From Azolla caroliniana (lineage: Eukaryota; Plantae; Polypodiophyta): 64,000 nt of DNA. The number at the start of each line of letters is the position of its first letter. Position 1 is the first letter of the stretch. The notes under the pieces were generated by a model. That model had not been told where the DNA came from. It saw nothing but the letters and a program-made list of their open reading frames with translations, and did not search any database. This document shows positions 1 through 64,000 of the stretch, piece by piece. The DNA lies in contig JBHGNT010000008.1 of assembly GCA_043228905.1 (NCBI GenBank), positions 11,780,001 through 11,844,000 on the forward strand, in the 5' to 3' direction. The position numbers and the translations under genes were made by a program.

Positions 1-764
1 AGCCGAGCATCTGATCGTGCACACAGGATGTGAGGCAATACAACACTCTGCATGCTCCTTGTTCCCATGCTGGGAAGTCCTTGTGTGCTGGCTCCTTCCA
101 CATAGCTCCAATAACCATGCGCCAATAGGTACTGGTGCATTTTATATGACCAGGATGCATAGTTGCTCCGATCGAGCTTTTCTATGGGAAGCGAACTTGC
201 CATACCTCTGTCCATCTTGGTTCTCTTCTGTTCTTCATCAGGTGTTAGGGTTTGTCTTCGAAAGCATATGTCGGCTGCGGAGGAGTCTCAACCCTCGCGC
301 TTTGATACCATGTTAAAGTTAATATGCGGAGGCGTATGACAAACCGGCTTAGTCGGATACTAACAGAACATAGAGAAGAAGGTTTAACGGAGACCTTACA
401 CAAAGAATACAGGGGAGAGACAGAGAGAACAAAACATAAACTAAATTCAAAAATAATAATCCTCTATACATAGAATGTGCTCAAAGAGCACTTTTATACA
501 AGTCCATAAAGGATTGACAAAAGTACTGACAGGTACTTCAATGCTCATACGAGCGACTGACACTGACTCCCAAAAATATGCCTATGTACTAGGCTAGATC
601 CATAGGCCTCTAACGGCCTACCGGTTTCAATCTAATCCGGTTCTTCAATCTGGCTCCTGGTTCCGGATATCATCCGGACACCGATCTGGTTCTCCGTTCC
701 GAACACCAATCCGACTCTGGCGTATTCAGCTGATCCGGATCCGGTTGAGCTTGCTCGCTCAACA
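1..764 (-). mobile_element. 5' end of a Ty1/copia element (family A): 5' LTR 311-764, PBS-Met 299-310, start of gag (ATG at 215, running off the window)
   Basis: The minus strand reads TGTTGAGC...TTTAACA then TGGTATCAAAGC. Gag MDRGMASSLPIEKLDRSNYASWSYKMHQYL matches ORF 29701. The LTR resembles 23865-24099 and 29180-29598. Confidence 0.88.
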
Positions 765-2174
765 CTGATGAGTTGTGGCATAAGAGGTTGTGTCACATGA
801 GACAAAAAGGAATGCAGAAACTTGCCGAGGACAACCTCATTCCGGAGGTGAAAGACGTGCATCGTGAGAAGTGCACCGATTGCTTGGCCTAAACCCTAAA
901 CCGAACCTCTTTCTAGTCAAGCCCACCGATGAGACGAAATGCACCACTAGAACTTGTGCGTATAGATGCATGCCAAGTGGACACGAAATCACATGCCGGA
1001 TCACGGTATTTTGTGACGTTGATAGATGACCACAACCGGAAGCTATGGGTCTCACCACTGAAGACGAAGGACTAGGTATTATCCGTCTTCAAGAAATTCC
1101 ACGCGAGGGTGGAAACGGAAACCGGCCGAAGCTAAAGGTGGTTCAAGCGGACACCAGAGGAGAATACCGGGGCCAATTTGAGGAGTATTGCCGGTTGAAG
1201 GGAATCTGGCTCGAATTCACTGTCCCGAAGACACCGGAGGTGAACGGATTGGACGAAAGGATGAACCGAACCGTAATGGAGAAAGTCTAGAGCCTACTGG
1301 CACATGCTAAACTGTCCAAGACATTTGGGGCTAAGGCGCTGATGACAACCACGTATGTGATAAATAGATCACCGTCAGCGCCCTTCGACGGATACAGACC
1401 ACAGAAGGTATGGACCAGTTAAGACGTGTCTTACCGGCATCTGAAGGTGTTCGGTTGACTCACTTACGTGCATGTTGCAAAGGACAAGAGAGAAAAGTTG
1501 GATCCAAAGTCCCGACCATGCATATTCCTTAGATACGGCGATGATGAGTTTGGCTACTGAGTGTGGGACTAGGTTGACAAGAAGGTCTTCCGAAGTCGAG
1601 ACATAGTCTTCATGGAAGACAAGAATATTGCAAAATGGAAGTCAGAGAAGAAGATAGTGGACTTCGTGTCGACCGACAGAGATCGGTCAAAAGATACAAG
1701 GATTCATTCGGATGGAAGTCGGGTGAAACTCGAAGAACCAACCCGATTCGGACAAGAAACCAAACCAATCAAAGAGGACGAATTTTCGGCAATAGTGTGA
1801 AAATCCCATAAAACGTACAAAAACGAGTATGAATCACATAATACAATAATTGTAAAGATAGTATTTTAAATAAATTTAATATCTAAGTACAAAATGATGG
1901 AGGTTTCGAATGCAGTTTATTACACGAGAAACGGACAACTAAATGTCAAGATATGAGGGTATAAAGTTTGTGAAAGGAAAAGAGAAAATTGTGAGATATC
2001 CCACATGGGCACGACAAATATGGCTCTCATCATATATAAGGTAGAGCAAAAGATATTATCTTTGTGTCTATGTGTGGAGCATAGAGAGTTCAAGGTAACT
2101 TGAACTAAGAGTGGAGGTGGGCTAGCTACTTGTAAAGGGTTTTGGCCAACCAAAACCGGACTGGCGATGAAGCC

Positions 2175-2630
2175 GGTGATCCGGCGCCAATGAGACACCG
2201 GTATCTGACGGCAATCCGGCAACGGCAAGGTGACGGTATCCGGCGGCATCCGGCACCGGTGAGACGACGACATCCGGCGAGGCACCGGTAACCGACGGCA
2301 TCCGATGGCAAGGTGACGGTATCTGGCGGCATCCGGTGACGGCATCTGGCGCCGGTGAGACAACGGCATCCGGCGAGGCACCGGTATCTGACGGCATCCG
2401 ATGGCAAGGTGACGGTATCTGGCGGCATCTGGCGCCGGTGAGACGACGGCATCCGGCGAGGCACCGGTAACCGACGGCAAGGTGACGGTATCCGGCGCCG
2501 GGGAGACGACGGCATCCGACGGCATTCCGGTGACGGCATCCGGCGCCGGTGAGACGACGACATCCGGCGAGGCACCGGTAACCGATGGCATCCGGCGACG
2601 ACGAGGTGACGGCATCCAGCGTCCGGTGAC
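2175..2630. repeat. GC-rich compound tandem repeat in G1 U3 (GACGGCATCCGGCG / GGCAAGGTGACGGTATC modules)
   Basis: Reiterated modules are directly visible. Shorter versions lie at ~9080-9210 and ~9400-9530. Confidence 0.85.
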
Positions 2631-2682
2631 TAGATAATTAAATATATAAATATATATACATATATACATACATATACAAGGA

Positions 2683-2752
2683 GGGCAAGTAAGGATTCGA
2701 ACCTTGCGCCTCCAAGTTAGGAGTCAATTGGCTTACCATTAAGCCATGCCAT
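2683..2752 (-). promoter_or_regulatory. tRNA-like Pol III A/B-box module in G1 LTR (further copies 9261-9330, 9581-9650)
   Basis: Minus strand: TGGCTTAATGGTAAGCC...CAAGGTTCGAATCCTT. A box, D-stem GGCTT/AAGCC, B box, T-stem AAGG/CCTT, canonical tRNA spacing. Confidence 0.7.
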
Positions 2753-3226
2753 TTAGTTGAATTTATATTTCTGTCATTGTACTTTTTTTTACATGTAAAT
2801 TCTCATACATGAGAGCTAAAATGAGTGACATGGTTATCATGTACCACATGTAATACATAAGCGCCAAATGGCAAACATGCATTTTATGCATGTCTTGTAC
2901 CCTCACATGCATCATATGCATGAGAGCATCTATAAAAGAAGGAAGGGGGAGGAGAAAAAATGCGTTTTTTGGGTTATGAAATTAAGAGGAAGAAATTTGT
3001 TATCAAATTGATCGTGTAACTTGTTTCTTAAATCCAAAGATAAAAGTTCAATCAATCTCTCTCAATCATTGAATCTCAACTTCTCTCTTTCCCAATCTAT
3101 CTTAAGTACTTTCTCGCTAAAGCTTGTGCCAAAGCTTGTACCGACTTTGAATCCTTCCGGTCCAGAACCCCGGCGGTTCTGCCTCACGATCCGCGCGTAG
3201 TGACGGATCTTCACGACATAATTGAG

Positions 3227-3243
3227 TGGTGAACCCGACGTGA
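3227..3243 (+). other. Primer-binding site, tRNA-Trp type
   Basis: TGGTGAACCCGACGTGA is complementary to the 3' end of plant tRNA-Trp(CCA). The same type of PBS is at 16676 and 41894. Confidence 0.8.
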
Positions 3244-3285
3244 AAGAGGCGGTAGGAAGGATCAAGTCGAGATTAATACTTGGAG

Positions 3286-5484
3286 ATGGCGTCCTCAAGC
3301 AACTAAGCGGGAGAGCTCGAAAGGATGATGCTAATCGTCGAGCAAATGATGAGATCTCGGGACAACGATGCGAGCGTGGAGAAGGCTGTCGATCGTGTCG
3401 TAAAGCTCGAGGGCCAATTCGATGGAAGGAATGTTACGAAGTTCCTTGATGCATATAGAAGGGAGATGAATCAGAGGGATGTGTCCGAGGCACGTCAAAT
3501 CGCAAGCTTCAAGAGAGTTGTCGCCAACAACATCCAAAGACGCGTCATCGAGCTTCAAGAAGGTAAGACAACATGGTCCGAGTTCGAGAAAACGATACTA
3601 GCGGAGTTCGTGACTGAAGACTCAACGAGGATGACTCGACATGCCCTGATGAAGTGGATAGAGAAGAAGAATAAGAAGATGAGCGTCTTGAGGGTGTACG
3701 ACGAATTCGACCAAATGTTTAGTCGTCTCCCCAATACGGACCAAGTGTTGCTTAAAGAGGACAAGACTTTGTACTTCTTGAAGGCCGTGGACATAAAGGA
3801 TAGACGGGAGTTGGGGACTCTTGTCGAAGATGATACCCAAGCAAATGGGCTCGTAGCGGACTGGATCGCGGTGAAGCGGGCATGCAATAGGCTCGACAAA
3901 GCGTCGCCAATGGGTTGATGACACCAACTTGACGGGATCGACTACCACGGAGAAAGCAAGACCGCCGAAAGTAGCTGAGCCGCCAAGACAAAGTAACGTG
4001 GAAGAAAAGAAGATTGATGACGACATCATTGAAGAGCTAGTGAAGAAGTTCGAGAAGGTCACGCTAGCCAACATGAATCGTCGGGGCCCTAAAGGAAAAG
4101 AACCCTTTAGATGCGTGTGGTGCGATAGCATGGACCACATGAGAAGGGATTGTGGGAGCCTTCGAGAGGCGATTCGACAAAATATCGTATACATAGAGGA
4201 CAACATGATCTACTCAAGCGAGACTAGAAGACCCCTACGGGTGAATTTCGGAAGAGGAGGAATGAAGAAATCTATGGAGGATGCCGATGCGACTCATGTG
4301 GATGCGATGCACTATGTTGCGTCAGCCAGAATAAGAGTCGGGAAAGACAAGACTGAAGCTGCTAGAGTGGGAGCAAAGTTTTGGACTTCCGTTGTCGAAT
4401 ATGAGAAGAAGGGAAAAGTGACATCAAACGAGGTAGAGCTTGCGGACCGAAGCGTGCAAAGCATAACCGGGTGGTCGGATCCGGTGGACGACAACACCAT
4501 ACTCGCAGAGGTGATGTGCGACAACCACGAGGTGTTTGTCGAAGAAAAGAGAAAGAGAATAGAAGAGCAAGGCCCATCAAAAAGACATGAAACAAGGAAC
4601 ACGAAAAAGAAGGACGATACGGAGACGAGTCGACCTTTACAAACGGAGGAACGAGAATCAGCCGAAAAGGGGAGCCGAGCATACGAGTTGAAGAAACGGT
4701 TTGGCCCGTGAAGGTTGGTGTTGAAGACCCCGCTCGGAGGACAAGGACTATACCTACCTATAAGCTAAGGTCGGACATAGAGTAGACGACGGACCTAAAG
4801 AAGATTCTCGAAGAACGAGTTCTTGATAGCCACGTAACTTTGTCCTTGAGGGAATTGCTTGGCATTACGAAGAAGGAGTTCCATGACACGATCGTGGACC
4901 TTGTAAAGAGAAATAGACAACAATCGGATGAGGAAGAAGAGAAGCCGCAAAAAGCAAAAACGAATGCCATAACGATGGCAAGAGACGAAGTTGATGAAGA
5001 TATGGTGGACAGCCACTATACTCGACCTCATTGGGCACGAGCGACAACGGAGACGCCGGTGAAGATTGGGGAGAAGAAAGAGACCGTGGTAGCCTTGATC
5101 GACCACAGCTCGGAGATCAACCTCATGTCAACCGACTTCTACAAAAAAGGAAGATGTCCAATCAATACAAACCACGGATGGAAGATTCGCGCGGCAACAA
5201 AGTCTACGGAGGACTTGTACGGAGCTTGTCCCAATATCAAAGTCACAATCGGGGATGTGGAGATGGATCAACACTTCTTCGTACAAGAATCGACGTCGCA
5301 TCCTGTCATCCTAGGGCAACCTTATATCACATCATCTCGGATGGAGACCAAAGTGTTCGATAATGGAGCAACGTTTGCATGAATAAAGAGTCTTGACAAC
5401 CAAAGATCGGTCCAATTCCTAACGGTGCGAGCCAATCATGAAAGGAATCGAGATAGTCTCAGAGGCGAATCCTCGGATTTTTAG
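3286..5484 (+). pseudogene. gag: G1 gag-protease (stops and frameshifts)
   Basis: ORFs 3325-3918, 3929-4711 (CVWCDSMDHMRRDC knuckle) and 4840-5382 (ALIDHSSEINLM protease motif). Ends at GAT TTT TAG. Confidence 0.85.
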
Positions 5485-8400
5485 AGCGGACTATTGAAGC
5501 ATGGGGCACAAATAGTCCGAGCAATCACAAGACCCCACAAGAAAAAAGAGTGCATGGATTGCGAGGAGAAGCAACATGTGTCACACCTAGTGGCACATGT
5601 AAACTAGTACTACCCGACAAGAAGCACAAGCACTGGATACAAGAATTTGAGAAGATGCTAAAAGAAGAAAACATAATAGAAGAAGGAGAGTTCATGACTC
5701 ATATTATGGAAGAACCCTCATTTAACGACACCATCGGTGAAATCGAGGACGTCGTGGACTTGAGCTATCTTCACAACCAACGCGTGATTTCGGTTAACTC
5801 CGTCAACATGTATGCTATCGTCGATGAATACCATCGTGGCATCTCGATGAAGGAAACTGACATCAACACGAAATATAAAACGATGGATAAGAAGATCAAG
5901 CCAGTTGCGGTTCCACTACCAGAAGATAGCTGGCAAAAGATGAAGGAAGTCGCTAATGATCCAAGCTTAAGAGATCCGAAGAAGATAGGTCATGTCTTCA
6001 CCAAAGAGATGAAGGGGAAGCTACGAGTTGGAAAGGAGGATTTCCTTCTCCCTGAAGAGGAGCGAATGTTTTGTGATATGCTTGAGAGACATGGGAAGGC
6101 TTTCGCATTCTTCCCACGAGAAATCGGATGCGCCGACCCAAAGTTTATAGAGCCGATGGTGATCTTCATGGTGCCTCATGTGCCTTGGAATTTGAAACCG
6201 GTTCCGAGAGCACAACTTCCGAAGCTAATCGAGCTCTTAAAGGAGAAGGTGAGTATGGGAATTCTAGAACCGTCGAATGCTCCTTATTCCAATAGGTGGT
6301 TCACGGTGCCGAAGAAGAATGGATCATTGCGATTCATCCAAGATCTTCAACCCGTCAACAAGGTGACAATTCGAAATGCCGGAATCGGTCCGAGCGTGGA
6401 CGAATTTGCCGAAGCGTTTGCGGGCAGGCCGGTCCATCTACTCCATTGGCAATCTCTACTCCGGATATGACCAATTCCAATTGGCGATCGATAGTCGGGA
6501 CATTACAACCATGAGGACTCCGATCGGACTTGTGCGGATGTGTACCTTACCCCAAGGCGCAACGAACTCGGTGGCTCATATGGTGAATGCTATGAATAAA
6601 GTCTTGAAGGATTGCATCCCGGACATCACGATGCCATTCTTGGATGATATTCCGATAAAAGGATGTTCAGATGAGGAGAAAGATGAATTGAAAGATAAGG
6701 AAGGTTGTAGAAAGTTCGTTGCGGATCATATGAAAGATTGCGAGAAGGTGCTTCAAAGGCTCGAAGATGCGAATTTGACATTTTCGGGAGAAAAATCCGC
6801 ATTCGGGCAACCGGAGATCTTGGTGGTAGGTCACTTGTGTGGAGCATACGGCCAGAAGCCCTTGCCATGCAAAGTGAATGCAATCCAAGACATGAAAGAA
6901 GAATGCGAAAACCAAACGGAGGTTCGAAGGTTCCTTGGAGCGTGCGCGTTTTATCATATATGGATTCCTCACTACGCTCATGTCACCGAACCGTTATATG
7001 GACTACTAAAGAAAAGAATGAAGTTCGAATGGCGAGACGAGCACACAAATGCGATGCGGAGATTAAAGAAACTGCTTCTTGAAGCTCGGGCACTAAGGAA
7101 GGCCAACTATGCTGAAGGGAAACCAACTTACGTGACCATAGATACGAGCCCAACCGGAATCGGGTGGGTCATCAATCAAGAAGGTGAAGATAATGTGCGA
7201 TATGCCATCCGGTTCGGAGCAAAGGTTCTCAGCGAACGGCAACAAAGATATGCCCAAGTCAAGCGGGAACTTTGGGGTATTGTGTCGGCAGTGAAGACGG
7301 ACAAAGATTACCTAATCGGGTCAGAAGTGATAATAGAGACAGATTGTCTCCCAATTCTCGGAATGGTCTCGGGATGTGCGACCCCAGATCTTGCTATGCT
7401 AAGGTGGATCGCCTACCTCAAGTCTTTAAACCCAGAGATCCGTCACATTGCAGGGAAGAAGAACGCCATGGCTGATATGTTGTCGAGGGCAAGATTTTCA
7501 AATGGAAGTAACATGGTTTCGAAAGATGAAGATGTCACGATTGTCGGCGGAAGACTAGGACACGCAAACCCTCCACGCCTTCAACGAGAACGAGTACGAA
7601 GGAGAGTGGTTACTCATCGGTAGATTCCTAAGAACATTGACGATAGATGCTTCGTTGACAAAGGAGGAGGCCCTACGAATCCGAAAGAAAGCTTACCGAT
7701 ACTTCTTGAAGGGAGGATTCCTTTGGCGACATCCAAAAAGAAGGACAGGAATACCACGTCGAGTGGTGGTAAAGAAAGAAGAGCAAGAGACGCTGATAAC
7801 CGAATTCCACGAGAGTGCTTGGGCAGGTAATAGAGGAACATGGGCGATGTTCGAAAAGTTGAAGGAGAAGTACTGGTGGCCAAGCATGTACAAAGATGTA
7901 CTCCATTTCGTGTCCACATGCGAAACTTGCCAAATATATTCAAATATACGTCATCGTGATGAGTTACAGCTGACATACCCACTCACCATACACTTCAAAT
8001 GGATGGTGGATCTGGTCTCGATGCCAATGGGAGTGGGACAAATGAAGTACTTAGCGTTGGCAAGGGAAGACTTGACAAATCAAGAGGAAGGACGAGCCTT
8101 GACAAATAAGACGACTTCCGCCGTTTGCAAATTTCTGCTTGAAGAGGTTGTTTGCCGATATGGATGTGTAGGGAAGATAGTGGCCGACCGAGGGGAGTTG
8201 GACGCGCACGAAGCGACGGAGCTCTTCGAAAGACTAGGCGTGAAGCTCTCCCTCACGACTGCCTACAATTCGGAAGCGAATGGGAAGATCGAGCGAGGGC
8301 ATGGGCCTATCGTTAAAGCCATCGTACGGGCATGCAAAGGTCGAGTTGGGAATTGGCCATGACTATTACCCTATGCCTTGTGGGCCAATAGAACGACACA

Positions 8401-8598
8401 TAGCTCAGTGACAGGGTATATGCAAACGATAATGCCACATACCACCTTGCGGAACTAGACGGATCAAGGTTGGTCGTACCCATTGCGGGAAAAAGAGTAA
8501 AGATTTTCAAGAAAAGACAAGACAAGGATCCTGACCTCGATTACCTCGACGATGAACATAATAGGGCAGATGTAAATGAAGACATGGAGGAATCTAAT
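5481..8598 (+). pseudogene. pol: G1 pol: RT, RNase H, integrase (disrupted)
   Basis: ORFs 5550-6470, 6376-7623 (LPQGATNS, PFLDD, RNase H) and 7637-8362 (integrase, NGKIERGH). Confidence 0.88.
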
Positions 8599-8673
8599 TG
8601 ATCACTGTAACCGAAATCTTACTTTCTCTCTTCTTGGCACGTACCAGAGGACGTGCGGTTTGGTGGGGGTGGA

Positions 8674-10057
8674 TGTCGTGAAGATTTTCGGCAATAGTGT
8701 GAAAATCCCATAAAACGTACAAAAACGAGTATGAATCACATAATACAATAATTGTGAAGATAGCATTTTAAATAAATGTAATATCTAAGTACAAAATGAT
8801 AGAGGTTTCGAATGCAGTTTATTACACGAGAAACGGACAACTAAATGTCAAGATATGAGGGTATAAAGTTTGTGAAAGGAAAAGAGAAAATTGTGAGATA
8901 TCCCACATAGGCACGACAAATACGGCCCTCATCATATATAAGGTAGAGCAAAAGATATTATCTTTGTGTCTATGTGTGGAGCATAGAGAGTTCAAGGTAA
9001 CTTGAACTAAGAGTGGAGGTGGGCTAGCTACTCGTAAAGGGTTTTGGCCAACCAAAACCGGACCGGCGATGAAGCCGGTGATTTGGCGCCAGTGAGACAC
9101 CGGCATCCGGTGACATCTGGCGACGGTGAGATGATGGCATCCGGCGAAGCACCGGTAACCGACGGCAAGGTGACGGTATCCGGCGGCATCCGGCGAACCG
9201 GCGTCCGGTGACTAGATAAATAAATATATAAATATATATACAGATATACATATACAAGGAGGGCAAGTAAGGATTCGGACCTTTCACCTCCGAGTTAGGA
9301 GTCAATTGGCTTACAATTAAGCCATGCCATTTAGTTGAATTTATATTTCTGTCATTGTACTTTTACATGTAAATTCTCATACATGAGAGCTAAAATGAGT
9401 GCATCCGGCGAGGCACCGGTAACCGACGGCATCCGACGGCAATCCGGCGACGGCAAGGTGACAGTATCCGGCGCCGGTGAGACGACGACATCCGGCGCGG
9501 CACCGGCATCCGACGAACCGGCGTCCGGTGACTAGATAAATAAATATATAAATATATATACATATATACATATACAAGGAGGGCAAGTAAGGATTCGAAC
9601 CTTGCACCTCCGAGTTAGGAGTCAATTGACTTACAATTAAGCCATGCCATTTAGTTGAATTTATATTTCTATCATTGTACTTTTACATGTAAATTCTCAT
9701 ACATGAGAGCTAAAATGAGTGACATGGTTATCATGTACCACATGTAATACATAAGCGCCAAATGGCAAATATGCATTTTATGCATGTCTTGTACCCTCAC
9801 ATGCATCATATGGATGAGAGCATCTATAAAAGAAGGGGGAGGAGAAAAAATGCGTTTTTTGGGTTATGAAATTAAGAGGAAGAAATTTGTTATCAAACTG
9901 ATCGTGTAACTTGTTTCTTAAATCCAAAGATAAAAGTTCAATCAATCTCTCTCAATCATTGAATCTCAACTTCTCTCTTTCCCAATCTATCTTAAGTACT
10001 TTCTCGCTAAAGCTTGTGCCAAAGCTTGTACCGACTTTGAATCCTTCTAGTCCAGAA
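8674..10057 (+). repeat. G1 3' LTR (internal ~320-bp duplication, last ~50 bp lost)
   Basis: Starts TGTCGTGAAG after the PPT. Similarity to the 5' LTR stops at ...TCCAGAA (10057). Confidence 0.85.
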
Positions 10058-10072
10058 TGGTTCACCAAATGG

Positions 10073-10737
10073 TGTCATGAAGATGCGCGTGCGAGCGTGC
10101 TTCGCTTGAGCGGGACCACCGGGGTCTTGGACTAAGGAGGATGTCCGTCAAGGTATTGAGAAGAGGACGATGTGAATGTAAGATTGGAGGAAGACCTATT
10201 ACACTTGAGAAGATTGAAGATTTTATACTTGAGAAGTAGATAAATCATTACAAGATAGATGCGAAGAAGATGAAATAGAAGCTTATTTTATTGATGGTGA
10301 TGATGATCATGATATCATTTTGAGCCCCCCCCCTTTACACAAGCCATACTAGGGGTTTTATAGGTTTGTCCATGCACAAAACCATGGGCTTGGAGCCATG
10401 GTTTCTGTGCACACAGTTTTGCTTTGTGACATGCAGGAAACCATGGGCTTAAAACCGTGGTTTTGTATACACGGTTTTGTTCGTTTGTTTCCTACGGAAT
10501 ACTGAATATGAAAAAGAAATATAGAACATCTAAAGCACTTAGTAGTAGCTTTAATGGTAAGGTAATTGCCTCTTATCTTAGAGGTGCAAGGTTCAAATCC
10601 TACTTGCAACCCTCTACATGCACTCAATGCTACTGTGACCTAGGTTTATTTATTTTCATTTTTACAAGTATTCGTGAAATGTGTGTGTGACCTAGGTTTT
10701 TGCATTTTTCTCGCACTAAACATGCCACATCACGACA
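10073..10737 (-). repeat. Inverted 5' LTR of a related gypsy family (G4) with a 9-bp PBS-Trp remnant at 10059-10067
   Basis: The minus strand reads TGTCGTGA...ATCTTCATGACA then CCATT TGGTGAACC. Its U5 motif ATCCTCCTTAGTCCAAGACCCCGGTGGT is homologous to G1/G2 U5. Confidence 0.8.
10539..10608 (+). promoter_or_regulatory. tRNA-like A/B-box module in G4 LTR (antisense to that LTR)
   Basis: TAGCTTTAATGGTAAGG...GAGGTGCAAGGTTCAAATCCTACTTGC is clearly homologous to the G1 module. Confidence 0.7.
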
Positions 10738-12464
10738 CCGGAACCAGACAAGACCACGATTTGGATTCAGATGAAGAGCAAACGGAGGAACCGGTAGTCA
10801 GAAACCAAGGACGGAGATACCCTCTAAGAGAGAGAAGACGCCCGTGGTGATTTCTGGACGTAGAGCATGTGCTTTTGAGCGATGAGGGGGAGCCAGAAAT
10901 ATTCGAAGAAGCAAAGAAAGACACCCATAGCCACAAGTGGTTAAGTGCCATACAGGACGAGATGGATTCCTTCTGTGAGAACCACACATATGAATTGACG
11001 GAGCTGCCGAAGGGAAAGAGTGCGCTCCTGAACAAGTGGGTGTACAAGATGAAACCGGGAGTCACCGGAAATCCACCAGGTACAAAGCCCGGATCGTGGT
11101 GAAGGGCTTACCGTAGAAAAAGGGAGTGGATTTCGACGAGATCTTTGCCCCACTAGTCAAGATGACATCCATCCAGACTGTCTTTAGCATTGCGGCAAGC
11201 ATGGACCTCGAGGTCGAGCAGCTAGACTTCAGGACAACGTTCCTGCACGATGACCTCGAAGAAGAGATCTACATACAACAGCCGGAGGGGTTGTCAAGAA
11301 AGGGAAGGAGCACTTGGTATGCCGGTTGAAGAAGAGCTTATACAGACTAAAGCAAGCCCTCTGGCAATGGTACCGGAAGTTTGACTCCTTCATGACCGAC
11401 CAAGGATAACACAAGATGCAAGCCGACCACTGCGTATTTGGGAAGAAGTTAGACGGAGGAGACTTCCGGGTACTCTTGCTGTATGTGGATGATGTGTTGA
11501 TCGTTGAACGAGACCGTATCAAAATCGGAATGCTGAGAAGGCTTTGAGCCGATCATTCGCATTGAAAGATATGGGTTCGGCTAGACAAATCCTAGGGATG
11601 CACATAATCCGGGACCGGTCGAAGAAGTAGTTGTGGCTGTCACCGGAAAAGTACGTGACAAAGGTGCTTCAAAGGTTCAACATGTCGGATGCGAAGCCAG
11701 TCAGGTTGACACTTTCGACAAACTGTAAGCTATCGAGGAAGCAGAGCCCGAAGACAAAGGCAGAGAAGTTAGAGATGATGAAGATACCATACACCTCTAC
11801 CTTCGGAAGCTTGATGTACGCAATGGTGTGTACCCGACCATATATCGAATATGTTGTCAGACTGCTTAGCCGGTTCATGAGCAATTTGGGAAGAGAACAC
11901 TGGACCGCGGTCAAGTGGATACTCCGGTACTTGAAAGGCACCTAGAGTATTTGCCTCCGATTCGGCTCAAGTAAACCCCAACTTGAAGGTTTCACAAAAT
12001 CGGATGTGTTGGTTGATGCATCAACCGGTAAATGTCCATATATGTCATGACATATGCAGGGGGAGTCATATCATGGCAAGCAAGGCTGCAGAAGTCCGTT
12101 TCACTGTCGACAACGGAAGCGGACTACATTGCGGTTGTAGAAGCCAGTAAAGAGGTAATCTGGATGAAGGACTTAATTTGAGAATTAGGGATCTGGCAAG
12201 AGGAATTCCGACTCTACTTCAACAGTCAAAGTGCCATCCACCTGGCGAAGAACGCAGCCTACCACTCCCAGACCAAGCAGATCCAGAGAAGATATCACTG
12301 GCTCTAGGAGAAGGTAGAAGATAAAGAGTTCTTGCTGACGAAGATTCATACAGAGGAGAATGGGTCGAACATGCCGACCAAGATGTTGTCATTTGACAAG
12401 CTGGACGTGTGCAAGAGATAGATTGGATTGACAAGAAATCCCATGCCGAAGTGAAGGAGGAGCT

Positions 12465-12993
12465 TGTTGGGAATTCAGTCCTTCTGAATGGGATTCGGAT
12501 GCGACGGATCGGACGAGCCGAAGGAAGGAACTGGACCGGACGGATCCGGAAGGCGTCCGGATGAATCCAATGTGAACTAGATCCAGGCACATATCTATAA
12601 ATATGTTTCTAGTGGGCCTGTCATGGCCACATTTGTAAATAGTCCTAAAGTCATATAAGTATAAATATGACTTAGGGCAATCACTTTGCGTAGTAGCTAG
12701 TTGTTATCATTATTGTTGTATAGAGAGGTAGAGAGAGAAAGAGAGAGTGAGAGAGAAACAAAAAGTATCTTTTGTTGTAACTACCGGTTGGTGAAGTCAT
12801 AGAGCTCGAGATCATTGCCTCTAAGTCTCGCATTGTGTCCTTCCTCTCATAGTGATATTTGGAGTCTGTGGGCTCCCGTGGTTTTTCCAGCTTAGGGCTT
12901 TCCACGTTAACATCGTGTGTCTATCTTATATCCGTTATGTTTGCTTTCATTGAGTGTTTAAGACTCGGTTTCGGCCTAGTACTATTCCGCACA
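12465..12993 (+). repeat. 3' LTR of degenerate copia B
   Basis: TGTTGGGAATT...CCGCACA after the PPT. Shares motifs with LTR 31237-31958. Host copia-A sequence resumes at 12994. Confidence 0.82.
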
Positions 12994-15949
12994 TTAAGTC
13001 ATATTGGACAAAAGGGAAAGTTGATGAACGTTTTACACATCCCGGGGATCACAAAGAACCTGGTGTCGGTCGGTCAGATCCTTGACTAGGGGATGCAGGT
13101 GTGGTTTACGCACCTCAGGTGATTCATTGAGGAAGAGGGCCAAATCATCGTGCAAGGGCGCCGGGATGGGAGGATGTTTATCCTCGACACCAACAACGTC
13201 GGCACCACTATGTTCGCAGAAGGACAGAATGTCGAATTGGATATCGACCTGTGGCACAAACGGATCGACGACGTCAACTATCACCATCTTCAAGACTTGC
13301 AATCCAAACAGGTTGTTTTCGGATTGCCAAAATTTAGTGGCCAGAAGGCCTGAATATGTGAAACCTACCAACTCGGGAAGCAACATTGGCTTCCATTCCC
13401 CACAGAAAGAAACCGGAGCCGTAACAAGCTCAACATGATACATTCGGATTTATGGGGACCAGCAAAGAACGTAAGTCTTGGTGGGAGCTCATATTTCGTC
13501 TCCGTCATCGATGACTACAACCGACACACATGGATCTACCTGATCGAAAGGAAAAGTGAAGTTTTCGACTATTTCCAGAACCTACAAAACCTTGTGGAAT
13601 GGGGAACGGAGAGGAAGATCAAGTGTTTGTGGTCGAATGGCGGAAAAGAATACTTTTCTGGCCAAGTCAACAGTTATCTGCAGCAGAAAGGAATTCGGAG
13701 AGAATTCAGTTGCAGATACACACCGGAACCAAATGGTGTGTTTGAAAGCAAGAATCGATCGATTGTGGAGCCGGCACAGGAAATGCTGGAGGAGAAGAGC
13801 ATGCGCAAGTTCTACTGGGCCGAAGCGGTCCGGACGACCGTCTACATCCAAAACCGGATCGGGGATAAGGTGTTAGCACACGAGTTGTATTTTGGGCGGA
13901 AGCTAAATTTAAGGAACCTTAAGATATTCGGTAGCATTGCATATGTGCATGTGCCGGATGATAAGCAGAGAAAGTTGGACCCGAACTCGGAGAAGTGCAT
14001 TTTGGTTGGCTACTCACATGAACAGAAGGGGTATAATTGCTACAACCCCTGGACCAAGCAAGTACGAGTAAGCCGAGATGTTGAATTTGATGAGTTGGCA
14101 TCCTGGTACTCTCTACCGACTCCATCCTCCGACTCCGACTCCGACTCGATTCCGAAAGATGATGCCAGTGAGCCCGAAACAATCCAGGCAGAAGATGATG
14201 CAGGATTCGATACTCTAGATGACAATCCGATCTCATTCCGGCCATGTGGGCCGAATCAGCGATTGAATCAGAATGACCAGTCAGATGAAGAGCCGGTGAG
14301 TAGTGGAGACTCGGTCATGCTCTCCCCATGCAAGGAACAGAGGAGACGGTTCACGCGCAAAGCGAAGGGGAAGAAGAAGATTTCGGAATACGCCACCGGC
14401 AGAGATGAGTCGGATTGGAGTGAATCCAACTCCGGAAAGAACGAAGATGGACCTTCAAAGATGAAGTCCGAGCCAGCCAAGAGGGCCTTGAAATTGGGTA
14501 ACGAGAAGTTATGTCGATCCACCCACCAAAAGAACCCCGTAAAATAGTACGGATATAATGACTATATGACACATCCCTACGAGTACATGACGAAAGTGGT
14601 GCAGGTGCGTGAGCCGGAGAGCTATGCAGAAGCGGCAAGGGACACACATTGGCATGCCGCTATGGAGGAAGAGATGCGGGAACTTCATGCCAATGACACA
14701 TGGGACTTGGTTGACCCTCCCTGACATTGCAAACCAATCGGTTGCAAGTGGGTGTACAAGGTAAAGTATAATGCTAACGGTTTGGGCAACTGGTACAAGG
14801 CCCCGTCAGTGTACAAGGCCCAATTAGTGGCCCGGTACAAGGCCTGGTAGCGAAGATGACGACGGTTCGTGTGGTGCTAACGGTTATTGCGCCAAGGGGA
14901 TGGCATCTTTACCAAATGGACGTGAAGAATGCATTTCTCAAGGCGATCTTGAAGAACAGGTCTACATGATCCATCCCCCCAAATTTCAGTCGAAGATGAA
15001 CAAGTCGGCAGTGTGCCGACTCAAGAAGTCACTTTACGGCCTGGGGGACCTTCATTACTTCCTCAGGATCGAAGTGATCCATACCCCCGATGGTATATTC
15101 CTCTCTCAGCGACACTATGTGCTGAATATGCTATACAAGTTTGCCATGACCGATTGCCGACCAATCTCCACACCCCTGGACTAGAATCTGAAGCTTCATC
15201 CCGACTCCGGACCAACCTGCGATGAGAAACGGTTCCTACAAATTGTCGGAAATCGTATTTATTTAACGATCACCCAACCCGACATTAGCTATCCGGTCAG
15301 CGTGATCAGTCAATTCATGTAGAAGCCAACCATGGAGCACCTTCAGTGCACGCACCGAATACTGCGGTATGTTAGCGGCACTAAGGACCGGGCACTGTTA
15401 TACCGACATGGTATAACTGAGAAGCTAGTCGGATATACAAATGTCAACTAGGCTGGTGATGTGTCAGATCGACGGTCAACATCCGGATTTATGTTTTCTC
15501 TAGGTAGCACAACTGTTGTGTAGAGCAGCAAGAAGCAGTCGACAGTATCTCTTTGAAGCACTAAGGTTGAGTATTGGGGTGCTAGCGTCTCCACCTGTGA
15601 AGCCATCTGGCTTTGGTGGCTGCTGCAAGACCTCCGGGTTGAAGTACCTACTCCAATTCTGATCTACTATAACAAAATGAGCAACATGCAGCTAGCCAAG
15701 AACCCTGTGTTCCATGCTCAAACGAAGCACATGGAGTGCATTATCACTTTGTCCGCAAACGGGTCCTCAGTGGTGAAGTAGAAGTCCGGTATGTCTGGAC
15801 GGATCAATAGGTTTCCGACATCTTCACGAAGGCCCTTGGGACCGATGAGTTGCAACATTTTTCAGAGATGCTTGGTCTTCAATATCTCCACATGCCGCAC
15901 ATGAGGGGGAGAATCGGTACTGATACCGGGAGAACTGGAACCGGAACGG

Positions 15950-18900
15950 TGTCGTAGTGTATTCCACACACTACGTGAAAACCATAAAATAATATATCCG
16001 ATTTTAGATACATATAGATAAATAAATAATATATCAAAATATTTATCACGTGCATAAGGCAAGATTTGAACCCTATACCTCCACGTAGCCAAACCTCAAC
16101 TTTACCATTATGCTACCTTATTTTTAGTGTTCTACAAATAGATTTAATAACTATAACTGCTTTATTTGCGCCTACCTTTATTAAAAGGTAAATCATGCAT
16201 TTTTAGAGTGCGTGAATATTTTATAGAAAAACGCAAGCAACTAAAAAGTGACTCATGTACATCTAGCGTGCGTGAGCACTATATTTAGCAAATAAAAGCA
16301 AGGATTAGAAAAGCATCACATGCACATTTAGTGTGCATGAACATATTATAAAAAAGCATGTAGCTATGCTTAGTCTCTCCCATCACTATATAAGGATGGG
16401 GAGCACATTGTAGTTTTTGTTGATTTTTTTTTCTATAATGATCAATCAATCTAAAATATTCGTGGGATTCACGAATTTGCTAAAATAATTCTCTCTTACT
16501 ACCTAAATATTGACTAAATATACTAAACTCGTGGGATTCACAAGATTCTTATCTTATAACTCTTTATACCTATTCTTTACTAGACTTATTTGTATTTTTC
16601 TTCCTCCTAGTCCATAACCTCGGCGGTTCCCACCCGACTCACGCAACGATCCGGAGCCGAAAGGCACGACACAGTTGGTGAATCCGACATGAAAACCGGG
16701 TGGCAAGGAGATGGAAAATCAACCGGAGGCTAGCAACCTGATGATGATGTTCGAGCGCATGCTACAAGAACAACGCGCGATTTCGGAGATAGCGGCATCA
16801 GTGGAGCGGCTCGTGCAACGAAATGGGCAATTCAATGGGAAAGACGTGTCGCGGTATCTTCGGGACTACAAGCGGAGATGCTATGGTGCGGAATATCGGA
16901 AAGACTGCAAGTGACGTCCTTCAACCGGGTGGCGACCAACGGGCTTCAAGCAAGCATCCATGGGCTACGACAACAAAATCCGACATGGGAGGTGTTTGAA
17001 GAAGAGCTAAAGAGGACGTTCGCCATCGAGGATTCCTCCAAGGCGACGCGAAGGGGATTCGAAGATTGGGTGGAGACGCCGGACAAGGGATTGAAGGTCG
17101 TTGATGTGTTTTCGGCATTCGAAAGCCAGTTCGGGAGGTTGTCCGTGAGAGATCAAGCTATCCTCGTACGGGATAAGGTGATCATGTTCTTGCGAGCCGT
17201 GGACATCCGGGACCGGAAAGATCTCGGAGTGCTCTTGGAGGACATGACCACGGAGAGTGGCCTCACCGAAACATGGGAAAGCGTGCAGGATATTGTCGCG
17301 TGATACACGAAGAGGGGGCAATGGCTTGCCAACGAGGAAAAGAGGGTTTCGGAACCGATTCCGAAACCGAGAACCGGATTGGAAGACCATCAACCAAGGG
17401 CTCGGGAGACTACAACCGAGAAGGGGATTGATGCATCTACGGTGGAGCAACTATTGAAGGAGATGGAGAATCTGAAGATCGCGATGGTGAAGAAGTCGGA
17501 TGACCGACCCACAAGCTCCAAGTATACGGACCAACGGTGCATATGGTGCGATAGCGCCGAACACGATCGGAGGGATTGCGACGAGCATAAGGAGGCGCTA
17601 CGGCGGGATCTCGTCTACTACGAGGGGAACCAGATTCATTTGATGGACTCTCGGAAGCCACTCCGACCGAACTTCCGGAAAGGCGGCATGAAGAAGGTGC
17701 TCGAGGAGGAATTGGCGGCAAGAAGCAACTATGCGACAACCGCGGGAATATGTGTTGGGGAGTCATCGAGAGCAAGGACGTCTTTTTGGCCGGAAGTTCT
17801 AGAAAACACTGAGAAAACCGACTCCAACGATATCCGAAGCACCGCGGAAGGCGTCCGGGAAGCTACGGGATGGGAGTGCCCTGTTGACAAGAATAGCGTA
17901 TACGCCCTGTGTCAATTGCATAAGGTGTATATGGATGAGAAACGACGATGCACGGAGGATGCGGGCGGGCCATCGAAGATACCAGAAAGCTGGAACTCCG
18001 GAGGTAAGGGAAAAGAAAAGGCAACTCCGGCATTCAAGCTCGCCTCGGACATAGAACAACAAACCAACTTGAAAAGAGTGTTCGAGGAAAGGATCTTGGA
18101 TAGCCGGGTAGATTTTTCGCTTCGGGAGCTACTCGGAATAGCAAAGAAGGAGTTCCACAATCTTCTCGTGGATCTCGTGAAGCGAAAAAGACAAAGTATG
18201 GAGGAAAATGATCCAAGGGTGAATGCGAACACCGTTTTAATGAACGACACCGAAGTGGAGGACGAAATTCCGAACTCCCACTATACAAGGCCACATTGGG
18301 CACACGCGACGACGGAGACTCTGGTTCGAATCGGCAACATCAAAGAACCCGTGCTAGCATTGATTGATCACGGATCGGAGATCAACGTGATGTCCAAGGA
18401 GTTCTACCGGAAGGGGAAGTGGCCTATTAACACCAACCATGGATGGAAGATTCGGGCAGCCACCAAAGCAATGGAAGATCTATTTGAGGCTTGTCCGGAT
18501 GTGATGGTGAAGATCAGGGATGTCGAGATCGACCAAAATTTCTTCGTGCAAGATGAGGTTTCACATTCCGTCATCCTCGGCCAACCCTTTATCACGGCAT
18601 CACGGATGGAGACGAAGTTGCTCGATAGCGGTGCGGCTTTTGCGCGAATTCGGAGCCAAAACGGTGGGAAATCCGTCCAATTCCTAACAGTGCCGGCAAA
18701 TCACGAAAGGAACAAGAGAGAACTCTTGGCCCTCTTGTTCCTTTCGGACTGTTGCGGAGTGGGGAAGTGATAGTCCGAGAAGCCCTGATACCCCACACAG
18801 GAAGAAAACTCTCGGAGCAAAACATGTACGAATAGGTCTGGATGGGGCATCTACATACACGACCGTAACCGGAGGATTGAAGAAAGGATACCGACAAGTG

Positions 18901-21900
18901 GAGGATAAGTTGCGGTCGGCATCAATAATAAAAGAAGATGAAGAAATCATGGGGATAGTTGAAGAAGTGTTCTATGGGAGCACGCTACAATGACTTGAAG
19001 AGCTTGCGGAAGATAAAAGCCAAGGGAACCGGGTAGTCCCGATGGAATCGGTTGAGATGTACGAGATCATTGCGAAAATGGAGCCGGATACGCTCCGCAA
19101 AGAAGAAGCAATGGTAAGTACGAAATACAAGAACGTGGAGAAGAAGGTGAAACCGGTCGCGGGACCACTACCCGGGAGATCCGACACTTCGGAAGTCCGT
19201 GGATATCGGACATGCCTTCACGGATGAGACCCGGAAGAAACTTCGGATTGGTGGAGGTGGGTTCCTATTACAAAAAGAAGAACGGTTTCGCGAGATGTTG
19301 GAGCAACACGGCAAAGCGTTTGCATTTACATCAAGGGAGATAGGGTGCGTCGATCCGAGAATAGTGGAGCCGATGGTGATCTTCACAATTGACCATGTAC
19401 CATGGAACCTGAAGCCGATTCCGGTGCCACGAGCGAATATTCCGAAAGTCATTGACTTGCTCAAGGAGAAGGTGGTGATGGGGATTCTAGAGCCATCAAC
19501 TGCTCCGTACTCAAATCGATGGTTTACGGTTCCAAAGAAGAATGGGTCACTCCGATTTATCCAAGACTTGCAACCGGTTAATAAGGTCACGATCCGGAAC
19601 TCGGGAGTCGGTCCGATAGTGGACGAATTTGCGGAAGCTTTTGCCGGTCGTGCGATATACTCCATCGGAGACTTATACTCGGGGTATGACCAATTCCAAC
19701 TAGCCGTGGAGAGCCGAGACATCACAACCATGCGAACACCAATAGGATTAGTCCGAATGTGCACACTACCACAAGGAGCGACAAACTCGGTTGCTCATAT
19801 GATAAACGCGATGAACAAGGTGCTTCGAGACTGCATTCCGGAGATAACGATGTCATTCCTCGATGACATTCCGATGAAATGATGCGCGGTAGAAGAAAAA
19901 GATGAGACTATGGATGATCGGGGATGCTGAAAGTTCGTGGTCGACCATATTCATGATTGCGAGAAAGTGTTGCGAAAGCTAGAAGATGTGCACCTAACAC
20001 TTTCCGGGGAGAAATCAGCATTTGGGCAAGAAGAAATATTGGTGGTCGGACATCTATGTGGGCCCTACGACCGAAGACCGTCACCAACAAAGACCGTCAC
20101 CAACAAAGATTGTTGAGTCCCCGACCTCTTGTAACATCTTTCCGATCATCAAACTCTCTCCCTCGTATTCTTCTTCCTGGAATTCTCGGATTACGTTCAC
20201 TCGGCATATGTGCTCCGACGCGAAGTAGTCTTCGGAAACTTCTTCATTATCCGATTCGGTTATGTCGTCTCCGAACCGAGCCCTTGATAACATATCCGCT
20301 ACGACCGACCGATCATAGTAACGGTTGATACAAGTCCAACCGTTATCGGGTGGGTCATCAATCAAGCCGACTCGGATGGTTCGCGGTATCCGATCCGATT
20401 CGGAGCAAAGGTTCTCAACGAAAGGCAACGTGGATATGCACAAGTCAAAAGAGAACTGTGGGGAGTCGTGTCGGCGATAAAATCGGATCGGGATTATTTG
20501 ATTGGAGCCGAAGTGGTGATCGAGACGGATTGTCTTCCGATACTCGGGATGATGCGGTGTTGTACGATACCGGATGTAGCTATGCTAAGGTGGGTTGCAT
20601 ATGTCAAGTCGCTTAATCCGGAGGTTCGACACATCTCGGGGAAAGACAACGCAGTAGCGGATATGTTATCAAGGGCTCGGTACGGAGACGACATAACCGA
20701 ATCGGATAATGAAGAAGTTTCCGAAGACTACTTCGCGTCGGAGCACATATGCCGAGTGAACGTAATCCGAGAATTCCAGGAAGAAGAATACGAGGGAGAG
20801 AGTTTGATGATCGGAAAGATGTTACAAGAGGTCGAGGACTCAACAAACGATAAAGGAAGAAGAGCCGAGATTAGAAGGAAGAAGAGGCAAGTCCAAAAGT
20901 TCTTCTTGGAAAACAGATTAATATGGAGGGCGCCGAAAAGACCGGATGGTATACCACTTCGAGTAGTCGGGAAAAAAGAGCAACGAAACCGGATAATGTC
21001 CGAGTTTCACGAATCCGATTGGGCTGGACACCGAGGAACATGGGCAACATTTGTGAAGATCAAGCAAAAATATTGTTGGAAGAAAATGTACAAAGATGTC
21101 GCGGAGTTCACGGAAAGCTGCGAGAAATGTCAAGTCTACTCCGGGGTTCGACATCGAGATGAGTTACATCCAACATTCTCACCGACAATCAACTTCAAGT
21201 GGATGGTCGACATAGTGGCCATGCCGACCGGGATCGAACAAAAGAAATACTTGGTATTAGCTCGGGAAGATCTCACGAATCAAGTAGAAGGTCGAGCGCT
21301 TCAGAGGAAAACGTGTTCCGCGGTATGCCAATTTCTTTTGGAGGAAGTATTTTGCAGGTACGGGTGCGGAGGGCAAGTGATTGCGGACCGGGAAGAACTC
21401 GACTCGGACAAAGCTAGGGGATTCTTCGCCAAACACAGAGTTCGGTTATCACTGACAACGGTATACAATCCGGAGGCCAACGGGAAAATCAAACGAGGAC
21501 ATAGTCCGATCGTGAAAGCACTTGCGAAGGCATGCGATGGAAAGGTGAAGGACTGGCCGCAGATGCTTCCGTATGCACTATGGGCGGATCGGACGACGCA
21601 TAGCTCCATAACCGGTTACATGCCACCAGAACTCATGACCGGACAAGCACTGGTAATGCCGACGGAAACCGCGATCGCAACATGGACAGTGCTACCGTGG
21701 AAGGAAGAGATGAGCCGGGAAGAACTACTAGCGGTCTGGATACGACAACTAGAGGGAAGACCGGCAGACATAGCTGAAGCAATACGCCGACAACAAGAAG
21801 CACGGTTCCGGAACAAAAGCCGGTTCAACACAAAGCACCGACTACGACCGAGGAGGATTGAAGAAGGAGATTGGGTGATCGTCTATGACAGTAGTTTAGA

Positions 21901-23296
21901 CCATCAACATACAACGATGCGGAAATTCGCGAACCAACCATACGAGGTTCGGAAAGTCTTCGACAACGGAACGTACTGACTATCCGAGTTGGATGGTACA
22001 ATACTACGAGTGCCTATAGCCGGGAATCGGGTGAAGATTTTCAAGAAGCGGACCGACGACAAACCCTATGTGATCCAAGCCAAGGCCGACAACGAGGAGC
22101 AATCAGACGAAGACCACGGTGATGCGGGAAGCGAAGAAAGTGAATTACAACTCATAGTCGACATTAGGGGAGAATCGGAGGAAGCTTTGGGTGAAGAGGG
22201 ATATGAGGAATCGAGAACTTCGGCACATACCGGAGGATGTGCGGGTTCAGAGGGGGCAAGTGTCGTAGTGTATTCCACACACATAATATATCCGATTTTA
22301 GATACATCAATTTCTTTTGGAGGAAGTATTTTGCAGGTACGGGTGCATAGGGCAAGTGATTGCGGACCGGGGAGAACTCGACTCGGACAAAGCTAGGGGA
22401 TTCTTCGCCAAACACGGAGTTTGGTTATCACTGACAACGGCATACAATCCGGAGGCCAACGGGAAAATTGAACGAGGACAACTCATAGTCGACATTAGGG
22501 GAGAATCAGAGGAAGGTTTGGGTGAAGAGGGATATGGGGAATCGAGAACTTCGGCACATACCGGAGGATGTGCGGGTTCAGAGGGGGCAAGTGTCGTAGT
22601 GTATTCCACACACATAATATATCCGATTTTAGATACATATAGATAAATAAATAATATATCAAAATATTTATCACGTGTATAAGGCAAGATTTGAACCCTA
22701 TACCTCCACGTAACCAAACCTTAACTTTACCATTATGCTACCTTATCTTTAGTGTTCTACAAATAGATTTAATAACTATAACTGCTTTATTTGCGCCTAC
22801 CTTTATTAAAAGGTAAATCATGCATTTTTAGAGTGCGTGAATATTTTATAGAAAAACGCAAGCAACTAAAAAGTGACTCATGCACATCTAGCGTGCATGA
22901 GCACTATATTTAGCAAATAAAAGCAAGGATTAGAAAAGCATCACATGCACATTTAGTGTGCATGAACATATTAGAAAAAAGCATGTAGCTATGCTTAGTC
23001 TCTCCAATCACTATATAAGGATGGGGAGCACATTGTAGTTTTTGTTGATTTTTTTTTCTATAATGATCAATCAATCTAAAATATTCGTGGGATTCACGAA
23101 TTTGCTAAAATAATTCTCTCTTACTACCTAAATATTGACTAAATATACTAAACTCGTGGGATTCACAAGATTCTTATCTTATAACTCTTTATACCTATTC
23201 TTTACTAGCCTTATTTGTATTTTTCTTCCTCCTAGTCCAAAACCTCGGCGGTTCCCACCCGATTCACGCAACGATCCGGAGCCGAAAGGCACGACA
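15950..23296 (+). mobile_element. Ty3/gypsy element G2 (Phygy/Selgy-like), full length but disrupted
   Basis: LTRs 15950-16671 and 22592-23296 (TGTCGT...ACGACA), PBS-Trp 16676-16692, PPT GAGGGGGCAAG, flanking ACGG direct repeat, gag/PR/RT/RH/INT ORF pieces 16711-22250. Confidence 0.92.
16054..16121 (-). promoter_or_regulatory. tRNA-like A/B-box module in G2 LTR (copy at 22679-22746)
   Basis: Minus strand ATAAGG-TAGCATAATGGTA...GGGTTCAAATCTTG-CCTTAT. Acceptor-like 6-bp stem, tRNA spacing, and a T4 run ~15 nt downstream. Confidence 0.65.
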
Positions 23297-24259
23297 ACGG
23301 AACCGAGAAAACAGGGGGAGACAAGAAGAAAAAGAAAGACGAGCCAACTAAAGAACTTAGCACATCCGATAAAGTCAAAACAAGCGATGATGGTAGTGGA
23401 GTCAAGAAGGACAAAGCTGACCGGAACAAGAAGGCCAGGACCTGGACGTGGCCCGATGTGGTAAAGGGCCTGAAGATTGAGGACAAATTGGAGACAACCA
23501 ATTCGGAGAAGAACAAGAACGAATCGGAGTCACCGGATTCGGAAGCGAGGCTTGATTCGAAGGAGCCAGATCGACTGAAGGACAAACGGAAAAGGAGGCA
23601 GTGGAAGTCAACACCAACACGGAGGAACCGATGGGTTGGGATGCGCCGAGGTCACAACAACAAAGGAGCTAAGATGGGCCTTCTGAGTAGACAAGCCGAT
23701 TGAGAAGGCTGAGATGCGCGGAACTGGATGCGTCGCGGGAAGACGAACCGGACCGGACAAAGAGCGTGAACCTGGTGGAGGGCGTCAGGGAGAACAGGAG
23801 GAGAGGACCAGTTGCCACAAACACTGACACTACAATCCGACCTCAAGTTGAGCTTGAGGGGGAGTGTTTAACGGACAAGCTCAACCGGATCCAGATCGGT
23901 TGAACGAGCTTGAGCCGGATCAGTATCCGAAACCAAGAGCCGGATCAGAGAGACGGTAGGCCATTAGAGGTCTACAATCTTAGCCTAGTACGTACGCTCT
24001 CTGTTAGTGTGATTCAAGCTTCTATCAAACCTTGTCTCTCTTTTCTATTGCTATTCGGATAAACCGGTTTGTCAAAGCTTTTGCATATTAAGTTTAACAC
24101 TTACTTGCTACCATCTCTCAATCAGTCCGGATCCAGATCGATACAACTATTCCGGATACGTCCGTTCCTATAATATTTCTAATTAATAATTAATCTAATT
24201 ATAATATCTGACTCGTCCCTTTCCACATTTATCCTTCGGATCATACTCCGGCCAAAACA

Positions 24260-27200
24260 AACGACATATCGTCTTACTCAGACCTCTTTCATTCGAGGGT
24301 TATAACACTTATAACTCTTCTGCTCATCCGAGTAGCTAACCAAGATCCATTTTTCGGCTTTTGCATCTAACTTCCTCCATTTTTCGTTCGCCATATGCAC
24401 ATATGCAATGCTCCTAAATACCTTCAAGTGTGCCAAATTCGGCTTCTAGTACAACCCATGTGGCAACACTCCTCGATTTGCAAAAGTTCGATTATGCAGG
24501 TATACCACCGTCCTAATGGCTTCAGCCCAGTAGAATTTCAGCATATGCTTCTCCTCAAGCTTTTCCCTGACCGCTTCTTCCATCTTCCGATTCTTCCTCT
24601 CGGCCACGCCATTATGCTGCAGCGTGTATCTACAAGAGAATTCACGTCGAATTCCTTCCTTTTGCAGATAGCTAGAGACCTAGTCGAAAAAGTACTCTTT
24701 CTTGCCAACGAACTGTAGGCACTTGACCTTTCGGTCTGTCTCCCATTCGGCAAGGATTTTCACCTTCAAGAAGTAGGAGAATACTTCGCTTTGCTTCTCG
24801 ATCAAGCACACCCAAGTGTGCCGCGTGTAGTCATCAATGAAGGTTACAAAATAACGACTTCCACCGACACTCACTTTCTGTGTCGGTCTCCATACATCTA
24901 ATTGGATTAAATCAAGCTTGTGTAGGCTCCAATTTCTTTCATTTGGGAATGGAAGTCGGTGATGCTTCCCTAACTAGCAGGCTTCAAAGACTTGGCCCTT
25001 TTGGCCACTGAATTTCGTCAGGCCGAAAACGATGTTTTTCATCTACATCTCCTGAAGCCGCGGGAAGTTGATGGTTGAACCGCTTGTTCCACAAGTCGAT
25101 GTTCGATTCTACTTTTTGCCCTTTGGTGAACATAGAGGTACCGACGTCGTTCGTTTCGAGGATGAACATCCTCCCTTCTCGGCGCCCTTGCGCGATCATC
25201 TTGCCTTCTTCTATGATATACCACCCAAGATTAGTAAATCGAACTTGCATGCCTTAGTCAACAATTTTTCTAACCGACACCAAGTTCTTGGTGATTGTTG
25301 GCATATGCAAGTTCCGACTCTTCCTCTCAGCCACACTATTCTGTTGCGACGTGTATCTGCAGGAGAATTTGTGTTGAATTCCTTCCTTTTATGGATAGCT
25401 AGAGAACTAGTCGAAAAAGTACTCTTTCCCGCCATCAAACCTTAGGCACTTGACGTTTCAGCCCGTCTCCCGTTCGGCAACGATTTTCACATAAAGAAGT
25501 ACGAGAATACTTCACTTTTCTTCTCGAGCAAGTACACCCAAGTGTGCCGAGTGTATTCATCAATGAAGGTGACAATGTAACGACTTCCACCAATACTCAC
25601 GTTTTGTGTCGGTCCCCATACATTCGAATGGATTAAATCGAGCTTGTTTCGGCTCCGATTTCTTTCATTTGGGAACGGAACTAGGTGATGCTTTCCTAAC
25701 TGACAGGCTTCGCAGACTTGGCCCTTTCGGCCACTGAATTTCAGCAACCCAAAAACGATCTTTTTTGTCTGCATTTCCTAAAGCTGTGGGCAGTTGACAT
25801 GGCTGAACTGCCTATCCCACAAGTCGATGCCCGATTCCACTTTTGCCCATTGGCGAACATAGCGGTACTGACATTGTTCGTTTCGAGGATCAACATCCTC
25901 CCTTCTCGGTGCCCATGTGCCATGATCTTGCCTTCCTCTTCGATGAAGCACCTGAGATCAGTAATTCAAACTTGCTCGACTTGGTCAACAATTCGTCTGA
26001 CAGACACCAAGTTCTTGGTGATTATCGGCACATGCAAGTTCCGATTCTTTCTTTCATCCATGCCATTCTGTTGCGGCGTGTATCTACAGGAGAATTCGAG
26101 TCAAATTCCTTCCTTTTGCGGATAGCTAGAGAATTGGGTGAGAAATTACTCCTTCCCGCCATTGGACCTTAGGTAGTTGACCTTTCTACTTGTCTCCCGA
26201 TTAGCAAGGCTTTTCACCTTCAAGAAGTAGGAGAATACTTCGCTTTCTTCTCAATCAAACACACCCAAGTGTGCCGAGTGTAGTCATCAATGGAGGTTAC
26301 AAAGTAACGACTTCCACCGATACTCATGTTCTACATCGGTCCCCATACATCCGAATGGATTAAATCGAATTTGATTTCTTTCATTTGGGAATAGAATTCA
26401 TTGATGCTTCCCTAACTGGCACGCTTCGTAGACTTGGCCCTCTCGGCCACTAAATTTTGGCAACCCGAAAACGATGTTTTTCGTCTCCACCTCTTGAAGT
26501 CGTGGGAAGTTGACATGGTTGAACCGCTTGTTCCACAAGTCGATGACCGATTCGACTTTTTGCCCTTTGGCCAATATGTGGTGCCGACGTTGTTCATTTC
26601 AAGGATGAACATCCTCCCTTCTCAGCGCACATGTGCGACCATCTTGCCTTCTTCTTCGATGAAGCACCCGAGATGAGTAAATCGAACTTACATGCCTTGG
26701 TCAACAATTTGTCCGACCGACACCAAGTTTTTGGTGATTGTCAAGACATGCAAGTTCCGATTCTTCCTCTCAGCCACGCCATTATATTGTGTCATGTATC
26801 TGCAGGAGAATTCGCGTCGAATTCCTTCCTTTTGCGGATAGCTAGAGAATAGGGTGAAAAAGTACTCATTCCCGCCATCGGACCTTAGGCACTTGACCTT
26901 TCTGCTTGTCTCTCGTTCGGCAAGGCTTTTCACCTTCAAGAAGTAGGAGAATACTTTGCTTTTCTTCTCCATCAAGCACGCCCAAGTGTGCCGAGTGTAG
27001 TCATCAATGAAGGTTACAAAGTAACGACTTCCACCGATACTCATGTTCGTCGGTCCCCATACATCCGAATTGATTCAATCAAGCTTGTTTTGGCCTTGAT
27101 TTCTTTCATTTGGGAATAGAAGTCGGTGATGCTTCCCTAACTAGCGGGCTTCACAGACTTGGTCCTTTCGGCCACTGAATTTCGGCAACCCGAAAACTAT

Positions 27201-29179
27201 CTTTTTCCTTTGCATCTCCTGAAGCCACGGGAAGTTGACGTGGTTCAACCGCTTGTTCTAAAAGTTGATGTCCAATTTGACTTTTTTCCCTTTGGCGAAC
27301 ATAGTGGTGCCAACGTTGTTCGTTTCGAGGATGAACATCCTCCCTTCTCGGCGCCCTTGCGCGATCATCTTGCCTTCTTCGTTGATGAAGCACCCAAGAT
27401 AAGTAAATCAAACTCGCATGCCTTGGTCAACAATTTGTCCGACCAACACCAAGTTTTGGGTGATTGTCAGCATATGCAAGTTCTAATTCTTTATCTATGT
27501 CATTCTACTGCAGTGTGTATCTGTAGGAGAATTCGCGTCAAATTCCTTCCTTTTGCAGATAGCTAGAGAACTAGTCGAAAAAGTACTCTTTCTTGCCATC
27601 AGAGCTTAGGCACTTGACCTTTCGACCTATCTCCCGTTTGGCAATGCTTGTCACCTTCAACAAGTAGGAGAATATTTCGCTTAAATCTTCTCGATCAAGC
27701 ACGCCCACGTGTGCCAAGTATGGTCATCAATGAAGTTTACAAAGTAAAGACTTCCACCGATACTCACATTCTACGTCCGTCCCCAGACATTCGAATGGAT
27801 TAAATCGAGCTTGTTTCGGCTCCGATTTTTTTTATTTGGGGATGGAAGTCGGTGATGCTTCCGTAACTGGTAAGCTTCGAAAACTTGGCCTTTTCAGCCA
27901 CTGAATTTTGTCAAGCTGAAAACAATGTTTTTTGTTTGCATCTCCTGAAGCCGCGGGAAGTTGACGTGGTTGAACCGCTTGTTCCACAAATCGATGTTTG
28001 ATTCGACTTTTTACCCTTTGGCAAACATAGTGTTGCCGACGTCGTTCATTTCGAGGAGGCTCAAAGGGACATCTCTGATGTGTTCGATGGGATGAGTGTT
28101 GTCATCGCCAGTTTTAACAACCCCCGGTTGCTCCGACCTTTCCAGAGTCGAGAACCACTCCTTGTGATTCGTCATGTGCTTTGATGCTCCCGGCTCCACA
28201 TACCACACCTCGTTCGAGCTTGAGTTGTTCACCGCCATTGAGTTTTCTTTGTGGTTCATCACGAACATTGGGCCTGATCCGTTCCGTTTCCGGCTATTCC
28301 TGTGCCCTCAACATAGTGCGTACTTTAACTCCTATCTGCATCCCCTCGACTCGATATAGCTTTGCCAGAATCTGTTTGCTTTTTCCAACACTCGCTCTGT
28401 CTATGCCCCTTTCGGCCACAATACCAATAGTCCACCATGGCCTTTCCTTGCCGACCTCCAGCACTGCCTTGACTCGCCCCTATTCGTGGAAGGTTCGGAA
28501 CTGTTGTCGGCATTTCAATTATGCCTTGAGTTCTTCTCCATTAGCCGCTTCCATTACGCGCTCACCTGCCTCGTCCACCACGACCACGTGGATGATCCGC
28601 CTTTGTATACAACATCTTATTGTCGATGTGCGTACTCGTCGACGCACCCTAGTGGTTTTCTTCTACGAGCAACATCGATTGTAACTCAAAAAATGAAGGC
28701 GTATTCTTCCTCATGTAGACCGTCGTTCGAAATGCTCCGAACTTCGATGCCAACCCTCAAAGGAAAACCTACACCATTTTTTCTTGCTCAACGTTCAAAT
28801 TGACGGAAACGAGGGAGTTGCAAATCTCCTTGATCTTGGAGGTGTAGTCAGCCACCAACATGTCTCTTTATCAGACGTTGCTCAGATCCTGTCTAAGCTG
28901 AAGCTTTCTAGTTGTGGTGCCCACGGCGAAAATGTTCTTCAGATTTACCCAAGCATCCTTCGGTGTCTTGGCATCCCGAATGTAGCTCAAAAGTTGATCG
29001 CTCACACAAGATGCAAAGCAATAGAGAACTCTACTTGCCTCCTGTTCCCAAGCCAGGAAATCTCTATGTTGACTCGAATGTTGCATCATTAGCTCCTTCG
29101 ACATAACTCCAGTTACCGTGCTCAAGGAAGTACTAGTGCATCTTGTATGACCAAGATGCATAGTTACTAATCTCGAGCT
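24260..29179 (-). mobile_element. Degenerate minus-strand copia family A fragment (gag to integrase) containing a tandem array
   Basis: Gag remnants at 28800-29179, protease region near 28200 (VWYVEPGASKHM), integrase remnants to ~24260. Confidence 0.85.
24588..28055 (-). repeat. Tandem array of about five ~725-bp units of copia GAG-pre-integrase/integrase core
   Basis: A recurrent marker (CATGCAAG)TTCCGATTCTTCCTCTC lies near 24588, 25312, 26039, 26755 and 27481. Repeated ORF fragments MSIGGSRYFVTFIDD and RREGRMFILE. Confidence 0.88.
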
Positions 29180-31344
29180 TGTTGAGAGACAAGCTCAACA
29201 TTGGGTGTGTAAACAGGTGCATAACCCAGTGTGTAGACTGGGCACGTAAAACTATACGCACAATATGGTCGTAGCGGTGTGTAAACCGAGAGGCCATTAG
29301 AATGTTATTCCTCGGAAGAAATAATTTTCGGAGTAAGTGTAGGATGCTCATTTATGAGCGGTCAAGTACTGTAAGTACTTGTTGGCCCAATAGTCAGGGT
29401 TTGTATAAAAGGTGCTCACTGAGCACGAAGTATGTACAGAGAACATACAAAGAATTATTTTTTAATATAGTTTCGTTCTCTCTCTCTCTCTCTCTCTCCT
29501 TCTCTGTGATTTATGCGTTTTACCAAACTGTCGTACTTCCGAACCGTGTACTCTGTCTGTGTCTTTCGCATACGCTTCCAGACACGTATTCTTTTACATG
29601 GTATCAGAGTGCGAGGGTTCAGACTCCTCTACAACTGATAAAAAAGCTTGTGATAAAGACAGAGTTAAGTTATTGTTTTCGGAAAGGATAAGACATCAAT
29701 ATGGATAGAGGAATAGGAAGCTCGCTATCGACTGAGAAGCTCGATAGGAGCAACTATGCATCTTGGTCGTACAAGATGCACCAGTACCTGCTTGTTCATG
29801 GTTACTGGAGTTATGCCGAAGGAGCTAATGATACAACACCCGAATTGACACACAGAGATTTTTCGGCTTGGGAACAAGTGGCAAGCAGAGTTCTTTACTG
29901 CTTCGTGTCCTGTGTGACCGACCAGCTCTTGAGCTACATTCGAGATGCTAAGATGCCGAAGAACGCGTGGGCGAATCTCAAGGGAATATTCGCCACTAGC
30001 ACAATGACCAGGAAGCTGCAACTCAGGCAAGACCTCAGCAATGTCCAACAGAAAGATCTGTATGTGGCTGATTACATGGCCCAAATCAAGGAGATCTGCG
30101 ACTCTCTCGACTCCGTCAACGTGAACACGAGGAGGACAAAATCATGCAAGTTTATCTAGGAGGTTTAGCGTCAAAGTTCGGAGCATTCCGAACGGCAGTC
30201 TGCACAAGGGAGAACACGCCTTCGTTCTTCAAGCTTTAGTTGATGTTTCTCGTGGAGGAAAATCACACGGGTGTGTCGACGAGTACGCACGTTGATGGCA
30301 GGATGTTGTACATGGAGGAAGATAGGCCCCGTGGTCGTGGTAGACGAGGAGGATCGGTGCACAATGGAGGTGGACGAAAAGAGCAGAATGTGCGGCATAA
30401 TCGAAATGTCGGAAGCAGGGGGAGTCATAGCGGTGCTGGAACCCGGCAAGAGAAGGCCGCGACAGATTGTTGGTACTGTTGCAAGAAAGGCCATAGAGAG
30501 AGCGAGTAGTGGAAAAAAAGAGTGGATTCAAACAAAGTCGGATCAAGCGAAAGAGACGCAGGAAGACGTCAGAAATCGCACTACGCTGAGGGCTCCAAAC
30601 GAGCCGGAAATGGATCGGGCCCAACCTTCGTAATGAAGCACAAGGCCAATTTGATGGTCGTGAACACCTCGAAACCAAGCGAGGTGCTATGTTGCTTCCG
30701 GAGCAACAAATCATATGACAAGTCATGAGGAATGGATCTCACACTTGGAAAAACCGGAAAAGCAAGGAGTGGTCGAAACTGGAGACGACACTCTACATAC
30801 CATGTCGGTGAATTTCCCCTCAGCCACGTTGGGCAGAAAGGGAAACTCATGAACGTGTTGCACATCCCTACAATAACCAAGAACCTGGAGTCGATCGGTC
30901 AAATCGTCGACCTGGGGATGCAAGTTCGATTCACGTACCTGAGGTGCTACATCAAAGAGGAAGGCCAAGTTATCGCGCAAGGGTGTCGTGAAGGGAGGAT
31001 GTTTATCCTCAACACCAATCAAGCCGGAACCATGTTGTTCGCAAAAGGACAGAAGGTCGAGTTGGACATCGACCTGTGACACAAGTGGTTCGGCCATGTT
31101 AACTTCCCACGGCTTCGTGAAATGGAAATGAAGAACATTGTTTTCAGTTTTCAAAATTTCATTGCTGGGATGGCCAAGTCTGCGAAGCCTACCAACTCGG
31201 GAAGCAGCACCGACTTCCATTCCCCAATGAGCATAATGTTGGGATTTTCGGTCCCTCCGGATGGGATGTCCGGAGATGAATGACGGCAAGCCCGGTTACG
31301 GTTACGGAACCGGATGAAGATACAGGTCCGGTGAGCGCACTCTC

Positions 31345-31520
31345 CGGATGATGAAGAGTACCCGGATACGGATCCGGATGATGAAGTACCCGGATACGGA
31401 TCCGGATGATGAAGTACCCGGATACGGATCCGGATGATGAAGACCCCGGCTACGGAGCCGGATGACGAAGACCCGGCTCCGAGCCGGATGATGAATGTAC
31501 CCGGAGAGAGATCCGGATGC
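31345..31520 (+). repeat. 28-bp tandem repeats in U3 (CCGGATGATGAAGTACCCGGATACGGAT), also ~36184-36359
   Basis: Directly visible reiteration. Confidence 0.85.
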
Positions 31521-31988
31521 GGGGACATATTTATAAATATGTTTGCCAAGAGCCCTTGAGGCTATATGTGTAAATAGTCCGAAAGTCATATGTGTATAAA
31601 TATGACTTAGGGCAAACAGTTTAGTGTGGTTGCTCATTTTTCATGAGAAGTGAGAGCAGCCGAGAGAGAGAGAGAGAGACAGAAACGAAGAGGTCGACGC
31701 CTCTGTGTAATACCGCCGCCTGTGGCGAGGACAGCGAGCTCAAGATCGTCGCCTTGCAGCTCGCCATTGTATATTCCAGTGTATAGTGATAGTTGGAGTC
31801 GTGCACTCCCGTGGTTTTTCCCGTTTAGGGTTTTCCACGTTATACCCTGTGTAGTCGTCTCTCTGTGTTTTTTTTCTTTCCCATTTTCTGTTGTATTGAT
31901 CCGCGTTGTCTCGGTTGTGGCCGAGAGGCGAAAGATTGGATAGCGTCAAATCTCTACAAACTGGTATCAGAGCACGGTAACACAGAAA

Positions 31989-34900
31989 ATGGAAGGCGGC
32001 GGTAGTGGGCCTCCGGGCATGATGGTGCTGAATGCACAGAACTACGCCGACTGGAAGATCAAGATGGAGGATCTTCTGATTGTTCGGGACCTGTACGAAC
32101 CGATTGACAGGTCGGAAATACCGAAGGGGGTACTTGAGACGGAATGGAGGCTTCTGAACCGGAAAGCCGTAGCGACGATCCGGCAATATGTCGATGTAAG
32201 CGTCCTACAACATGTGGCGAACGACACCAACGCATACGAGATGTGGAAGAAGCTGTCGGGCCTCTACGAGAGGAAGAATGCGTTGAACCGGACCTCCCTG
32301 ATGAGAAAGATAGTGAACCTCAAGTACCGGGACGGCGAGAGTATGGTGGAACACGTAAGCACGTTCATGGGATTCGTGAACCAGCTTGCGGCGATCAAGT
32401 TCCCGTTGGAGGATGCAATGCAAGCCATCATCTTGATGTGTACATTGCCGGACAGCTGGGAGAACTTGGTGGTGACTCTCAGCACCTCCTGCACCGAAGA
32501 TAACTTGTCTCTACAAACGGTAAAGACAAGTATTCTAAATGAAGAAGCGCGTCGGAGAGATAAAGAACCGGCCTCCGACTCGAAGGCGCTGCTTACCGAA
32601 TCGGAACGGGGAAGACAATGGAACCGGAGTCCGCAAAGACGGGAGAAGTCGGGGACCCGGTCGCAGTCAAGAGGAAGACCCACATGCTTCCACTGTGGGA
32701 AGCCGGGGCACTTCCGGAAGAATTGTCGGCATTACCGAAAGGACATCGGAGCCGATGACACCGATTCGAAGAAGTCACCGGATAGAAACGGTGCATACCG
32801 GGGAGCAACGGACCGGAGAGGTTCGGATCGGCGAGGGCAGGACCGGAAAGGAACGACGGCACTCGCGGCAAGTGAAGAGGAGATCATGCTCATTACCGAA
32901 GAGAGGGAGCTGAACCTTGCCGGAGGAGAGATGACCTGGGTGGTCGATTCCGGAGCGTCGTTCCACCTGACCCCGGAGAAGAAATACTTCTCATCCTACA
33001 CAGCCGGTGAGCATGGTTGTGTTCGGATGGGAAATGAAGGTACGTGCCGGATCGCCGGCATAGGAGACGTGTGGTTGACAACCTCGACCGGATGCAAAAT
33101 GCTGCTGAAGGATGTTCGACACGTTCCGGAGGTTCGATTGAACCTAATTTCGGCCGGGAGGCTAGACGATGAAGGCTACACGGGTAGCATCCGGAACGGT
33201 GTCATGAAGTTCAGCAAAGGGAGCCTGATAGTGGCTCGGGCCCGGAAGATCAACACACTGTACCTGATGAATTCCCGGCTATGTCCGGAGGAGTTGAATG
33301 TGGCAGCCGACACTGCCGGTGAGCTGTGGCACAAGAGACTGTGCCACATGAGTAAGAAGGGGATGAAGAGGCTTGCAGAAGACAACCTCATTCCAGTGAA
33401 GCATGTGCACCTGGAGAAGTGCACCGATTGCCTGGCCGGTAAGCAGAACCGGACCTCCTTCCACTCAAGGCCACCGACGAGACGTAGTGCACCATTGGAG
33501 TTGGTGCACACTGACGTGTGTCAGGTAGAAACGAAGTCACATGGCGGAGCCCAGTACTTCGTGACATTCATTGATGACCACAGCCGGAAGCTGTGGACAG
33601 CGCCGTTGAAGACAAAGGACCAAGTGTTGGGCGTCTTCAAAGAACTCCACGCGAGAGTGGAAAGAGAATCCGGCAAGAAGCTGAAAGCAATACGAGCGGA
33701 TAACGGAGGGGAATACCGGGGGCAGTTCCAGGAGTACTGTCGCTCGAAGGGAATCCGACTCGAGTTTACTGTGCCGAAGACGCCGGAACTGAACGGGCTG
33801 GCCGAGAGGATGAACCGGACCATAATGGAGAGGGTCCGGAGTATGCTGGCGCATGCGAAATTACCCAAGGGATTTTGGGCTGAGGCAATGTCGACGGCGA
33901 CGTATGTGATAAACAGATCACCCTCAGTACCTTTGGACGGAGACACGCCGCAGAAAGTGTGGACCGGTAAGGAAGTGTCCTACCGGCATCTGAAGGTGTT
34001 CGGGTGTCTCGCATATGTGCATGTGGCAAAGGACCGGAGAGGAAAGCTAGATCCAAAGACCCGGCCATGCGTATTCCTCGGTTACGGTGACGACGAGTTC
34101 GGCTACCGAGTATGGGACCCGGTCGACAAGAAGATATTCAGGAGTCGAGATATCATCTTCATGGAGGACAAGACGCTCGCCGACTGGGAGTCGGAGAAGA
34201 AGATGAAGAGCTCCAAGTCGACCGGTGAGGATAAACTCTACGAGGAGCAGTCCCGACCGGCAAGGGACCGGTTAACACTCGAAGACCCGGCCGAAGACGG
34301 TGAAGAAACAGAACCGGCCGAAGAAGATGAAAATGATACCGGAACCGGCCCCGATCCCGAAATGAATTCGGATGAAGAAGAAGAATCGGAAGAACCGGTT
34401 ACCGAAGCTCCCGAACGGAGATATCCTCTAAGAGAGAGAAGGGCCCCCCGGAGATTTCCGGAACCAGAGCACGTGCTGCTAACCGACGAGGGGGAGCCGG
34501 AGAGCTTTGAAGAAGCAAAGCACGACACCCAGAGCCGCAGGTGGTTAAGTGCCATGCAGGAGGAGATGGATTCCCTGCATGAGAACCACACATATGAACT
34601 TGTGGAGTTGCCGAAAGGAAAGCGGGCACTTCGAAACAAGTGGGTGTTCAAGCTGAAACCGGGAGATGCCGGAAACCCCCCGAGATACAAAGCCAGGATC
34701 GTGGTGAAGGGGTTCCAGCAGAAGAAGGGCGTCGACTTCGACGAGATATTTGCCCCGGTAGTGAAGATGAACTCCATCCGGACGGTGCTGAGCATAGCGG
34801 CAAGCATGGACCTCGAGGTAGAACAGATGGACGTGAAGACGGCATTCCTTCACGGTGACCTCGAGGAAGAGATCTACATGCAGCAACCGGAAGGATTCGA

Positions 34901-36065
34901 GAAGAAAGGGAAGGAGCACCTGGTATGCCGGTTGAAGAAGAGCCTCTACGGTCTGAAGCAGGCTCCCCGGCAGTGGTACCGGAAGTTCGACTCCTTCATG
35001 ACCGACGAAGGGTACCACAAGACGCAGTCCGATCACTGCGTGTTTGTGAAGGAGTTCGAAGGAGGAGACTCTCTAATACTCCTCCTGTACGTGGACGACA
35101 TGTTGATCGTCGGACGGGACCAGGTCAAGATACGGATGCTGAAGAAGGCCCTTCACCGAACCTTCTCAATGAAGGACCTGGGTCCGGCGAGGCAAATACT
35201 GGGGATGCATATCATCCGGGACCGGAAGAAGAAGCAGTTGTGGCTGTCACAGGAGAAGTACGTGACAAAGGTGCTTCACCGGTTCAACATGTCAGAAGCA
35301 AGACCAGTCGGGTCGACTCTCCCGGCAAACTGCAAGCTGTCCAGCAAGCAAAGTCCCAAGACAAAGGCTGAGAAGGAGGATATGATGAAAGTGCCGTATG
35401 CCTCAGCCGTCGGGAGCTTGATGTACGCGATGGTGTGTACCCGACCGGACATAGGATATGCAGTCGGAGTGGTGAGTCGGTACATGAGCAATCCCGGCAA
35501 AGAGCATTGGAACGCGGCCAAGTGGATACTCCGATACCTGAAGGGCACGGCAAACGTGTGCCTCCGATTCGGCTCCGGTAAGCCCGAACTCGACGGCTTC
35601 ACCGATTCGGATATGTCGGCTGATGCAGATACCAGCCGGTCCACATCAGGGTATGTGATGACGTATGCAGGGGGAGCTGTTTCGTGGCAGTCGAGGCTGC
35701 AGAAGACGGTTGCGTTGTCAACCACGGAGGCGGAGTACATGGCGGCCGTTGAAGCCGGCAAGGAAATAATATGGATGAAGGACTTCATTAGAGAGCTCGG
35801 TATCCGACAGGAGGAATACCGACTCTACTGCGACAGTCAGAGTGCCATCCACCTTGCGAAGAACGCGGCCTATCACTCCCGGACGAAGCACATCCAGCGA
35901 AGATATCACTGGATCCGGGAAAGGATAGAAGACCAGGAGTTCATGCTGACGAAGATCCACACGGACGAGAACGGGTCAGACATGCTAACCAAAGTGCTCA
36001 CACCCGACAAGCTGGAAGCGTGCCGGAAGAGGGTCGGACTGGAGAGACATCCCATGCCGAAGTGA
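31989..36065 (+). CDS. Copia Gag-Pol polyprotein, 1358 aa (Gag, CCHC knuckle, protease, GAG-pre-integrase, integrase, RT, RNase H)
   Basis: CFHCGKPGHFRKNC; WVVDSGAS; LWHKRLCH...CTDC; VHTDV, ADNGGE, NGLAER; YVDD; ALSTTEAEY. Confidence 0.96.
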   Translation: MEGGGSGPPGMMVLNAQNYADWKIKMEDLLIVRDLYEPIDRSEIPKGVLETEWRLLNRKAVATIRQYVDVSVLQHVANDTNAYEMWKKLSGLYERKNALNRTSLMRKIVNLKYRDGESMVEHVSTFMGFVNQLAAIKFPLEDAMQAIILMCTLPDSWENLVVTLSTSCTEDNLSLQTVKTSILNEEARRRDKEPASDSKALLTESERGRQWNRSPQRREKSGTRSQSRGRPTCFHCGKPGHFRKNCRHYRKDIGADDTDSKKSPDRNGAYRGATDRRGSDRRGQDRKGTTALAASEEEIMLITEERELNLAGGEMTWVVDSGASFHLTPEKKYFSSYTAGEHGCVRMGNEGTCRIAGIGDVWLTTSTGCKMLLKDVRHVPEVRLNLISAGRLDDEGYTGSIRNGVMKFSKGSLIVARARKINTLYLMNSRLCPEELNVAADTAGELWHKRLCHMSKKGMKRLAEDNLIPVKHVHLEKCTDCLAGKQNRTSFHSRPPTRRSAPLELVHTDVCQVETKSHGGAQYFVTFIDDHSRKLWTAPLKTKDQVLGVFKELHARVERESGKKLKAIRADNGGEYRGQFQEYCRSKGIRLEFTVPKTPELNGLAERMNRTIMERVRSMLAHAKLPKGFWAEAMSTATYVINRSPSVPLDGDTPQKVWTGKEVSYRHLKVFGCLAYVHVAKDRRGKLDPKTRPCVFLGYGDDEFGYRVWDPVDKKIFRSRDIIFMEDKTLADWESEKKMKSSKSTGEDKLYEEQSRPARDRLTLEDPAEDGEETEPAEEDENDTGTGPDPEMNSDEEEESEEPVTEAPERRYPLRERRAPRRFPEPEHVLLTDEGEPESFEEAKHDTQSRRWLSAMQEEMDSLHENHTYELVELPKGKRALRNKWVFKLKPGDAGNPPRYKARIVVKGFQQKKGVDFDEIFAPVVKMNSIRTVLSIAASMDLEVEQMDVKTAFLHGDLEEEIYMQQPEGFEKKGKEHLVCRLKKSLYGLKQAPRQWYRKFDSFMTDEGYHKTQSDHCVFVKEFEGGDSLILLLYVDDMLIVGRDQVKIRMLKKALHRTFSMKDLGPARQILGMHIIRDRKKKQLWLSQEKYVTKVLHRFNMSEARPVGSTLPANCKLSSKQSPKTKAEKEDMMKVPYASAVGSLMYAMVCTRPDIGYAVGVVSRYMSNPGKEHWNAAKWILRYLKGTANVCLRFGSGKPELDGFTDSDMSADADTSRSTSGYVMTYAGGAVSWQSRLQKTVALSTTEAEYMAAVEAGKEIIWMKDFIRELGIRQEEYRLYCDSQSAIHLAKNAAYHSRTKHIQRRYHWIRERIEDQEFMLTKIHTDENGSDMLTKVLTPDKLEACRKRVGLERHPMPK

Positions 36066-36797
36066 AGGGGGAGTTTGTTGGGATTTTCGGTCCCTCCGGA
36101 TGGGATGTCCGGAGATGAATGACGGCAAGCCCGGTTACGGTTACGGAACCGGATGAAGATACAGGTCCGGTGAGCGCACTCTCCGGATGATGAAGAGTAC
36201 CCGGATACGGATCCGGATGATGAAGTACCCGGATACGGATCCGGATGATGAAGTACCCGGATACGGATCCGGATGATGAAGACCCCGGCTACGGAGCCGG
36301 ATGACGAAGACCCGGCTCCGAGCCGGATGATGAATGTACCCGGAGAGAGATCCGGATGCGGGGACATATTTATAAATATGTTTGCCAAGAGCCCTTGAGG
36401 CTATATGTGTAAATAGTCCGAAAGTCATATGTGTATAAATATGACTTAGGGCAAACAGTTTAGTGTGGTTGCTCATTTTTCATGAGAAGTGAGAGCAGCC
36501 GAGAGAGAGAGAGAGAGACAGAAACGAAGAGGTCGACGCCTCTGTGTAATACCGCCGCCTGTGGCGAGGACAGCGAGCTCAAGATCGTCGCCTTGCAGCT
36601 CGCCATTGTATATTCCAGTGTATAGTGATAGTTGGAGTCGTGCACTCCCGTGGTTTTTCCCGTTTAGGGTTTTCCACGTTATACCCTGTGTAGTCGTCTC
36701 TCTGTGTTTTTTTTCTTTCCCATTTTCTGTTGTATTGATCCGCGTTGTCTCGGTTGTGGCCGAGAGGCGAAAGATTGGATAGCGTCAAATCTCTACA

Positions 36798-37224
36798 AAC
36801 TGGTATCAGAGCACGGTAACACAGAAAATGGAAGGCGGCGGTAGTGGGCCTCCGGGCATGATGGTGCTGAATGCACAGAACTACGCCGACTGGAAGATCA
36901 AGATGGAGGATCTTCTGATTGTTCGGGACCTGTACGAACCGATTGACAGGTCGGAAATACCGAAGGGGGTACTTGAGACGGAATGGAGGCTTCTGAACCG
37001 GAAAGCCGTAGCGACGATCCGGCAATATGTCGATGTAAGCGTCCTACAACATGTGGCGAACGACACCAACGCATACGAGATGTGGAAGAAGCTGTCGGGC
37101 CTCTACGAGAGGAAGAATGCGTTGAACCGGACCTCCCTGATGAGAAAGATAGTGAACCTCAAGTACCGGGACGGCGAGAGTATGGTGGAACACGTAAGCA
37201 CGTTCATGGGATTCGTGAACCAGC
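36798..37224 (+). pseudogene. gag: Second PBS plus truncated duplicate gag following the 3' LTR
   Basis: Identical to 31959-32385 up to ...GTGAACCAGC, then switches to host copia-A integrase. Confidence 0.92.
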
Positions 37225-40200
37225 ATGTACAATCGCGAAAAAGAGTGAAGTCTTCGCATGTTTCCTGAAGGTAAAGAACCTTGCAGAAAGGGACACAGGG
37301 CGTAAGATCAAATGCCTACGGTTCGATGGCGGGAAGAAGTATTTCTTCCACTAGTTCACAAGTTATCTACAAAAGGAAGGAATTCGACGCGAATTCTCGT
37401 GTAGATACACGTTGTAGGAGAATGGCGTGGTCGAGCGGAAGAATCGGACAATTGAGGAAACGGCCAGGGCAATGCTTGAAGAGAAGCATATGTTGAGGTT
37501 TTACTATGTCGAAGCCGTAAGGACAACAATTTATTTGCAGAATCGGACTTCTGCTAATGGAGGAGTGTCGCCACATGAGTTGTATTTCGGGAAAAAGCCG
37601 AACCTAGCACACTTGAGGGTTTTCGGCAGCATTGCGTATGTGCATGTGCCGAAGGAGAAGAGGAAGTTGGACGCCAAAGCCGAGAAGTGTATCTTGGTCG
37701 GCTAATCAGACAAGCAAAAGGGGTATAAGTGTTATAACCCCTGAACAAAGGAAGTTCACATAAGCCGAGATGTCGTGTTCGACAATTCCGTCTCGTGGTA
37801 CTTGCCTTCACCTCCAATACCTCATGACTCCATTCCGAATTCTGAAGAAGAGGTCAACGAGGACGAGTTGTCTCCGCGTGATGAGGAAATCAGAGCACTG
37901 AATGAGAGTTCGATCTCATTTTGGCTAAGTGGGCCGAATGAGGGGTTGGGCCAAGATGGCCAACCAAATGAAGAGTCAGCGAGTAGTGGAGACTCGATCG
38001 TGTTGTCCCCGCGTAAAGAACCAAGGAGACAGTTTACGCATAAAGAAAAAGGGAAGAAGAAAATGTCGGAATACGATTTTGATAGTCCCAAGTCAAATCA
38101 GAGCAAATCTGACTTCGGGCCAATCGAGAAGGAACCTTCGTAGAAGAGGTCGAAATCGGCTGGAAAGGTCGTGAAATCGGGCAATCACAAATTACGCCGA
38201 TCTACCCACCTAAAGAACCTTGTAAAAAGATACGGGTACAACGAATACATGGCACACCATTATGTGTACATGACATGAGTGGCGAAAGTGTGTGAGCCGA
38301 AGAGCTACGCAGAAGCGGTGGAAGAAGCAAATTGGCGTGTCGCGATGGAGGAAGAGATGTGCACATTATCGGACAACGACACTTGGGACCTAGTTGACAC
38401 ACACCTAAAGGTGTTAAGACAATCGGATGCAGATGGGTGTTTAAGGTGAAATACGACACCGACAGCTCGGTCTACCGATATATCGTTGCGAAAGGCTACA
38501 TGCAAAAGTACGGCGTAGATTACGGCGAGACGTTCACGCCGGTCGCGAAGATGACCACGGTGTGCGTCCTGCTAGCCGTAGTAGCGGCGAAGGGGTGGCA
38601 TCTACATCAAATGGATGTAAAGAATACGTTCTTGCAAGGTGATCTTGAGGATCAGGTGTACATGGTACAACCCCCCCAGATTTCTATCCGAACATAACAC
38701 TTCGGCCGTTTGCCGATTGAAGAAGGCGTTATACAGACTTAAACAAGCCTCGTGAGCTTGGAACGCAAAGATTACGCAATGGTTGCATAGAATGGGGTTT
38801 ACGACATCCAAGTCAGACTCTTCATTGTTCATTCGCAAGATCGACATGGACCGGTTTGTCTTTTACTTTATGTTGATGATTTAGTCATCATCGGTGCCAA
38901 TCTGGAAGAAATCGGCCACGTAAAGTCTCAACTTGTGGCATCGTTTGAAATGAAGGATGTTGGCGACCTTCATTTCTTCCTCGGGATCAAAGTGATCTGC
39001 ACCCCGAAGGCATATTAATCAGATAGCGTCACTACGCACTGAATATGCTCTTTAATTTAGGATGGCAGATTGTAAGCCCATCTCGACCCCTCTGGATAGA
39101 AATGTAAAGCTTCACCAAGATTCGGGAAAGGCATGCAACCCGACACGGTTCCGACAGATTGTCAGAAGCCTAATCTAGTTGACCATCACTCGGCCGGATC
39201 TCAATTACCCAGTAGGCTTAGTCAGTCAATTTATGTCGCAACCATGGCTGAACACTTTTAGTGCATGCAAAGGATAATGTGATATGTCAGTGGCACTAAA
39301 GTCATGGCGTTGTTGTATCGGGCAGGCGTAGCCGAACAATTAGTTGGCTATACACAGATGCCAATTGGGCCGGAAATGCCCACGATCGTAGATCCACATC
39401 CGGATACGCATTCTCATTGGGGAGTGTGGCGATCGCGTGGAGCAGGAGGAAGCGACTGACAGTAGTGTTGTCGAGCACGGAGGCCAAATATCAAGGGGGG
39501 ACTGTCGCTACATGCGAAGTCATTTGGCTGAAACGGCTACTACCGGATTTGCATGTGGAGGTGTCTGATCTAAGGGTGATCTATTGCAACAACCTCACCA
39601 TCATCCAGCTTGCGAAAAACCCTGTATTCCACGCCCCGACCAAGCACATTGAGGTGCACTAACATTTTGTCCGCGAGCGTGTCCTTTCTGGTTAAGTCGA
39701 ACTAGCGTATGTTCCGACGGGTCGGCAGATTGTCGACATCTTCACCAAGCCCCTTGGTCTCGACAAGTTGCGGCATTTCTCGAGTGAGTTGGGTTTGCGT
39801 CACCTCAACATGCCGAACTTGAGGGGAAGACAACAAGAGCGTGAACGTGAAAGGAGCGGTAGTGACCGCAATGCCGAATCGGTTGAAGATTTCGATTTCG
39901 GGTCGGCTGAAGAAGCCGAAGAAGAAAATAGGGGTTGTAATCACAAGGAAGAGCCGAAGACAGCCAAACAAAGAGGAAATACAGCCAAGAAGGGCATAAA
40001 GTCCAAGACCAAGACGTACTCTCATGTTGTCAAGGGCCTAAAAACAGAAGACGAATTGGAGACAACCAATTCGGGCGAAAGTGAAATTAAATTGGAAGTG
40101 ACCGATTCAATCAAAATGTTTGATTCGGACATTACGAATCGACTGAGGGCCAAGCAGAGGAAAGGACAGCGAAAGAGGCACCAACACCGCGATAGCAAGG

Positions 40201-40247
40201 GAGCTGAGAAGGGCCACATGACCTGACAAGCCGGCCGGAAGGGTCGA

Positions 40248-41168
40248 TATTAGAGATATGGTCTAATGTAAGCGTATGATAAGGAGAAAAGATAGATAGA
40301 TAGACAGATAGAAAGGAGAGAGAGAAAGGAGAGAGAGAAAGAAGGGTGCCAATCCACCCGACCAGCCCCAAGCGAAGGATCGAGATAGACTCAAGCCTCG
40401 ATCGGCGTCCCATACCACCATCGTGGCGTCTAGTCATACCCGGTGCTGGCGCGCTCACTACAACAGTTAAACCACCACGAAACAGAGTCTCGACGTTGTC
40501 AAAAGATGATGAAATGAGGGTAGCTAGGCCTCTTATTTATAGCAATACCCAAGGCTCCCAGGCAAGTTCACACTTGGCCTAAAGGGTTGTCTCAATCCTG
40601 AGGATTAAAAGTAATCCTCCCCTTCTTTACACTCTCGTTTAACCCGCACACTTATCCAGGTGTATAGAATACTACGATAAATTCTCACCACAGGATATTA
40701 TATGGTCATGCCCGTAACATACTCCCCCTCTTTAAAACATTGCACTCTTGCAATCGAAAGTTAGGGAAGTTAGTTCTGAGAGTATTTTCGCGTTCCCATG
40801 TGGCATCTCTTTATTGATTTATGCATCCATTTTATTTTAAATTCTCAGATTTCTTTAGTACGTAATTTTTTTGTTTTAACATCAAGAATTCTTTCTGGTA
40901 CATGTGGTTTAGAAGAAGTCACTAGTAAACTTTGGATCTTGATCACTCATGATATCAATCGGTAACCCATAAAAATAAAATAACTCGTCAACAAATTGGT
41001 AAGCCAATTCAAGAGCTATTACCGTGGTTTTAGTAACAATAAATCTGGCCATTTAGTTAGTCTATTAACCACAACCCAAATGGCATCATGGCCTTTTTGG
41101 GTGCGAGGAAGGCTAATGTAAAAGAATAGCGTGCGGAAGCAATAGGAAACTGAACATTGAAAATACTT
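40248..41168 (-). mobile_element. 3' remnant of a chromovirus: 3' LTR 40248-40719, PPT, chromodomain and integrase fragments
   Basis: Minus strand: LPRTQKGHDAIWVVVNRLTK, DATWERENTLRTNFPNF, then AGAGGGGGAGTA followed by TGTTACGGG. Confidence 0.78.
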
Positions 41169-41271
41169 TGTTGTGTGAATCACACACTACGTGAAATATG
41201 TAAAATACTATATCCCATTTAAAGTACGTATAATAAATAAAATAAAATATTCAAAATGTTTATTACATGCA

Positions 41272-41337
41272 TAGGGCAAGATTCGAACCTTCTACCTTCA
41301 CATAGACAAACCCCAACCTTACCATTGTACTATCCTA
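41272..41337 (-). promoter_or_regulatory. tRNA-like A/B-box module in G3 LTR
   Basis: Minus strand TAGGA-TAGTACAATGGTAAGG...AGGTTCGAATCTTGC-CCTA, followed by T4 runs. Confidence 0.65.
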
Positions 41338-44300
41338 AGTGTTCTAAACATAGATTTAATACGTATAAGACCTTAATTTACGCCTACCTTTATTTAAAGA
41401 AAAGTCATGCATTTCTTAGAATGCGTGAATACTTTATTTATAAGAAAAATATACACCACTAACAAATGACTCGTGCACATCTAGCAAGCATGAGCACTAT
41501 ATTTAGGAAATAAAAGCATAGTGTAAAAAGGCAACTCATGCACATTTAGTGTGCATCAACACTTTAGAAAAAGCATGAAGCTATGCTTAGCCTCTTCCAT
41601 CCTTATATAAGGAGAAGAGAATGATGTATGGGGGTTGTTGCTTATTTTACAAGGGTGGATTAATATAATATAATTGTGGGATTCACGAATTTGCTAACTA
41701 TTTTTTTCTCTCTTAATCTGAGTACTCACTAATACACTATACTCGTGCGATTCACGAGTTTTTCATATCTTTCTTTCTTACAACATATTTCATATTCTTC
41801 ATTGGCTTAGAATTTCCTTTTCTCCTAGTCCAAAACCTCAGTGGTTCCCGCCCGACTCACGCAACGATTCGGAGCCGAAAGGCACGACACAATTGGTGAA
41901 CCCGACGTGAACACAGGTGGCAAGGAGATGGAAACTCAACCAGAGGCTAACAACATGATGATGATGTTCGAGCGGATGCTTCAAGAACAACGTGTGATGT
42001 TGGAGATAGCGGCGGCAGTAGAGCGGCTCGTGCAACGGATCGGGCAATTCAACGGAAAGGACATATCACGCTATCTTCGGGACTACAAGGCAGAAATGAT
42101 ACGGTGCGCGATTTCGGAAGGACTGCAAGTGACATTCTTCAACCAGGTGGCTACCGACGGGCTTCAAGAAGTATCCACGGGCTACGACAACAAAATCCGA
42201 CGTGGGAAGCGTTTGAAGAGGCGCTAAAGACCACATTCGCTATCGAGGACTCCTCCAAGGCAATGCAGAGAGGATTTGAGGATTGGGTGGAAACACCGAA
42301 CAAGGGGATGAAGGTCCTCGATGTGTTATCGGCATTCAAAAGTCGGTTCGGGAGGTTGTCCGCGAGAGATCAAGCTATCCTTGCACCGGACAAAGTTATC
42401 ATGTTCTTACGAGCCGTAGACGCCCGGGACCGGAAGGATCTTGGAGTGCTACTAGAGGATGCGACTATTGAGGGTGGCCTCACTGAAACATGGGAAAGCG
42501 TGCGGGATATCGTCACGCGATACACAAAGAGAGGGCAATGGCTTGCCAACAAAGAGAAGAGCGTTTCGGAATTGATTCCGAAACCAAGATCTTGATCGGA
42601 AAACCATCAACCGCGGGATTGGGAAGCTACCACCGAGAAGGGAATCGATGCAACTACGGTGGAGCAGTTGCTGAAGGAGATGTAGAATCTAAAAATCGTG
42701 ATGGTGAAGAAGTCGGATGACCGTCCCACAAGTTCCAAGTATATGGACCGTCAGTGCAAATGGTGCGATAGCACTGACCATGATCGGAGGGATTGCGACG
42801 AGCACAAGGAAGCGCTATGACGGGATCTTATCTACTACGAGGGAAATCAGATTCATTCGATGGACTCTCGGAAGCCGCTCCGACAAAACTTCCGAAAAGG
42901 CGGCATGAAGACGGTCCTAGAGGAGGAAATAGCGGCGAAGAGCAATTACGCGACAACCGCAGGAATACGTGTCGGGGAGGGAAAAGAAAAGACGATTCCA
43001 GCATTCAAGCTCGCCTCGGACGTCGAACAACAAATGGACATGAAGAAAGTGTTCGAGGAGAGAATCCTCGATAGCCGGGTAGATTTTTCACTTCAGGAAC
43101 TACTCGGAATAGCAGAAAAGGAGTTCCATGATCTTCTTGAGGATCTCGTGAAAAGAAAAAGACAAACTATGGAGGAAAATGTGCCGAGGGTGAATGCAAA
43201 TACCGTTCTGATGAACGACACCGAAGTGGAGGACGAGAGTCCGAATTCCCACTATACAAAGCCACACTGGGCGTGTGCAACTACCGAGACTCCGGTCCAA
43301 ATCGGCAACATCAAAGAGCCCGTGCTAGCATTGATTGATGACGGATCGAAGATCAATTTGATGTCTAAGGAGTTCTACCGGAAGGGCAAGTGGCCTATTA
43401 ACACGAATCATGAATGGAAGATCCGAGCGGCAACTAAACCAACGGAAGTTCTATTTGTGGCTTGTCCGGATGTGACGGTGAAGATCGGGGATGTCGAGAT
43501 CGACCAAAATTTCTTCGTACAAGACGAGGTCTCACACTCCGTGATGCTTGGGCAACCCTTTATCACGGCTTCACGGATGGAGACGAAAGTGCTCGATAGC
43601 GGTGCAGCTTTTGCACGAATTCGGAGCCAAAACAGAGGAAATCCGTCCAATTCCTAACGGTGCCGGCAAATCATGAAAGGAACAACAGAGAGCTCTTGTC
43701 CAAAACCAGAATGGATTTTTAGTGCGGACATTTGCAGAGTGGGGAACTGATAGTCCGACAAGGCCAAATACCCCACACAGGAAGAAATCTCTCGGAGCAA
43801 AACAAGTATGAATCGGTCCATATGGGGCATCCACGTACACAACCGTAACCGGAGGAATAAAGAAAGAATACCGAAAAGTGGAGGATAAGTTACGGTCGGC
43901 ATCAATAATATGTGAAGACGAAGAAATCATGGGAATAGTCGAAGAAGTGTTCTATGGGAGCACGCTACAACGGCTTGAAGAACTCGCGGAAGATACATGC
44001 CAGGGAAACCGGGTAATTCCGGTGGAATCGGTCGAGACGTACGAGATCATTGTGAAAATGGGGCCGAATGCGCTTTGCAAAGAAGAATGAATGGTAAGTA
44101 CGAAATACAAGACCGTGGAGAAGAAAGTGAAACCAGCCGCGGGACCGTTACCCGCAGATAGCGTACAAAATGACGGGAACTAAACGCTCCTTATGCACAG
44201 CGCTCGGCCACAACCGAGCTTAGACTCATACACAGAAAATGGGAAATGAAACGCAACACAAAGAAGAGAAGGGTACATAGGATGTTTACATGCAAAACCC

Positions 44301-44689
44301 AAACTAAGGGAAAAACCCACGGCAGCCCACAGGCTGCAAACTATCACTATGTTAGTTTGTACAACAGTGAGTTCACGGAGGCAACGACCTCGTGCTCACG
44401 ATCCTCGCCACAAGCGGCGGTTACAATCAGAGGCAACGACCTCTTCCTCTCTCGCTTACTCTCTGTACACTATTACACATTCTGATCTCACGTAAACAAG
44501 AATAACAACAGACAACCAAAAGTTGTCAAGACTAAGAGAGAGAAAGAGAGAAAGAGAGAAAAAGAGATAGAGAGATAATTGAAGATAATTATTGTATTGA
44601 AGCGTAAAATGGATTACAAAGAGTAGGCTACAAAATGGCGTTGAACCAATTTAGGTTTGGGATGGGTGGTAGATCCCTATTTATAAGTA

Positions 44690-44870
44690 ATAGAGAACAC
44701 TCTAGAATATTCTAGGTTATCCTAGAATGTAGAGTAATCTAGAAGATCTCTAGAGTATTCTAGAAGGTTCTAGTGGTATAGAACACTCTAGAATATTCTA
44801 GGTCATTCTAGAATGTAGAGTAATATAGAATATTCCTATGATATTAGATTTCATATTCTAGAGACTATAC
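44690..44870. promoter_or_regulatory. Heat-shock-element-like array in Tcn1-like U3 (copy ~49975-50155)
   Basis: Perfect aTTCt-aGAAg-gTTCt at 44757-44771 and repeated aGAAc-aCTCt-aGAAt-aTTCt, upstream of the TATA on the element strand. Confidence 0.65.
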
Positions 44871-44875
44871 ATATA

Positions 44876-44945
44876 AGAATATTAATACAATGGTTAAGGA
44901 TTTGACATGTGTACAACAAGGTCGTGGGTTCAAATCCTTTCGAGT
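44876..44945 (+). promoter_or_regulatory. tRNA-like A/B-box module in Tcn1-like LTR (copy 50160-50229)
   Basis: TAATACAATGGTTAAGG...AAGGTCGTGGGTTCAAATCC with tRNA spacing, antisense to the element. Confidence 0.6.
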
Positions 44946-44991
44946 CATAATGTGAGTGTCATCATCCTTTCGATGCATGATGTGAGTGTTA

Positions 44992-46101
44992 TCATGACAC
45001 TATCCCCCTTCTTGGACGACACGTCTCATGGGTCGTAGGGTTTGTATTAGGACCTGGTTTACAAGGATATTGGCGATGAAATGCATTGACGAGTTCTGCA
45101 GCATTGGAAAGATTTGCGGCAGGTTCCCAAGCTCGATCATTGGGGGTATAACCTAGCCAATCGACTAAGTAACACAGCTTGTTGCGCACGATTTTAGAAT
45201 CGAGAACGGCAGCAACTTCAAATTCAGGCCCGTCCAAGAACTCGACAGGTGGGGGGGGTGTCGTAAGTCGGCCCGGAATTGAACTTGTAGTATAAGGTTC
45301 CAAAAGGGATACATGAAACACCGGATGAAGATGCATGTGCGGAGGGAGGTCAAGACGAAATGCAACATCACTTATCTTACTAGTGATCATGTAAGGGCCA
45401 AAACGTTGGTAATCCAATTTACTGCAAGGTCGAGTGGTCTTGATGTTGTGTTGGAGAAGCCATACATAATCCCCAATGCGGAACTTTTTTGAGGAGTCTA
45501 GACGATGACGATCGGCAAGCCTCTTGTGTGTAAATTGAGCATCGTGCAAATTGTGGAGAATGTTAGCTTGAATTTCTTGGAGGCGACTAAGACGATCCTC
45601 GGCAGCAGGGTTGGTAGGAACTTCTGGATGCACATTCATCGTCCACCGAGGATGACAGCCCGTATTTGCGAAAAATGGGGAATATCTTGTAGAAGAATGG
45701 GCTGAGTTGTTGTAAGCAAATTCCGCCAAGTGCAAAAAAGCAACCCAATCATCTTGTTGATAGTTGATGAAACAACGAAGATATTGTTCCAATGTCTGGT
45801 TGGTATGCTCTGTTTGGCCATTTGTTTCAGGATGATAGCCCGAAGAAAGCTTAACTGAAATGTGAAGAAGTTTGAACATGTGCTTCCAAAACTTTGAGAT
45901 GAATTGTGGACCACGATCACTAATAATATCATCCGGCAGACCATGATGCTTAAATACCTCCCGCATAACGAGATCAGCCGCCTCTTGACTAGTAATCGAC
46001 TTTGTACATGGCAAGAAATGTGCCATTTTGGTAAATCGATCAACCACTGTGAGAATTGCATCAAAACCTTTTGAAATTGGGAGATCAGTAATGAAGTCCA
46101 A
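44992..46101 (-). CDS. Integrase core plus chromodomain portion of Tcn1-like pol (open 369 aa)
   Basis: MDFITDLP, SDRGPQF, HPETNGQTE, GPY, chromodomain. Confidence 0.8.
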   Translation of the reverse strand: MDFITDLPISKGFDAILTVVDRFTKMAHFLPCTKSITSQEAADLVMREVFKHHGLPDDIISDRGPQFISKFWKHMFKLLHISVKLSSGYHPETNGQTEHTNQTLEQYLRCFINYQQDDWVAFLHLAEFAYNNSAHSSTRYSPFFANTGCHPRWTMNVHPEVPTNPAAEDRLSRLQEIQANILHNLHDAQFTHKRLADRHRLDSSKKFRIGDYVWLLQHNIKTTRPCSKLDYQRFGPYMITSKISDVAFRLDLPPHMHLHPVFHVSLLEPYTTSSIPGRLTTPPPPVEFLDGPEFEVAAVLDSKIVRNKLCYLVDWLGYTPNDRAWEPAANLSNAAELVNAFHRQYPCKPGPNTNPTTHETCRPRRGIVS

Positions 46102-49100
46102 GGATATAGACTTCCAAGGAGTTTCCGGAATGGGAAGTGGTTGTAGTAAGCCATAGGGTCGGTGAGGAGGATTCTTTGATCGACAACATATATCACAACT
46201 CCGAACATAATCCTCAACAAAATGACGAAGGCGAGGCCATCAATAGCGTCGAGAAATTAATTCTAGAGTCTTGTGAACTCCAAAATGACCAGCCATTGGT
46301 GAGTCATGGCAATGTTGCAAAACTTGTAGCCGTGGGGGACCATCAGGAACATACAATAAATTTTGTCAAAATAGAAAACCACCATGCCAATAGAACTGAC
46401 AATAGTCATTACGAGGATTTTTCGACCATGAGCAAGAAGCACGATCCGGGACAATATGATCCAAAACATCCTTGGCGAAATCATCAGTGGCCATATGATC
46501 TCGAATGGAATCAAGAAAAGTGGAATTTTCAAGAGTTGTTATGGCGTTAACTACCATTAATCGTAATCGATTAGGACCCAAAAGGATTTGTTTTTTATGC
46601 TCAAATGCAGGTTCCCCTGGACGAAGTTCCATATAAGAGCGCTGAGAAAGAGCATCTGCTTTGCCTTGCTGCATCCCAGGGCGATATATGATGATAAAAT
46701 CGAAGTGAGTTAAAAATTGCGCCCACCGGGCTTGTCGCCGACTCAAGACTCGAGCATTTTGGAAATAAGTCAGGTTCTTATGATCATTCTAGACAATGAT
46801 CTGCTGAGAAGAACCTTCTAGGAAATGTCGCCATTGTTGAAACGAATCCACGATTGCAAGAAGCTCTTTGTCATGGATCTCATAGTTGATCTCTGCAGCT
46901 TCAAACTTTCGTGAATGAAACACAGTCTACGAGAGGACACTCCCTAGTGCAAAATCGGATGCATCGGCTTCGAGGATGAAGCGTTTTGTTGGGTCGACAT
47001 GTGCTAAGATAGGTGCCGTTGTAAATGCTCATTTTAAGCTTTCAAATGCCTCGGCTGCATCTGAACTCCATATAAATGGTCGATCTTTATGTGTGAGCTG
47101 AGTAAGCGGAAGCACAACCTTGGAATAATCTTTAATAAATTTTCGATAAAAATTTGCAAACCCGAGAAAACATTGCACATCACGCACTGAAAGGGGCGTT
47201 TGCCACTCTAAAATTGCTTGTACCTTCATGGGGTCCATAGCAATACCATTTGACGATACAACATACCCCAAAAATTCCACTTAATTCTGGCCGAAACTAC
47301 ACTTTTCTAATTTTGCGTAGAGACCATATTCTCAGAGTCGACGCAGTACCTGACGAACATGTTCATCATGCTCCTCTTGGGTCTTTGAGTAGATTAAAAT
47401 ATCATCTAGGTAAACTATAGTGAAGATATCAAGAAAATCTCGAAAGATATCGTTCGCCATATGTTGGAAAACAGCAGGTGCATTCGTGAGACCAAATGGC
47501 ATCACTGTATACTCAAAATGTCCATAGCGAATGCGGAAAGCTGTCTTCCATTCATCCCCCGGGCGAATCCGAACTAGATTATATGCTCCGCGAAGGTCCA
47601 ACTTCGTGAAATATTTTGCACCACTGAGACGTTCCAAAAGATTCAGGATTAATGGTAGAGCATATCTATTCCAAATAGTCACTTTGTTTAGCCCTCGATA
47701 ATCCACGACCAATCGAAGAGTCCCATTCTTCTTCTTAACGAAGAAGATAGGTGCACCAACAAGGGATCTAGAATGCCGAATGAATCCGTTTGCCAGATTC
47801 TCATCAATATATTCCCGCAAAGTTTCTAGCTCTACAGGGGAGAGCTAATAAATTGGGCCCCATGGAGGTTCTTTCCCTAGTTGTAAGTCAATAGGGCAGT
47901 CGTATGGCCGATGCTCCGGCAATGTATTGTCCTTCGCCTTATCAAAGACATCTGAAAACTCCTTGTATTTCTCTGGAAGTTTAATATCCGCCTCATGTGA
48001 AGTGGATGATGGAGTTGCTATTATTGCGAAGACGAACATGGCCTCGTTCCCCCCTTCCTCTCGCAACTGTCGTAAAGAGATGGGCGATAACTCCGGGGAT
48101 CTATTATCACATGTAGGAGAGAGGGATGCAGGGTTTGTGCTTTTTTCCCGGGTCTCCTCAATTGTTCTTTTCATCCAATCAATCTTCGGGTTATGGAGTT
48201 CAAACCAGGGGAGACCTAGAACTATTGGGTGTTCCGGACTACAAATAATGTTGAAAAAGATTATGCTTGCCAAATTGCCAAGAACTATCCTAATTGGCTC
48301 AGACTCCTCGACTATATCTCCTGATGCTATGGGACGTCCATCAATGACTCATACGGCTACTGGGCTGGGAAGCTTATTCAAGAGGATGTTTTGTGACAAG
48401 GCAAATTCACGATCCATGAAACAAGAGTTGGCTCCAGAATCTAGAAGGGCAGAGGCTAGGACTCGATGACATGTAGATGTGGTAAGCTCGACTTGTGCTG
48501 AAAAAACTCGACTCACTTGATTTGATGAAATGGAACCACGACTAGGAACTAACTCTACATAGCTAGGATGGTCCAACCAAATGGCTCCTATTTTGGCCGG
48601 ACTTACTCGTTTAACACATCCTCTAATTGACTCAAGACATCGAATCTATTCTCATGGCATGGACTATGAGGCTTATTTATGTTATTAGAAGTAACAATAG
48701 AACTCGATGTAGGGTTTTCATGGGCACTTACTTGGTATACTTGACGCCTAGGTTTATGTGGACAATTTACAGGTATATGTCCTGGACCACCACAATACAG
48801 GCACGGGCGATGCGCTCGACGTCGTTGCTTCTCAGCATCTGATAACGGCCCACGACGTTGTGTTGACTCTATTTCCATCGGAGTGGGGCCATCCCTTGTA
48901 ATGGGTCTAGAAACTTGTGGAGGCGTTGCGACTACGGAACCGTAAGTCTGCTCAGGTTAGCGGCGTAACATTTGTTGGCGCTTAGAACGTCGCTCAAATA
49001 GGCGATTATCACATCGCACAGCTCGACTAATAGCTTCTGTAAGTGATTGCGGATCTTCAGGGAAAGTAAGAAGAAGATCTTTGACATCGTTTCTCAAACC

Positions 49101-52100
49101 TTGACGGAATTGATCCATTAAAGCTGCCTCATCCCAAGGGATATCACATGCCAAGAGATGGAAATTGGCTGCATAAGACGACGTGGGACGATCTCCTTGT
49201 CGGAGCCTTCGAATCTTGTTTATCGATGTCCTAGTGCTGTCAGTGTCTCCGAAACTAGCTTGAAACTCTTTAACAAATGCCTCGAAATCCTCCAACAATG
49301 GTGATTTCTTCTCGAGAAGTGGTGCAAACCATGCTAACGCCGTACCGCATAGCAAAGTTCCCACTAATCCCACACGAGCAGCATCAATTGGATACCGATT
49401 GGGATGTAGCTGAATAACTAGACGAACTTGATTCAAAAAGCCTCGAAATAAAGACCTCGTACCATCAAACTTGGCAGGGAGGCTGATCTTTGTCTCTCTA
49501 GGGGAGTTCTGAGCCCCCGACGCTTGCTCACGTAATGACAATATAGTCGCCTTGAGTTGATGAACCCGCTGTGATAACTCTTCATATTGTTGAGATTTTT
49601 CGGCGGTCACGTGTTGTAGATCTCCAAGTAGCCTTTGATTCTCATGCTCTAATGCCACAAATTTATTCGTGAGCATGTCGAGCTCAGAAAGAACACGCAT
49701 GTATTCTTGTTTGCTCACGGACTCCATAGCTTACGAGAGGAGAGGAGAAGGAAGAAGAGAACTTGTTAGGATTTATGGAAGACGAAGAGATGAAAGAAAA
49801 AAAGTTGGTTCAAACTGTCAAGACTGAGAGAGAGAAAGAGAGAAAAAGAGATAGAGAGATAATTGAAGATAATTATTGTATTGAAGCGTAAAATGGATTA
49901 CAAAGAGTAGGCTACAAAATGGCGTTGAACCAATTTAGGTTTGGGATGGGTGGTAGATCCCTATTTATAAGTAATAGAGAACACTCTAGAATATTCTAGG
50001 TTATCCTAGAATGTAGAGTAATCTAGAAGATCTCTAGAGTATTCTAGAAGGTTCTAGTGGTATAGAACACTCTAGAATATTCTAGGTCATTCTAGAATGT
50101 AGAGTAATATAGAATATTCCTATGATATTAGATTTCATATTCTAGAGACTATACATATAAGAATATTAATACAATGGTTAAGGATTTGACATGTGTACAA
50201 CAAAGTCGTGGGTTCAAATCCTTTCGAGTCATAATGTGAGTGTCATCATCCTTTCGATGCATGATGTGAGTGTTATCATGACAAAAGTTTGCCCTAAGTC
50301 ATATTTATACTAATATGACTTTTCGGCTATTTACAAATATGGCCTCGATGGACTCTCAGAAACATATTTACCAATATGTCTCTTTATCCAGTGAGCATTC
50401 CTCACCGGGTCTGCACCATTCGGCTCTCCGTAGCTGGGTACTACTCATCCGGTTCTCACCAGGTATGCGTCATCCGGCTCTCCGGCATTGTTCTTCTCCC
50501 TTCCCATCCGGAGGAACCTGTCTCCCAACAAACTCCCCCTTCACTCCGGCATGGGGAGTCTTACTAGACCGATCCTCTTCCGGCATGCATCCAACTTGTC
50601 GGGTATCAGAACTTTGGTCAACATATCTGACCCGTTCTCGGCCGTGTGGATCTTCGTAAGCGCGAACTCCTGGTCATCTACTCTTTCCCGGATCCAGTGA
50701 TGCCTTCGCTGGATATGCTTCGTCCGGGAATGGTAGGCCGCATTCTTAGCAAGGTGGATGGCACTTTGACTGTCGCAATAGAGTCGGTATTCATCTTGCC
50801 GGATACCGAGCTCTCCGATGAAGTCCTTCATCCATAATATTTCCTTGCCGGCTTCCACAGCCGCCATGTACTCCGCCTCCGTGGTTGACAACGCAACCGT
50901 CTTCTGCAGCCTCGACTGCCACGAAACAGCTCCCCCTGCATATGTCATTACATACCCGGATGTAGACCGGCTGGTATCCACATCAGCCGACATGTCCGAA
51001 TTGGTGAAACCGTCAAGTTGAGGTTTTCTGGAGCCGAATCGGAGACACATATTTGAGGTGCCCTTCAAATACCGGAGTATCCATTTGACCGCGTTCCAGT
51101 GTTCCTTGCCGGGATTGCTCATAAACCGGCTCACCACTTCGACTCCGTATCCTATATCCGGTCGGGTACACACCATTGCCTACATCAAGCTCCCGATGAC
51201 AGAGGCATATGGAATCTTCATCATATCCGCCTTCTCTGCTTTCATCTTCGGACTTTCCTTGCCGGATAACCTGCAGTTTGCCGGAAGTGTCGATCCGACC
51301 GGTTTCGCATCTGACATGTTGAACCGGTGAAGAACCTTTGTCACATACTTCTCCTCTGATAGCCATAATTGCTTCGTTGACCGGTTCCGTATAATATGCA
51401 TCCCTAGCATCTGTCTTGCCGGACCCAAGTCTTTCATTGAGAAGGTCTGGTTGAGAGCCTTCTTCAGCATCCATATTTTGACTTGGTCTCGTCCGACGAT
51501 CAACATGTCGTCCACGTACAGAAGGAGTATCATGAAGCCACCTCCTTCGAACTTCTTCACAAACACGCAGTGATCGGCCTGCGTCTTGTGGTACCCTTGA
51601 TCGGTCATGAAGGAATCGAACTTCCGGTACCATTGCCGGGGGGCCTGCTTCAACCCGTAGAGGCTCTTCTTCAACCGGCATACCAGGTGCTCCTTCCCTT
51701 TCTCCACGAATCCTTCCGGTTGCTGCATGTAGATCTCCTCTTCGAGGTCGCCGTGAAGGAATGTCGTCTTCACGTCTAGCTGCTCTACCTCGAGGTCCAT
51801 GCTTGCCGCTATACTCTTGCCGGTTGGGTCTGCTCATCGTAGAGTCTATCCTTACCGGTCGACTCGGAGTTCATTATCTTCTTCTCCGACTCCTAGTCGG
51901 CGAGCGTCTTGTCCTCCATGAAGATAATATCTCGACTCCGGAATACCTTCTTGTCGACCAGGTCCCACACTCGGTAGCCAAACTCATCGTCACCGTAACC
52001 GAGGAATATGCATGGCCGGGTCTTTGGATGTAACTTTCCTCTCCGGTACTTAGCTACATGCACGTACGCGAGACACCCGAACACCTTTAGATGCCGGTAG

Positions 52101-55100
52101 GCCACTTCCTTACCAGTCCATACTCTCTGTGGCGTGTCTCCGTCCAAGGGTACTAAGGGTGATTTGTTTATCACATATGTCACCGTCGACAGTGCCTCAG
52201 CCCAAAACTTCTTGGGTAGTTTTGCATGCGCTAGTATACTCCGGACCCTCTCCATTATGGTCTGGTTCATCCTCTTGGCCAGTCCTTTTAGTTCCGGCGT
52301 CTTCGGCACGGTAAATTCGAGCCGGATTCCCCTCGAGCGACAGTACTCCTCGAACTGCCCCCAGTATTCACCTCCGTTATCTGCTCGAACCACCTTTAGC
52401 TTCCGGCCGGTTTCTCTTTCCACTCTCGTGTGGAGCTCTTTGAAGACGGATAACACCTGATCCTTCGTCTTCAACGGTGTGGCCCACAACTTCCGGCTGT
52501 GGTCATCTATGAACGTCACGAAGTACTACGCTCCGGCATGTGACTTCGTGTCTACTTCACACACATCAGTATGCACCAACTCCAGTGGTGCATTACGTCT
52601 CATCGGTGGCCTTGGTCGGAAGGAGGTCCGGTTTTGCTTACCGGCCAGAAAATCAGTGCACTTCTCCAAGTGCACGTTCTTCACTGGAATGAGGTTGTTG
52701 TCTACAAGCCTCTTCATCCCCTTCTCACTCATATGACACAGCCTCTTGTGCCACAGCTCACCGGCAGTGTCGGATGCCACGTTCACTTCTTCTGGACATA
52801 ACCGGGCATTCATCAGGTACAGTGTGTTGACCTTCCGGGGCCCAGCCACAATCGGGCTCCCTTTGCTGAACTTCCTGACACCGTTCCGGATGCTACCCGT
52901 GTAGCCATCATCATCTAGCCGACCGGCTGATATCAGGTTCAGACGAACCTCCGGAACGTGTCGGACATCCTTCAGCAGCAACTTGCATCCAGTTGGTGTT
53001 GTCAGCCACACGTCTCCTATGCTGACAATTTGGCATGTACCTTCATTCCCCATCCAGACATAGTCGTGATCACCGGCTGAGTAGGATGAGAAGCATTTCC
53101 AGTCCGAGGTAAGGTGGAACGACGCTCCGGAGTCTACCACCCAAGTCATCTCGTCGCCGGCAAGGTTTATCTCACTCTCCTCGGTGATGAGCATCAACTC
53201 TTCTTCACTTGCCGCGATTGTCGTCGTCCCCTTCCGGTTCGGCCCCCTCCGGTCTTTACCGTTCCGGTCCGGTGTCCGCTTCGAATCGGTACCGTCGGTT
53301 TCCTTGTATTTCCGGAAATGCCGACAGTTCTTCTAGAAGTGTCCCGGCTTGCCGCAATAGAAGCAAGTAGGCCTCCCCCCTGACTTTGACCGTGTCCCCG
53401 ACTTTTCCCGGTTCTGGCGACTACGGTTTCTTTGTCTTCCGCGTTCCGATTCGGTAAGTAGCGCTTTGGAGTCGGAGCTCATATCTTTATCTTTCCAACG
53501 CGCCTCCTCATCTAGCAAGCTCGACTTTACTCTTGCTAGGGATAACCGCTTTCCTTCCGGCCCGGCGTTGCCCAAAGTGACAACCAACGTCTCCCAGCTA
53601 TCCAGGAGGGAACCGAGCAGGAGTAGCGCAAGTACCTCATCGGCGAGAGGTACTTCCAATGAAGTTGCCTGGTGGATCAGCCCCTGGAAGGCATTCATAT
53701 GCTCTGCCATGCTGGAGCCATCTTGGTACCGGAGTCTTACTAGCTTCTGGAACACCGAAACCTGATTAACAACATTTTTGTTTTGAAACATAATGTCGAT
53801 CTTCTCATAGAGCTCATGACATTGCTCTCTTCATTGAAGTTGTTGTACAGGCTCATGTCGATGAAGCACTGTATGTATGCCGTTGTCTTCATGTGCATCA
53901 CCTCCCATATCGCGGCGTCGATTTTGTCCGGTCTCTTGTCCCCGAACTGAACCGGCAGCCAGAGGTCTTTAACCACGAGCATGTCCCTCATCTTCGACTT
54001 CCACATTGAGTAGTTGGAGCCGGTGAGCTTGAACATGCCGCCAAACGATTCATCCATTTTCTGTGTCATTTCGCTCTGATACCACTTGATGGGAACTAAA
54101 CGCTCCTCATGCACAACGCTCGGCCACAACCGAGCTTAGAATCATACACAGAAAACGGGAAATGAAACGCAACACAAAGAAGAGAAGGGTACACAGGATG
54201 TTTACGTGGAAAACCCAAACTAAGGGAAAAAACCACGGCAGCCCACAAACTGCAAACTATCACTATGTTAGTTTGTACAACAGTGAGTTCACGGAGGCAA
54301 CGACCTCGTGCTAACGATCCTCGCCACAGGCGGCGGTTACAATCAGAGGCAAGGACCTCTTCCTCTCTCTCTTACTCTCTGTACACTGTTACGCACTCTG
54401 ATCTCGCGTAGACAAGAATAACAACAACAGACTACTAAAAGTTTGCCCTAAGTCATATTTATACTAATATGACTTTTCGGCTATTTACAAATATGGCCTC
54501 GATGGACTCTCAGAAACATATTTACGAATATGTCTCTTCATCCGGTGAGCATTCCTCACCGGGTCTGCACCATCCGACTCTCAGTAGTCGGGTACTCCTC
54601 ATCCGATTCTCACCGGGTCTGCACCATCCGGCTCTCCGTAGCCGGGTACTCCTCATCCGGTTCTCACCAGGTCTGCACCATCCGGCTCTCCGTAACTTGA
54701 TACTCCTCATCCGGTTCTCACCAGGTCTGCGCCATCCGGCTCTCCGGCATTGTTCTTCTCCCTTCCCATCCGGAGGGACCTGTCTCCCAACACAAAAGAG
54801 GAAAGAAGTCTCGGGGGATCCGACACTTCGGAAGTCCATGGATATCAGACATGCCTTCACGGATGAGACCCGGAAGAAACTTCGGATCGGTGGAGGTGGG
54901 TTCCTATTAAAGAATGAAGAAGAACGATTCCGTGGGATGTTGGAAGAACATGGGAAAGCATTTGCATTCACATCGAAGGAGATAGGCTGCGTTGATCCGA
55001 AGATAGTGGAGCCGATGGTGATCTTCACGATTGACCATGTGTCGTGTGTTATTCTCTGACCGGACAAGGCCTAACACAAGGTGTCATGGAGACACTTCAC

Positions 55101-55512
55101 CAAAGGGTGATTACGGCATAGGATTAAGATTCAACGATTACACCAACTTACGTAGGTTACACGATTAGAATGCTTTGGTTAATTACACGCGTAAGATATA
55201 ACAGTAATTACAGAACGGAAATCAATACAGAAGTATAAACACCGTATGCTCTATTAATTATCCGCTGTGATTAAAATGGGGTCCGGGCCTTTAAATAGGT
55301 TTCCGGCCCGTAGTACAAAACGGTGCCTCTCGCACCTATTCGGGATCCGTCCGGATCTGGAACGGCATACCGTTTCCAGTCCGTCCGTCCACACTATGCT
55401 TATTACAACCATACTTAATTCCTTCACTCCGTATTTTGGACTCCTTGCCGGCCGGTAACACATGGCACGCCCGTGGGACAGTACCTTGTACGTCGAACCC
55501 TTCTTGGCCCCT

Positions 55513-58452
55513 TCATTGTTCACCCAAATTGTCCAAATTACTTTGTTCCAGAATTTCCACTTGTTCTTCCGGTTGTGGTTGCTGCAGTTGTGCTTGCTGC
55601 TGCTGCTGTGGTTGCGGTTGGGACTGAGGCTGCTCCGGCTGCTCTGCTTGCTGCTGCTGCTCCGTTTGTTTCTCTGACTCCGGCTGCTCCGTTTGTCTCT
55701 CTGACTCCGGCATCTTCGTTTGACTGCTTCCGGTCCGGTCTCCTTCCAGTAACGGTTCCTCATCACTGAGGTTGACCGTAACCGGTTCTCGTTCTTTCTC
55801 TCCCCGGATCCGGGACCTCTCGTAGCTTTCAAACTGGATCTGCGCCTCCAGCCTGTCATCGTCCAGCTGAGCTACAAGTTGTCGGACTTGCCCTAGTTGG
55901 TCGTCTGCCAAGGCTTGAAAGTCTTCGGCAAGCTCATCTCTTATGCCGGTGAAGTCTTCGGAAGTCAGCATATAGCAATCATCTCCCTCCTTCCGCCGAT
56001 TCTCTACGTCGGCCCGGAGCAGTTGGAGTTCCGCCGCGTTCGTGGCCCACTTGGTCCACCATTTGACGGAGCCGTTGTCAATCAAGCTCTTGGTCTGGTT
56101 CAACCAGGCCCGCATGATATCCTGGATGCGACTTGCTCCCATTTGCGCTCTGCTTTCCACCACTTGTCGCTCCTCCTTCAACTGCTTGATGAGATTCGCC
56201 GTATCCTCCGCCTGCTCTCTGCAGCGCGTCAGCTGCCCTTGATATGTTGTCTGCAGCCTCTGCAGTACCTCCGCCGCTCTTTCTTTCTCCGCCTGCTGTT
56301 GCCTGAGGAGCTCTGTCCGAACCTTCTCCGCCTCTTCCAACCGTCTTCTGGTTTCCGCTTGTTCCTTGGCGAATGTGGTTGCGGTCCGATCAACTGCTTG
56401 CCGGAACTCATCCGTCCATTCCTTGTGCTCCGTTTGCAACCGTTTATACTCCCGGTGCAAGTTCTCAAATTCCTCTGTTTTTTGTTTGAGCTTGCCGTTG
56501 ATCTGGCGATGGTTCCGGTCCTCCCGGTCCTTTACCTGCCGGAGTTCCTCTTTCAGGCGCTCTACTTCTGTTTCGGCGTTCCTCCGGAGCCTGTCCTTCT
56601 CTTGCAGCATTTTCTCCTTCTCCTCCTTGAGCCGGTCGTACGCTTGGTGGCCTTTCCGTAAGCTCTCCTCCGCCCGGCGTAGGTTCTCAGCAGTCTTTTT
56701 GAGTTCTGCCTCCGCTGTCGTCTTCAATTCTCTTTCGCGGCTCCTCAGCGCTTCTTGGGCAGCTAGCTCATCCTTTAAATCCGCAAGCTCTTGGGCTTGT
56801 GCCGCATTTCTCTCCGGAACGGTTTCCGTTGCCGGGGTCTGATTGCTATGTACAGGTTGATCTGACGCCTTATTCTGTACATTGCCCGGAGTCACCGGTG
56901 CTTGGACTTGTGTTGTCAACGCGAATTGAGCCATTTCCCTTGTGACCCTGTCCAAGTCTTGTTCAAGGCTCCGGATTCTGGACCGGGCCGTCTCCAGATC
57001 TACGGTTGTGACGAGCAACCGTTCGTGGTGCGCTCTCTCCTCCGCCTCTATGTACTCGACCACTCCGGCGATTTGCTCGCCTACCCACCGTAGCCACATG
57101 CTACTGGTGCCTTGCTGCTGTACTGGTCCTACTCCTTGGCCGCCGTGTGTGCTGGCTGGGCTCGCCGGCTGTTGCGTTCCGGTTCTCGCCGTCTCCGGAG
57201 CCGTTGGAATGACTTCTTCTATAGAAGTCGACAAGGCCGGTTCCCTACGCACCGGTTCCGGTTCCTCCCTTGTGGTTTGCTCAGGTTGAGTTGGGGGCGT
57301 TTCTTCCTCTTGCGGGTACGAACGCTCCCCCGCTGTCCCGGCGGTCCTACTTCTTGACCGTCGTTGGAGGTGCTCTTCTGGCTCCTCCGTTTCCTCTTCT
57401 TGGGTAACGGCCTGTTTCTGTGCCGTCAAGGGTTCCGGTTCCTTCTGTCCCGGTCGCCGTATGGTTATCTTAACGGGTCGGACCGGTGACACCTCCTCCG
57501 GTTCTGGGACCCGTTTCTTCCCTTTCGTCGCCTTCGACGCCAGCAGCTGCTGTCGTTTGGACGCCGGCTTCGAGGTGCTTCCTTCCGATACTCTTGGCCG
57601 CTTCTTTGGCTGAACGGTCTCGACCGGCGGCACGAGCAATGTTATCCACTGAGCTATGGCATGCCACAGCTTCCGGCCCTCCTTGCCGTCCTTTCCTCGT
57701 ACCATGTCGATTGCCACGCACAAACCGTCTGCAATCAACACCGGCCAATCCACCTTGGTCCCTTCATAGGTGGCTATGATCATCCCTGCCCGATTTTTTG
57801 GCATGACAGGGGGTCGGGGGTACACGTGGCCGTACTCATGGAGCACTCGAGCTATCTCCCTGAATAGCGGATCTTCGCCGCCCTGCGTTCGATAGCCTTT
57901 GCCGGCAACAGAGTACTCACCGAAATATCGGATGAGTTGCTCCGGTGTTGGGTTATCGATCTGAAAGATACCTCCCTCCGGAAGGCCTGTTAGCGCACGG
58001 ATCGCTTCCTCGGTGATGACTTCTGTGTCGAGCTCCTTGATGACCCGGTCGGCTTCTCTGTGCGGTGGTGCCTCCATGATGGCCAAGAACCCCTCCAGTC
58101 CGTGTTGCCTGAACCATTTCCTGGCCGCTTCCGACAGCGTTTGTGGTTCCATGTCTGCTTCGAGGTCGAGGGAAGATGGCGAGGTAGAGTGGTGATGAGA
58201 GTGAGAGCGAGAGAGAGAGCGTTCCGAACGTGGAGGTTCTCTGAGTGCAAGTTCGTGTTTGGTAAGCTTCCACCGCCTTGGTGCTTCTGTGCTTCTTGGC
58301 TCGCGAAATGAAAAGGTCTCCATGCGTTCTGCTTCTTCTTTGTGCGTTTTGGCGCCTTTTTCGAGCATGCACACGTCGTGTACCAATTTAGTATTAAGTA
58401 GCGTGGCGGCTCTTAAATGCCCACTTCGTACCTTTTCGCTCCTTGCTTTCAC
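55513..58452 (-). CDS. Retrotransposon extra ORF (up to 979 codons): N-terminal globular domain, long E/K/R/Q coiled coil, Q-rich tail; function unknown
   Basis: Uninterrupted 2.9-kb sense ORF between integrase and the 3' LTR. The listed start is GTG; the first ATG is ~28 codons in. Confidence 0.82.
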   Translation of the reverse strand: MKARSEKVRSGHLRAATLLNTKLVHDVCMLEKGAKTHKEEAERMETFSFREPRSTEAPRRWKLTKHELALREPPRSERSLSRSHSHHHSTSPSSLDLEADMEPQTLSEAARKWFRQHGLEGFLAIMEAPPHREADRVIKELDTEVITEEAIRALTGLPEGGIFQIDNPTPEQLIRYFGEYSVAGKGYRTQGGEDPLFREIARVLHEYGHVYPRPPVMPKNRAGMIIATYEGTKVDWPVLIADGLCVAIDMVRGKDGKEGRKLWHAIAQWITLLVPPVETVQPKKRPRVSEGSTSKPASKRQQLLASKATKGKKRVPEPEEVSPVRPVKITIRRPGQKEPEPLTAQKQAVTQEEETEEPEEHLQRRSRSRTAGTAGERSYPQEEETPPTQPEQTTREEPEPVRREPALSTSIEEVIPTAPETARTGTQQPASPASTHGGQGVGPVQQQGTSSMWLRWVGEQIAGVVEYIEAEERAHHERLLVTTVDLETARSRIRSLEQDLDRVTREMAQFALTTQVQAPVTPGNVQNKASDQPVHSNQTPATETVPERNAAQAQELADLKDELAAQEALRSRERELKTTAEAELKKTAENLRRAEESLRKGHQAYDRLKEEKEKMLQEKDRLRRNAETEVERLKEELRQVKDREDRNHRQINGKLKQKTEEFENLHREYKRLQTEHKEWTDEFRQAVDRTATTFAKEQAETRRRLEEAEKVRTELLRQQQAEKERAAEVLQRLQTTYQGQLTRCREQAEDTANLIKQLKEERQVVESRAQMGASRIQDIMRAWLNQTKSLIDNGSVKWWTKWATNAAELQLLRADVENRRKEGDDCYMLTSEDFTGIRDELAEDFQALADDQLGQVRQLVAQLDDDRLEAQIQFESYERSRIRGEKEREPVTVNLSDEEPLLEGDRTGSSQTKMPESERQTEQPESEKQTEQQQQAEQPEQPQSQPQPQQQQQAQLQQPQPEEQVEILEQSNLDNLGEQ

Positions 58453-58556
58453 GTCCGTTCACACCTCGATTTTTAATGATTTCCTTCTTTTTTTTTTCTT
58501 TTTTTTCTTTTTTTTTTATTTTTTTATTTTTTTATTTTTAATGACGGTATGTGACC

Positions 58557-59466
58557 TTACACATCCGTAGGTCCCTTCGGACCCTTACCGTTTTCCTTAC
58601 GGGTTGTCGTGTCTTCCTTCACCTCTGTTACGGGTTCCCCGTTCTCTTTTTCTTCCATCCGTAACGTTCCCGGTATAGTGCCGGTGGTCTGCATAAACGG
58701 GTTCTTTGGCATCGGTCCTTTATAGGGCTTTAGTCTAAATCCGTTCACCCACTTGCCTAGTACTTCACCGGCAAGTGTCCCTATCTGATAGGACCCGTTG
58801 TATTCCCGTGTCAGCCAATACGGGCCCGTCCATCTGAACCGGAGTTTACCCGGCATTTTACCCATCCTCGTTTGGAATACTAGCACCGGCTTTCCGATTT
58901 CGAACATCTTTTCATTACCTTTCCGGTGACGGTCAACGAACACTTTCCGTCGTCGTTGCTCCAGTTCCATGTGTAGGATGCTGGCCAACCGTTGCTCCTC
59001 CAGTTCGCATAGTGCTGCTAGCCGCATTTCCTCCGACTTCTTTTCATTCAACCGTTCCCGTAGTTGGATCCGTAAGCTTGGTACCTGAAATTCCACCGGC
59101 ATGACCGCTTCTAAGCCGAATGCTAACCGGAACGGCGTTGTCCGGATACTTGTTTTGTATGCCGTTCGGTACGCCCATAGCGCGCTATGGAGCTTTGTAT
59201 CCCAGTCCGTCCGGTTTTCATTGACGATTTTGCGGAGAATGTTCTGCAGCGTTTTGTTGGTGGACTCTGCTAACCCGTTCGCTTGTGGGTAGTACGGTGT
59301 GCTCCGTTTATGGACCACGGCATAGAACGTTGTTAAGCTTTCCACTACCTGGCCGAGGAAGTGCCCTCCTTGGTCGCTGATTAATTCAATCGGACATCCA
59401 TATCGGCACCAAATGTTCTCGTACAGGAATTTTGCTGTGGATGACGCGGTGTTGTCTTTCAGGGCC
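58557..59466 (-). pseudogene. C-terminal part of integrase
   Basis: RYGCPIELISDQGGHF, STPYYPQANGLAE, GKLRFRWTGPY...VNGFRLKPY. The N-terminus is missing. Confidence 0.88.
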
Positions 59467-62388
59467 TTAGCTTCCTAGGTTCACTTCGTCGAGCTGGGAT
59501 GCCTTTACCCGTTGGGAAACGGCCATTTCCCGTTCCAACGCTTCCTGTGCTTGCCGTAATTCCCGAATCGCATCTTTGTCTGGTTCGGCTTCGGTTTCGT
59601 CCCGCTGCGGCAAGTATGGCGCTACGGCTTCAGCCACGTCTATCTCGAAGAGTGGTACGATCTTCGGGTGTTCCTCCAAGTACTGGGCTTCTTCGTCGTC
59701 TGCCAACCCTTCCAGCATGTTCACGCATTCCGCATATAGCGGTGTGCATTCCTTACCGTTGCTCGTCCGTGGTTGTGTCGGAACCCGGACCTTGGCTTTT
59801 CCGCGCCGGAAGGTAATCATATTTTTCCGCCAATTTTGCTTGATGTGTGCTGTTTTCAACCATGGTCTGCCCAGCAACAGTGGATACGCGCCTTGCGCCT
59901 GTAGCTGCAACACTACAGCCGAGATGTGAAATGTGTGACCTCCTATGGTGACCTCCAATTTCCGTATTAAGCCCGTCGGCCGTACAGAGCTCGTATCCGC
60001 CATCCGTAGCCAGAACGGACATGGCTCCCATTCATGTATACCCAAGGCATCACACGTGCGGAGGCTTATTACGTTCACTCCGGAACCTCCATCGATTACG
60101 GTGCCGGGAAGTTCGTGCCCTTTGACAATAGCTGTAATCACCGGACTACTAGTGTCCACCACCGTCGGTCCCTCCTCCGGATTCGAGAAAAGGACTGGTG
60201 CCGGTGGGGCTATACCGTCTGTCATGACCGTTTTTAGCCCTTCCGTAAATCGCGGCACGAGCTGTAAGAGTCTTCCTAATGGCAACGTCATCTGACATTC
60301 TTGCAGTGCTTGCCAGGTCTCGTTTTCTGGGTGGCCAGCGCCGACACTCCCTATGGTATTCACCTTTTGCTGTTCCGCGTCCGCGACGTTCCTTTCATTG
60401 GCTTCCTTCACCCATTCCGTCGCCTGTTTCCGTATGGCCTCTTGTGTTTCCCACTCCTTGGCCATGCCTTTCGACCGTGTGGTTACTTGCTGTATATCCG
60501 CCACTTCCGGAACTACCATATTAACTGCTGGTCGTTTCTCGTAGCTCTTTACCGGGCACTGGTTACTGTAGTGGCCTTCCTGCCTGCAGTAATAGCAGTA
60601 CTCTTTACGGTTATTGCTGGATTCAGCTTTGCTGGTATCCGGAGTCGGTCCCGTAGTGAGTGGTGCGTTCTGTGCCGGTTGGCTCCTTGGGGTTCCCTGT
60701 TCCAGGTCCCTAGTGTGACCACCTTTCTTGAAATTGCGTTTCTTATTATTCTTATTTTTATTTCGGTAGTCCGGTCGTGGTGGATCGTAAAATCGGCCGT
60801 AGTCCTCCTGGTGCCTTTGGTAACCAGGGGAATGGTCTCTGTCGTATTGCTCATGTCGTCTGTTGGGCTCCCGATAACGGTCCGATCGCTCATACCGGTC
60901 GTAGTTATCACGCCGATTCCCGTACCGACCATCATTCTCTTGCCTGTCTCCGTACCGGACGTCCTGTGCCGGTGGGTACCGGTTCATTCTTTGCCAACGA
61001 TCGTCATCTTCGTCTCGGCTGCTTCTTGGCTCGATCCGTCGGACGGGTGGTGCTTGTCGGTTTAACAGGTTATACTCGCACCGGTCCGTTGTATGACTCT
61101 TGGATTGACAAATCACACACTGGGTTCGCATGGTGCAATCCACTGTCGAGTGTCCGGCATTCAAGCAGATTGTGCATTGAATTGCCTGCCGGAACCGGAG
61201 ATCTTCATCTGTGGGTAACGCCCGTTGCAGTGCTCCCAGTGTAAGCCATGAGCTTGACTTTTCCATTTCTCTGACCCGGTCAATGACCTGGTCGATGGTG
61301 CATCCTCGAAAGTCGATCACCGTACACACCGTGCGTAACGGTTCCCGGAGTGCGTTTAAAAATATCGTCCGTAATTCCTCCTCCGGGGGTGCACGGGCAA
61401 GCTGGCTATGCATTCGTTGGAAACGGATGACGAATTGGGGAATGCTTTCCCCTGCCTCCTGTCGGATCGTATAAAACAGGCCCACCATTGTCATCTGGTC
61501 GACCTCCTTGTGGAAAAAATGCAAGAATTTTGCTTTTAATTCTGCAAAGGTTGTTATGGTCGCCGGGTCCTGCGTCCGCCGCCATCGTGTCGCTGGTCCC
61601 TCCAACGTGACTCCGAATTCCGCTATCTTCGAGCGTTCTTCTTCTTCCGGTGTCATTCGCTGGGACGTGTGATTTGCTTCCCATGTCTGCTCGAAGTCAT
61701 GAACATGCGCTTCCGCGTCCGGATCATCGCGATACTTTGAGTATTGGAACGGCATGTCGTCATCCAGTATTAGGCCGCGGTTTAGTGGCGTTTGTTGATA
61801 TCTTTCCGGTTTTCTCTCCGGCTCCCCTTCCGATTCTTTTGTCGGTGCTTTTTCCGGTTCTTTTTTCGGTTCCTTCACCGGCTCTTCTTCCGGTACCTTT
61901 GCCGGCTCTTTCGTTGGTGTCGGTGGCTTTGCTTCTTCCACTTCCGGTGTTGGGGGGTTGACGGCTTCCGTTTGCGGTTCCGGATAGCCCTGGTTGAGCA
62001 GTTCCGGTTCTGGAGTCGGCACGGTATCCGACCCGTCGTCCTCCGGGCCGCCGAGGGTATCGTTGCTGCTCCGGTAGTTCGTGTGCACGCTGTATCCCCC
62101 TTCGGAATCCGATTCGTAGGCTGAAAAGGCTTCTGCCTCGTTTTCTCCGCTTGCCAGCGCCTCGAGGAGGCGTTCGGTTTCCCGGAGACTACTTAGACTG
62201 CTTCCGTCGTCCTGGTCGCGAGTTTGCCGTAACCGAAGAGATTCCTCCGCGACTCTCCGGATCTCGTTGGAGAACGAACGATCCGAGCGAATTTCGTTCG
62301 CTGCTTGCTGGAAAGTCTCACGCCGTCTTTGCCGTTCGGCGAGGCGTCGAGCTCGGTCTGTAACCAGGTCGTGCGTTGGTCTAGTCAT
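59467..62388 (-). CDS. Gag-protease, 973 aa (three CCHC knuckles, VIDGGSGVNV), ended by the deletion junction
   Basis: Retrotransposon-gag-like core, CTICLNAGHSTVDC, CVICQSKSHTTDRC, CYYCRQEGHYSNQC, aspartic protease. Ends LDEVNLGS* where RT should begin. Confidence 0.9.
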   Translation of the reverse strand: MTRPTHDLVTDRARRLAERQRRRETFQQAANEIRSDRSFSNEIRRVAEESLRLRQTRDQDDGSSLSSLRETERLLEALASGENEAEAFSAYESDSEGGYSVHTNYRSSNDTLGGPEDDGSDTVPTPEPELLNQGYPEPQTEAVNPPTPEVEEAKPPTPTKEPAKVPEEEPVKEPKKEPEKAPTKESEGEPERKPERYQQTPLNRGLILDDDMPFQYSKYRDDPDAEAHVHDFEQTWEANHTSQRMTPEEEERSKIAEFGVTLEGPATRWRRTQDPATITTFAELKAKFLHFFHKEVDQMTMVGLFYTIRQEAGESIPQFVIRFQRMHSQLARAPPEEELRTIFLNALREPLRTVCTVIDFRGCTIDQVIDRVREMEKSSSWLTLGALQRALPTDEDLRFRQAIQCTICLNAGHSTVDCTMRTQCVICQSKSHTTDRCEYNLLNRQAPPVRRIEPRSSRDEDDDRWQRMNRYPPAQDVRYGDRQENDGRYGNRRDNYDRYERSDRYREPNRRHEQYDRDHSPGYQRHQEDYGRFYDPPRPDYRNKNKNNKKRNFKKGGHTRDLEQGTPRSQPAQNAPLTTGPTPDTSKAESSNNRKEYCYYCRQEGHYSNQCPVKSYEKRPAVNMVVPEVADIQQVTTRSKGMAKEWETQEAIRKQATEWVKEANERNVADAEQQKVNTIGSVGAGHPENETWQALQECQMTLPLGRLLQLVPRFTEGLKTVMTDGIAPPAPVLFSNPEEGPTVVDTSSPVITAIVKGHELPGTVIDGGSGVNVISLRTCDALGIHEWEPCPFWLRMADTSSVRPTGLIRKLEVTIGGHTFHISAVVLQLQAQGAYPLLLGRPWLKTAHIKQNWRKNMITFRRGKAKVRVPTQPRTSNGKECTPLYAECVNMLEGLADDEEAQYLEEHPKIVPLFEIDVAEAVAPYLPQRDETEAEPDKDAIRELRQAQEALEREMAVSQRVKASQLDEVNLGS

Positions 62389-64000
62389 CCATTACCATCG
62401 TTCGCTGCGAGAAAGCAGGAATCGTGGTCGCCAAAACTGTGTTATTCTCTGACCGGACAAGGCCTAACACAAGGTGTCATGGAGACACTTCACCAAAGGG
62501 TGATTACGGCATAGGATTAAGATTCAACGATTACACCAACTTACGTAGGTTACACGATTAGAATGCTTTGGTTAATTACACGCGTAAGATATAACAGTAA
62601 TTACAGAACGGAAATCAATACAGAAGTATAAACACCGTATGCTCTATTAATTATCCGCTGTGATTAAAATGGGGTCCGGGCCTTTAAATAGGTTTCCGGC
62701 CCGTAGTACAAAACGGTGCCTCTCGCACCTATTCGGGATCCGTCCGGATCTGGAACGGCATACCGTTTCCAGTCCGTCCGTCCACACTATGCTTATTACA
62801 ACCATACTTAATTCCTTCACTCCGTATTTTGGACTCCTTGCCGGCCGGTAACATCGTGGAACTTGAAGCCTATTCCGGTGCCACGGGTGCATATTCCGAA
62901 AATCAACGACTTACTCAAGGAGAAGGTGGCGATGGGGATTCTAGAACCATCAAAGGCTGCGTACTGAAATCCATAGTTTACGGTTCCGAAGAAGAATGGG
63001 TCACTCCGATTTATCCAAGACTTGCAACCGATGAACAAGGTCACGATCCGGAACTCCGGAGTCAGTTCGATAGTGGATGAATTTGCGGAAGCATTTTCCG
63101 GTCGTGCGATATACTCCATCAGAGACCTATACTCGGGGTATGACCAATTCCAACTAGCCGTGGAGAGCCGAGACATCACTACCATGCGGACACCGATAGG
63201 ATTAGTCCGGATGTGTACGCTACCACAAGGCGCGACGAACTCGGTCGCACATATGATGAATGCAATGAACAAGGTGCTTCGAGATTGCATTCCGGAGATA
63301 ACGATGCCATTCCTAGATGACATTCCAATGAAAGGATGCGCGGTAGAAGAAAAAGATGAAACTATGGATGATCGGGGATGCCGAAAGTTCGTAGTCGACC
63401 ATATTCGTGATTGCGAGAAAGTGCTTTGAAAATTAGAAGATGTGTACCTAACACTTTCCGGTGAGAAATCGGCATTCGAGCAAGAAGAAATATTGGTAGT
63501 CGGACATCTATGTGGGCCCTACGGCCTAAGACCGTCACCAACCAAGATTGATGTAGTTCAAGCTATGAAAGAAATATGCAAGTCACAATCCGAAATCCGA
63601 AGTTTTCTCGGAGCATGTGCATTCTACCACATATGGATTCCACACTATGCACATATTGCGAACCCACTCTATCACTTGTTGCGGAAGGGTAAGAAGTTCG
63701 AATGGAAACCGGAGCATACCAAAGCCGTGAAGAAGCTCAAGAAATCACTACGGAGGGCAAAAGCACTAAAGAAGCCGAACTATGACCCACCGATCATAGT
63801 AACGGTTGACACAAGTCCAACCGGAATCGGATGGGTCATCAATCAAGCCGATCCGGATGGTTCGCGATATCCGATCCGATTCGGAGCAAAGGTTCTCAAC
63901 GAAAGGCAACGCGGATAGTCAAAAGAGAATTATGGGGAGTCGTGTTGGCAATCAAATCGTATTGAGATTATTTGATCAGAGCCGAAGTAGTGATCGAAAC

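What the first reader, a model, noticed from the sequence alone, without database searches (positions are those of the whole stretch)
2683..50229. Antisense tRNA-like Pol III modules in the U3 of five gypsy elements from two distant lineages
Seen: a ~70-nt tRNA-like unit (A box like TRGCNNAATGG, B box GGTTCRAATC[C/T], canonical A-to-B spacing, residual stems) at 2683-2752, 9261-9330, 9581-9650 (G1), 10539-10608 (G4), 16054-16121, 22679-22746 (G2), 41272-41337 (G3), and 44876-44945, 50160-50229 (Tcn1-like chromovirus). Every copy is in U3, upstream of the TATA and antisense to its element. The boxes are better kept than the anticodon arm. None was noticed in the copia or Athila-like LTRs. Known: Cassandra LTRs carry 5S sequence, and tDNA/TFIIIC sites act as chromatin barriers. 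Inference: these gypsies may carry a TFIIIC/Pol III cassette as a portable insulator or divergent promoter that helps the LTR work in heterochromatin, acquired convergently or exchanged between lineages. This is the best candidate for an undescribed system here, though I cannot check the literature.
Basis: partly seen in the sequence, partly recalled or inferred. Interest (0 to 1): 0.85.

Follow-up and report, generated by a model that had tools for sequence, protein, structure and literature searches.

The report
Swappable tRNA-box cassettes in retrotransposon LTRs
Many protein-coding jumping genes, likely from seed-free plants, carry in their end repeats a worn tRNA-like stretch that keeps the two RNA polymerase III promoter boxes and their spacing but not the tRNA fold, and it likely serves as an optional docking site that helps the element's own promoter resist silencing, which is untested.

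Summary
Observation confirmed. The nine units are the nine best A-box/B-box scores in the window (17.6-26.6, next 14.6). All lie in U3, antisense, in Phygy-like and Tcn1-like gypsy LTRs. They are not tRNA genes.

In 80 relatives found by integrase, LTR regions hold 24 modules against 0.4 expected, all with a 32-33 nt gap, in 11 of 28 families. Boxes beat the anticodon arm in homologous LTRs (0.86/0.84 vs 0.60). No stem pairs above chance.

- 7 of 23 family slots are sense and 4 lie downstream of the TATA.
- Close sisters lack the module.
- Copies occur outside these LTRs.
- A box-breaking C56T makes up 29-45% of contig depth in the G2/G3 family.

Best reading (0.5): an optional TFIIIC/Pol III docking cassette, exchanged between LTRs and selected as DNA. 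Passenger SINE/tDNA debris remains likely (0.3). Closest known is Helenus (non-coding, sense). The scan noted a one-box relic in another genome (e1-9852194). Function is untested.

The parts
2683..2752 (-). tRNA-like A/B-box module in G1 5' LTR U3 (B box 2693-2703, gap 32)
   Evidence: score 26.6; Rfam tRNA 11.6 bits, below cut-off
9261..9330 (-). Module in G1 3' LTR, duplicated copy with one B-box and one A-box change
   Evidence: 17.6
9581..9650 (-). Module in G1 3' LTR (A-box change shared with the duplicate)
   Evidence: 21.4
10539..10608 (+). Module in G4 LTR, antisense to G4
   Evidence: (20.7)
16054..16121 (-). Module in G2 5' LTR; T4 run 23 nt after the B box
   Evidence: (24.4)
22679..22746 (-). 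Module in G2 3' LTR
   Evidence: 24.4
41272..41337 (-). Module in G3 5' LTR (B box 41279-41289, A box 41322-41332)
   Evidence: (24.4)
44876..44945 (+). Module in chromovirus 3' LTR, antisense to the element
   Evidence: 19.3
50160..50229 (+). Module in chromovirus 5' LTR, close to the LTR's outer end
   Evidence: (19.3)
1782..3218 (+). G1 5' LTR (first bases lost); TATA-like box at about 2930; primer site follows the LTR
8674..10057 (+). G1 3' LTR after the polypurine tract, cut at its end; TATA-like box at about 9824
10058..10737 (-). G4: 5' LTR (10074-10737) plus cut primer site, no coding part; TATA-like box at about 10362
15950..23296 (+). G2 Phygy-like element; LTRs 15950-16671 and 22592-23296 (98.4% alike), 4-bp TSD ACGG; TATA-like boxes at about 16386 and 23011
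41171..41889 (+). G3 5' LTR, relative of G2; TATA-like box at about 41603
44524..50283 (-). Tcn1-like chromovirus; LTRs 49816-50283 and 44524-44999 (99.4% alike), 5-bp TSD, chromodomain, predicted self-priming site; TATA-like box at 49970

Best explanation
The module is a decayed tRNA-type stretch that keeps its A box, B box and spacing, and it likely works as an optional TFIIIC/Pol III docking cassette that LTRs gain, swap and lose, predicted to hold open chromatin beside the element's Pol II promoter. Shown: presence, LTR enrichment, fixed spacing, box retention, no conserved fold, patchy spread over the integrase tree. Inferred: origin from host tRNA genes or tRNA-derived SINE heads; spread by replacement of U3 segments; selection acting on the DNA boxes, not on an RNA fold. 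Predicted and untested: TFIIIC binds, recruits TFIIIB and Pol III to the AT-rich upstream DNA, and the complex, usually facing away from the TATA, acts as a barrier or nucleosome-free seed, as tDNAs do in fission yeast.
For: LTR regions of relatives: 24 hits in 59,115 nt against 0.4 expected, all 24 with gap 32-33; internal regions 4 hits in 293,966 nt against 2.3 expected, gaps 38-39. Leave-own-family-out profile: 36 LTR hits, 0 in 295 kb of shuffles, 1 in 294 kb internal. Six LTRs grouped by family, not by motif: B 0.86, A 0.84, anticodon arm 0.60, median U3 11-mer 0.67; only 2.2% and 3.7% of other U3 windows reach the box values. L003 shares little with G2's LTR but the module and the termini. 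With B-box positions 56-57 unscored, 26 non-redundant modules give CG 10, CA 14 (tolerated), TG 2 (breaks C56); 14:2 has p=0.004, rows not independent. No stem covariation; 15 different anticodon triplets. T4 run 10-30 nt after the B box in 11 of 23 slots (A4 in 1 of 23; local shuffle 6.7, p=0.03, window chosen after seeing data); TATA at -38..-22 in 12 of 23 (local shuffle 4.1). 18 of 23 slots face away from the TATA. Fission-yeast tDNA barriers need TFIIIC plus Pol III and are orientation-independent (PMC2040200, passages).
Against: Absent from 17 of 28 families with 400 nt or more of LTR, and from 5 of 10 with a complete LTR. L057 lacks it though its integrase is 95% identical to that of L046. 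In four DNA runs laid on the G3 module, C56T is 29, 29, 29 and 45% of summed contig depth against 16, 13, 20 and 14% for the tolerated G57A; summed depth is no copy number, but broken-box subfamilies (L006, L007) seem to have multiplied. In that call boxes vary at 6 of 22 positions, flanks at 17 of 95 and the spacer at 12 of 32 (3 rows not shown), so boxes do not beat flanks within the family. Flanks next to the module are nearly as conserved (0.78-0.80), and G2 vs G3 alone shows no box excess. Non-box tRNA hallmarks (pyrimidine at 33, A38, AGGT at 44-47) are also kept, as expected for recent captures. TATA is as common at -21..-5 (11 of 23). Two modules lie in 48 kb of flanking DNA. A review of plant barriers cites tDNA/TFIIIC barriers for yeast and animals, and none for plants in the passages seen (PMC9540200).
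Confidence: 0.5

Rival explanations
1. Passenger. The host genomes hold many tRNA-like SINE heads or pseudogenes; AT-rich U3 segments pick them up and element amplification spreads them without any benefit. The boxes look conserved because the source elements were selected for them before capture.
For: Modules occur outside Phygy LTRs (L022:3124, L027:12026). Both orientations and tandem extras occur (L023, L043/44, L064). Non-box tRNA letters are retained. C56T subfamilies are abundant and decayed copies exist (L047, L011, L064). None of 4 loci from other sample sets (L021, L055, L066, L078) has a clear module. Kojima reports that 'not a few LTRs' in Repbase hold tRNA-like parts.
Against: Density is about 1 per 1.7 kb in LTR regions against 2 per 48 kb in flanks (flanks include other elements' coding DNA, about half is low-GC). 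The gap is fixed at 31-33 nt while the spacer diverges to near background. Boxes are kept in homologous LTRs where the anticodon arm has turned over. No SINE body, tail or TSD was seen, though sisters with and without the module do not align well enough to test for a TSD.
Confidence: 0.3
2. The product is the point. Pol III makes a short RNA of about 90-100 nt, mostly antisense to U3, that ends at the nearby T run and acts as a decoy or regulator of the element's RNA or of silencing.
For: T4 run 10-30 nt after the B box in 11 of 23 slots, at +23 in G2, G3, L001, L003, L006 and L007; AT-rich upstream DNA. This fits plant tDNA layout (PMC13578239 section 20; PMC3082873 abstract).
Against: No conserved fold or anticodon. 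G1, L050 and the chromovirus have no near terminator. Sense copies exist.
Confidence: 0.12
3. Helenus/Cassandra-like use: the module is the Pol III promoter that makes the element's genomic RNA.
For: Sense modules upstream of the TATA in L004/5, L019, L037/38 and L041; same box conservation as Helenus.
Against: All nine window units and 16 of 23 slots are antisense. The elements are 5-8 kb and coding, with T runs and their own TATA. In the chromovirus the predicted self-primer lies 37 nt after the TATA, as expected for a Pol II start.
Confidence: 0.03
4. Landing pad. The integrase targets Pol III complexes as yeast Ty3 does, so the module draws insertions to sister LTRs.
For: The window is a nest of elements. 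Ty1/Ty3 targeting to Pol III genes is known (PMC12786077 passage; listing of PMC5911963).
Against: G2, G4 and the chromovirus sit in copia-type or other non-module DNA, and no intact insertion with a TSD lies beside a module. Phygy prefers NCGN sites.
Confidence: 0.05

Closest known systems
Helenus / TRIMp3 (Kojima 2024, PMC10886601; parts 1-4 of 6 of the text, searched passages and supplement passages read)
   Same: tRNA-like sequence in both LTRs; conservation centred on boxes A and B; not a working tRNA; multiple origins and SINE capture proposed; one family in a lycophyte (Selaginella).
   Different: Helenus is non-coding, 311-1263 bp, and proposed to use Pol III to make its own RNA; the Selaginella LTR and the others seen in the supplement read sense (my reading). 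Here the hosts are 5-8 kb gag-pol elements with a TATA, modules are mostly antisense, up to three per LTR, and optional. The paper expects autonomous partners not to share a long LTR stretch with TRIMp3.
Cassandra TRIM (5S in LTR; as described in PMC10886601 and a passage of PMC12786077)
   Same: Pol III internal promoter carried in plant LTRs.
   Different: 5S type, sense, non-autonomous, shown to be transcribed; here tRNA type in coding elements, untested.
tDNA / TFIIIC chromatin barriers (S. pombe cen1 tDNA-Ala, PMC2040200 passages; ETC sites, PMC3395662 search listing only)
   Same: A+B boxes with upstream TATA-like DNA; orientation-independent action would fit the mixed orientation.
   Different: Those are host loci with real tRNA genes or lone B boxes and shown binding; here the boxes ride in mobile LTRs and binding is untested.
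Phygy clade and Tcn1 clade (Neumann 2019, PMC6317226, passages)
   Same: G1-G4: short non-chromovirus gypsy, NCGN 4-bp TSD; the primer site is Trp-type by recall. Chromovirus: chromodomain and predicted self-priming.
   Different: The passages read do not mention tRNA-like LTR modules; the supplements were not read. Clade names are assigned by features, not by a tree with reference elements.

Membership tests
Helenus (TRIMp3) | tRNA-like sequence with boxes A and B inside the LTR | tested here: met
Helenus (TRIMp3) | Short non-coding TRIM (about 0.3-1.3 kb) | tested here: not met
   G1, G2 and the chromovirus are 5.8-8.3 kb with RT, RNase H and integrase domains; relatives were found by integrase
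Helenus (TRIMp3) | Pol III promoter placed to transcribe the element (sense) | tested here: not met
   9 of 9 window units and 16 of 23 family slots are antisense
Helenus (TRIMp3) | PBS and PPT present | tested here: met
   the chromovirus has a predicted self-priming site instead
Functional tRNA gene | Cloverleaf passing ARAGORN or the Rfam cut-off | tested here: not met
tRNA-derived SINE insertion | Body and tail after the tRNA head, bounded by a TSD | tested here: inconclusive
   No body or tail seen; sister LTRs with and without the module replace whole U3 segments and do not align
tDNA/TFIIIC barrier | Intact A and B boxes at tRNA spacing with AT-rich upstream DNA | tested here: met
   not in C56T subfamilies
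tDNA/TFIIIC barrier | TFIIIC/Pol III occupancy and blocking of heterochromatin spread | not testable with these tools
   needs ChIP or CUT&Tag and reporters
Phygy (host elements G1-G4) | Non-chromovirus gypsy, short, NCGN target site | tested here: met
   no chromodomain hit in G1/G2 ORFs; G2 TSD ACGG, G4 flank CCGG; definition
Phygy (host elements G1-G4) | Groups with reference Phygy elements in an RT-RH-INT tree | not tested
   no reference set was held; named homologues are Riccia and Adiantum hypothetical proteins
Tcn1 chromovirus | Chromodomain plus self-priming instead of a tRNA PBS | tested here: met
   PF00385 E=3.8e-11; the site after the 5' LTR is complementary to sequence 37 nt after the TATA; no tree with reference Tcn1

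The most novel reading that the evidence does not exclude
Autonomous LTR retrotransposons of two distant gypsy lineages in seed-free plants have repeatedly recruited, multiplied and traded a stripped-down tDNA cassette that docks TFIIIC and Pol III back-to-back with, or on both sides of, their Pol II promoter: a transposon-borne tDNA insulator that shields the LTR from heterochromatin.
Probability: 0.4. Interest if true: 0.8.

Novelty: new variant of a known kind. Interest (0 to 1): 0.58.

Why it matters
If the cassette binds TFIIIC, it is a way for retrotransposons to resist silencing by borrowing the Pol III machinery. It would also seed these genomes with very many potential TFIIIC sites and give natural pairs of sister elements with and without the module to test whether tDNA barriers work in plants, which the review passages read do not show. 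Even as a passenger it extends tRNA-in-LTR capture from tiny TRIMs to coding elements, and may inflate tRNA gene counts in such genomes. The more than 7,500 tRNA genes reported for Azolla (PMC13578239 passage) are a lead only.

Tried and rejected
Data that gave nothing:
- No whole genome is held, so no genome-wide scan was possible.
- Three viral-contig scans were empty. The single metagenome scan went to the Phygy-like integrase (best 80 of 176 kept), so no chromovirus relatives were fetched.
- Relaxed ARAGORN is noise: 43 calls at -ps80.
- No RNA holder was listed. The one guessed RNA run laid no contig on the module; this is no evidence on expression.

Ideas rejected:
- Functional tRNA or conserved cloverleaf.
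- Origin by read-through of the element's own primer tRNA: module 3' ends do not match the primer site by eye, the chromovirus is predicted to self-prime, and sense copies exist.
- Strict vertical descent: antisense modules need at least 4 changes on the integrase tree and are not significantly clustered (32 of 500 shuffles as low). Labels there were set: L017 was marked sense on a weak hit and L047 was left unmarked.

Rows dropped: L074 (a G1-type LTR piece in a flank) and a duplicate L050 call, 28 to 26 rows; L074 and L066 (borderline, no B box) from the family count, 13 to 11 of 28; L068 from the flank count (3 to 2).

Literature: ten full-text searches found no report of A/B-box modules in autonomous plant gypsy LTRs. 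Subscription papers, Repbase entries and the REXdb supplements were not seen.
Full report
SETTING. The window is a nest of LTR retrotransposons. G1-G4 are short non-chromovirus gypsy elements. Their LTRs begin TGTCGT (G1, G2, G4) and end GACA, they share one primer site (Trp-type by my recall), and G2 has a 4-bp ACGG target duplication. These features match the Phygy clade in Neumann 2019 (PMC6317226, passages). Named homologues of G2's RNase H-integrase are from Riccia and Adiantum, so the host is likely a seed-free plant. The element at 44524-50283 has a chromodomain, LTRs 99.4% alike, and a site after the 5' LTR complementary to sequence 37 nt after its TATA. That is the self-priming layout of Tcn1, and it supports the TATA call independently.

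OBSERVATION. The nine units are real. A B-box pattern has 8 matches in 64 kb, all in the units. A hand-made A+B matrix ranks the nine first (17.6-26.6; next 14.6), with gaps of 31-33 nt. All are antisense and upstream of a TATA-like box. Copia and Athila-like LTR stretches have none. They are not tRNA genes: ARAGORN finds 0, whole-window Rfam finds none, and the best unit scores 11.6 bits against a cut-off of 29.

RELATIVES. An integrase alignment fetched 80 of 176 confirmed metagenome loci, forming 37 clusters at 85% nucleotide identity. These are assembled contigs of repeats and may be chimeric. With the untrained matrix, LTR regions (59,115 nt) gave 24 hits against 0.4 expected, 16 antisense and 8 sense, all with gap 32-33. 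Internal regions (293,966 nt) gave 4 against 2.3 expected, with gaps 38-39. A leave-own-family-out profile gave 36 LTR hits, 0 in 295 kb of shuffles, 1 internal, and 3 in 48 kb of flanks, one of which looks like a coding match. After dropping L074 and L066, 11 of 28 families with 400 nt or more of LTR carry a module, and 5 of 10 with a complete LTR do. Some LTRs carry two or three. Of 23 family slots, 16 are antisense and 7 sense. Upstream of the TATA 15 are antisense and 4 sense; downstream 3 are sense and 1 antisense; so 18 of 23 face away from the TATA (TATA calls by pattern or by eye; slots not fully independent). The four loci from other sample sets that have LTR sequence show no clear module.

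WHAT IS CONSERVED. In six homologous LTRs grouped by family (G2, G3, L001, L002, L006, L007), mean identity is 0.86 in box B, 0.84 in box A, 0.60 in the anticodon arm and 0.67 for the median U3 11-mer. The adjoining flanks are 0.78-0.80, and G2 vs G3 alone shows no excess. Among more distant LTRs the module is the main alignable island, but those rows were chosen for having it. Across 26 non-redundant modules, no tRNA stem pairs better than permuted partners, and 15 anticodon triplets occur. Unscored positions T20-A21, the pyrimidine at 33, A38 and AGGT at 44-47 are also kept. This shows tRNA ancestry, and may reflect either extended factor contacts or recent capture. With positions 56-57 unscored, the states are CG 10, CA 14, TG 2. 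A T4 run lies 10-30 nt after the B box in 11 of 23 slots (local shuffle 6.7, p=0.03, window chosen after seeing data). TATA lies at -38..-22 in 12 of 23 (shuffle 4.1) but also at -21..-5 in 11 of 23. This resembles plant tDNA layout (PMC13578239 section 20; PMC3082873 abstract).

COUNTER-EVIDENCE. Contigs of four DNA runs (three studies; X1 may be the window's source) were laid on the G3 module. C56T, which by established knowledge weakens TFIIIC binding (recalled), is 29-45% of summed depth against 13-20% for the tolerated change. A nearby CpG at 41362-63 shows no listed decay change, so this looks like amplified subfamilies (L006/L007 type), not per-copy decay. Boxes vary at 6 of 22 positions (4 degenerate), flanks at 17 of 95, spacer at 12 of 32; three rows were not shown. 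For the chromovirus LTR, three DNA runs show no B-box variant at 10% or more. L046 has the module and L057 (95% integrase identity) has a different U3 without it. Modules also occur in flanking DNA.

SPREAD. On the integrase tree (47 rows), antisense modules need at least 4 changes. Non-box module identity does not rise with integrase identity (Spearman -0.17, 226 non-independent pairs). L019 and L062 share 0.57-0.69 with each other and with the G2-group modules listed, at 58-72% integrase identity, while L004 (79% to G2) has an unlike, sense module. Sister LTRs differ by whole U3 blocks, so no insertion boundary or TSD could be read. The chromovirus module is at best 0.47 alike to any Phygy-like one (median 0.35), which favours separate gain over exchange between the two lineages.

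MECHANISM. Shown: presence, enrichment, fixed spacing, box retention, no fold, patchy spread. Inferred: tDNA or SINE-head origin, U3 exchange, DNA-level selection. Predicted: TFIIIC, TFIIIB and Pol III assemble there and keep the LTR promoter region open, as fission-yeast tDNA barriers do regardless of orientation (PMC2040200 passages). I give this 0.5, passenger debris 0.3, a functional short RNA 0.12, a landing pad 0.05 and a Helenus-type promoter 0.03.

KNOWN WORK. Helenus (PMC10886601; parts 1-4 of 6, passages and supplement passages) has tRNA-like A/B boxes in the LTRs of non-coding TRIMs. The paper says 'not a few LTRs' in Repbase have tRNA-like parts but studies only TRIMs. Our elements fail the TRIM and sense tests, so they are not Helenus. 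A 2025 review passage names Cassandra as the Pol III exception among plant LTR elements (PMC12786077). Ten searches found no description of this arrangement in autonomous elements; subscription papers, Repbase and the REXdb supplements were not seen. The scan's own notes hold a one-box antisense tRNA relic in an LTR from another genome, judged a passenger (e1-9852194; unchecked), and no look-alike of the G2 module.

VERDICT. Real, widespread in this lineage and apparently undescribed in this form: a new variant of small-RNA-gene capture in LTRs. The insulator role is plausible but untested, and is weakened by dispensability. Interest 0.58.

Noticed in passing
window 49933 and 49802-49815 (minus strand): The chromovirus has no tRNA primer site; the 14 nt after its 5' LTR are largely complementary to sequence 37 nt after the TATA, a Tf1/Tcn1-type self-priming layout.
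   Followed up: partly
window 55047-62853 (minus), site at 55461-55480: The Athila-like element has a primer-site-like word facing the wrong way beside its 3' LTR, where a polypurine tract is expected. The scan has noted this lineage many times in the same genome.
   Followed up: no
window 24261-28057: Tandem array of about five 716-727 nt units of copia coding sequence, about 82-85% alike.
   Followed up: no
window 31237-32388 and 36076-37227: Young copia: the 99.9% identical repeat (1,152 nt) includes LTR, primer site and about 400 nt beyond, so a second primer site follows the 3' LTR.
   Followed up: no
window 20110-20846 and 22147-22638: G2 is rearranged: a 193-nt inverted duplication in pol, and a doubled polypurine tract plus LTR start separated by an integrase piece.
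   Followed up: no
L001, L002, L003 LTRs: Integrases 98-100% identical but LTRs very different (L003 shares mainly the module and termini): U3/LTR replacement or chimeric assembly.
   Followed up: partly
L022:3050-3140 and L027:12000-12080: tRNA-like A/B modules outside Phygy LTRs; the L022 one has a duplicated A-box half in simple-repeat DNA. They may represent the source pool.
   Followed up: partly
window 50250-50283 and 44966-44999: The window's chromovirus has a short duplication at the LTR's outer end; many contigs of family copies break off at 50249, which would put the B box about 28 nt from the LTR end.
   Followed up: partly
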